Positions 1-35,892 of a stretch of 35,892 nt of DNA are shown here, one piece after another (within the stretch, counting starts at the first letter, position 1; every line of letters begins with the position of its first letter). The notes under the pieces are model-generated. The model saw only the letters and a list, made by a program, of their open reading frames with translations. It was not told the DNA's origin and did not search any database. Made by a program: the position numbers and the translations under genes. The stretch covers positions 1 through 35,892 of the forward strand of contig CALXXH010000002.1 of NCBI GenBank assembly GCA_944392635.1, read 5' to 3'. The stretch is from an uncultured Clostridia bacterium (GTDB lineage: Bacteria; Bacillota; Clostridia; TANB77; CAG-508).

Positions 1-1289
1 TCTAATTGTACATATATATTTCCTTTTGATTGTGGATCTATATTTAATATTGCTTCATTTCCTCCACCGATTATTATTTTTGTATAGTTATCTACATTTT
101 CATTTGTTGTTGTATAATTTACTTCTGTTCCTGAAACTATACTTCCATCTGCATTCATTTGTGTTCCTATTCCAACTATATTTGCATATTTTGTATCATA
201 ATAATCTTCTAATTCATATATTTGTGTTTTTAGAGTTGTTGCTTGGTTCTTGATTGATATTACATATGTCATTTTTACACTCAATTTATCATCTGCATTT
301 TCTCCATCTTTATACATTATATCTGATGCATATAAATATCTTGTATATGACATTGATCCATATAGTCCTTCTTCTTGAAATTTTACTTGTGGCTCTAATT
401 CATGGGCCTCTGTTACTCCTTCATCTGCAAATTCATTTGCAAATACACCGTTTTCTTCCCATAAATCTTCATTTAATCTATCTGCATATACATATATATG
501 TTCTGCTCCTGCTACAGTCACATTTGCTCTTTCTATATCTTTTACTACTGATAAATCTGGTTGCTCTCTTTGATATAGTCCCATATTTATGTTTTCTATT
601 TCAGTTGTTCCTTGTTTTCTAATATCTTCTGCACTCTTAATGTCTGATAAATATCCACTTCCTCCTACTGATGTATATCCATTATATGTTGTTGCTGTAA
701 TTAAATATTGTTCATCTGTTTCATTTATTGGGAATAATTGTCCATCATATCCATATTCAACATTCTCTCCATAGTTTACACTACTTTTTTGTGTATTTGT
801 ATTATAGTCATAATTTATACTATGTATTTGCTCTCCATTTGAATTATTTGACTTTCCTACATTTTCTTGGTTATTATCATCATCTGCTATTTGTGCATAT
901 TCTGCATTAAATATGTCTCTTTCTTCTCCTTCTAATGCTTTTGAACCATTCTCATTTAATATATCTAATATTGGTACTGGCGTATAACTCATTCCATTAT
1001 ATGTGAATTCTATATAGTAATTATCAAGTTCATCTATTAAAACGTCTACCATTCTATATGCTCCATTTGCATCTGTCTTTATTTCATTTACTTCTTCACC
1101 TGAATCTGTTTCAAAACTAATTGTATTTCCATTTCCATCTTTTAATCTTACTGTTACATTTGCAACTAGCTTATCCCCATTTCTTTCATCTGTATCTGGA
1201 GCTGTATATAGATAATCTCTTACTGATGTTTTGCTACTTATCATGTCTTCCCATACATATCCTGAAAGTTTGATATATTTTCTTCTGTT
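1..1289. repeat. Copy 1 of a near-identical ~1.29 kb tract shared by B3 and B2 (partner at 9690..10954); truncated by the window edge.
   Basis: Base 1 aligns to 9690 (offset 9689). After a 24-nt indel the offset becomes 9665. The shadow ORFs 728..910 and 10393..10575 give identical 60-aa translations, and 589..774 versus 10254..10439 differ at 2 residues. Similarity stops abruptly at 1289/10954. Confidence 0.9.
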
Positions 1290-3239
1290 ATTATATGTAA
1301 TTGTACTAAATCCTGAATCAGTAACCCCTGATGCATCTGTTAAATCATTTAGTCTGTATCTTTGAGCTGCTGAACCATTATTAGTATGTACTTGCACATT
1401 TGTCGTATTAGCTGATGAACCATTAGTAATATCCATATATAATCCATTACATTTTGAAACTAATGAATAATTTCCATTTCCTTCATCTTGTATCTTCCAT
1501 TTTTGCGCATCTGTATCATTTCCTTGATATATTTGCACATTTGCACCTGGTGAAGTACTTGCTCCTGCTACTTCTACATATTTATTAGCAGATAATGAAA
1601 TTATTGAATAATATCCTTCCCCTAAATATCTTATATAGAATTTTTGTGCAATTGATTTATTCATATCATATAATGCAACATTTGCACCATTATATGTATA
1701 TGCATTGGTTACTTCAATTACTTTATTAGCCCCTACATTTGATTGGATTTCATATGTTCCATCTTCTATAACTTTTTGATCATCATCTATAATATTTGAT
1801 TCAGGAACTGTTGTATATGATTTTTGTCTAGTTACCTCTATTGTAGAAATAGCACCTGTTCCAGTTTCACTTCCATTATCCCAAGATATATAATCATCAT
1901 CTAATTCATATCCGTAATAATCATCACCTACTGAAATCTCTTCTACAATATATGTACCCACTAAAATATTATGAATTTGTATTAATCCTTCACTGTCTGT
2001 TATGAATATTGTAGCTTCACTTTCATTAGTAGTTGTAGTCATATTACTAAAATAAACTTCACCTTTTGCTTCACTTATTGGCTCTCCATTTTCATCAATT
2101 CCTATTACATATTCACTATTTTCATTCATAACTCTATATCTTATATTTTCCATTGGCATTCCACTATCGCCATAATCTGGATCTTTTTTTACTATTTCAA
2201 GGTTTCCTGTTTGTTTTTCATTAGTCAAACTATATGTTCGAAGTATTCCTGAATATATATGTACTTCTTCACTTTCAAGTATTTCATATCCATAATGTCC
2301 ATTTGAAACTTCACTTATTTGATATACTCCTGGAGTTAAATTGTCAACATGAATTGATCCATTTTCATCTGTTGTAAATGTTTCGTCATATCCTAACTCA
2401 TCACTTTTTACATTTATTTCTACATTTGGAAGTTTAACATCACTATCATCTGCATCTTGTTTGATTATATCTAAACCTGCATTAAAGTTTACCCATTGAA
2501 CAGTAGCTGATGTATTTTCATCCCAATAATCATCACCTTCTTCATATACATAATCAGTAGTAACAACTCCTTGGTGATTTTTGTAATAATTAACTGCATC
2601 ACAAGTTCCTCCAATATATGTATAATGTCTTGATCCTGTTTTAGTCCAATGACGATGAAGGCTTCTTGACTTAGTTTGTGTAAGACTTACACTACTTATT
2701 CCTCTATCATATAAGGTAGATGATAAACTTATATAAAAATCTATATTTCCTGTACTTCCAAAAGGATTATTACCATTTCCATTTGCATCACATAACCCCC
2801 ATCCATCTATTCTATTACCAGATTTATCTAGTATAGTTATAGTTTGTCCTGTTGTATTAGTAGTTATTTGGAATGGTCCTAAAACATAGTTATTACCTAT
2901 TTTTCTTACACCTATTTGGTCGTTTCTCTTTGATAATTGTACTCCTTCTGATATAGCATTTGTAGCACCATAATTTATTGCCGTAGTATTATTATAATCA
3001 TTACTATATGAACTTTCACTATGATAGCAATATGCATTATCTCCTTCTATATCTGTATGCCAACCTGCTGCTACCCATTCATGATTTGAGCAATATCCTG
3101 TTCCTGTTGGTCCTCCTGAAAATCTATGTTGAGTACGACTTTCATAATGGAAGTTTACCGCAAAAGCATTTCCACAAGTAAACATTCCAACTAGGACAAA
3201 TAGCATTATAGAAACTCCAAGCTTTGATATTTTACCTAT
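1..3239 (-). CDS. B3: third B-type giant surface adhesin paralogue. Its 3' end lies beyond the window start, and no stop, SD or ATG separates it from A3 upstream.
   Basis: Hand translation of the minus frame is open from 7049 down to base 1. The ORF is missing from the track only because it has no stop in the window. From 3239 it reads IGKISKLGVSIMLFVLVGMFTCGNAFA/VNFHYES. This is a 27-residue signal-peptide-like segment in exact register with the B1 and B2 signal peptides, with ATA where they have ATG. It is followed by a Cys-containing head and SpaA/CnaB-like modules (GLDIIKQDADDSDVKLPNVEINVKSDELGYDETFTTDENGSIHVDNLTPGVYQISEV). Next come a ricin-B module and an RRKYIKLSGYVWEDMISSK... stalk almost identical to B2. 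Confidence 0.7.
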   Translation of the reverse strand, partial: MGKISKLGVSIMLFVLVGMFTCGNAFAVNFHYESRTQHRFSGGPTGTGYCSNHEWVAAGWHTDIEGDNAYCYHSESSYSNDYNNTTAINYGATNAISEGVQLSKRNDQIGVRKIGNNYVLGPFQITTNTTGQTITILDKSGNRIDGWGLCDANGNGNNPFGSTGNIDFYISLSSTLYDRGISSVSLTQTKSRSLHRHWTKTGSRHYTYIGGTCDAVNYYKNHQGVVTTDYVYEEGDDYWDENTSATVQWVNFNAGLDIIKQDADDSDVKLPNVEINVKSDELGYDETFTTDENGSIHVDNLTPGVYQISEVSNGHYGYEILESEEVHIYSGILRTYSLTNEKQTGNLEIVKKDPDYGDSGMPMENIRYRVMNENSEYVIGIDENGEPISEAKGEVYFSNMTTTTNESEATIFITDSEGLIQIHNILVGTYIVEEISVGDDYYGYELDDDYISWDNGSETGTGAISTIEVTRQKSYTTVPESNIIDDDQKVIEDGTYEIQSNVGANKVIEVTNAYTYNGANVALYDMNKSIAQKFYIRYLGEGYYSIISLSANKYVEVAGASTSPGANVQIYQGNDTDAQKWKIQDEGNGNYSLVSKCNGLYMDITNGSSANTTNVQVHTNNGSAAQRYRLNDLTDASGVTDSGFSTITYNNRRKYIKLSGYVWEDMISSKTSVRDYLYTAPDTDERNGDKLVANVTVRLKDGNGNTISFETDSGEEVNEIKTDANGAYRMVDVLIDELDNYYIEFTYNGMSYTPVPILDILNENGSKALEGEERDIFNAEYAQIADDDNNQENVGKSNNSNGEQIHSINYDYNTNTQKSSVNYGENVEYGYDGQLFPINETDEQYLITATTYNGYTSVGGSGYLSDIKSAEDIRKQGTTEIENINMGLYQREQPDLSVVKDIERANVTVAGAEHIYVYADRLNEDLWEENGVFANEFADEGVTEAHELEPQVKFQEEGLYGSMSYTRYLYASDIMYKDGENADDKLSVKMTYVISIKNQATTLKTQIYELEDYYDTKYANIVGIGTQMNADGSIVSGTEVNYTTTNENVDNYTKIIIGGGNEAILNIDPQSKGNIYVQL
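1341..1775 (-). other. Ricin-B-type (beta-trefoil, CBM13-like) lectin module inside B3.
   Basis: Codon-by-codon translation gives VIEDGTYEIQSNVGANKVIEVTNAYTYNGANVALYDMNKSIAQKFYIRYLGEGYYSIISLSANKYVEVAGASTSPGANVQIYQGNDTDAQKWKIQDEGNGNYSLVSKCNGLYMDITNGSSANTTNVQVHTNNGSAAQRYRLNDL. It contains three subrepeats of about 45 aa, each ending in a Q-x-[WFY] motif (QKF, QKW, QRY). Confidence 0.65.
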
Positions 3240-3335
3240 ATTAAATTTTAGCTTAATTGCCACAATAGTTAATATAGCTATAATTAATACTATTACTCCA
3301 ATAGATATATACATTCCTAAACCTGTACTTATAGA
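3240..3335 (-). other. A3 C-terminal sorting-signal-like segment (SISTG + TM + KLKFN) with no stop codon after it.
   Basis: Codons were read individually: SISTG is at 3335..3321, LGMYISIGVIVLIIAILTIVAI at 3320..3255, and KLKFN at 3254..3240. Next comes ATA GGT AAA at 3239..3231, which continues into the B3 signal peptide. Confidence 0.8.
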
Positions 3336-6300
3336 AATAATTAATTGTGCTTCTGAATAATCGTCTTCATTAGATTTTCTATTTCCTGGTGTTGAATCTG
3401 CATCATTTACTCCTTCTATAGTATCTACACTTCCTATTTCTGCTGCATTTGTAAATGTACCTGTATCTTCTCCATTCATTGTTTTTGTCAATGTCAAAAC
3501 TATTTCTTTACTTTCACCTGGATTTAAATCTTGATTCATTAAACTTCTATTAACTAATAATTTACCATCAGTTGTCCAGTTAGTATTACCTTTTGAAGAA
3601 AAAGTTAATCCATCAGGTATATAATCATATATTTCACTTACCTTTACTTTTGCTTCTCCTTCATTTGTAACTACAATTTTATATGTTACTGAAACTTCAG
3701 CACCATTAATTTCTTTAGCTCTTATTTCTACTCTACCTAATTTTGTATTATCATATGAATAATATTTTGTTCCTGAATTTGTTGTTACAGAAACATTTGT
3801 TAAATATTTGTCTAGTTTTAAGTCATATCCATTTTTATTTACTAAACCAATATCTATATTATTTGCATCTTGTGTTAAGCTTATAGTATCTGTAACTCCA
3901 ACATTTACTCTAACTCCATTTAAAGTTATTTCTTGCATCGTTACATCAGAGTTTGAACTTTCTGGTACTCCATTTGCATTATATTCTGTTAATAAATAAT
4001 TTTGTGTATTATATCTAAATATTACAATGTAATTTCCTTGCTTTAAATTTGAAAATGTATATCTACCATTATTAATTGTTGTAGTTGCTTTTACATTGTT
4101 TGAGTCTGCCATATCTACTAACATTACTTGTAATCCACTTATTAAAGGTTCATTGTCTTGTCTATTACCATCTCCATTTACATCATTCCAAGAAGTTCCT
4201 GAAATACTATATACTGTGTCATCTGGATTACTTGGTTCTTCTGGATTAGTTGGATTTTCTGGATCTTCTGGATCAGTTGGTTCACCAGGTACACTTGGTT
4301 CATAACCTTCATCAACATTATATGGTAATATGATATGCTTTATGACATTAGATATTTTTGTATCTATTTTATCTATTGTTTCACTTTCAGTTATGTGATC
4401 CATATTAGGAGCTTGAACTATTGCACTGTTTTCTATTTCTGTTCTTTCAAACACAAGTCCAGCTGTGGTTTTAACTGTTATATTTACAGTTTCTCCTTTT
4501 GGTATATTTATATAAATATCAACATTTGGTAATTTATTTCCATCTGTGTCTGTTACTGAAGAATATAGCTCCTCTGTTGCTACTTTTTTTTCACTATATC
4601 CTATTGGTACTTGTACTTCTCCTTCATCACCAGTTACTGTTTGAAATTCTTTATCAAAATATTCATAAGTCACACTTACAGGATTTACATTTTCAGGTAA
4701 ATAATCTAAGACATTTACATATATACCTTCAAGATTACTATTTTCCTGATTCTTTGGTGCACTTATACATTTAATAGAAATATTATAATTTATTTTTTCT
4801 CCATATCTAACTTCTTCACCTTCATTGTCAGAAGACATTGTTACTGACAATTCTGAAACATTATAAGGTATAATATTTTCATTTGTTTTATATTCTTTGT
4901 CATCTACTATAACTACAGCATTTGCTTTTAATTTTACTTCTCCATTTTTTGCTTCTAGCTCTCCACTCTTTATTTGTTCTTTTACAATTGATTCATCACC
5001 TATTATTAGCCCTAGTTTATAGGTTCCACTTTCACTTGCAGTTATTGTAACTTCAGTTCCATTATAACTTATTGAAGCTCCTGTTATTGGTTCTTCATCT
5101 TCTTTAAGGTCTATATTTGTACTATATTGCGTTTTATATGCCTCAAGATATACTCTACCATTTGAAACATTTTGTTCTGTTATAGAAAATATCTTTGGTA
5201 AAGTTAATTTTATTGTTGCTTGTTTCCCTTCTGGAATATCTAAATTAACCCCATAAAGCCATTCATCGTCTGGTCCATCCATTTTTGACCAAAGAAAAGC
5301 TTTTACTTCTGCTTGTTCAACAACATTATTCAAAGTATAATTATAACTTTCAGTATTAGCAATATATACTTTTATATTAGTTATTATCTCTTTTTGTGCC
5401 TCTTCATCTAACAAATCTTTTACTTGCACTTCATATGACTGCTCTATAGTTTGACCAGCTTTTAAAGTACCTATATTTATCTCTTTTTCTTTTAAATCTT
5501 CATCAAAATTATATTGATAGCTATAATCATCTGGAAAACTAAAGTTTGAATCCAATTCTCCATATTTTGTTCCATCTGGTATAGTTCCTACTACTCTTAT
5601 GTCTTCAATATCTTTATCTAATGTATTTGTAATTTTTACATTATATTTTATGAATTCACCTTCATAAATAGTATCACCATCTTTTAGATTTGTATTTCCT
5701 CTTACTGGGTCAATTTCAACTTTTAGTCCTTCAATTTCTTCTACTGTTGCTGTTCTAACACTTTCTTCTACATTTTTTTCTGCTGCCTCAGTAATTGTTG
5801 ATATTAAATCATTTCCTTCATCTAAGATATTTGAATCGTTTTTAGTAAGATTTTGTTCATTTTGTACTTCTTCATAGTTTTCTATCGATACTTCCTTTTC
5901 TATATTTCCTTGTTCAGAAGTAGCATTTGTAGTAAATTCATTAGTATAAAGTAGATTTATTTTACTTTGAGCACTTTCAATATCTTTTTTCAAAATTACA
6001 ACTGCAGATATTTTCAAATCAGTCATTAAACCTAAATCATTTTCACTATATCCTGTTTGTATTCCATTTAGATTTGCAACTATACTTAAATTTCCATTTC
6101 CATCATTCTCAATATATGCATTTTCTAATGTTAAACCATTTGAATAAACAACAGATGTATTATTTATTATAACTTTTTCAACTTGATTTGGTAATTGTAT
6201 TCTTACAGTTGGATTCTTAAAAAGATTATTTCTTATAGATGTTGAGTCTAAAGTAATATCAAATGTAACTTCATTTTGCTTTCTATTAGTCCATTCTGCA

Positions 6301-7521
6301 TTATCTAAATTTAAATTTACACTTGTTTGAGAATCTTTTATTTCTATAATATTTTCATTTTCTACATGATATACTTGTTCTTCTACTATTTCTCCTTCTT
6401 CATTCTCTTTTTCATTTATCCCTACTAAATTAAAGCTTGTAGTAATTTGTGTAATATCTAAATTTAAATTATCACTTTTTATTGCTTTTAAATTTTCGAT
6501 ATATAATGTTCCTACATTTTCAATATTACTTGTTCTAATTATTATTTTATTAACATCTTCATTATATGTAAGTACTATTTCTCCATTTTCGTTATACTCT
6601 GTAGTATTGTCTATTGTAAATAAGACATTTTCATCTACATCCAATATTTCAATTTTTCCATTTTCACCTAAAAGATTTTTTACATCCTCTTGTCTAATTT
6701 TTGTACTTTTATATACTATATCATTATTTCCAGAAAAATAATTATCTTCCGTAAAAGCTATTTTTTGTTGTATATCTTTTTTACTAATCATAATTTCTTG
6801 AGTTTCTTTATATTGAGTATCATAAGTAGTTCCGTTTATTATATTAGATTTAATATATCCATTATATACTTCATCTGTACTATATGTGACAGATGTTAAA
6901 TTTCCTATATTTTCTGTTACGTTTTCTTTGAAAGTCCCTTGACTTTCTATTTCTTTATTATCATCTGTAAATAATGCTGTTTTTAGTTTTACATCATAAG
7001 ATACTTCTCTTTCTGGTTGTTCTCCGTGTATATGTGTCATAATAACAAATTAATATATATTCATCTCTATCTTCTGGACTTATTTGTGTAGTATTTATTG
7101 CTTCTCCATTCTCATTTTCATTACTAACATTTATTGTTAAAGTTCCATTATTTGAATCATAACTATAATCCTCTTCTATGTTAGTTGTTTGTCCATTTGT
7201 TACTTTTGTACTTTTTTCAATTACTTTTACATCATATGGAAATTTACCATCAATTTGATTTAAATTAATGGCTATTTGTGTATTTTTTACTGGATAATAA
7301 ATTTCTCCATATTCAATTCCTGTTTTAAGGCTATATTGTACTAAAGTACCATTCTCCCCACTAGATAAATCATAGTTTACGTACTTATCTAGTCCTCCTT
7401 CAAGAATAATTTTCTCTTCGTCTGCCCCAAAACTTTCTTTAGTCACTATTTGATTCATAATTAGCACTAAAATCGCCAAAAAGATTAATGTAAATATTTT
7501 TCCAAAAGTCCCCTTCTTCAT
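3240..7521 (-). pseudogene. A3: third A-type giant wall-anchored repeat protein. It is interrupted by a +1 frameshift near 7026-7040 and has lost its stop codon, so it reads into B3.
   Basis: GGAGG lies 6 nt before the ATG at 7521. Track ORF 6994..7521 encodes the signal peptide MKKGTFGKIFTLIFLAILVLIMNQIVTKESFGA and the first domain, then degenerates to TRRTTRKRSIL-stop. The +1 frame, open from 7049 with an ATG at 7040, continues protein-like: HGEQPEREVSYDVKLKTALFTDDNKEIESQGTFKEN... It runs on to an SdrD-B-like module (ISGTSWNDVNGDGNRQDNEPLISGLQVMLVD...GRYTFSNLKQGNYIVIFRY), a DUF11-like terminal domain and SISTG. Confidence 0.65.
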
Positions 7522-7555
7522 ACTACGCCTCCAAATCTTAATATCCTATATAACA

Positions 7556-7584
7556 ATTATGTAATCATTTTCAACTTTTTTCAA
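7556..7584 (-). promoter_or_regulatory. Candidate sigmaA promoter of cassette 3.
   Basis: On the minus strand: TTGAAA (7584..7579), a 17-nt spacer, then CATAAT (7561..7556), about 35 nt upstream of the A3 ATG. A second TTGAAA lies 5 nt downstream of the first. Confidence 0.4.
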
Positions 7585-7624
7585 GATAGTTTTTTTGACA
7601 TTATTTAACATAGTATTATTAACG

Positions 7625-7645
7625 TTTAGGGATACTCATTAAGCT
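7625..7645 (-). promoter_or_regulatory. Conserved ~21-nt element upstream of the cassette 3 promoter (partner at 16702..16723).
   Basis: The minus strand reads AGCTTAATGAGTATCCCTAAA here and AGCTCAAACGACTATCCCTAAA upstream of A2. In both cases it sits about 105 nt before the ATG. Confidence 0.3.
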
Positions 7646-7713
7646 AATTACAACAATTAATTATTAAGATTCTTTTACATTTTTGTAACATAATTGTATC
7701 TTTAATTACAGGC

Positions 7714-7745
7714 AAAATAAAAACGGGCATAAACCTTACGCCCGT
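7714..7745 (-). terminator. Rho-independent terminator after B2.
   Basis: On the minus strand: ACGGGC, an 11-nt loop, GCCCGT, then TTTTATTTT. It begins 9 nt after the B2 stop. Confidence 0.7.
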
Positions 7746-7753
7746 AATATTTT

Positions 7754-16864: not shown

Positions 16865-19800
16865 TTAGGAATTTTTAGCTCCGTTTCCTAATCCCTTTTT
16901 CTTAATTACAACTATTCCTACTGCTAATGCTATTAATGCTATAACTCCTACCGTAATTCCTACTATCACTGCTGTATTTGTTCCTGTAGGTGGTGTAATT
17001 ATTACTGTTTCTGCCATATCTTCATCTGTCTCTTTATCTCCTGTTCCAGGTATATAGTTACCTGGTGTTGATACTAAGTCTGCTCCTCCTGTTTTATCTA
17101 CTTCTACCATTTCTGTTTCATTATCATAAGAAATATCCTCTTCACTTGATGATAAAATTCTTGAAACATTTAACATCACATTTGCTGAAGCTGTTGGCTC
17201 TATTTGTGTATCTTTTAGCGCATCTGTATATAATATTGTTTTGTCATTTATTGTAGAAGTTTCATTTTGATATACATCTTCTGCTAATAAGTCTTTTACA
17301 TCATCTAGTTTTTTTACTTGCCACTCTGGATTTGCTTCATTATTAAATGCCCAATCTTTGTCTAGATAATCTATAATTCCAGTTGCACTAATTTTTACTA
17401 CATCTCCTTCTACAATTCCATATTTATAGAAGTTTTCTGATAAGTAATCTAACTCACTATTATTTGTTGCTATAAATTCATAACCTACTTCTAATGTCGC
17501 ACCTTGCATCATTTCATTATCTAATTCAACTCTTACAAGTCCATTATTTGGTTCTGTACTATCAGATGGTTTAATATATGTCACTCCTTGTTTTTCTCCA
17601 GTAATTGTTCCATCATCTTCAATAGTAACATTTGTTATAACTTGACCATTTGCAAGTGTAATTTTTAAGTTTCTAACTTTTTTAGCTAATCCTAAATCTT
17701 GTCTTGCTCTTTCTACAATTCCAAAGTCAACATTATCAATTCTATATGTATATCTATCTCCTGCTGATGCTGTTGTAGTTGTGTCATATTCTACACCTAT
17801 TCCCATTGTTGGTGTTGTAGAATCCATTTTATCTATAGTTGTAGTTGTTCCATTTTCTATATGCTTAATTTCATCATCTATTGCTAATCTTTGTTCATAA
17901 TCATCTAAAGCATCTGTATAACGAATATCTACATCTTTTTTATACCATTCTTTATCACTTTGGTCTCTATCTTTGTTATATACTGTACCTTTATAGTTTT
18001 GTACTGTATATGTTTCATTTCCCCAAGTGTATGTTAATGTATAGTCTCCTGGAATATATCCACTGATATAGAAATCTCCGTTACTATCAGTTGTAGCTGT
18101 ATATACTTTTCCACTTCCTGTATTTTCTGTTAATGTGATTTCTACTCCTTCTATTCCTAATTCTCCATCTTCATATTGTCCACTACCTTGACGTACCTCA
18201 CCTGTCATTAATTCTCCTGTTGTAGAATCTAAGAATACTTTACCTGCAATTTCTCTTGCGTCTGCAACTTCTAATTGTAATGATAAGCTTGCATCTGTGT
18301 CATCTTCATATGTTGATTTATCTTCTGGGTTACAAACTCCTGGGTTTGAGTCTTTATCTATACCAGCATATACATTACCATTTTCATCAAATACTGAATA
18401 TGAATTGATTTCTACAACATTATCAAGATTTTCTTGTCCATTTAATATATTAATTACTGCTTCTCTATTTAATTCAAATTGTACATATATAACTCCATCA
18501 TTTTGTGCCGTTGTTTGTGGATCTAATCTTGTATTGTTATAAATTATAACTTTGTTGTAATTTTCATTATATGTTCCATCTTCATATTCCATATTTCCAG
18601 TTACATTACCTTTTTCATCTACGCCTGTACCTATTCCAACTATACTATATCTACTATCATAATAATCAACTACACTATTTGCTTGAGTAATTAAATTTGT
18701 TGATTGATTTCTTATTGCAATTTTATATGTAATATATACTTTTAGTTCTTTGCTCTTATCTTGTTCATTTACATATTCATAATCTGCTTCATAAATTGCT
18801 CTTGTATATGGCTCTTGTGCATATTTTTCTCCAAATTTAACACCTACATTAAATCCTTCTCCACCATAGTTTTCTGGATGACTAAATCTTTGTGCATATT
18901 CATATGTATGTTCATATCCATTAACTGCAACTCTTACATTTTCAATATCTTTTGCAATTGCCATATCTGGTTGTTCTCTTTCATATAATCCTAAATTAAT
19001 ATATTTAATTTCCTCTTGTCCTTTCTCATAATTATTAATTAGGATAAAGTTTGCAACATCTGTATCTGCTATTATTGTATATTGTCCATTATTAATTAAT
19101 GTTGATTGATGTTGTACTGGATCATAGTTATATGACAATTGATGTTTTTCATTTCCTTCAGCATCTCTAGTATATCCCGTATTTTGTGTTCTTCCTTCTA
19201 CTACACTAAAGTTTTTATTAAATGCATCTCTATTTTCTGGATCTTCTGCTGATTTTGAGCCATTATCTTTATCTAAATGTGGTGTTACATTTGTATATGT
19301 TAATCCATCATATTCAAATTCAATATAGTAATCACCTAATTTTTCTAATAGAACATTTTCAAATAGGTATGAACCTCCATTTGAAGTTGTTGTTTCCATT
19401 ACAGTTGCACCTGTTGTTCTATCTTTTAGTCTTACTGGTACACCATCTAATAATATGTCATTAGTATCAAAATCATCATCATGATATAAGTCATTTCTTA
19501 TCCATTGTTTTTGGTCTTGTTTATCTACCCATACATAACCAGATAATTTAATACGTAATACAATGTTATAGTCAAAAGGTGTAGTAATTTCTTCTGTTGC
19601 TGTATATGGCTCTCTAATAATTAAGTTTTGTAAATATCCATTTGTAGCCTCTAAGAACCAAATTTTAACACCTTTAACATCTAATTTTGCACTTGCTGTA
19701 ACTTTTGTTATTCTAGTTACTCCTGTATCTGCTGGAACTGATATATAGAAATCTCTACCTGATGTAATTCCATCTACTCCATACCAGTATTCACTATTTC

Positions 19801-20455
19801 CATTAAAACTACTATATAATAATCCATTTATACTATTTCCATTTTGGTCAGCAACTGTTACACCTGTAATACTTCCTCCAAATGACCAGTTAAATGGTCC
19901 TATTCTCATATAATCTCTTCCGTCTTTATTATAAGTATGTACACTGATATTATCTTTATTAGTATTATCTGTTATACTTAAATTTCCTACTGTTCCTATA
20001 TAGTTACTAGATTCTGTATCTAACCAGTTTGAACTACCATTTTGGTTACTTGCAAATCCACTATATAATCCTGCATGATATTGTCCAACTGCTTGCATCC
20101 ATGTATACATGAAATTCCAAACAGCATTTGCAACTGGTCCACTTCCTTTTGATCCTCCATTGTCTTGTGATAGTATATATGCAAGTTTAGCATTATAATC
20201 ATGTGTAATTTGTTTTCCTGTATAGTCTGTTGAAGTTTTTCCTTTTATATCTACTTGTGAAATAACTCTATAATAGTTTATACTTCTTAATGCTTGATGA
20301 TGTTCCACACAATAGATATTAGGATCACTTAGATATTGATTATATGTTACTGCTAAATTTTGACCTACATAATATGCAGAACTTACAGTAGATAATCCAA
20401 ATAGTCCAACTATTGCAAATACTATACTAAGAACAATTTTCTTTATTTTACTCAT
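16865..20455 (-). CDS. B1: 1196-aa wall-anchored adhesin, homologous to B2, with a TPPTG sorting signal. Its head has the thioester-type Cys motif but no Gln at the aligned TQXA position.
   Basis: Track ORF, with AAGGAGG 9 nt before the ATG. The signal peptide is MSKIKKIVLSIVFAIVGLFGLSTVSSA. It contains NIYCVEHH, PVANAVW, YMRIGPFNWSFGG (compare B2 YVRVGPFNFSFAG) and IKLSGYVWVDKQ. It also contains GLYEREQPDMAIAKDI, DFGIVERARQDLGLAK and GKVFLDSTTGELMTGE...NGDFYISGYIPGDYTLTYTWG. Confidence 0.85.
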   Translation of the reverse strand: MSKIKKIVLSIVFAIVGLFGLSTVSSAYYVGQNLAVTYNQYLSDPNIYCVEHHQALRSINYYRVISQVDIKGKTSTDYTGKQITHDYNAKLAYILSQDNGGSKGSGPVANAVWNFMYTWMQAVGQYHAGLYSGFASNQNGSSNWLDTESSNYIGTVGNLSITDNTNKDNISVHTYNKDGRDYMRIGPFNWSFGGSITGVTVADQNGNSINGLLYSSFNGNSEYWYGVDGITSGRDFYISVPADTGVTRITKVTASAKLDVKGVKIWFLEATNGYLQNLIIREPYTATEEITTPFDYNIVLRIKLSGYVWVDKQDQKQWIRNDLYHDDDFDTNDILLDGVPVRLKDRTTGATVMETTTSNGGSYLFENVLLEKLGDYYIEFEYDGLTYTNVTPHLDKDNGSKSAEDPENRDAFNKNFSVVEGRTQNTGYTRDAEGNEKHQLSYNYDPVQHQSTLINNGQYTIIADTDVANFILINNYEKGQEEIKYINLGLYEREQPDMAIAKDIENVRVAVNGYEHTYEYAQRFSHPENYGGEGFNVGVKFGEKYAQEPYTRAIYEADYEYVNEQDKSKELKVYITYKIAIRNQSTNLITQANSVVDYYDSRYSIVGIGTGVDEKGNVTGNMEYEDGTYNENYNKVIIYNNTRLDPQTTAQNDGVIYVQFELNREAVINILNGQENLDNVVEINSYSVFDENGNVYAGIDKDSNPGVCNPEDKSTYEDDTDASLSLQLEVADAREIAGKVFLDSTTGELMTGEVRQGSGQYEDGELGIEGVEITLTENTGSGKVYTATTDSNGDFYISGYIPGDYTLTYTWGNETYTVQNYKGTVYNKDRDQSDKEWYKKDVDIRYTDALDDYEQRLAIDDEIKHIENGTTTTIDKMDSTTPTMGIGVEYDTTTTASAGDRYTYRIDNVDFGIVERARQDLGLAKKVRNLKITLANGQVITNVTIEDDGTITGEKQGVTYIKPSDSTEPNNGLVRVELDNEMMQGATLEVGYEFIATNNSELDYLSENFYKYGIVEGDVVKISATGIIDYLDKDWAFNNEANPEWQVKKLDDVKDLLAEDVYQNETSTINDKTILYTDALKDTQIEPTASANVMLNVSRILSSSEEDISYDNETEMVEVDKTGGADLVSTPGNYIPGTGDKETDEDMAETVIITPPTGTNTAVIVGITVGVIALIALAVGIVVIKKKGLGNGAKNS
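16868..16996 (-). other. B1 sorting signal: TPPTG + TM + KKKGLGNGAKNS.
   Basis: The TPPTG codons were verified at 16996..16982. They are followed by TNTAVIVGITVGVIALIALAVGIVVI and KKKGLGNGAKNS. Confidence 0.8.
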
Positions 20456-20475
20456 ATTTCTACATCCTCCTTCCT

Positions 20476-23400
20476 TTATATATCACCTTTTTTAGCTTTT
20501 TTTCTGTATATTACAATACCAATTCCTATTAATGCTAGTATTATAACAACTATTGCACTTATCATTATAGCTCCACCTGTTCTAATACTTAAGATAACAT
20601 CTGCACTACCTAAATCATTTTCTCCTGCTTCTTGATTTCCTGGTGTTGAGTTTACATCTTTAAGTCCTAGGTCATTATAATCCTCAGCAATTTCTGCTCT
20701 ATTGTTTATACGTCCTGTATTATCTTCTGTCATTGATTTTACTAATGTTAAAGTTACTGTTTTTGTTTCACCTGGTGCAATTGGTTCATTTGATAATACT
20801 GATGTATATATTCCATTTTCTGCTTGATACCAATCTTTGTTCATTTCTGAGTTAAATGTTAAATCACTTGGTATATAATCAACAATTTTTCTTGCATATC
20901 CTGTAACATCACCTACGTTTGTAACTTTTATTTGGAATTCAATAATTGCTGTTGTTCCATTTACTCTCTTTGCATCTATCTCAGCTTTTGCCATTGTTTC
21001 ATCTTGATATTCTTTTACTGTTGTTCCACTTGAATTTTGTAAAATTATTTTACTTACATATTTATCTAATTTCAAATCATAATTTTGTAATAAAGCAAGT
21101 CCAATATTTATATTTGAAATATTACCATTATTTACTTCTAATATATCTGTTGAAGCAACTTCTTGGTCAGTGTTTTCTATATTTAAAGTATTCATTAGTA
21201 CAGATGAATTATTATTATCTGCAATTCCTGCTGCTTTATATTTAGTTAATGTATATTTTGTATTATCATAATCAAATACTGCAATATATCTACCATTTGC
21301 TATTTTATCTAATACATATACACCATTTTCATTTGTTGTTGCTTCTAAAACATTTCCATCAGTTGTTTTTACAAAATTATTAGTTTCTGCATTTAATAGT
21401 CTAACCTTTATACCACTTAAAAGTTGTTCTCCTTCATCTTTGCTACCATTTGCATCTTCATCAAACCATGCAAGTCCTGTTATTGTCATATTACCTTTAG
21501 CAATATCATTATCATCTACATCATTATTTCCATTAAAGCTTCCATCATTTGCTTGAATAATATGATTAATCTCAGCCGTTGTTGCTACTCTTTCACCATA
21601 CACTTCTGCATACGCAACATTTGTAATTGCTTCTGCAGTTGTTCTTCCTGCTGAATAGTTAACTACTGTATTTATTACAATTGTTGCATCTTGATTTGCT
21701 TCAATTTGTACTGGTATTTCTAAGTTATTTGTTGTAATTCCTTCAACAGGTGCTCCATTTAGTGTTACACTTTCAATATTTAATTGTGAAGGTATATTAT
21801 CTTTTACTACTAATCCTGATGTTCTTGAAGTACTTGAGTTTTTAATATTAATTGTGTATTGTATTGTATCTCCTGCTTTTACATATTGACTTTCTGTTTG
21901 TGTTTCCATACTTAAATTAATATCAAAACTTTCAACTCTATCTTGCCATTCATTTGAGTTATATTCTTTTTGTCCATCATTTGCAATTACTGAGAATTGA
22001 ATATTATCTGCATTTGAATCTTTAATTGTCATATCATAACTTAAGACCTTTGATTGTCCTGCATCTAAACTACCTATACTAATTTCATCTTGATATTCAA
22101 TTTCTTCTGTTTGTATATTATTTGATGCTTCAGTTATTCCAGATTCTTCAGTTTCTGTAGCAACTACATCACTATCTGTATTATATATATCTCCATCTTC
22201 TTTTCCCATTCCTGTAATTAAGTTTAATCTGCTAACATCTAAGTTATTAGAAATGTTTGTATTTATTTTTACATCTTCAATATTACTATTAGAGATATTT
22301 TCAATAATTGCAAAATATTGTACTGCTCCTGATTCATATAAATCTACTTTTCTATCTGTTACACGTTTTACTGTAACTCTTAAATTTCCAGTTTCAGTTG
22401 TAAGTGTATTTGTATCAGTTTCTATTGTTGCTTCTCCATATTTAATTTGTGCTTTATTCTCAAGTCTTGTTCCTTCTTTAGTATCACTATCTACTCTTAC
22501 CTCATATGAAACTGTTTTTACTTCTCCTACTTCTAAACTATCAATTGTTGTCTTAAATTCTCTATCTTCTAATTCTTCATAATATGAAGCTCCTGTGTAC
22601 TCATAATTTTCTTCTGGTACAACCATTGTTGTTCCTTCTGGTACTTGTGCTGTAACTTCGATTCCAGTCATATTTTGTGAACCTGTATTTGAAACTTCTA
22701 TATTATATCGAATTACTTCTCCATTTTTTACATTTTGAGTAATTTCATTTCCTACACTTGTTGCAGATAATTTTGCATCCACCTTAGGTCCTACACCTGT
22801 TTCTAATGTAATCTCTGTTGAATCTATATTTCCTTCTACTGCAGTTTGTTCATTAGTATAACTTACATTATATGATTCTTTTGCTTGTTTGTTGTATTCT
22901 AAGTTTTCTGGATTTTCTATTGGGTATGAAAACTCAATACTTTCTCCTGTTGCTAAGCTATCTGCTACAACTAAATATTTTTTAGCATCTTGTGTAAATT
23001 CTGTACTCCATCCATTTGCATTATCATTTACATCATTTGTTGCATCTTCATTTTCTGTATAATATGTCTTAACATCTTCTTTACTTACTTGCATACCATT
23101 TAAAATCTTTGTTCCTAAATTGTTTGTTTTACTATCAGTTGGAAATGTACCAAGAATTTTTACATCTTTCATATTATTTTCATTTGTATTAATTACTTCT
23201 GCATTTACATTTAACTGATTTGGAACTTGCGCGCTAAGTAAGTTTACACTTGTATTTTCTTCTTGACCTGTAGTTTCTAATGAAATCTCAGGTATACTAT
23301 TAATTACAGCCATATCTTGTGGTGCAATTATTTTTATTCCTTGTTCTTGTCTTCCTTCATCTTGATATGAATGTGCAATTTCATTTTGATAATACATTGT

Positions 23401-25263
23401 AATTTTAGAATCTAGTGTTGCAGAATTTCTATTTAATTTTAAATTAGCATTAACTACTAATTCTGCTCCTTCAACTGCCATATCTTTATAGTTTGTTTGT
23501 TTTCCTTCTAATGTAACTACAATATTTCTTCCTTGAACATTATAACTTTTAAGCTTTAATTCTCCTTCATATAGAAGTTCTACACTTGTAATTTCAGCAC
23601 TTTGAACTTGTTCTGGTAATTCAAATGTAATTACTGGATTTTGATACAAGTCGTATTTTTCATTATTTGATAATAATGTGGCTCTCATTTCCACAGAATT
23701 ATCTACTACTGTTGATAAAGTGTTTTTATTTATCTCAAATTTACTTTGTGTTGTTGTTTCTTCTAATGTTATATTATTTTCTACTTGTCCTAAATCTTGT
23801 TTGTTATATCCTACTTTACTTATATATCCAACTTGTGAGATTTCAGCTATATTTGATGTTTCTGGAACAAGTTTTTTATAGTTTTTAATATTAAGAGTTC
23901 CTTCTGTTACTGGCTTTGATGTTTCAAATCTTATACTTGCTGGATCCCCACTATATGTAATAACTATATTTTTATCATCATCAATTTGACTTGATGCTGT
24001 AATTCTCCCTATTTCTTCATTATTTTGATTATATACAATTATTTCTCCAGTTTCTCCAAACAATTTATCAAAATTTTCTTTTGAGATAACTGATTTTGTA
24101 TATACTTCTTTTAATAAATTTTGATTAGCATTTTCAGTAATTTCTACACTATTTATTGCTTTTGCCAAATTTATATCTACACTAGTATTTGTAACATATT
24201 CTTTTTCTAATCCAGCATATAATCTTCCTTTATATATACTTGCTTCTTCTGGATATGATGAAATAGTTACAATACTATCTTTTTCTTCACCAGTCAAAGT
24301 AAGCTCTTTAGAAGCTGTTATTTCTTTATTGTCATATAATCTTACTTTTTGTTCTGTAGTAAATCTTTGACCATCCACGTTTGCATCATTATCATATATA
24401 AATGTTAATATAACTTTTTCATTTCCATCTGTTTTCCATTTAATTTCATTATTATTTGCTTCATTTGTAAATTTCATATTAACATTTGATCCATCTAAAG
24501 AATAATCATAATTTGTCATCGTATTAAGAGTTACAACTCTTGATATTTCTGGCATTTCTCCATTAATAGATGGAACTGCAAGTTTTGTTTCAATTTCTTT
24601 TATTGGATAATTATTATCTTTTAATCCTAATTTCCAAGATAATTGAACAACTCTTTTTTCTTGTCCATCTACTGACATTACTTTATTTGTAATTACTTCA
24701 ATATCATTTGATATATTCTCAGCTGTATAGTTTTCTGTAAGAGATAATTTTACTTCTCTTGTTGCCTCAATTGTTTTATCTCTCTCACTACTATCATAAT
24801 ATGTACCATCTAATTTAATTACATTTGTTTTATTCAAATTATCTAAATTAAATATTTCATCTTTATTTAATTCGATCTTTACTTTTGCATCTACTAATGT
24901 ATTTGCATTAATTTGATTAAATGTAATTGTATTTCCTTCTATTTTGTTTACATAGCTACTATCTGTATCTTTTAATGAAAAATTACTATCTTCTATTGTA
25001 ACCTTTCCATTGAAATATCCTTCTTGTTTTACTTGAATTTGCATATATAGATAGATATCTTCTTGATTAGCCATATCTACTGAAGATATTGCTTGATTAT
25101 CTCCATTTACAAAATATGCATCAAATTCAATATTTCTATTATTAGTTTCTACTGTACTTGCTGCATAACTAATAAGACTTGAACCAACAAATAAAAAGTT
25201 TGTTAATGTCAAAGTCATTATTAACAAAATAATCATACTTATTTTAAAAATTTTGTTTTTCAT
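20476..25263 (-). CDS. A1: ~1595-aa wall-anchored multi-repeat surface protein with an SIRTG sorting signal.
   Basis: Track ORF 20476..25281; AAGGAGG lies 8 nt before the ATG at 25263 (MKNKIFKISMIILLIMTLTLTNFLFVGSSLISYA). DUF11-like repeats are present (VKNGEVIRYNIEVSNTGSQNMTGIEVTAQVPEGT). An SdrD-B-like module is present (ITGLAWFDEDANGSKDEGEQ...NGVYVLDKIANGRYIAVFDYD). The terminal domain reads DLKLDKYV...VTNVGDVTG...DVNSTPGNQEAGENDLGSADVILSIRTG. Confidence 0.85.
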   Translation of the reverse strand: MKNKIFKISMIILLIMTLTLTNFLFVGSSLISYAASTVETNNRNIEFDAYFVNGDNQAISSVDMANQEDIYLYMQIQVKQEGYFNGKVTIEDSNFSLKDTDSSYVNKIEGNTITFNQINANTLVDAKVKIELNKDEIFNLDNLNKTNVIKLDGTYYDSSERDKTIEATREVKLSLTENYTAENISNDIEVITNKVMSVDGQEKRVVQLSWKLGLKDNNYPIKEIETKLAVPSINGEMPEISRVVTLNTMTNYDYSLDGSNVNMKFTNEANNNEIKWKTDGNEKVILTFIYDNDANVDGQRFTTEQKVRLYDNKEITASKELTLTGEEKDSIVTISSYPEEASIYKGRLYAGLEKEYVTNTSVDINLAKAINSVEITENANQNLLKEVYTKSVISKENFDKLFGETGEIIVYNQNNEEIGRITASSQIDDDKNIVITYSGDPASIRFETSKPVTEGTLNIKNYKKLVPETSNIAEISQVGYISKVGYNKQDLGQVENNITLEETTTQSKFEINKNTLSTVVDNSVEMRATLLSNNEKYDLYQNPVITFELPEQVQSAEITSVELLYEGELKLKSYNVQGRNIVVTLEGKQTNYKDMAVEGAELVVNANLKLNRNSATLDSKITMYYQNEIAHSYQDEGRQEQGIKIIAPQDMAVINSIPEISLETTGQEENTSVNLLSAQVPNQLNVNAEVINTNENNMKDVKILGTFPTDSKTNNLGTKILNGMQVSKEDVKTYYTENEDATNDVNDNANGWSTEFTQDAKKYLVVADSLATGESIEFSYPIENPENLEYNKQAKESYNVSYTNEQTAVEGNIDSTEITLETGVGPKVDAKLSATSVGNEITQNVKNGEVIRYNIEVSNTGSQNMTGIEVTAQVPEGTTMVVPEENYEYTGASYYEELEDREFKTTIDSLEVGEVKTVSYEVRVDSDTKEGTRLENKAQIKYGEATIETDTNTLTTETGNLRVTVKRVTDRKVDLYESGAVQYFAIIENISNSNIEDVKINTNISNNLDVSRLNLITGMGKEDGDIYNTDSDVVATETEESGITEASNNIQTEEIEYQDEISIGSLDAGQSKVLSYDMTIKDSNADNIQFSVIANDGQKEYNSNEWQDRVESFDINLSMETQTESQYVKAGDTIQYTINIKNSSTSRTSGLVVKDNIPSQLNIESVTLNGAPVEGITTNNLEIPVQIEANQDATIVINTVVNYSAGRTTAEAITNVAYAEVYGERVATTAEINHIIQANDGSFNGNNDVDDNDIAKGNMTITGLAWFDEDANGSKDEGEQLLSGIKVRLLNAETNNFVKTTDGNVLEATTNENGVYVLDKIANGRYIAVFDYDNTKYTLTKYKAAGIADNNNSSVLMNTLNIENTDQEVASTDILEVNNGNISNINIGLALLQNYDLKLDKYVSKIILQNSSGTTVKEYQDETMAKAEIDAKRVNGTTAIIEFQIKVTNVGDVTGYARKIVDYIPSDLTFNSEMNKDWYQAENGIYTSVLSNEPIAPGETKTVTLTLVKSMTEDNTGRINNRAEIAEDYNDLGLKDVNSTPGNQEAGENDLGSADVILSIRTGGAIMISAIVVIILALIGIGIVIYRKKAKKGDI
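20479..20589 (-). other. A1 sorting signal: SIRTG + TM + RKKAKKGDI.
   Basis: The SIRTG codons were verified at 20589..20575. They are followed by GAIMISAIVVIILALIGIGIVIY and RKKAKKGDI. Confidence 0.8.
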
Positions 25264-25307
25264 AATGATGGCCTCCTTCATTTTTCACATTTTTCCATCT
25301 ATTACAT

Positions 25308-25336
25308 ATTATATCGCATTTTTCCAGTTTTTTCAA
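25308..25336 (-). promoter_or_regulatory. Candidate sigmaA promoter of cassette 1.
   Basis: On the minus strand: TTGAAA (25336..25331), a 17-nt spacer, then TATAAT (25313..25308), about 45 nt upstream of the A1 ATG. Confidence 0.5.
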
Positions 25337-25531
25337 CAGTTCTGTTGGATTTTTTAAAGTTTTTATGTAACTTTATATAGGCAACAATAAAATTAAATAC
25401 ACCTTTTTGAAATATAATACATTATTTTTTTATATGTTATTTTCCTACAACAAGAACATATAATTTTGAAAAATCATATAATAAACATAGATTAATATAT
25501 TGTGAATATATTAAAATAAGAGGTGATTTTC

Positions 25532-26008
25532 TTGAATAATATGAATTTTGATGAAAATACAATAAACAAATTAAAAGATATGATGAATAAAGGAGAATTA
25601 AATGATGTTATTTCACAAATCCCACCAGAAATGATTCAAAACTTTTCATCGATGATGTCAAACTCTGGTAATAACAAAAATGAAAATAACAATTCTAATA
25701 ATAATAATAATATAAATAATGCTAATAGCAACACATCTAATAATAATTTTGATTTTAGTAATATTGATATGAATACTATATTAAAAATGCAATCTATTAT
25801 GAGTAAAATGAATAATTCAAATGACCCAAGATCAAATTTGCTATACTCTCTTAAACCATATTTAAGAGAAGAACGAAAAGCAAAGGTAGACCAATATGCA
25901 AATCTTTTAAATGTTGCTAAAATAGCTGAATTGTTTAATAATACTAATAACAACTCTAGTCAAAACATGAATAATAACAATAATAATAGAGAAGGGAATC
26001 CTAAATAA
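25532..26008 (+). CDS. Hypothetical Asn-rich protein.
   Basis: Track ORF 25523..26008 starts at a GTG inside the SD AGAGGTGA. TTG at 25532 (5-nt spacing) or ATG at 25541 is the more likely start. It has long poly-N/S low-complexity tracts flanking MNTILKMQSIMSKM and DPRSNLLYSLKPYLREERKAKVDQYANLLNVAKIAELF. I do not recognise the family. Confidence 0.55.
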   Translation: MNNMNFDENTINKLKDMMNKGELNDVISQIPPEMIQNFSSMMSNSGNNKNENNNSNNNNNINNANSNTSNNNFDFSNIDMNTILKMQSIMSKMNNSNDPRSNLLYSLKPYLREERKAKVDQYANLLNVAKIAELFNNTNNNSSQNMNNNNNNREGNPK

Positions 26009-26412
26009 TGCCTATTTTTCCTTTTTTTCAATATCCATATAATATAAATAGATATTATCCAAGGCACAATTCTTATACACAAAGAAATAACAATTTACCT
26101 AATACAAATGTAATTGAAAACGATTTAAATAAGAACATTAATAAGGACAATCAATATAACAAAGAAGAAACAAAAACAACAGAAGAAAGGAATTACTCCA
26201 AAAAACAAAAATCATCTAGATATTCTAGTTTTGGACCTATCTATTTTCAAAACCCATTATCTTTAGATAGTAACCAACCAGTTTTAGAAATACTAGGTAT
26301 TTCACTTTATCTAGATGATTTAATTATTCTAGGTTTACTATTTTTCTTGTATCAAGAAGGAGTAAAAGATGATATGCTTTTTTTGTCATTAATATTATTA
26401 CTTTTAAGTTAA
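26008..26412 (+). CDS. Hypothetical protein with an Asn/Lys-rich N-terminal half and a hydrophobic C-terminus.
   Basis: Track ORF. Its ATG overlaps the upstream TAA (TAATG), which suggests translational coupling. The C-terminus LEILGISLYLDDLIILGLLFFLYQEGVKDDMLFLSLILLLLS is membrane-like. Confidence 0.5.
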   Translation: MPIFPFFQYPYNINRYYPRHNSYTQRNNNLPNTNVIENDLNKNINKDNQYNKEETKTTEERNYSKKQKSSRYSSFGPIYFQNPLSLDSNQPVLEILGISLYLDDLIILGLLFFLYQEGVKDDMLFLSLILLLLS

Positions 26413-27024
26413 TTACTCGATTACAATATTATCATCAATAACACTAACATATGCTTGTTTATGCAAAGGTTCTTCATCTCTATCAATTTCTTTTACTATA
26501 TTTGCAATTCTAATTTGTACTGTATCAACTGAGCCTGCAGCAATTATTGCTTGTTTATTTCCTTTTGCTCCTGCATGTGCCAAACCTCTTAAAGCTCCTA
26601 ATATTAGAATATTATCAGAAGCCATTACTTCTGCACCAGAATTAACATCTCCTAAAATTACTAAACTCCCCTCTGATTCCAATTTTTGACCTGAACGTAA
26701 AGAACCTCTATGGAATTCAGTTTCTGAACTTGCAATTTTTTTATCAAAAGCTTTCTTTATACTTGAAAGCCCTAAGCTTTTAGGCATATCAAAATCAATT
26801 TCTACATCAATTTTACTTTTTATTAATCTTTGTATTTCATCTATTTCTTTGTTTTTTAAAATCTTACCTGTAACTGTTATTGGTGTTTTTTCATCTTTAT
26901 ATAATTTTCTTAATTCTGGTAATTTTTTTCTTAAACATTCCACTATCTCTAATTGATTTGCATCATCATTTAATTTAATTACTATTTCATTTTTTCTTAA
27001 AATAATACTAACACAATTTTTCAT
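26413..27024 (-). CDS. minC: Septum site-determining protein MinC.
   Basis: The C-terminal domain reads GSLRSGQKLESEGSLVILGDVNSGAEVMASDNILILGALRGLAHAGAKGNKQAIIAAGSVDTVQIRIANIV. Track ORF runs 26413..27063; GGGAAGGA lies 8 nt before the ATG at 27024 (MKNCVSIIL). Confidence 0.85.
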   Translation of the reverse strand: MKNCVSIILRKNEIVIKLNDDANQLEIVECLRKKLPELRKLYKDEKTPITVTGKILKNKEIDEIQRLIKSKIDVEIDFDMPKSLGLSSIKKAFDKKIASSETEFHRGSLRSGQKLESEGSLVILGDVNSGAEVMASDNILILGALRGLAHAGAKGNKQAIIAAGSVDTVQIRIANIVKEIDRDEEPLHKQAYVSVIDDNIVIE

Positions 27025-27074
27025 TTTTACTATCCTTCCCTTCTTAAGGTACACACAATACATATTTTTAAGCT

Positions 27075-29207
27075 CTATTGTAGAGTCTGTGTAAGTGGCT
27101 CTGCACTCATATCTTCTTGAATATCTTGTGTATTCATTCCAAAATATTCTTCCATTATATCTCTTACAACTTCTGCCGTATAATTTCCATGACCACCATT
27201 TTCTACCATAACAACAATTGCAATTTCTGGGTCTTCAAATGGTGCAAATCCAACAAACCAAGCATGTACTTTATCATTTGCAGCTTCTGCTGAACCTGTT
27301 TTTCCTCCAACACTTATATTAAAATCTCTAAATCTAACATAAGCTGTACCACCAGAATCACCTGTAACTGATTGCATACCTGATAAAATAGCACTTAAGT
27401 TACTTTGATTTATTGTAACATCTTCTGTTTCTTCTTCTTGCACACCTAATTTTTGATTAACAAAATTATTTATTTCATCTTTTGATACTTCTGAACCATC
27501 TGCATTTCTAATAGTTTTTACAATACTTACATCTATTTTTTGTCCTCCATTTGCAAGCATGCTAATATATTTTGCCATTTGCAACGGGCTAAACTCATTA
27601 TCATTTTGTCCTATTGCTGCTTGCAAAGAATCAGCTGGATACCAAGTTGGGTCATCTGGATGTAATTTTGCTTTTGTTTCTTTACTTGCAAGTTGCCCTG
27701 CTGTTTCACTTTGCAATTCTATTCCTGTTTTATTTCCTAATCCAAAATATTTAGCATATTTTACTAATGTATCAATACCCATGTTATCTGCTGTTTGATA
27801 GAAGAAATAGTTACACGATTTTTCTATTGCACCCGATACATCAAGCCATCCATGACCTCTACCATAATCACTGAAATACCAACATTTTGGTTGATAATCT
27901 CTATATTTCCTATAAACTCCTGTATCATTAATTCTTGTATTTAAATTTATTGTACCAGATTCAAGTCCTGCAATTGCTGTAATCATCTTAAAAGTAGAAC
28001 CTGGTGAATACGAATTTTGTACAGCTTTATTTACAAGAGGTTTATCAGGATTATTTGTATAATTATTCCAATTCTCAGTACTTATTCCCCCAACAAAGTC
28101 TGCTGGGTTATAATCCGGATAACTTGCCATTGCAAGTACTTCTCCTGTATTTACATTCATAACAACACATGCACCTGCATTAGTATCAAATCTTTGACCA
28201 AATCCACCATTTCTAATTTTTTCAATATTTGCTTTTAATGCATCTTCAGTTACTTTTTGTAAATTTGCATCAATTGTAAGTACTATATCAGAACCTTTTA
28301 TTGCTTCTTCTGCTATGTATTCTGCAGTTGTTGTTCCATCAACTGCCATATCAATTTGTTTTGTTCCGTTTTTTCCTTTTAAATATTCTTCAAAAACATA
28401 TTCTATACCAGTTTTTCCTATGATATCATTTTGTGAATAATATTCTTTTCTAGTTTCATATTCTTCCGAACTTATTTGTGATGCATAACCTAAAATATGT
28501 GATGCTAAATTTCCTGAAGTATATTTTCTAACTGGTTTTACAACAATATTAATTCCAGCAAATTTATCTGCACTTTCACTAAATTCTGCAACTGCTTCTC
28601 TTGGTATATCTTGAGAAATTGTAACTGCCCTTGTACTACTATATCCTTTTTGTGAAATCAAATATCTAATTGCAATTATTTTTCTTACTTCTTGTATGTC
28701 AGTATTTTGTATTTCATATTTATCCTTAAACTCATAAAAAGCTTGTTCTGCTGTCATATTCTCATCTATGTCATAATCTTCCTTCCAATTACTTAACTCC
28801 TCACCTTCAATTGTAAATTCAAATGGCTCAATATTAATTGGAAAATCATTTGAATAAGAACACTCGTATTTTTCTAATACTTGTACCATATTTAATATAT
28901 CTTGATTCAAAGTTTGGTCATCTACTTTAGTTTTATACATTTCCAAAGAAAATTCAGCATCAGAAGTAACAAGTTCTTCTCCTGTTCTATCTAATATTGA
29001 ACCTCTTGCTGCTTCTATAGTACTTTCCCTAGTTAATCTCGTATTTGATTCCTCTCTATATTCTGCTCCATGTACAATTTGTAAATTAAATAATCTGGCA
29101 ATTAGAATAATTCCTACAATATATATTATAACTGTAATAATATTAAATCTTAAATTTACATTTGCTTTTTTTATTACTCTATTTGTTCCTTTTCTAAAAC
29201 TTACCAA
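27075..29207 (-). CDS. mrdA: Penicillin-binding protein 2 (elongation-specific class B transpeptidase).
   Basis: It has an N-terminal TM segment and the stretches LFNLQIVHGAEY and RGSILDRTGEELV. The catalytic motifs are SPGSTFK (SxxK), KSCN (SxN) and KTGSAE (KTG). It has a TTG start with AGGTGA upstream and sits after mreBCD. Confidence 0.9.
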   Translation of the reverse strand: MVSFRKGTNRVIKKANVNLRFNIITVIIYIVGIILIARLFNLQIVHGAEYREESNTRLTRESTIEAARGSILDRTGEELVTSDAEFSLEMYKTKVDDQTLNQDILNMVQVLEKYECSYSNDFPINIEPFEFTIEGEELSNWKEDYDIDENMTAEQAFYEFKDKYEIQNTDIQEVRKIIAIRYLISQKGYSSTRAVTISQDIPREAVAEFSESADKFAGINIVVKPVRKYTSGNLASHILGYASQISSEEYETRKEYYSQNDIIGKTGIEYVFEEYLKGKNGTKQIDMAVDGTTTAEYIAEEAIKGSDIVLTIDANLQKVTEDALKANIEKIRNGGFGQRFDTNAGACVVMNVNTGEVLAMASYPDYNPADFVGGISTENWNNYTNNPDKPLVNKAVQNSYSPGSTFKMITAIAGLESGTINLNTRINDTGVYRKYRDYQPKCWYFSDYGRGHGWLDVSGAIEKSCNYFFYQTADNMGIDTLVKYAKYFGLGNKTGIELQSETAGQLASKETKAKLHPDDPTWYPADSLQAAIGQNDNEFSPLQMAKYISMLANGGQKIDVSIVKTIRNADGSEVSKDEINNFVNQKLGVQEEETEDVTINQSNLSAILSGMQSVTGDSGGTAYVRFRDFNISVGGKTGSAEAANDKVHAWFVGFAPFEDPEIAIVVMVENGGHGNYTAEVVRDIMEEYFGMNTQDIQEDMSAEPLTQTLQ

Positions 29208-29288
29208 ATTATCACCTACCTTTTCACAAATTAAACATTCTTTATCCTTTTATTTTATATTAATCTTCAAATTATATTATTATATTTT

Positions 29289-29822
29289 TTAGAAGTATCT
29301 TGTTAATATTTTGTTTCCTTTATATTCATTTTCTATATCATATCCAAATTTTTGTATTAATGGATATATAATTATTGTAAGTATCATATTATATATAACT
29401 TCTATTGCAAGTATTTTTACAAAATTAACTATTTCTACATTTATATTTATAAACATATATGCAAGTAAATAATTTAATACTTCAACAATAACTGTAGAAC
29501 CTAAAACCATAAGCATAATTGTCATTCTACTATCTTTTGAAAAGTTTTTATCAAATATTGCTGCTAAAAATCCTACTAATCCAAGTGTTACTGCTTGTAT
29601 ACCTATTTTTTGTGAGAATAATAAGTCTAATATAAGCCCAATAACTACTCCATAAGCCGTGCCAACAGTTTTATTTGTAAAAAGTCCTATAAATAAAACA
29701 AATATGATAAATACATTAGGCATTACTCCTGCTATATTGAACCAATTGAAAAAATTAGATTGTAAAAAATATATAATAAAAATTGTTAATATTAAAAATA
29801 AATTAATTACTAATTTTTTCAC
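29289..29822 (-). CDS. mreD: Rod shape-determining protein MreD.
   Basis: A 177-aa polytopic membrane protein immediately after mreC, with a GTG start and GAGGTG upstream. Confidence 0.75.
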   Translation of the reverse strand: MKKLVINLFLILTIFIIYFLQSNFFNWFNIAGVMPNVFIIFVLFIGLFTNKTVGTAYGVVIGLILDLLFSQKIGIQAVTLGLVGFLAAIFDKNFSKDSRMTIMLMVLGSTVIVEVLNYLLAYMFININVEIVNFVKILAIEVIYNMILTIIIYPLIQKFGYDIENEYKGNKILTRYF

Positions 29823-29863
29823 TTAGTTCACCTCTTTCTCTTCTTCCTTTTCTTTAATTCAAA

Positions 29864-30679
29864 TTATTTATTAGTTATCACTAATACTGTATTTAATTTA
29901 TCAAAATCTACTGCCGTTTCTACTGTTGCATATCTATCTGTTAAGTTTTGTGTATTTGTTACTTTTGTTACTGTTCCAACATGTATTCCTTTAGGATAAA
30001 TACCACCAAGTCCTGATGTTTCTATACTTTCTCCTTGTGCAATATTACTGTCTGTAGGGATATACATTGCTTTTAATGTTGAAGAATCATCCATTGTTCC
30101 TTTACATACTATACTTTCATCATTTGAACTCATTATACAACTTACTGAACTTGCTGTATCTACTATTGTTTGAACTTTTGCTGTTGTATCTGTTACTGAA
30201 ATAACATATCCAACTAATCCTTGGTCTGCTATAACTGTCATATTTTCAGCAACTCCATCATTTGAACCTAAATTAATTACTATTGTTTTTGAATAATTAC
30301 TTATATCTTTATTTATTACATATCCTGGTATTGTATTATATTCTCCATATTTTTCAGTTAAGTTCAAATATTCTTTTAATGTTTCATTTTCTGTTCTAAT
30401 ATTTTCTAATTCTCTTAAAGATTGCTCTAATTCACTATTTTTTTGTTTTAATTCTTCATTTTCTTGTTGTAAATTATTTATATCAGTAAAAAATGTATTA
30501 TTTCCACTTATTTTATTTTTCAAATATGTTAAACCATTTTGTATAGGCATAACTAAATTACTTGCTGCATTTTCAAAAAAAGCAGTATTGCTCTCTCCAT
30601 TTGAAAATATAACAATTAAAATTAAAATTATAATTGTAATAATAATTCCTATCGTTCCAGCTTTTTTATTTTGATACAT
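29864..30679 (-). CDS. mreC: Rod shape-determining protein MreC.
   Basis: It has an N-terminal TM segment and a coiled coil (NNLQQENEELKQKNSELEQSLRELENIRTENETLKE). The beta domain contains GLVGYVISVTDTTAKVQTIVDTASSVS and GIYPKGIHVGTV. Confidence 0.85.
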   Translation of the reverse strand: MYQNKKAGTIGIIITIIILILIVIFSNGESNTAFFENAASNLVMPIQNGLTYLKNKISGNNTFFTDINNLQQENEELKQKNSELEQSLRELENIRTENETLKEYLNLTEKYGEYNTIPGYVINKDISNYSKTIVINLGSNDGVAENMTVIADQGLVGYVISVTDTTAKVQTIVDTASSVSCIMSSNDESIVCKGTMDDSSTLKAMYIPTDSNIAQGESIETSGLGGIYPKGIHVGTVTKVTNTQNLTDRYATVETAVDFDKLNTVLVITNK

Positions 30680-30698
30680 TTTTCGCTCCTCATTTTAA

Positions 30699-31733
30699 TT
30701 ATTTTCTTTTTCTTGCATTAATTAAAACTGTTTTTAATCTTTCTAAATCTTCTAATGTCTTTCCCGTACCTCTTACCACGCAATCTAAAGGTTCTTCAGC
30801 TACATATACAGGCATTCCAGTTTCTATACTTATTAATTTATCTAGATTTTTAATTAATGCTCCTCCACCTGCAAGAACTATTCCCTTTTCCATAATATCT
30901 GATGCCAATTCTGGTGGTGTTTTTTCTAATGTTAATTTTACTATTTCTACTATTCTATTAATTGATTCTTTCATTGCATCTTCAATTTGTGTAGATGTTA
31001 CTTTTACTGTTCTTGGTAGTCCATCTGTCAAATCTCTTCCTCTTACTTCCATTGTCATTTCTGTCATAAGTGGCATTGCACAACCAATTTGCATTTTTAT
31101 TTGCTCAGCTGTTGTTTCTCCAATAGCAAGATTCATTTCTCTTTTTATATAATTTACTATATCTTCATCTAATTCATCACCAGCAACTCTTAATGAGTGG
31201 CTAACTACTATTCCTCCTAAAGATATAACTGCAACTTCTGTTGTTCCTCCACCAATATCAACAATAATACTTCCTGTTGGTTCTCCAACATCTAAAGATG
31301 CTCCTATTGCAGCTGCCATTGGTTCTTCAATTAAATATACTTCTTTAGCTCCTGCTTGTATAACTGATTCTTCAACTGCTCTTTCTTCAACTTCAGTTAT
31401 TCCAGAAGGTACTCCAACAACAACTCTTGGTTTTCCAACATTATATCTTCTTCCAACTTTTCCTATTATATTTTTAAGCATCAATTGTGTAGCTGTAAAG
31501 TCTGCAATAACTCCATCTTTTAATGGTCTTACTGCTTTAATTTGTTCAGGAGTTCTTCCTAACATTTCTTTTGCTTCATTTCCAGTTGCCATTATATTCC
31601 CTGTTTTTCTATCAATTGCTACAACTGATGGCTCTTTTAGAACTATTCCTTTCCCTTTTAATGTAACTAATAGATTTGCAGTTCCCAAATCTATCCCAAC
31701 ATCTTTTGATCCAAATGTAAAAAATTTCATCAT
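30699..31733 (-). CDS. mreB: Rod shape-determining actin homologue MreB.
   Basis: Matching stretches are [58 protein letters not shown] and [15 protein letters not shown]. Its ATGATG start overlaps the radC TGA (ATGA). Confidence 0.95.
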
Positions 31734-32485
31734 CCTCTATCCTTTCCTTCATTTTGTATATTATTATCTTTTGTTCTTGCTTCTTTTGCTATTTTTTCTG
31801 CCATTTCGGACAATATACTTGTAAATTTTCCATTTCCTATTACTATATGGTCCATTAATTCTATTCCAAGTAAATCTGCAACTTTCATCGATAGTTCAGT
31901 AAATTTAACATCTACCTCACTTGGCGTTGCATCTCCTGATGGATGATTATGGATTAAAATAATTTTAGGTGCCTTCATTTTTATAGCTTCTGTCATTATA
32001 TCTTTAATTTGAAAATTCATATATGAATTTCCTCCAAATGATATTTCTTTTATCTTTAGGATTTCATTTTTTTCATTAAGTATAACTACTTTTGATATTT
32101 CTCTTTTTTCAAAACGTAATTCTTCCATAAAAATTTTAACAACATCACTAGGTTCTTTAATTGCTATTTTTTTATAATTTGAAGGCTTGGACATTCTTAT
32201 TGCAAGTTCTGCTACTGCTTTTAATTGAATTGCTTTAACTTTTCCTATTCCTTTTATTTGCATTAATTCCTCTATAGTAATATCTTTCAAAAAATCCATT
32301 CCATATAAATTTGCTTCATTAAGGCTTAAAACTTTTTGTGCAATTTGTACTGAAGTTTCTTCTTTTGTTCCTGTTTTTATTATAATTGCTAATAATTCTG
32401 CATTTGATAATGCTTTTTCACCATATAATTCTAATTTTTCATATGGTCTTTCTGCCTCTGGCAATTGTTTTATCGTCATTGACAA
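31730..32485 (-). CDS. radC: RadC-family JAMM-motif protein.
   Basis: Matching stretches are [18 protein letters not shown], an HhH-like [13 protein letters not shown], and [15 protein letters not shown]. The start is uncertain: TTG at 32485 or ATG at 32479. Confidence 0.85.
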
Positions 32486-32519
32486 ATCTAGTCAATCCTT
32501 TCTTGTTCATAAATTGCCC

Positions 32520-32777
32520 CTATATTTTTTTGTATATAAAAATTGCAAGTACCATTCCTATAATACTAGAAACACTTATCTTAAACATAAGTGCAAATGT
32601 TATTTTTACAACACTTAAATCTAATACTATTGGGTTTTCTAGACCAAAGCTTTGGCTATATGATAGCCACCAAAGCCAACTTACTCTAGATGCTAATTCC
32701 CCTAATAGTCCCCCTACTACTAGTCCTGATAAAATAAATATTAATAAAATCCATATATTTTTTTCTTTTGTTGCCAT
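32520..32777 (-). CDS. Small membrane protein, DUF4321-like.
   Basis: It is 85 aa long, with GGAGGAGAGG upstream. It contains NIWILLIFILSGLVVGGLLGELAS and LDLSVVKITFALMFKISVSSIIGMVLAIFIYKKI. Its position just upstream of radC-mreB is typical of Clostridia. The family assignment is from memory. Confidence 0.6.
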   Translation of the reverse strand: MATKEKNIWILLIFILSGLVVGGLLGELASRVSWLWWLSYSQSFGLENPIVLDLSVVKITFALMFKISVSSIIGMVLAIFIYKKI

Positions 32778-32890
32778 ATTTACCTCTCCTCCAATTTCTA
32801 CTTTTCTTAAATCTTTAATTTTCTTACGGATATTTCTTTTTTAACTCTTTGCTATTATATCCTGAATTAGCAAATTTTTCAAGTATATTA

Positions 32891-32920
32891 CAAAAATTAC
32901 ACAGAAAATATCTGTGTAAT
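32891..32920 (-). terminator. Rho-independent terminator after the Rpn-family gene.
   Basis: On the minus strand: ATTACACAG, a 7-nt loop, CTGTGTAAT, then TTTTTG. Confidence 0.6.
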
Positions 32921-32946
32921 CTCTATTTATATATCTTCAATACAAA

Positions 32947-33843
32947 TTATCTTTTGTCTGAATTTTTAATTTTTTCTAATTTTTCTTTTTCAATTCCTGT
33001 TATCTTCACTATTTCATCTAAATCCATATTATAATTTAGCATTTTCTTTGCAATTTCTAAAACTTTTTCATTTTTTCCTTCTTTTATCCCTTCTTCTTTT
33101 GCTTCACCTATATCACTATTATAGTCCATTTCCCATCTTTCTCTTAACTCTTGCATTCTTCTTTCAGCAGCTTCTCCTGTTAAATAGTTCATTTCTTTTT
33201 TGGCTTTTCTTATTATTGCATTTTTCTTTTCTGCCATTTTCGATTTTTCCCCCTTAAAATCATCTATAAATGCTAACCATTGATTTACTCTGTCTTCCAT
33301 ATTTACATTTGCTTTTCTAAATTTAGGTAATTCTATAAAATACCATTTCATATTTTTTATTATTTCAAAATCTTTATGTTCTTTTAATACTATTTTTGAC
33401 TCTGATATATACTCATCAAATCCTAGTAATTCATAATCTAATATATTTATTAATATTAGCTGTTTTACATTTTTATACTCTATTCCTCTTTTTGTTTCTT
33501 GTGATAATAGTTTTGCTCCATAATGTAATGTCCTATTTTCAAAATATGCTCTTTGTCTTACTTGCATTTCTATATCTACTATTATTCCATCATTTAACTC
33601 TGCTTGTAAGTCTATACTTCCTCCTTTTTCATCTTTTGCTAGTCTTTCTAAATCAACTTCACTTCTAATTTCTATTTCCTTTATTTCTATTTTTAATAAA
33701 GCTTCTAAAAAATCTTTTAAAAATTCTTCATTTCCCTTTCTTGCAAAAAATGCTTTAAACACAATATCATCTTTTAGAGTTAGTTCTTTCTTTTTATTTT
33801 CTCTTTTTTCTTTTGTTTCATTATTATTTTTTTCATTTTTCAT
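32947..33843 (-). CDS. Rpn-family recombination-promoting nuclease / PD-(D/E)XK putative transposase.
   Basis: Matching stretches are LKDDIVFKAFFARKGNEEFLKDFLEALL, GGSIDLQAELNDGIIVDIEMQVRQRAYFENRTLHYGAKLLSQ and LILINILDYEL. AGGAAGGAG lies upstream of the ATG. Confidence 0.8.
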   Translation of the reverse strand: MKNEKNNNETKEKRENKKKELTLKDDIVFKAFFARKGNEEFLKDFLEALLKIEIKEIEIRSEVDLERLAKDEKGGSIDLQAELNDGIIVDIEMQVRQRAYFENRTLHYGAKLLSQETKRGIEYKNVKQLILINILDYELLGFDEYISESKIVLKEHKDFEIIKNMKWYFIELPKFRKANVNMEDRVNQWLAFIDDFKGEKSKMAEKKNAIIRKAKKEMNYLTGEAAERRMQELRERWEMDYNSDIGEAKEEGIKEGKNEKVLEIAKKMLNYNMDLDEIVKITGIEKEKLEKIKNSDKR

Positions 33844-34270
33844 ATTTCTCCTTCCTATTATACCAAATTTTCAGTACATTAAAAGGAATGTATTGATTTA
33901 ATTTGGCAAATTTAATTAATTTTTCTAATTCAAAATCAATACATCTGTAATTTATCATTTGTTTTTCTAAAATATAATTTCGCTAAAGGGAAAGATTCTT
34001 GAAGTTTAGCTACTAATATTAAAAGAATACATATTGCTAAAATAGAATAAAATAAAATGATTTAAAATTCTTAGATTTAATTAACTTTGATTAGAATATC
34101 ATTACTATATCATAATTTCCATTATTTGTAAATAGTTTTTAAGATTTTTTTATAATTTTTAAAGAACATTAAGGGGTAGTCCTCAAAATTCCGGTTACCA
34201 AAAATTACTTCTTCCCATATAATAATATTAGTAGTATAATATAAGTATGAGATTTAGGAGGTTTACCTTT

Positions 34271-34894
34271 ATGAAAATTGAAAAATTAACAGATAATAAA
34301 ATTCGTGTCATTATGAACTTTAAAGATATGGAATTAGATAAACATGATTTTTTTGAAAATATAATTGATTCACAAAGTCTATTTGTAGACATATTAGAAA
34401 AAGCAGAAAAGGAAGTTGATTTTCACACAGAAGGATGTAAGTTACTAATAGAAGCTTTTTCTACATTTGAAGATGTAATTGTTTTTACAATTACAAAATT
34501 CTCTGTAAATGATAGTAATTCAAATATAAATAATAAGAAGAAAAAAGTAATTGTAAAAAGAAAAACTAATACTCCTTTACTTGATAATGCTATATATGAA
34601 TTTGACAATTTTGATTCATTTTGTGATTTTTGCAAGTCAATTATAAATATTTTAGATATACATATTGAAAAATTAGCAAAAAAAATATTGCTATATAATT
34701 ATAATAATAAATTTTATTTAATTTTAAAAGATATTAACTATAATAATAAAAATACAAAAAAAATTTTTAATACTTTATCCGAGTTTGCAAAAATTCAAAA
34801 TTTCTCTAATAATTTTGAATTTAAATTATTAGAACATGGAAAATTATTTGTTAAGAATAATGCTATTTTAAAAGGTATTAAATATTTAATATAA
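34271..34894 (+). CDS. mecA: Adaptor protein MecA (ClpC adaptor).
   Basis: The sequence reads MKIEKLTDNKIRVIMNFKDMELDKHDFFENIIDSQSLFVDILEKAEKEVDFHTEGCKLLIEAFSTFEDVIVFTITKF. AGGAGG lies 9 nt before the ATG at 34271. The track start at 34247 lies upstream of the SD. Confidence 0.7.
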   Translation: MKIEKLTDNKIRVIMNFKDMELDKHDFFENIIDSQSLFVDILEKAEKEVDFHTEGCKLLIEAFSTFEDVIVFTITKFSVNDSNSNINNKKKKVIVKRKTNTPLLDNAIYEFDNFDSFCDFCKSIINILDIHIEKLAKKILLYNYNNKFYLILKDINYNNKNTKKIFNTLSEFAKIQNFSNNFEFKLLEHGKLFVKNNAILKGIKYLI

Positions 34895-34922
34895 TATGCA
34901 AAATTAAAAAACAATTAATATG

Positions 34923-34961
34923 AAAATAGAAGCCATATTTCAATAATATAACTTCTATTTT
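34923..34961. terminator. Shared hairpin between the convergent mecA and M23 peptidase genes.
   Basis: AAAATAGAAG (34923-34932) pairs with CTTCTATTTT (34952-34961). The 19-nt loop is long for a terminator. Confidence 0.4.
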
Positions 34962-34972
34962 ATGTTTAAATA

Positions 34973-35892
34973 TTAATATAAATAATTTTGTGGATTATAT
35001 GCAATTCCATTTACACGAATTTCTAAATGCAAATGTGGTCCTGTTGAATTACCTGTAGAACCTACTGCTGCTATACTCTGTCCTTGAGATACTTGTGTAC
35101 CTGTTCCAACATATAATTTACTGCAATGAGCATAATATGTTTGTACTCCATTTCCATGACTTATAACAAGCATATTTCCATATGACCCTTTATATCCTGA
35201 AAAAGTAACTGTTCCTGATGCTGCAGCTACAACATTGGTTCCTGATGGTGCTGCAATGTCTAAACCTGTATGTGAAGATCTTCTAATACTACTTCCTGCT
35301 CCAAATCTTGAAGTAATAGTTCCTGAAACTGGTCTAATTAAAGAAATACCTAAATTCGCTTTTCCACTTGATGTAGTTAATTTTGTATTAACTGTCCCTG
35401 TCGCTTGATAAACATTACTTGAAGATTTTTTTGCAACTGTTACTACTTTTGGTTTTTCCACATATAATTTTGAAACAGCATCATCTGTTGAAACTAAGTC
35501 TTTAAGTTCTGTTTCATATTTTTCTACAATTGATATATTTTCTATATTTGAACTATCTTTTTCCTTTAAAGTATTAACTACACTTTCTGCTTCTTCAAAA
35601 TTTGAAACATATAACTTTTCTTCTTGATTATCTGCTATTGCATAATAACGATAATATGTAACACCTTGTGATTTTATATTCTCAAAAATCTCATCATCAT
35701 TTGTTACAATATTTTTCTTTAACAAACATAGCTTATATTCAGGCATATTGTTAACTTGTACAAATGCTACATTTCCACTACTTCCATCACCTTTTTCAAC
35801 ATAATCATTTATTTTATGTTGTAATTCTGTTCTATTTTCTGTATAACCTACTTGTTCTCCATTTATATAAACACTATATGTAGGTTTGTATA
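34973..35892 (-). CDS. M23/LytM-family metallopeptidase; the 5' end lies outside the window.
   Basis: It has HTGLDIAAP (HxxxD) and GPHLHLEIR (HxH). The track starts it at M35746, but the frame stays open to 35892 (YKPTYSVYINGEQVGYTENRTELQHKINDYVEKGDGSSGNVAFVQVNN-MPEY), so the real start is upstream of the window. Confidence 0.85.
   Translation of the reverse strand, partial: YKPTYSVYINGEQVGYTENRTELQHKINDYVEKGDGSSGNVAFVQVNNMPEYKLCLLKKNIVTNDDEIFENIKSQGVTYYRYYAIADNQEEKLYVSNFEEAESVVNTLKEKDSSNIENISIVEKYETELKDLVSTDDAVSKLYVEKPKVVTVAKKSSSNVYQATGTVNTKLTTSSGKANLGISLIRPVSGTITSRFGAGSSIRRSSHTGLDIAAPSGTNVVAAASGTVTFSGYKGSYGNMLVISHGNGVQTYYAHCSKLYVGTGTQVSQGQSIAAVGSTGNSTGPHLHLEIRVNGIAYNPQNYLY

Follow-up and report, generated by a model that had tools for sequence, protein, structure and literature searches.

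Paired giant adhesin-like proteins, encoded side by side or as one fused frame, at a constant chromosomal site of uncultured gut Clostridia

Introduction

The closest described systems are surface proteins of several kinds. The thioester/isopeptide "TIE" proteins include BaTIE of B. anthracis, TIE86 of E. faecium and SaTIE of S. aureus (PMC6194298), and CLIPPER (formerly DUF11) has been reported as a stalk domain in fibrillar adhesins (PMC12617251). In the FCT pilus of S. pyogenes, Cpa carries VPPTG, Spy0128 carries EVPTG, and Cpa is joined to the pilus shaft by a class B sortase, with Spy0129 as the class B sortase of the system (PMC3019223). Class B sortases cleave xPxTG motifs between T and G (PMC4155245, PMC3019223), and the substrates of C. 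difficile SrtB carry (S/P)PxTG (PMC4155245).

Here a stretch of 35,892 nt from an uncultured Clostridia bacterium (contig CALXXH010000002.1; "the window") was analyzed, in which giant adhesin genes A and B form repeated pairs; two or three such repeats were found in uncultured gut Clostridia. An earlier note, made from the sequence alone, had failed to match this architecture to a described system. Likewise, a literature search found no name or paper for paired or fused adhesins arranged in this way, and database homologues had no informative names, one being labelled "hypothetical protein". In our view each cassette probably encodes a co-translated pair of sortase-anchored adhesins, which in the fused form are split from one precursor.

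Organization of the locus

Checks of open reading frames and coordinates located three A+B cassettes in the window, with every large gene on the minus strand. At the 29% G+C of this DNA, open frames of 1200-2349 codons cannot arise by chance. The flank consisted of minC, PBP2, mreDCB and radC and, as the earlier note had said, the window held no sortase. "Island", the term used there, is misleading, since the cassettes occupy a fixed chromosomal position, minC to spoIIE, across the clade. Cassettes 1 and 2 were A-B bicistrons, each with a GGAGG spacer and an ACGGGC/GCCCGT terminator. The elements between the genes were as follows.

25308..25336, minus strand: promoter-like site of cassette 1, TTGAAA-17-TATAAT, 11/12 consensus positions (consensus match only)
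20456..20475, minus strand: A1-B1 spacer, 20 nt, containing AGGAAGGAGG
16791..16813, minus strand: intrinsic terminator 3' of B1, ACGGGCATACATGTTATGCCCGT then a T-run
12245..12262, minus strand: A2-B2 spacer, 18 nt, containing GGAAAGGAGGG
7723..7745, minus strand: intrinsic terminator 3' of B2, ACGGGC...GCCCGT hairpin and T-run
7556..7584, minus strand: promoter-like site of cassette 3, TTGAAA-17-CATAAT, 10/12 consensus positions (consensus match only)

The spacers of 18-20 nt and the hairpins after B1 and B2 were thus measured as previously described, and of the promoters claimed for every cassette, promoter-like sites were located at cassettes 1 and 3, the former being the top minus-strand site of the scanned region. 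The description of three bicistronic cassettes held for cassettes 1 and 2; cassette 3 proved to be an A3::B3 fusion in one open frame. In cassettes 1 and 2, a single promoter and a single terminator would bracket the pair and A and B would be co-transcribed, and the spacer of about 20 nt with its strong Shine-Dalgarno site would couple translation of B to that of A. Both proteins would then be made 1:1 and exported at the same place, as a two-adhesin module.

The cassettes are old paralogues, as indicated by identities of 24-32% among the A proteins and 28-30% between B1 and B2 or B3. The exception was a 1.3-kb stretch in the stalks of B2 and B3 with 94% DNA identity, within which the contig ends.

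Predicted structure of the A and B proteins

The features of the unfused A and B genes were as follows.

20476..25281, minus strand: A1, 1601 aa, likely start ATG 25263 after AAGGAGG
21148-21477, minus strand: SdrD_B of A1 (Pfam)
20575-20589, minus strand: SIRTG of A1, then membrane helix and basic tail
16865..20455, minus strand: B1, 1196 aa, signal peptide, class II thioester-domain head (predicted), stalk and anchor
19553-20377, minus strand: predicted thioester-domain head of B1
20300-20317, minus strand: IYCVEH of B1, with Cys49
19616-19636, minus strand: YLQNLII of B1, with Gln276
16982-16996, minus strand: TPPTG of B1, then membrane helix and basic tail
12263..16609, minus strand: A2, likely start ATG 16594 after GAGGAGG, architecture as in A1
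12362-12376, minus strand: SIRTG of A2
7754..12244, minus strand: B2, 1496 aa, signal peptide, thioester-type head (predicted), SpaA insert, stalk, TPPTG and anchor
12098-12115, minus strand: head motif LFCTQH of B2
11882-11899, minus strand: head motif AQVALW of B2
11345-11365, minus strand: head motif FLQRAEP of B2
7859-7873, minus strand: TPPTG of B2

A1 is ordered as signal peptide, Ig-like head, CLIPPER/DUF11 domains, SdrD_B, terminal CLIPPER-like domain, SIRTG, helix and basic tail. On the A proteins Pfam found DUF11/CLIPPER (above threshold) and SdrD_B, and NCBIfam the DUF11 repeat only. The A head (AF2 model, A1 aa 41-450) consisted of tandem Ig-like sandwiches, whose top Foldseek matches included SdrD, AgI/II, ClfA/B, SdrG and Bbp, and also integrin alpha-V ectodomains and Candida Als adhesins, at low TM-scores of 0.2-0.4. 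A is best read as a fibrillar surface protein with an MSCRAMM-like Ig head, a stalk of isopeptide-type CLIPPER domains and one SdrD_B.

The B proteins begin with the 27-aa signal peptides noted earlier, and their conserved stalk, some 900 aa long, includes SdrD_B. Pfam found SdrD_B, SpaA and CarboxypepD_reg, and additionally ricin-B in B3; the SpaA and SdrD_B domains previously read by eye were therefore recovered, as were DUF11/CLIPPER and SdrD_B in A. By NCBIfam, B1 had a match far below threshold and lectin models matched the ricin-B region of B3. Thioester and LPXTG-anchor models of Pfam and NCBIfam matched no window protein. The AF2 model of the B head had a pLDDT of 92. In Foldseek its best PDB matches, 6fwy (E 7.7e-6, probability 0.99) and 6fwv, were both class II thioester domains, at low TM-scores of 0.26-0.33. 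Invariant in B heads were a Cys in [YFL]C-hydrophobic-hydrophilic and a Gln in hydrophobic-Q-hydrophilic-hydrophobic-hydrophobic, in agreement with the class II thioester definition of PMC6194298. In B1 of the window, Ala replaced the Gln of the TQxx-hydrophobic-W motif, a residue reported to be non-essential (PMC6194298). The fused-type B head matched the B1 head over the beta-sandwich part only. The B1-type head is best read from the model as a class II thioester domain, and B would be a TIE-type adhesin, to which some members add a lectin or SpaA module; by such chemistry the head would bind its target covalently, as in the characterised class II relatives. The pair may serve in adhesion in the gut. 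Because A and B each have their own head and stalk, the "stalk plus adhesive head" previously suggested for the two is unlikely.

Conservation of the A-B pairing

The pairing was surveyed in a B-seeded set of 79 species-level genomes and an A-seeded set of 80 metagenome contigs, all sequences compared being metagenome assemblies. In the former, B lay within 200 nt 3' of A for 90/97 complete A genes, and A preceded B for 97/101 B genes. In the latter, A was followed by B in 70/70 cases and B was preceded by A in 55/55. Order, spacing and Shine-Dalgarno site were kept across about 160 loci with unpaired copies almost absent, and the order extended to more distant relatives (e.g. locus L084, A-B, A-B, A). 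The spacer was nearly invariant, consisting of TAR, (A)GGAAAGGAGG, 7-10 nt and ATG, with a total of mostly 20-21 nt. The A and B distance matrices correlated (r = 0.86), which indicated that the partners were inherited together, and no shuffling between cassette types was found. The strict order, the near-invariant spacer, the family-wide sorting-motif classes and the natural fusions described below support the view, already put forward in the earlier note, that A and B probably function as a unit, and speak against a random pile-up.

The fused A::B form

Cassette 3 contained the following features.

6994..7521, minus strand: 5' part of A3, 175 aa, signal peptide and first Ig-like region, stopping at 6994
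3336..7049, minus strand: remainder of A3 in the +1 frame, Ig/CLIPPER region
3888-4205, minus strand: SdrD_B of A3
3396-3695, minus strand: terminal CLIPPER of A3
3159..3335, minus strand: A3::B3 in-frame junction hairpin, with SISTG, helix 1, basic loop and signal-peptide core
3321-3335, minus strand: SISTG of A3, followed by a hydrophobic stretch
3222-3254, minus strand: junction basic loop KLKFNIGKISK
3159-3221, minus strand: junction signal-peptide core, ending in AFA
3..3158, minus strand: mature part of B3, 3' end beyond the window
1356-1754, minus strand: ricin-B lectin of B3 (Pfam)
1-1305, minus strand: portion with 94% DNA identity between the stalks of B3 and B2

A3 and B3 share one open frame (7049..3, 2349 codons, minus strand), and the junction, on inspection, contained neither a stop nor a Shine-Dalgarno site nor a start codon. 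The junction peptide (window 3335-3159) reads SISTG, a transmembrane segment, KLKFNIGKISK and LGVSIMLFVLVGMFTCGNAFA, then VNFHY; the basic residues 3' of the hydrophobic stretch of A3 form the loop, and the frame continues into B3. B3 is ordered as a Cys/Gly-rich head related to the beta-sandwich of the B1 head, two SpaA domains, ricin-B lectin and stalk. The short ORF 7521..6994 preceding the 2349-codon frame owes its existence solely to a 1-nt insertion, near 7025, relative to intact relatives, and the fused gene of the window is thus frameshifted within A3.

Including that of the window, 29 fused A::B open frames were found. The 28 in fetched loci comprised 26 complete frames, of about 2770-3180 residues, and 2 truncated by contig ends; they came from independent assemblies of different studies and hosts. 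In all 29 junctions, xTG preceded a helix (about 23 aa), which led through a loop (9-13 aa, several K/R) to a hydrophobic core and an AxA-like site, a layout kept despite strong sequence divergence. The B signal peptide was preceded by a GGAGG-class Shine-Dalgarno site and a start codon in 0/29 junctions; 2/29, the window's included, had no more than the four bases GGAG before an ATG that lies within the hydrophobic core. Unfused spacers of 10-27 nt nearly all contained such a GGAGG-class site and start.

The frameshift in A3, the contig end inside a repeat 94% identical to part of B2 and the metagenomic origin of every sequence might suggest that the fused frames and the pairing are artefacts of assembly or gene calling, or that cassette 3 is a decaying pseudogene. 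We consider this extremely improbable, since the 26 complete and 2 truncated frames came from independent assemblies, chance cannot keep frames of about 2770-3180 codons open at 29% G+C, and independent gene callers gave a 3007-residue product.

In the probable case that the fused frame is a precursor of two adhesins, the helix of the A sorting signal would stop translocation, a short basic loop, acting at once as charged tail of that signal and as n-region of the B signal peptide, would remain cytoplasmic, and the hydrophobic core of B would restart export. Signal peptidase would cleave after the AxA-like site, and sortase would cleave A between T and G and attach it to the wall. One fused precursor of about 3000 residues, with an internal wall-anchoring signal and an internal secretion signal, would then yield the same two wall-anchored adhesins as the bicistron.

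The fused cassettes were mostly a single lineage, perhaps with two origins, and fusion therefore represents few independent events. This would also fit A and B being independent adhesins that share an operon, co-regulated and co-inherited without physical or functional cooperation, with fusion as a tolerated accident; each has its own head, stalk and anchor, and contact between them is hypothetical. Such independence is nevertheless unlikely, as order, spacing and Shine-Dalgarno site are kept over about 160 loci between paralogues as distant as stated above, partners are not shuffled, and the fused form and its junction hairpin persist across strongly diverged sequences.

Predicted sorting signals

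The motifs were SIRTG, SIRTG and SISTG in A1-A3 and TPPTG in B1 and B2, as first noted. Each precedes a hydrophobic stretch, with a basic C-terminal tail in all except A3, and directly follows the last beta-strand without a wall-spanning linker. As the earlier note had proposed for the three cassettes, the partners carry different motifs: two classes, [SG][ILV]xTG in A and [TV]PxTG in B, are conserved family-wide. T-G ahead of helix and basic tail occurred in all 29 fused junctions and in almost all A and B tails, the tails counted being those in which the search for the last xTG had hit the motif itself rather than the helix; the residue preceding T varied. A and B would thus each end in a sortase-type signal, and the sorting enzyme is assumed to be a sortase. 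Against this reading, NVQTG, the known motif nearest to that of A, was not cleaved by C. difficile SrtB in vitro (PMC4155245). The two classes are compatible with one sortase and one wall location, and need not mean more than one of either.

A scan of the window and of the 10-kb flanks around 83 loci, all of them genome-derived, found no sortase. Together with the failure of LPXTG-anchor models, the A motif without the usual Pro and the missing linker, this would be in line with A and B remaining in the membrane through their C-terminal helices; the fused form would then be a polytopic membrane protein that exposes two large domains. This alternative is nonetheless very unlikely, because T-G, helix and basic tail make up the signature of a sorting signal and the xPxTG of B fits experimentally cleaved motifs (PMC4155245).

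The distinct, conserved motif classes, the strict 1:1 pairing and the fusions could also reflect a covalent heterodimer, a minimal two-subunit pilus in which a pilin-type sortase joins the Thr of B [TV]PxTG to an A lysine, or vice versa. Only one partner would then be anchored to the wall, and the fibre, about 2800 residues in all, would have the thioester at its tip. The B motif resembles VPPTG of Cpa, a thioester-bearing pilus tip adhesin (PMC3019223), and ExxIYKGK is highly conserved in type-I A proteins, inside a low-confidence linker of the model. The YKGK lysines are, however, lost in A2 and A3, and the canonical YPK pilin motif occurred in 0 window proteins, 4/144 A and 3/141 B. Pilus sortases are normally encoded within the pilus cluster, but none lay beside the genes in the loci scanned. 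Moreover, A and B each retain a full sorting signal with helix and basic tail, and each is several-fold larger than a pilin. A heterodimer therefore seems quite unlikely.

Comparison with known systems

With MSCRAMMs (SdrD, SdrG, ClfA/B and Bbp, among the Foldseek matches of the tandem Ig head) and CLIPPER adhesins (PMC12617251), A shares SdrD_B, CLIPPER domains, a signal peptide and a C-terminal sorting signal. The heads are alike as Ig-like folds are in general, at low TM-scores, the comparison being one of fold and not of ligand-binding "dock, lock and latch" features, and A differs in its [SG][ILV]xTG motif and its obligatory downstream partner.

The substrates of C. difficile SrtB (PMC4155245) are likewise clostridial surface proteins with xPxTG, helix and basic tail, and the sortase gene lies elsewhere in the genome, a layout that is assumed for A-B as well. 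The B motif begins with T or V instead of S or P, and in that of A the Pro is replaced by I, V or L.

As in the FCT pilus, surface proteins of what is probably one transcript carry differing non-LPXTG motifs, and a putative thioester-bearing subunit has an xPPTG-type motif. In contrast, the A-B cluster has, in the loci scanned, no sortase or signal-peptidase-like gene, and it has no pilin motif and no pilin-sized shaft subunit, and both A and B are giant multidomain proteins.

The TIE proteins (PMC6194298) resemble B, whose head model best matches 6fwy and 6fwv, whose Cys and Gln motifs are those of class II, as is the distance of about 227 residues from Cys to Gln, and which has the same arrangement of N-terminal head, Ig-like stalk and C-terminal sorting signal. 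B matches no Pfam or NCBIfam thioester model, its cassette-3-type head is strongly diverged, its motif is [TV]PxTG instead of LPXTG, and it is two to three times longer and always lies directly 3' of, or is fused to, a second giant adhesin.

Gene layout of the three cassettes

From 1 to 25.3 kb of the window (G+C ~29%), all large genes were located on the minus strand. The earlier note had claimed three tandem bicistronic cassettes, each with an upstream gene for a giant wall-anchored protein (A) and a downstream partner (B). This held for cassettes 1 and 2 and failed for cassette 3, in which A3 was in frame with B3 and no stop codon lay between them.

Features of the three cassettes (coordinates, strand, description)
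25336-25308, minus: promoter-like site upstream of A1, 11/12 positions, best on the coding strand
25281..20476, minus: A1, 1601 aa, cassette 1
20455..16865, minus: B1, 1196 aa, cassette 1
16813-16791, minus: terminator-like hairpin 3' of B1, ACGGGC...GCCCGT stem and T-run
16609..12263, minus: A2, cassette 2
12244..7754, minus: B2, 1496 aa, cassette 2
7745-7723, minus: terminator-like hairpin 3' of B2, ACGGGC...GCCCGT stem and T-run
7584-7556, minus: promoter-like site upstream of A3, 10/12 positions
7521..6994, minus: 5' part of A3, 175-aa ORF with signal peptide and first domain
7049..3, minus: long open frame from A3 into B3, 2349 codons, running off the window and overlapping the 175-aa ORF

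The A-B gap was 20 nt in cassette 1 and 18 nt in cassette 2, with AGGAAGGAGG and GGAAAGGAGGG, respectively, directly 5' of the B start codon. Six terminator-like sites were detected in the scanned region, and the B1 and B2 hairpins were the only ones on the minus strand. The Shine-Dalgarno positions suggest ATG 25263 and ATG 16594 as the real start codons of A1 and A2. The inter-cassette regions (16610-16864 and 7522-7753) displayed a common layout of terminator, AAAAATGTAA, TAGCT..A.GA.TATCCCTAAA and promoter, which may represent a shared regulatory site; the AAAAATGTAA / TAGCT..A.GA.TATCCCTAAA layout was not present upstream of A1, and the 10-mer TATCCCTAAA showed no enrichment within the window.

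DNA alignment with the intact relatives L020 and L042 revealed one extra base near 7025 in A3, which splits the gene into the 175-aa ORF and the long frame (overlap 7049-6994). The base lies outside any homopolymer run and would be either an assembly or sequencing error or a strain-specific lesion (pseudogene).

Pairing and chromosomal site in related genomes

More than 950 homologues of B1 were found, from metagenomes or MAGs only. There was no named protein among the 120 matches listed, no matching record in an exact-sequence look-up of B1, and no NCBIfam family name for these proteins. Two sets of relatives were collected. For the B-seeded set, one genome per species was scanned with the B alignment, giving 247 matches; the 79 loci that were kept came exclusively from uncultured gut Clostridia of humans, mice and rabbits. 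For the A-seeded set, a metagenome scan with the A N-terminus alignment yielded 80 contigs; the protein search behind it had returned 29 proteins, many far below full A length and sufficient for alignment. ORFs called in the 79 loci of the B-seeded set were assigned to A or B by BLASTP with segments specific to each.

In the 79 B-seeded genome loci, B was located within 200 nt 3' of A in 90 of the 97 complete A genes, the remainder being at contig ends (2) or before a broken or unclassified ORF (5). Conversely, A was upstream of B in 97/101 B genes, and 28 A::B fusion ORFs, with A and B joined in one open frame, were detected. Independent occurrence of A or B, which the earlier note had named as the finding that would count against its idea, was not the pattern in relatives, since B followed A in all 70 complete A genes of the A-seeded contigs, A preceded B in 55/55, and the A-then-B order also held for two A homologues at a greater distance (30-33% identity). 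The pairing claimed in the earlier note is real, and more regular than was visible from the window alone.

The neighbourhood in four related loci (L001-L004) was like that of the window, with mreC, mreD, PBP2, minC, two small ORFs, A and B. In L001 and L002, B was followed by a single 3007-residue gene, an A::B fusion whose junction is built like that of the window, and then by spoIIE, and in L003 and L004 the contig ended directly after B. A mobile island was considered and rejected because the site between minC and spoIIE was fixed across the clade. Inside the window, the flank upstream of the cassettes carried housekeeping genes (minC, PBP2, mreD, mreC, mreB, radC, DUF4321, a PDDEXK_2 protein, mecA and an M23 peptidase), with no sortase among them.

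Several local features accompanied these loci. A PD-(D/E)XK family transposase-like gene (PF12784; 32947-33843, minus strand) separated DUF4321/radC from mecA in the housekeeping region. Two small Asn-rich ORFs on the plus strand, 25523-26008 (161 aa) and 26008-26412 (134 aa, with a hydrophobic C-terminus), were located between minC and A1; neither had a Pfam match, and ORFs of similar size occupied the equivalent place in L001 and L003. The related locus L084 had the order A-B, A-B, A; a HigB/HigA-like toxin-antitoxin pair (18807-19471), made up of a Gp49-family small protein and an HTH protein, was inserted between its cassettes two and three. Among B-type genes with upstream sequence, a single one, in L062 (12802-18096), had no A directly before it; this gene lay 3.3 kb downstream of a fused A::B frame.

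Cassette families and paralogue divergence

Clustering of A proteins gave a largest cluster of 65 members, which were always unfused, adjoined minC and included A1/B1. Several small, further unfused types were obtained, one holding A2/B2. The fused family contained 25 clustered members: 22 were fused, and in the other 3 the ORFs overlapped, apparently through frameshifts. A second, small fused pair fell outside this family. These results showed that the fusion is old and stable, yet the product of few independent events. Since B3 is incomplete, cassette 3 of the window was excluded from clustering, and its placement in the fused family rests on junction design and on DNA similarity to fused relatives.

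The A and B distances were correlated (r = 0.86). Within the window, the A paralogues were 24-32% identical and B1 was 28-30% identical to B2 and B3. Compared to this divergence, the B3 stalk (1-1305) and B2 stalk (9690-10970) shared 1.3 kb at 93.7% DNA identity, and outside this repeat protein identity between the cassettes was 20-30%. The pattern suggests that the two stalks recently underwent gene conversion, with the heads staying different. The contig ends inside the repeat, which probably caused the break at B3.

Junction design of fused and unfused cassettes

The unfused spacer was nearly fixed, consisting of TAR, (A)GGAAAGGAGG, 7-10 nt and ATG, with 20-21 nt as the commonest lengths. 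The fused junctions had another design. In A3::B3, SISTG (3335-3321) led into a hydrophobic stretch of 22 residues and the loop KLKFNIGKISK. The hydrophobic core LGVSIMLFVLVGMFTCGNAFA came next, ahead of the B3 head; stop codon, Shine-Dalgarno site and ATG were all absent, and the codon at the position of the B start was ATA. All 29 fused frames, the window's included, carried [SG][ILV]xTG, a helix of ~23 residues, a K/R-rich loop of 9-13 residues, a hydrophobic core of ~18 residues and a small-residue site (e.g. SYA|A, VFA|I, AFA|V). These elements were kept although the junction sequences had diverged widely, and their geometry obeyed the positive-inside rule.

An internal translation start for B was considered and rejected, because a proper Shine-Dalgarno site with start codon ahead of the B signal peptide was found in 0/29 fused frames, so that, on this sequence evidence, fused-type B must be made within a long A::B precursor. 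In such a precursor of ~3000 residues, the single basic loop would serve both as the charged tail of the A sorting signal and as the n-region of the B signal peptide, and the internal sorting signal, back-to-back with the internal signal peptide, would form a membrane hairpin. Cleavage by sortase on one side of the hairpin and by signal peptidase on the other would free two different wall-anchored adhesins in an exact 1:1 ratio at one secretion site. We put at about even the chance that cassette-3 type genes encode a naturally occurring polyprotein of surface proteins processed in this manner.

Domain composition of A and B proteins

Three stretches each of A1 and A2 matched the Pfam family CLIPPER/DUF11 (PF01345) with 58.7 and 60.7 bits (cut-off 24.6). 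TIGR01451 also matched, this DUF11 repeat being the only NCBIfam result in A. DUF11, lately renamed CLIPPER, was shown to form part of the stalk in fibrillar adhesins, as a domain stabilised by isopeptide bonds (PMC12617251). SdrD_B (PF17210) was above the cut-off in A1 and A2 (one domain each), A3, B1 and B2. The model of A1 residues 41-450 (pLDDT 79) displayed tandem Ig-like sandwiches with one disordered stretch, and the best Foldseek matches were integrin alpha-V legs, AgI/II C-domains, SdrD, Bbp, ClfA/B, SdrG and Als3, with E ~1e-8 but TM-scores of 0.2-0.4. The MSCRAMM proteins SdrD, SdrG, ClfA/B and Bbp, a type marked by an N2-N3 tandem IgG-like region that binds the ligand and has a latch, gave TM-scores of 0.2-0.25, and integrin and AgI/II matched equally well, so that A looks like an MSCRAMM-type adhesin on generic similarity. 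Among type-I A heads, conservation was highest at Exx[IM]YKGK[LI] (A1 residues ~346-353, window ~24220-24245), and sufficient for its use as a scan pattern. In the model, this motif falls within the sole region of low confidence (model residues 297-352), which appears to be unstructured.

In the B proteins, Pfam matches to SdrD_B, SpaA and CarboxypepD_reg were obtained, with ricin-B lectin in B3 in addition. NCBIfam gave an adhesion-factor match far below threshold in B1 and sub-threshold lectin-model matches over the ricin-B region of B3. Neither sequence searches of the PDB (A1, B1) nor a profile search based on the B-head alignment yielded a useful match, and the thioester sequence models (Pfam TED, NCBIfam TQXA domain) had no match at E <= 0.01; the identity of the B head came only through structure prediction and Foldseek. 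For B1 residues 27-301, AlphaFold2 with an alignment of 22 homologues gave a model (mean pLDDT 92) of three helices followed by a sandwich, in line with the class II fold, in which a beta-sandwich is inserted into a barrel and three-helix lobe. The best PDB match of the model was 6fwy, the class II thioester domain of E. faecium TIE86 (E 7.7e-6, probability 0.99), followed by 6fwv, that of B. anthracis TIE, both with low TM-scores (0.26-0.33).

In class II domains, the bond-forming Cys lies in [YFL]C-hydrophobic-hydrophilic and the Gln, ~200 residues later, in hydrophobic-Q-hydrophilic-hydrophobic-hydrophobic (PMC6194298). Both definitions were matched in B1 by IYC49VE and YLQ276NLI, and the Cys, the Gln and the following Asn were invariant in the 22 diverse homologues. 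Together with the Cys-Gln spacing and the helix-then-sandwich order, the B1 head fits a class II thioester-type domain with a predicted bond. The Gln and Trp of TQxx-hydrophobic-W in helix 2 are non-essential (PMC6194298); this site reads VANAVW in B1 (20117-20134) and AQVALW in B2, and many orthologues have VQNAIW. The Gln position holds Ala in B1 and many orthologues and Gln in many others, with repeated switches within one orthologous group. A loss of the B1 thioester, in which VANAVW/VQNAIW would be the bond Gln motif, was rejected because the bond-forming Gln sits in the later invariant hydrophobic-Q-hydrophilic motif (PMC6194298). The cassette-3 type head, a candidate thioester domain, aligned with the B1-type head over the sandwich only (hhalign 95.9%, E 5.8e-9), and it retained the motifs xC-hydrophobic-hydrophilic and Q[DRE]V.

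Sorting signals of A and B

An N-terminal signal peptide and a C-terminal TG motif, hydrophobic helix and basic tail were read directly in A1, A2, B1 and B2; the A3 sorting signal lies inside the fused junction and the B3 C-terminus outside the window. Motif, helix and basic tail were kept in almost all scored tails of the genome loci (109 A and 122 B). Across loci, A tails followed [SG][ILV]xTG (SIRTG 30, SIKTG 12, GIRTG 10, others) and B tails [TV]PxTG (TPATG 28, TPNTG 19, TPSTG 15, TPPTG 14). LP.TG was absent from every window protein, and no anchor model (Pfam Gram_pos_anchor, TIGR01167) was among the Pfam or NCBIfam matches. Class B sortases cut xPxTG motifs at T|G (PMC4155245, PMC3019223). 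C. difficile SrtB accepts (S/P)PxTG and left NVQTG uncut in vitro (PMC4155245), and the substrates of S. pyogenes Spy0129 are EVPTG and the VPPTG of Cpa (PMC3019223).

That A and B form a heterodimer or pilus was weighed as a minority reading. Sortase-assembled pili have a pilus-specific sortase in their cluster; here, the TLxTC sortase signature was absent from all ORFs of the window and of the regions flanking the 83 genome-derived loci. The YPK motif of the YPKN-type pilin lysine was found in 0 window proteins and, among relatives, in 4/144 A and 3/141 B, which also counts against a pilus. The YKGK of type-I A proteins was tried as a pilin-like acceptor lysine and rejected, as it is not retained in A2 or A3 and no YPK motif is present.

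Discussion

The A-B pairs are a clade-wide adhesin operon with strict order at a fixed chromosomal site, where they fill at least 25 kb, and in one paralogue type the fusion into a polyprotein is permanent. In a widespread group of uncultured gut Clostridia from humans, mice and rabbits, A and B are apparently the chief giant surface proteins. Processing, anchoring and function of the two proteins are what we infer here. The strict pairing would point to a two-step attachment, non-covalent by the Ig-type head and covalent by the thioester partner, and the natural A::B fusion is 'Rosetta-stone' evidence for A and B acting together. The fusion also offers a test case for the reading of a sorting signal away from the C-terminus, for the sharing of one basic loop between a stop-transfer signal and a signal peptide, and for the handling of non-LPXTG motifs by sortase. 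The hairpin might be used for the display of two proteins from one gene.

A limited literature search (internal sorting signal; internal signal peptide and sortase; sortase polyprotein) returned nothing relevant, and we know of no described sortase substrate in which an internal sorting signal is joined to an internal signal peptide. The obligatory A-B pairing seems undescribed, as does the hairpin in which an internal sorting signal meets a signal peptide; the parts are of known kinds, namely CLIPPER/SdrD-type and thioester-type adhesins with sortase-type signals.

Follow-up and report, generated by a model that had tools for sequence, protein, structure and literature searches.

Near-identical stalk tract beneath divergent heads in tandem, putatively cell-wall-anchored adhesin genes of an uncultured Clostridia bacterium: a probable case of gene conversion between paralogues

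Organization of the A-B locus

The window, meaning the whole stretch of 35,892 nt analysed here, derives from an uncultured Clostridia bacterium of chicken-gut metagenomes, as indicated by run metadata and related metagenome-assembled genomes (MAGs). Its large genes all lie on the minus strand, as do all features described below, and they include three A-B cassettes: A1 (20476-25281) with its partner B1 (16865-20455), A2 (12263-16609) with B2 (7754-12244), and A3 with B3. B2 is a complete gene within the window. The A3 body (3222-7049) lacks a stop codon and is fused in frame to B3, the two forming a single stop-free frame that runs from 7049 to position 1 and exits the window at its left edge, with B3 as its 3' part. 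The complete fused A3-B3 gene, encoding 3061 aa, is found in two sister-strain contigs, L001 and L002, which are 21.7-kb ENA metagenome contigs obtained from different samples and by different pipelines. Upstream of the cassettes lie minC, a class B PBP gene, mreDCB, and radC, and spoIIE comes after B3 in the sister-strain contigs; no sortase gene was found within the window. B1, B2, and B3 are best described as tandem paralogues of a probably sporulating Clostridia host, predicted to encode large cell-wall-anchored surface proteins that would function as adhesins.

Each A-B pair looks like its own transcription unit, because the gaps from A to B measure only about 20 nt and those from cassette to cassette about 230-255 nt. 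A hairpin resembling an intrinsic terminator follows B2 (7723-7745), and a similar one follows B1 (16791-16813). The initial annotation had held the cassettes to be strongly diverged outside one shared tract, which agrees with the comparisons: the B1 stalk is 59.5% identical to that of B2 in nucleotides over the homologous region and about 34% identical to B2/B3 in amino acids, the B2 and B3 heads gave no nucleotide match with the repeat finder and are impossible to align at the DNA level, and A2 is 37% identical to A3 in amino acids over its C-terminal 443 aa only. A recent duplication of a whole cassette is therefore ruled out by the low A2-A3 identity, confined to part of their length, and by the heads without DNA similarity, which shows the A-B cassettes as wholes to be old.

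Further copies of the locus were identified through an exact-protein look-up with a small A3 N-terminal ORF, which returned six contigs, and exact-protein look-ups of B2, B1, MinC, and the TTG-start form of A2 returned no match. An additional contig from another sample, L010, carries B1, A2, and the first 763 codons of B2.

Architecture of the B proteins

The B proteins share a layout consisting of a signal peptide, a variable N-terminal head, a stalk of about 1070 aa composed of Ig-like modules, and a C-terminal [L/T]PPTG motif. This motif reads TPPTG in B1 and B2, LPPTG in the B3 of L001, and TPATG, IPPTG or VPPTG in relatives, and in each case it is followed by a membrane helix and a basic tail of Lys/Arg residues, an arrangement by which the B C-termini are predicted sortase signals. 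In the A-B polyprotein, an internal putative sorting signal stands directly before a second predicted signal peptide, and this is an unusual and conserved 'two-in-one' architecture. The B translations contain no Ser-Asp repeat, and a PDB sequence search with B2 and B1 yielded no relative, returning only a chance-level match to NOMO2.

The B2 head (10955-12244; 430 aa) comprises a signal peptide, a thioester-domain-like module (about aa 28-335), and a SpaA-like module (aa 338-432), the latter recognized by Pfam as SpaA. Thioester domains (TEDs) are characterized by three motifs, [YFL]C-phi-zeta, (T)QxxphiW, and phi-Q-zeta-phi-phi (PMC6194298), and all three occur in Class II order in the B2 and B1 heads. 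In an alignment of these two heads with three database relatives, B2 displays FCTQ, PAQVALW, and an invariant Gln (alignment column Q265), and B1 displays YCVE, PVANAVW (the non-essential motif, with its Gln replaced), and LQNLI. In its AF2 model (pLDDT 85.8), the B2 head shows elements known from Class II TEDs, with beta strands, a helical bundle, a beta-sandwich, and a terminal hairpin. Foldseek gave no match at an E value of 1e-3 or better for this model, and the best meaningful match, BaTIE 6fwv, was weak (E 2.4e-3, probability 0.82, TM 0.24). The thioester-type motifs that the initial annotation had reported in this head were thus located, but the Pfam matches for this head, followed up to an E value of 1, include no TED family, and the structural resemblance is weak; motifs and model together make a thioester-like head plausible.

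The B3 head (1290-3221; about 643 aa) contains a signal peptide, a Cys-containing N-terminal domain, two SpaA-like modules, and a ricin-B lectin module, with Pfam matches to RicinB_lectin_2 (E 1e-40) and two SpaA stretches. It had been regarded as unrelated to the B2 head. The Cys domain, SpaA-like modules, and ricin-B module described for it are all present, but the domain at its N-terminus shows remote homology to the head domain of the B1 type (25-28% identity, E about 1e-8), and SpaA-like modules occur in both heads. The B2 and B3 heads both appear to start with divergent thioester-like domains, and the two are better described as strongly diverged and of different composition than as unrelated.

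Within the stalk, the Pfam family SdrD_B (PF17210) was detected above its cut-off of 29.7 bits at B2 residues 959-1068 (32.6 bits) and in B1 (44.6 bits). The first module of the shared tract, which had been called SdrD-B-like with its first strand at the tract boundary, scores 16.7 bits against the same cut-off, so the family assignment of this module is tentative. An AF2 model of B2 aa 330-760, built on a 6-sequence alignment, was poor overall (pLDDT 41); its first stalk module reached 57-83 and does place the start of a strand at the breakpoint, at this low confidence.

A stalk tract shared by B2 and B3

The B3 copy of the shared stalk tract occupies positions 1-1289, where it is cut by the window edge. 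Compared with 9690-10954 in B2, it is 95.5% identical (1223 of 1281 aligned bases, with one 24-nt indel), the local alignment spanning 1-1305 against 9690-10970. The repeat finder returned the same pairing in segments, with 97% identity between 1-300 and 9690-9989 and 96% between 448-747 and 10113-10412, and the tract identity across comparisons ranges from 95.5 to 97%. The two tracts are direct repeats spaced by about 9.67 kb. A B3-specific insertion of 24 nt (8 codons) lies within the tract at about 410-447 and is present in the B3 of the window as well as of L001 and L002; this insertion shows B3 to be a separate copy and not a collapsed duplicate of B2.

The 5' boundary of the similarity is sharp, falling at the Asn codon of NRRKYIKLSGYVWED (window 1289 and 10954), where the first identical bases read AAC AGA AGA AAA TAT (N-R-R-K-Y). 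Just upstream, the end of the SpaA-like module of B2 and the end of the ricin module of B3 are similar only at random level. Both the near-identity of the two stretches and their exact start had been noted by eye in the initial annotation, and both hold under computed alignment.

As had also been proposed, the identity continues 3' past the window edge: in the B3 genes of L001 and L002 the tract runs about 1030 nt further before identity drops. In both contigs B3 can be aligned with the window's B2 all the way from 10954 to the stop codon. As far as stalk nt 2321 (window 8634), 50-codon blocks of a codon alignment are 94-100% identical, apart from the block holding the 24-nt indel (87%). Across these 2321 nt there are 64 differences between the window's B2 and the B3 of L001, and an exact block of 725 nt lies at 8634-9358. 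Identity over the extended alignment thus stays well above that of the rest of the B genes. The near-identity attributed to a 1.29-kb tract is therefore real, but its actual length is about 2.3 kb, with a second sharp boundary at 8633/8634; in B2 the full tract occupies 8634-10954 (about 2321 nt; stalk codons 1-774). This 3' boundary falls after ...ERARQILELDK|, where the C-terminal DUF11-like domain starts. Beyond it lies the B2 segment outside the tract (7754-8633), comprising the DUF11-like end domain, the TPPTG sorting signal, the membrane helix, and the basic tail; here B2 and L001 B3 are 65-88% identical per 50 codons and 80% identical overall across the last 296 codons.

Assembly support for the two copies

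All sequences compared here are short-read metagenome assemblies or k=31 contigs, a material that limits fine-scale phasing, and a search for PacBio or Nanopore runs returned none. Logan k=31 contigs from four to seven runs served as an indirect check for artefacts. Both head-stalk junctions are present in runs X1, X2, X3, and X8 and in the ENA assemblies L001, L002, and L010, and the k=31 contigs carrying them have their starts some 30 nt into the tract, which is what a repeat boundary should produce. Run X1 resolves the tract as a chain in which shared segments of depth 18.6-19 (about 2x) alternate with two-allele bubbles, whose B3-type allele has a depth of 8.1 and whose B2-type allele has a depth of 14.9, each matching B2 or B3 exactly; the head-junction contigs of the same run are single-copy (1x; 8.5 and 9.3), and its head contigs have depths of 8.5-13.6. 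L001, L002, and L003 start 77, 55, and 30 nt in from the end of the exact repeat, the pattern left when a de Bruijn graph branches at a true repeat. The variants specific to B3, the 24-nt insertion among them, do not differ between the window and L001/L002 and are missing from B2. Because of these junction contigs, the roughly twofold depth of the shared segments, and the recurring B3-specific variants, the two tract copies and their junctions are real.

At finer scale, one patch (stalk nt about 648-753), bordered by identical stretches of 74-89 nt, has the B3 allele in the B2 of L010 and the B2 allele in the B3 of L002, which may reflect either mis-phasing by the assembler or genuine short conversion tracts. 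Contig 'joints' such as that from 6636 to 9777 were considered as deletion products and set aside, their anchors being only about 20 nt long.

Synonymous divergence and the mosaic of differences

Synonymous divergence (dS) was estimated by the Nei-Gojobori method. Between B2 and B3 of the window it amounts to 0.142 over stalk codons 0-429, and between the window's B2 and the B3 of L001 it is 0.025 over stalk codons 429-770. Across the last 296 codons, outside the tract, the same pair reaches 0.568, which is near the between-species values of 0.68-0.72 obtained when B2 or B3 is compared with species L009 over this segment. Tract dS is thus 4-20 times below that of the adjoining C-terminal 296 codons, a contrast expected of gene conversion between paralogues. 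As dS is low within the tract and 0.568 right beside it, selection at the protein level cannot account for the tract.

The differences that remain are strongly clustered. Sites that vary among the B2 of the window, the B3 of the window, and the B3 of L001 fall into three perfect blocks of 19, 14, and 38 sites. In the 19-site block, L001 B3 equals B2, the B2 reference being the window's copy only; in the following 14-site block it is the window's B3 that equals B2, unlike the B3 of L001; and in the last, 38-site block both B3 copies agree and B2 differs. These site patterns form 6 runs against 48 expected, and none of 200,000 shuffles was as extreme. Within the window, positions 615-903 of B3 are an exact 289-nt match to B2 (10280-10568), over which the sister-strain B3 has 14 differing sites; a run of this length has P=5e-6 if the 59 differences are spread evenly, and the 725-nt run has P less than 5e-6 under even spreading, with the reservation that bubble-popping by assemblers could be the source of some falsely exact-identity blocks. 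These exact blocks occupy different positions in different strains, and the densest stretches of the tract hold 18 differences per 100 nt. In patches, the paralogues are apparently closer to each other than alleles of the same gene are. Polarisation of the changes with the outgroup L009 gave no clear direction of conversion.

Exchange between strains

Comparisons among strains place this variation in an otherwise uniform background. Outside the tract, L010 matches the window without a difference over about 8.6 kb; its 12 mismatches are confined to the tract, and at 8 of them its B2 carries the B3 allele. L001 is likewise identical to the window (0-1 mismatch) over window 2500-8710, and it differs in a block at about 750-2490 that is diverged by about 10% and into which, in the L001 head, a dockerin module is inserted. 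This replaced block extends from the first SpaA-like module of the B3 head to inside the stalk and directly exemplifies the exchange of head modules through a single crossover in the conserved stalk. Because the first two blocks of the mosaic adjoin this strain-diverged head block, part of the mosaic may stem from allelic import rather than from copying between paralogues. A third allele at stalk nt 553-586 was found in several samples. In species L009, the orthologue at the corresponding position combines a ricin module with the stalk as B3 does.

Heads and stalks across the family

A HMMER search against 1.84 billion representatives identified 1605 stalk homologues. In the best 150 of these 1605, the stalk match is the C-terminal part of the protein, preceded by 28-2053 aa upstream of the match. 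Ten B proteins were compared in detail, drawn from the window, from its sister strains, and from three related MAGs; N(R/K)xxY(I/V)KLSGYVW is conserved at the junction in all ten, and their heads range from about 250 to 930 aa. Among pairs whose stalks are at least 50% identical, about half have head-proximal 250-aa segments that resist alignment; head and stalk are thus decoupled throughout the family. A word-indexed protein search returned 3 weak matches for the tract and 2 matches for the B2 head.

Interpretation and alternative explanations

Direct observations comprise the way identity is distributed along the genes, the depressed dS, the sharp boundaries, a mosaic that differs between strains, and the reproducibility of both junctions. 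We consider it probable that they reflect gene conversion of the stalk between paralogues in sortase-anchored adhesins with thioester-domain-like heads, together with the replacement of head modules between strains that ends inside the stalk. We infer the RecA-type conversion mechanism, its direction, and the adhesin function. The initial annotation had likewise read the locus as a conserved stalk under differing heads, with recombination or gene conversion at the head/stalk junction, and the dS values, the mosaic, the junctions, and the family-wide pattern all accord with that reading. In such a process, the first approximately 774 stalk codons would be kept near-identical by repeated, non-reciprocal homologous recombination between B2 and B3. 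Copying would end where homology ends, at the head/stalk junction on the 5' side and at the start of the C-terminal domain, which is 80% identical, on the 3' side, so the heads would remain distinct and the stalk would evolve in concert. The conserved stalk would also provide homologous DNA in which recombination between strains can end, allowing head modules to be replaced as blocks.

A single recent duplication or replacement of a stalk of about 2.3 kb, followed by ordinary mutation and with no ongoing conversion, would predict the two sharp boundaries and the low dS equally well. It fits poorly with the very uneven divergence of the tract, which ranges from no difference in 289 and 725 nt to 18 per 100 nt, and with identical blocks that shift place between strains otherwise identical for kilobases, and such a one-off event is unlikely. 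Recombination between alleles of different strains could by itself have produced the mosaic, the likeness of B2 and B3 then reflecting a shared recent origin; the contiguous 10% diverged block of L001 in an otherwise identical background and the third allele in several samples speak for it. Yet allelic exchange alone leaves unexplained that a different B3 block is exactly equal to B2 in each strain, that the variants in the B2 of L010 are precisely B3 alleles, and that the shared segments have about twofold depth within one sample, which renders this explanation quite improbable.

Short-read assembly could have produced the B3 tract from B2 by collapse or chimerism, the true B3 stalk being diverged. 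This possibility draws on the fact that the window ends within the repeat, where L001, L002, L003, and L010 break as well, and on the small patch that switches copy among assemblies. Against it, the junctions from the ricin module of B3 and from the SpaA module of B2 to NRRKY are each found again in independent assemblies and, among the k=31 contigs, in four runs, the B3-specific variants with their insertion recur in L001/L002 and are missing from B2, the depth of the shared segments is about twice that of the single-copy contigs beside them, and the L009 orthologue repeats the ricin-plus-stalk arrangement; an artefact is very improbable. Strong purifying selection on the stalk protein, without recombination, would be in keeping with the family-wide conservation of the stalk. 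It was rejected on the dS contrast, since synonymous sites are homogenised too (0.025-0.14 against 0.57 in the adjoining segment), and the B1 stalk, under similar constraint, is only 59% identical in nucleotides, leaving this explanation a probability close to nil. Compared with the gene conversion favoured here, a more far-reaching proposal sees in the stalk a maintained recombination module, beyond a by-product of homology, that would serve to shuffle, delete, or duplicate whole A-B units and head modules among cassettes and strains at appreciable frequency, amounting to population-level adhesin switching in a gut commensal that also involves the 'two-in-one' polyprotein; we regard this as speculative and rather improbable.

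Relation to known systems and significance

The sdrC-sdrD-sdrE locus of Staphylococcus aureus encodes tandem paralogous wall adhesins with divergent ligand-binding N-termini and conserved stalk repeats of the SdrD-B type. The B genes resemble it in their tandem paralogues, divergent heads, and the Pfam SdrD_B match in the stalk, but they differ in having no Ser-Asp repeats, in heads that are thioester-like or lectin rather than MSCRAMM A domains, and in a conserved part that is one unique 2.3-kb tract instead of short repeats. In Neisseria pilE/pilS and Borrelia vlsE, silent promoterless donor cassettes vary the exposed part of a surface protein. Non-reciprocal copying among related sequences, altering a surface protein, is common to these systems and the one proposed here. 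Unlike such donors, however, both B2 and B3 have the full length of a gene and encode a signal peptide as well as a sorting signal, and the exchanged part is the conserved stalk; the terminator-like hairpin that B2 has of its own and the predicted in-frame fusion of B3 with A3 likewise set them apart from silent cassettes.

TIE proteins are sortase-anchored adhesins of Gram-positive bacteria with thioester, isopeptide, and ester domains, an example being BaTIE of Bacillus anthracis with a Class II TED (PMC6194298; PMC4450167). The B proteins are similar in their signal peptide, head with three TED motifs, Ig-like stalk, and LPXTG-type signal, and in the B2 head model, where a beta-sandwich separates the helices from the Gln strand as it does in Class II TEDs. 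They depart from TIE proteins in that the B head lacks a Pfam TED and has a weak fold match (E 2.4e-3, TM 0.24), in a much longer stalk (about 1070 aa) that forms a distinct conserved unit, and in genes that are paired with, and sometimes fused to, large DUF11/SdrD_B 'A' genes.

Regarding the mechanism, the paralogous adhesin genes babA and babB of Helicobacter pylori share near-identical segments whose non-reciprocal recombination generates chimeric or variant adhesins (PMC5483490), and B2 and B3 are likewise adhesin-like paralogues with near-identical segments for which non-reciprocal exchange is proposed. In contrast to the bab genes, which encode outer-membrane proteins at dispersed loci of a Gram-negative bacterium, the B genes are tandem, predicted to be wall-anchored, and belong to a Firmicute, and their homogenised part is the stalk, not the binding region. 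The FLO adhesin paralogues of yeast undergo ectopic intergenic recombination that yields chimeric alleles (PMC3512402); here too duplicates of putative cell-surface adhesin genes probably recombine with one another, although the FLO system is eukaryotic and subtelomeric and is driven by internal tandem repeats. Gene conversion among adhesin paralogues is thus a well-known mechanism, as in bab, FLO, and Sdr-type loci, and what is new here is the uncharacterised family in which it probably acts.

The locus offers a clean natural example of large, putatively wall-anchored adhesins that diversify in their heads, their long stalk being homogenised between tandem copies. As the 2.3-kb repeat breaks short-read assemblies at the locus, adhesin repertoires in such MAGs would be truncated or mis-phased. 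With 1605 stalk homologues, this large unnamed family may be a source of new covalent (thioester-type) and lectin adhesion modules.

A continuous A3-B3 reading frame

The third of three tandem adhesin cassettes is read as a single frame. On the minus strand, no stop codon separates A3 from B3, which lie in the same frame across the fusion point (window 3140-3300), and the B3 signal peptide (KISKLGVSIMLFVLVGMFTCGNAFA, then V) directly continues from the A3 C-terminal end, consisting of SISTG, a membrane helix and KLK. The apparent B3 start codon is ATA rather than ATG. The same fusion, 3061 amino acids long, was found in the sister-strain metagenome contigs L001 and L002, and it is apparently also present in the related MAG L007, where a 2938-aa stop-free frame holds A3-like and B parts. 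In the HMMER list of stalk homologues, clustered at 50% identity, 13 of the proteins of about 2.4-3.1 kaa are likewise fused. All fused forms carry mid-protein the arrangement S[IV]xTG, transmembrane segment, basic loop and second signal-like segment. The A-B fusion looks like a conserved two-in-one polyprotein, which sortase and signal peptidase might cleave into two.

The A genes (window 12263-16609, 20476-25281 and 3222-7049, minus strand) encode DUF11/CLIPPER and SdrD_B domains. At the C-terminus their products carry S(I)RTG or SISTG, then a membrane helix and a tail rich in Lys, an arrangement that looks like a sorting signal without the LPXTG Pro. The window contains no sortase gene.

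Disruption of A3 and neighbouring variation

A3 is itself interrupted by a +1 frameshift at about window 7026 (minus strand; 6994-7521 and 7049 downstream), located outside any homopolymer, so that the N-terminal part forms an ORF of 175 aa and the rest of the gene has no signal peptide. The sister-strain and related contigs L001-L006 and metagenome run X1 carry the additional base, and the contigs of runs X2, X3 and X8 do not; the disruption of A3 is thus polymorphic among strains.

Contig L005 (positions 1592-3263), of low coverage and 3.3 kb long, tracks window 8065-6475 exactly before it changes over to a gene of the AraC-type HTH class that is unrelated to the locus. Either the contig is a chimera, or it represents a structural variant from which most of A3-B3 is missing. 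Between radC and mecA (window 32947-33843, minus strand), some 8 kb upstream of the adhesin genes, lies a transposase-like gene of the PD-(D/E)XK family.

Head modules of the B adhesins

In the B1 head (window 20160-20330, minus strand), two residues are retained: the Cys of thioester type (YCVE) and the Gln that is a candidate for bond formation (LQNLI). The QxxphiW motif has Ala in place of Gln (PVANAVW), unlike B2 and three relatives. In the stretches fetched from related MAGs, L007 and the outgroup species L009 have no more than a single A-B cassette and a B1-like gene ahead of spoIIE, and L008 has one A-B cassette. The L007 cassette is A3-like and apparently fused, and the single B of L009 joins a B2-like thioester-type head to a B3-like ricin module. 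Module combinations, as read from these stretches, differ between species.

Further, the sister-strain B3 of L001 contains a type-I dockerin-like module (GDINANGYIDENDL...DVNADGEVDILD; L001 about 6539-6874, corresponding to window about 2054-2172) inserted among the SpaA-like modules of its head, a module absent from the window B3. The occurrence of a dockerin in a wall-anchored adhesin suggests cohesin-mediated assembly.

Follow-up and report, generated by a model that had tools for sequence, protein, structure and literature searches.

Organization of the locus

The window, i.e., the whole 35,892-nt stretch of DNA analysed here, carries all of its genes on the minus strand, and these include three cassettes in which an upstream module A is paired with a downstream module B. 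In cassette 1 (16865–25281) the modules are separate genes, A1 (25281–20476) and B1 (20455–16865), and the same holds for cassette 2 (7754–16609), composed of A2 (16609–12263) and B2 (12244–7754). A2 ends in SIRTG, a transmembrane (TM) segment and KKKVLDTKM*, which are followed by an 18-nt spacer with GGAAAGGAGG and then by B2, which bears a signal peptide of its own and, as sorting signal, PPTG; an exact look-up of B2 returned no record. The signal peptides of B1 and B2 are MSKIKKIVLSIVFAIVGLFGLSTVSSA|YY and MSKLKNKILIAIGFLIILLGISINSEA|KT, respectively, and both proteins end in TPPTG, a TM segment and KKK.

Cassette 3 lies beyond a terminator-like hairpin 3' of B2 (7723–7745, minus strand). 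It seemingly has its own expression signals, since a promoter-like site, TTGAAA-17-CATAAT (7556–7584, minus strand; a consensus match only), is located upstream of the A3 start. Module A3 is split, a feature absent from the earlier note on this DNA: an N-terminal fragment of 175 aa (6994–7521), which starts at an ATG preceded by a Shine-Dalgarno sequence (SD) and bears a Sec signal peptide (..KESFGA|DEEK), stops owing to a 1-nt frameshift at ~7026, where the site tat aca C gga gaa (7021–7032) contains one extra base, the C. The rest of A3 (3336–7049) is open in a frame fused to module B3 (3–3158), which continues beyond the window edge. As far as 2408, the metagenome contig L001 differs from the window by one substitution only, and it extends B3 past this edge. 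There, B3 ends in VTVLPPTGLETDYIAYTLLTLSSLGILVSGIILIKKYVLRRD, with a canonical LPPTG, a TM segment and KKYVLRRD, that is, the LPXTG-like motif, hydrophobic segment and basic tail of a sorting signal.

A3 contains DUF7927, SdrD_B, CarboxypepD_reg and CLIPPER/DUF11 domains, while B3 contains SpaA/SdrD_B domains, ricin-type lectin repeats (~1356–1754) and an N-terminal domain of unknown fold with the motif FSGGPTGTGYC. In the Pfam scan AB3 scored 32.4 bits for PF01345 (cutoff 24.6), 61.3 bits for SdrD_B and 48.7 bits for SpaA; PF01345 reached 58.7 bits in A1 and 60.7 bits in A2. CLIPPER/DUF11 (PF01345) and related isopeptide-type stalk domains above the Pfam thresholds are what is expected of a fibrillar adhesin, and the LPXTG sorting signal and CLIPPER/DUF11, SpaA and SdrD_B stalk domains are those of Gram-positive sortase-anchored fibrillar adhesins or pilin-like proteins (PMC12617251). 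A PDB sequence search with the N-terminal domain of B3 returned nothing significant, and the B N-domain has a pLDDT below 50 in the AF2 model. A thioester domain (TED), considered for the B N-terminus because B1 and B2 have motifs resembling YCVEH and AQVALW, was rejected after a relaxed Pfam scan gave no support.

The junction between A3 and B3

From 7049 to 3 the minus-strand frame runs through 2,349 codons without a stop, whereas the two other frames hold 283 and 322 stops over the same region (0.129 per codon, about one per 8 codons, in DNA of 28% GC); at this rate, 60 stop-free codons have a chance of ~2.5e-4. The earlier note had read the join as AQLIISISTG LGMYISIGVIVLIIAILTIVAI KLKFN IGKISKLGVSIMLFVLVGMFTCGNAFA VNFHYES, with neither a stop codon nor an SD, and this reading is exact and in frame: the frame is open across the join, and the position of the B3 start shows no GGAGG-like SD and no ATG, GTG or TTG. 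The ATA (3239–3237), the ATG (3206–3204) and the GGAG 8 nt 5' of it (3218–3215) are likewise located where it had placed them.

Module A3 ends in SISTG (3321–3335), which is followed by TM1, LGMYISIGVIVLIIAILTIVAI (3255–3320), a putative stop-transfer or anchor segment of 22 uncharged residues. Next is a predicted cytoplasmic loop, the basic KLKFNIGKISK (3222–3254; net charge +4), free of stop, SD and start codon, which is at once the counterpart of the A anchor's charged tail and of the n-region in the B signal peptide. The internal signal-peptide-like segment (3159–3221) comprises a 14-aa h-region, LGVSIMLFVLVGMF, and the c-region TCGNAFA, with a predicted signal peptidase I (SPase I) site AFA|V at 3159|3158; it starts ~1,428 residues into the repaired precursor, without start codon or SD. 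The h- and c-regions together, 21 residues, are long enough to span a membrane. In the AF2 model the junction is a helix-loop-helix, with helices 196–220 (TM1) and 228–246 (internal segment); the model was built on a 5-sequence alignment, has a mean pLDDT of 51 and is informative on the CLIPPER domain and the two helices alone.

As previously noted, the 27 residues from the ATA at 3239 have the geometry of the 27-aa signal peptides of B1 and B2. The distance from the end of TM1 to the B start is 48 nt in A2-B2 versus 15 nt in cassette 3, and the ~33 nt described as missing are thus right as arithmetic, but not as a local loss, since the fused state is common to the homologues. The DNA of the three A-B junctions is too diverged for nucleotide-level deletion end-points to be trusted from its alignment.

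Conservation of the fused arrangement

L001, L002 and L003, three metagenome contigs from independent assemblies, carry the identical junction, contrary to the assembly error that had been envisaged. P0001, P0002, P0003 and P0005 (32–54% identity, alignment A2) likewise have a junction of this design within one ORF, and the same fused layout was found in 46 other genome loci, from species-level representative MAGs of dozens of uncultured Clostridia species; homologues at 32–58% identity share the fused state. Among the 43 fused loci that contig ends leave uncut, 35 are complete ORFs, with a median of 2,964 aa, and all 35 have an N-terminal signal peptide and a C-terminal LPXTG-like (xxTG) sorting signal. 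About half of the best 150 of the 50%-identity cluster representatives are fused, matching the junction profile from 1 to 485 in one stretch, at about residue 1,150–1,650 in proteins of 2,700–3,400 aa. The family, drawn from MAGs and metagenomes only, is abundant and comes from gut Clostridia of human, mouse, rabbit and other animals; the long ORFs are unlikely to be MAG-assembly artefacts, since the junction lies within single contigs from many projects.

The unfused A/B cassettes (A1-B1, A2-B2, L055-L088) have homologous modules in the same order as the fused genes, with the same TG, TM segment and basic tail on A and the same signal-peptide geometry on B. Unlike the fused genes, they have a stop codon, 13–39 nt, a AAAGGAGG SD and an ATG between A and B, and their A motif is mostly S[IV](K/R/V)TG, versus [SG][IV][SG]TG in the fused genes. 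A strong GGAGG-type SD is present in all unfused loci with a downstream B gene (11/11), the gap being 13–39 nt apart from one outlier of 287 nt (L071). The fused or unfused state tracks phylogeny: in the tree of the last A domain, A3 is placed in a deep fused group, and A1 and A2 in a single unfused clade.

These comparisons bear on whether cassette 3 is a local accident, in which a recent deletion of ~33 nt and a change of ATG to ATA made a decaying pseudogene, or in which assembly or sequencing erred. The upstream frameshift and the 33 nt absent relative to A2-B2 would agree with such an event. The identical junction in three independent contigs, the occurrence of the fused design in homologues at as little as 32% identity, the 35 complete ORFs of ~3,000 aa, the grouping of A3 with the fused genes rather than with A1 or A2, and the collinearity of repaired AB3 with the intact ORF of a homologous locus (L038) across the junction speak against it, and on this comparative evidence a local accident is hardly conceivable and can be taken as refuted. 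As judged from the homologues, the in-frame join of an anchor to an export signal is real, and it is how a large family of proteins of ~3,000 residues is normally built. Its fused members have no recorded names, no published description of the family was found, and literature on internal signal peptides or sorting signals with sortase yielded nothing relevant; this fused surface-protein family of uncultured gut Clostridia is apparently undescribed.

Geometry and processing of the junction

The geometry of the junction is conserved across the family although its sequence is not. TM1 has 22–27 aa (median 23); the loop has 9–15 aa (~11), with a net charge of +3 to +7 (median ~+5); and the h-region of the internal segment has a median of 14.5 aa, versus 23 aa for TM1. 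Membrane proteins follow the positive-inside rule, h-regions of cleavable signal peptides are shorter than TM anchors, and SPase I sites obey the -3/-1 rule. A crude automatic cleavage-site picker found Ala at -1 in 40/46 junctions and V, A or S at -3 in 39/46. The picked site is 19–23 residues past the h-region start in ~33/46, as in the free-standing B signal peptides, and falls implausibly within the h-region in ~13/46, for most of which a later site was located by eye only. The internal segment presents the basic n-region, the h-region shorter than a TM anchor and the small residues at -3 and -1 of a Sec signal peptide, and differs from one in not being N-terminal in the translated product. 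The topology suggested earlier, with A outside, TM1 running out to in, the loop inside, the second segment running in to out with its AXA site, and B outside, is the one predicted by conservation among the homologues. As far as sequences can tell, the conserved geometry fits a precursor that undergoes stop-transfer and then re-export and is cut by SPase I.

The same topology would be adopted by an uncut protein, in which A and B remain one polypeptide of ~3,000 aa with a central two-helix membrane hairpin, both modules outside and a C-terminal LPXTG wall anchor. Cleavage by SPase I at AXA is a prediction, and the h- and c-regions, with ~21 residues, would be able to span the membrane as a second helix. 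However, with a hydrophobic core of ~14 aa (TM1 has 23 aa) and a polar c-region after it, the second segment has the geometry of a signal peptide rather than of an anchor, and the same as that of the cleavable signal peptides of free-standing B genes. The frequency of Ala at -1 (40/46) and V/A/S at -3 (39/46) at a conserved distance, in spite of low sequence identity, also argues for cleavage, as do the residues past the site, which resemble the mature N-termini of unfused B proteins (e.g., Tyr-rich starts). The uncut form is therefore rather improbable.

A further cut had been part of the full model of the earlier note, in which sortase acts at S-I-S-T|G to link A to the wall or to a polymer and SPase I sets B free; TM1, loop and signal peptide would then be left over as a separate membrane peptide of ~58 aa. 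In favour of this, TG directly before TM1 is invariant in 80/80 loci (family motif x[IV]xTG), and together with the hydrophobic segment and the basic stretch, in A3 the 22-aa TM1 and KLKFNIGKISK, it has the tripartite layout of a sorting signal. Moreover, non-Pro motifs such as NVQTG have been reported as sortase substrates in C. difficile. Nevertheless, the A motif has no Pro, in contrast to the B-module signals of the same proteins, which read [LTV][PEGA][PASN]TG followed by a polar spacer; the canonical LPPTG belongs to module B only. The AF2 model, at moderate to low confidence, puts S-I-S in the terminal beta-strand of the CLIPPER domain (183–193, YSEAQLIISIS), and TG follows flush with TM1, without a linker before the membrane. 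None of the NCBIfam sorting-signal models matched, the scan giving only TIGR01451 and lectin matches and being uninformative on the signals of both modules, and a crude scan for the TLxTC signature found no sortase gene in the window or the fetched loci. Given the Pro-less motif on the last beta-strand, sortase cleavage of module A is conjectural; the proposal that sortase resolves A3 is not upheld, and processing at both sites seems unlikely.

State of the cassette 3 allele

Ten homologues, with 34–59% identity, read through the frameshift site (alignment A1), where their frame is ..ICYYDTYT(E/Q/N)E..ERE... Repaired AB3 aligned with the complete 3,114-aa ORF of L038 in a single HSP that spans this site. 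The 175-aa product is found unchanged on six metagenome contigs from several samples. Since intact homologues read through ~7026, the allele is probably crippled. A metagenome scan for alleles with 0–3 bases at the site gave no matches, the lineage being absent from that collection. Programmed +1 frameshifting at ACA-CGG was also considered and is unlikely, as slippery re-pairing and conservation are both lacking and the homologues are simply in frame.

A3 keeps its promoter-like site, SD and ATG, and 3' of the frameshift the fused frame has no stop over 2,349 codons in the window and 3,061 in L001; any inactivation would thus be recent. Of the marks of a pseudogene, cassette 3 bears a frame-disrupting mutation, with no secondary lesions and no lost expression signals. 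Frameshifts were also detected in 8/43 fused loci and in L007 and L008, which, together with that of the window, indicates that some copies are decaying. Most probably, cassette 3 is a copy of a gene type that is functional elsewhere, and was inactivated recently or, at best, is expressed poorly. Of the A3-B3 polyprotein that had been proposed, the in-frame fusion is real, but the frameshift separates the fused ORF from its start codon, SD and signal peptide, and the product of cassette 3 cannot be made in this genome without frameshift correction.

With A3 frameshifted, the only simple route to a B3 product in this strain would be translation of B3 alone from an internal start, either the ATG at 3206 or the ATA at 3239, which would make continuity with A3 irrelevant. 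The arrangement GGAG-N8-ATG (3218–3204) agrees with this; yet with Met-3206 as the first residue the signal peptide would lack a basic n-region, and the ATG and GGAG, which fall on Leu-Gly-Val and Met codons of the h-region, show no conservation. Just 9/47 fused junctions combine even a 4-nt SD-like core with an in-frame start, a weak signal that does not favour the ATG as the alternative start previously suggested. The ATA has no SD at all, while the unfused cassettes all have SDs of the AAAGGAGG type. Independent translation of B3 is accordingly very unlikely.

Model of the fused precursor

We think it reasonably likely that cassette 3 belongs to a conserved family of two-module precursors of ~3,000 residues that work by stop-transfer and re-export, in an allele inactivated at ~7026. 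A complete member comprises, in this order, an N-terminal Sec signal peptide; module A (~1,430 aa), with CLIPPER/DUF11, SdrD_B and similar stalk domains; the invariant x[IV]xTG; TM1 of ~23 aa; an 11-aa Lys-rich loop; the signal-peptide-like segment, with an h-region of ~14 aa, a polar c-region and V/A-x-A; module B (~1,600 aa), with SpaA/SdrD_B and lectin domains; and a C-terminal LPXTG-like sorting signal. Export of A would be begun by the N-terminal signal peptide and halted by TM1, and the basic loop would be retained in the cytoplasm. The second hydrophobic segment would then act as an internal signal peptide, re-engaging SecYEG and exporting B, and SPase I would cut after the conserved Ala (AFA|VNF in the window). 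Sortase would anchor B to the wall at B's own LPPTG, and A would be held in the membrane by TM1 with the attached hairpin of loop and signal peptide; in a less likely variant, A would also be cut by sortase at SIST|G. With a single ORF, A and B would necessarily be made 1:1 and secreted at one place, and the unfused cassettes would approximate this through the 13–39-nt gap with its strong SD.

More tentatively, the family may represent a new class of secreted polyprotein, in which two giant adhesins, each with its own anchor, would come from one ORF of ~9 kb in a strict 1:1 ratio and at one secretion site. SecYEG would be threaded twice, a single Lys-rich loop would end the sorting-signal-like anchor as its charged tail and open the internal signal peptide as its n-region, and SPase I would resolve the precursor. 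Sortase acting on the Pro-less x[IV]xTG could possibly resolve it too, with a small TM-hairpin peptide as a by-product, and homopolymer tracts of Lys codons (AAA) in the loop might switch B on and off, as in cassette 2 of L008.

Comparison with known surface proteins

Gram-positive surface proteins usually follow the scheme of one gene, one signal peptide and one sorting signal. The fused proteins resemble fibrillar adhesins in the N-terminal Sec signal peptide, the long isopeptide-type Ig-like stalks, the tandem gene arrays and, in module B, the C-terminal xPxTG motif with hydrophobic segment and basic tail. They differ in having two such proteins in one ORF, in the Pro-less x[IV]xTG that ends the upstream module, and in an upstream basic tail that would double as the n-region of the internal signal peptide of the downstream module.

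FbcH of Bradyrhizobium japonicum, the precursor of cytochromes b and c1, is a polyprotein with an internal signal peptide cleaved by signal peptidase. There, one ORF gives two membrane or extracytoplasmic proteins, and a TM segment precedes an internal signal peptide with an AXA site; the family appears to have the same layout, a single ORF in which a TM segment and then an internal signal peptide lie between two predicted exported modules. The parts differ, being a polytopic cytochrome and a small c-type cytochrome in a Gram-negative organism, versus two exported adhesin modules of ~1,500 aa with sortase-type anchoring in Gram-positive bacteria, for which cleavage is only predicted. The pneumococcal zinc metalloproteases IgA1 protease, ZmpB and ZmpC have an N-terminal LPXTG followed by hydrophobic segments. 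As in the family, their sortase-type motif and TM segments are internal and large extracellular parts follow, but the motif is near the N-terminus of a single enzyme, and no second full-size module follows by way of an internal signal peptide.

A large conserved family thus departs from the one-gene scheme, with an anchor or sorting signal running into an internal signal peptide between two modules of ~1,500 residues. It offers a natural test system for Sec stop-transfer and re-initiation, for SPase I at internal sites, and for the co-secretion and stoichiometry of paired adhesins. Gene callers and predictors of signal peptides and LPXTG motifs will mis-describe these proteins, and frameshifted copies will be split into misleading fragments. 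The abundance of the family in gut Clostridia of many hosts suggests that its members may be major host- or glycan-binding surface structures, a possible role beside which the ricin-type lectin repeats of B3 may be noted.

Gene content and organization

The window segment has 28% GC, and all the relevant genes are located on the minus strand. It encodes radC, mreBCD, a PBP2-type transpeptidase and minC, and downstream of minC are three cassettes of giant surface-protein genes. A PD-(D/E)XK family transposase gene (32947–33843, minus strand) adjoins radC-mreBCD, and two adjacent ORFs of 161 and 134 aa, neither with a match in Pfam, lie between A1 and minC in opposite orientation (25523–26412, plus strand).

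In the first cassette, A1 (25281–20476, minus strand) encodes 1,601 aa and B1 (20455–16865, minus strand) encodes 1,196 aa; the second comprises A2 (16609–12263) and B2 (12244–7754), both on the minus strand. The A2 ORF, as mechanically called, opens at a TTG (LRRFNMKTMKKM.., 16609–16580, minus strand), but one of several ATGs a little further along is probably where it truly starts, within a few codons. After B2 there is a terminator-like hairpin (7723–7745, minus strand), and A3 is preceded by a promoter-like TTGAAA-17-CATAAT (7556–7584, minus strand); cassette 3 looks like a transcription unit of its own.

The A proteins contain CLIPPER/DUF11, DUF7619 and SdrD_B domains; the B proteins contain SpaA, SdrD_B and CarboxypepD_reg-like domains. 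PF01345, lately renamed CLIPPER, has been shown to be a stalk domain with isopeptide bonds that occurs in fibrillar adhesins (PMC12617251). B3 also encodes ricin-type beta-trefoil lectin repeats (about 1356–1754, minus strand; RicinB_lectin_2, E=2e-37), which are missing from B1 and B2 and suggest glycan binding by cassette 3. Mature B begins with a conserved domain of ~230 residues that contains Cys and has the motif F[ST]GGPxGxG[YW]C, located at 2400–3158 (minus strand) in B3 and also at the N-termini of B1 and B2. This domain had no match in Pfam or PDB, and the suspicion that it is a thioester domain found no support.

The A3-B3 junction

The frame of the A3-B3 fusion is open from 7049 to 3, that is, over 2,349 codons, and its continuity is not due to chance, since the other two frames hold 283 and 322 stops. 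The minus strand between 3400 and 3100 reads identically to the junction written out in the earlier note, and the in-frame fusion of A3 to B3 described there is confirmed. On this strand, SISTG (3335–3321) is followed by TM1, with 22 uncharged residues (3320–3255), by the loop KLKFNIGKISK (3254–3222), and by the signal-peptide-like segment LGVSIMLFVLVGMF-TCGNAFA (3221–3159), after which VNFHYES starts at 3158. At the position of the B3 start there is no stop, no GGAGG-like Shine-Dalgarno (SD) sequence and no ATG, GTG or TTG. The ATA at 3239–3237 and the GGAG-N8-ATG at 3218–3204 are also where they had been placed, and the likeness to the signal peptides of B1 and B2 holds, as these have 27 aa and identical geometry. 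Between the last TM1 codon and the start codon of B there are 48 nt in A2-B2, against 15 nt in cassette 3.

An assembly error at the junction was considered and is ruled out by metagenome contigs. Six of them, which come from several samples and represent three assembly sources, encode the exact 175-aa A3 fragment, and the three that cross the junction (L001, L002 and L003) have an identical 44-mer there. L001 and L002 belong to the same lineage as the window, since they show just one substitution relative to it from 8710 down to 2408, where a mosaic segment begins. They prove that the sequence is real, without adding depth in evolutionary terms. The fused ORF of L001 reaches 3,061 aa and ends in a canonical sorting signal (..VTVLPPTGLETDY..KKYVLRRD*), with spoIIE following.

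In their mosaic part, L001 and L002 share ~93% identity with the window at 2407–2180 and 1–2060, and the C-terminal 3.2 kb of their B3 is 91.5% identical to the C-terminal part of the B2 gene of the window (7753–10954). This pattern suggests recombination or gene conversion between cassettes. Another contig, L005 (ERZ24773479 NODE_39552, 1592–3263, coverage 2.1), matches the window from 8065 to 6475 with 100% identity, and beyond this part consists of unrelated DNA that includes an AraC-type HTH gene; either cassette 3 is rearranged or deleted in the source strain, or the contig is a chimera of low coverage.

The fusion as a family trait

A homologue search with the 567-aa junction segment retrieved proteins of the same design, with one ORF across the junction and 32–50% identity (P0001, P0002, P0003 and P0005). 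An alignment of junction homologues was then used as the query for a scan of one genome per species, which gave 80 loci, every one from gut-origin uncultured Clostridia/Bacillota MAGs. According to the in-frame translation from the profile match, 46 of these loci are fused, and the remainder end ~30–40 residues past the TG motif. Contig ends leave 43 of the fused loci uncut, and in 35 of these the ORF is complete (median 2,964 aa), starting with a signal peptide and ending in an xxTG sorting signal (for example, ..VTEPTGENQNY..KKKVL*). Fused loci occur in tandem on one contig in L012, L016 and L020, and likewise in L014 and L015. When 1.84 billion cluster representatives were searched exhaustively by HMM, the junction profile had 3,550 protein matches; about half of the best 150 have 2,700–3,400 aa and contain the whole profile in a single stretch at ~residue 1,150–1,650.

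When the 200 C-terminal residues of module A were placed in a neighbour-joining tree, the unfused genes, A1 and A2 included, formed one clade; all remaining branches are fused, and A3 is placed beside L038 and L010. The fused or unfused state follows this tree and is therefore stably inherited. The tree is midpoint-rooted and its sampling is biased, and either state may be the ancestral one. The comparison of A2-B2 with cassette 3 had pointed to some 33 missing nucleotides; a recent 33-nt deletion in an A2-B2-like cassette is contradicted by the position of A3 among the fused branches, away from A1 and A2.

The anatomy of the junction is conserved across the family. Module A ends in x[IV]xTG with an invariant TG, mostly as [SG][IV][SG]TG in fused genes and S[IV](K/R/V/Q)TG in unfused ones. 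TM1 has 22–27 uncharged residues (median 23), and the loop has 9–15 residues (median 11) with a net charge from +3 to +7 (median +5). The second hydrophobic core has a median of 14.5 residues and precedes a polar c-region rich in N/Q/S/T; position -1 is Ala in 40 of 46 sequences and position -3 is V/A/S in 39 of 46, with the predicted cleavage site usually 19–23 residues from the start of the core. The n/h/c geometry of the second segment is that of a Sec signal peptide of the cleavable kind, equal to what the separate B genes of unfused cassettes have in their signal peptides and clearly unlike TM1.

In the unfused loci with a downstream B gene, 13–39 nt (287 nt in the outlier L071) separate the A stop from the start codon of B, and this gap contains a strong SD of the GGAGG type. 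Even a 4-nt SD-like core with an in-frame start is present in the junction region of only 9 of 47 fused genes, so module B of a fused gene relies on translation from A; on the same count, the ATG at 3206 is not supported as an alternative start. The family thus defined has a conserved single ORF and a conserved junction geometry, and lacks internal initiation signals.

Proposed processing of the fused protein

We propose that module A would be exported by the N-terminal signal peptide and that transfer would be stopped by TM1, with the Lys-rich loop kept inside according to the positive-inside rule. The second segment would act as an internal signal peptide exporting B, and signal peptidase I would cut after the conserved Ala. 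B would then be anchored in the wall through its own LPXTG-like signal, and A would be held in the membrane by TM1, with the loop and the signal peptide staying on as a hairpin. The loop, lying between TM1 and the second segment, would double as anchor tail and signal-peptide n-region. The topology advanced in the earlier note agrees with the one predicted here, and is general across the family. Cleavage of the fused precursor is the outcome that we favour, with some reserve; the main rival, in which there is no cut and the protein is held by the central hairpin, appears rather improbable.

An additional sortase cut of A3 at SIST|G had also been put forward. It is possible, since the TG is invariant and the layout of motif, hydrophobic stretch and basic residues is tripartite; however, the motif lacks a Pro and is unlike the B-module signals of the same proteins, no sorting-signal model matched, and a crude signature scan of the window and the loci found no nearby sortase. 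In the AF2 structure prediction of the junction segment (mean pLDDT 51; 70–88 for the CLIPPER domain), the order is a last beta-strand YSEAQLIISIS, the TG, a helix at 196–220, a short loop and a helix at 228–246, which places the motif on the last strand, without a linker. Resolution of A3 by sortase is therefore unsupported.

The single parts of these proteins are ordinary (Sec signal peptides, LPXTG-type sorting signals, CLIPPER/SpaA stalks), but their combination is not. The nearest precedents are FbcH, a cytochrome b/c1 polyprotein with cleavage at an internal signal peptide, and the pneumococcal Zmp proteases, which have an N-terminal LPXTG-plus-TM region. Full-text literature searches on internal signal peptides and on sorting signals, in connection with sortase or with polyproteins of bacteria, returned nothing relevant, and members of the fused family have no recorded name in any source. 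What makes the finding valuable is the architecture of the whole family, which can be tested directly, more than the window copy.

A broken allele in the window

The window copy is a frameshifted member of the fused family. The A3 N-terminal ORF (7521–6994, minus strand; 175 aa) has an SD, an ATG and a signal peptide (..KESFGA|DEEK) and then reaches a stop. The lesion is one extra base at about 7026, in 'tat aca C gga gaa' (7021–7032, minus strand), a site at which homologues with 34–59% identity are uninterrupted (..ICYYDTYT(E/Q/N)E..ERE..). The long fused frame opens at 7049, separate from the signal-peptide ORF, and its first in-frame ATG (7040) lacks an SD and falls within the stretch covered by the upstream ORF. 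When repaired, the A3-B3 protein aligns with the complete 3,114-aa ORF of L038 in one HSP (51.7% identity, residues 22–2462), which spans the frameshift site as well as the A/B junction. The frameshift strips the fused ORF of its start, SD and signal peptide, and the precursor as described cannot be made. The fusion proposed in the earlier note stands, with its predicted topology, but this allele is broken upstream.

The lesion looks recent, because 2,349 codons (3,061 in L001) remain open despite 0.129 off-frame stops per codon. The terminator after B2, the promoter-like site and the A3 SD-ATG are intact beside it. A scan for alleles with 0–3 bases at the frameshift site, in a metagenome collection from which this lineage is missing, gave no match. 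Comparable lesions are frequent in the family, and disruption was found in 8 of the 43 fused loci.

Two further loci carry lesions. In L007 (ERZ21549425 s6439.ctg007165l, a long-read-style contig), the orthologous fused cassette (10001–16901) is divided into at least eight frames or ORFs, and the junction is nevertheless in frame; this fragmentation could reflect genuine decay or else indel errors of long reads. In cassette 2 of L008 (GCA_947623945.1, CANQHU010000003.1, 14060–14100), which has further frameshifts elsewhere, the A-to-B loop is coded by A-runs (acaaaaaacggaaaaatt). With a 1-nt shift in these codons, A ends in ..LYKKRKN* and the B signal peptide (KININKIAKTTF..AKA|YW) lacks a start codon. 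This A-rich loop may be a slippage-prone on/off point.
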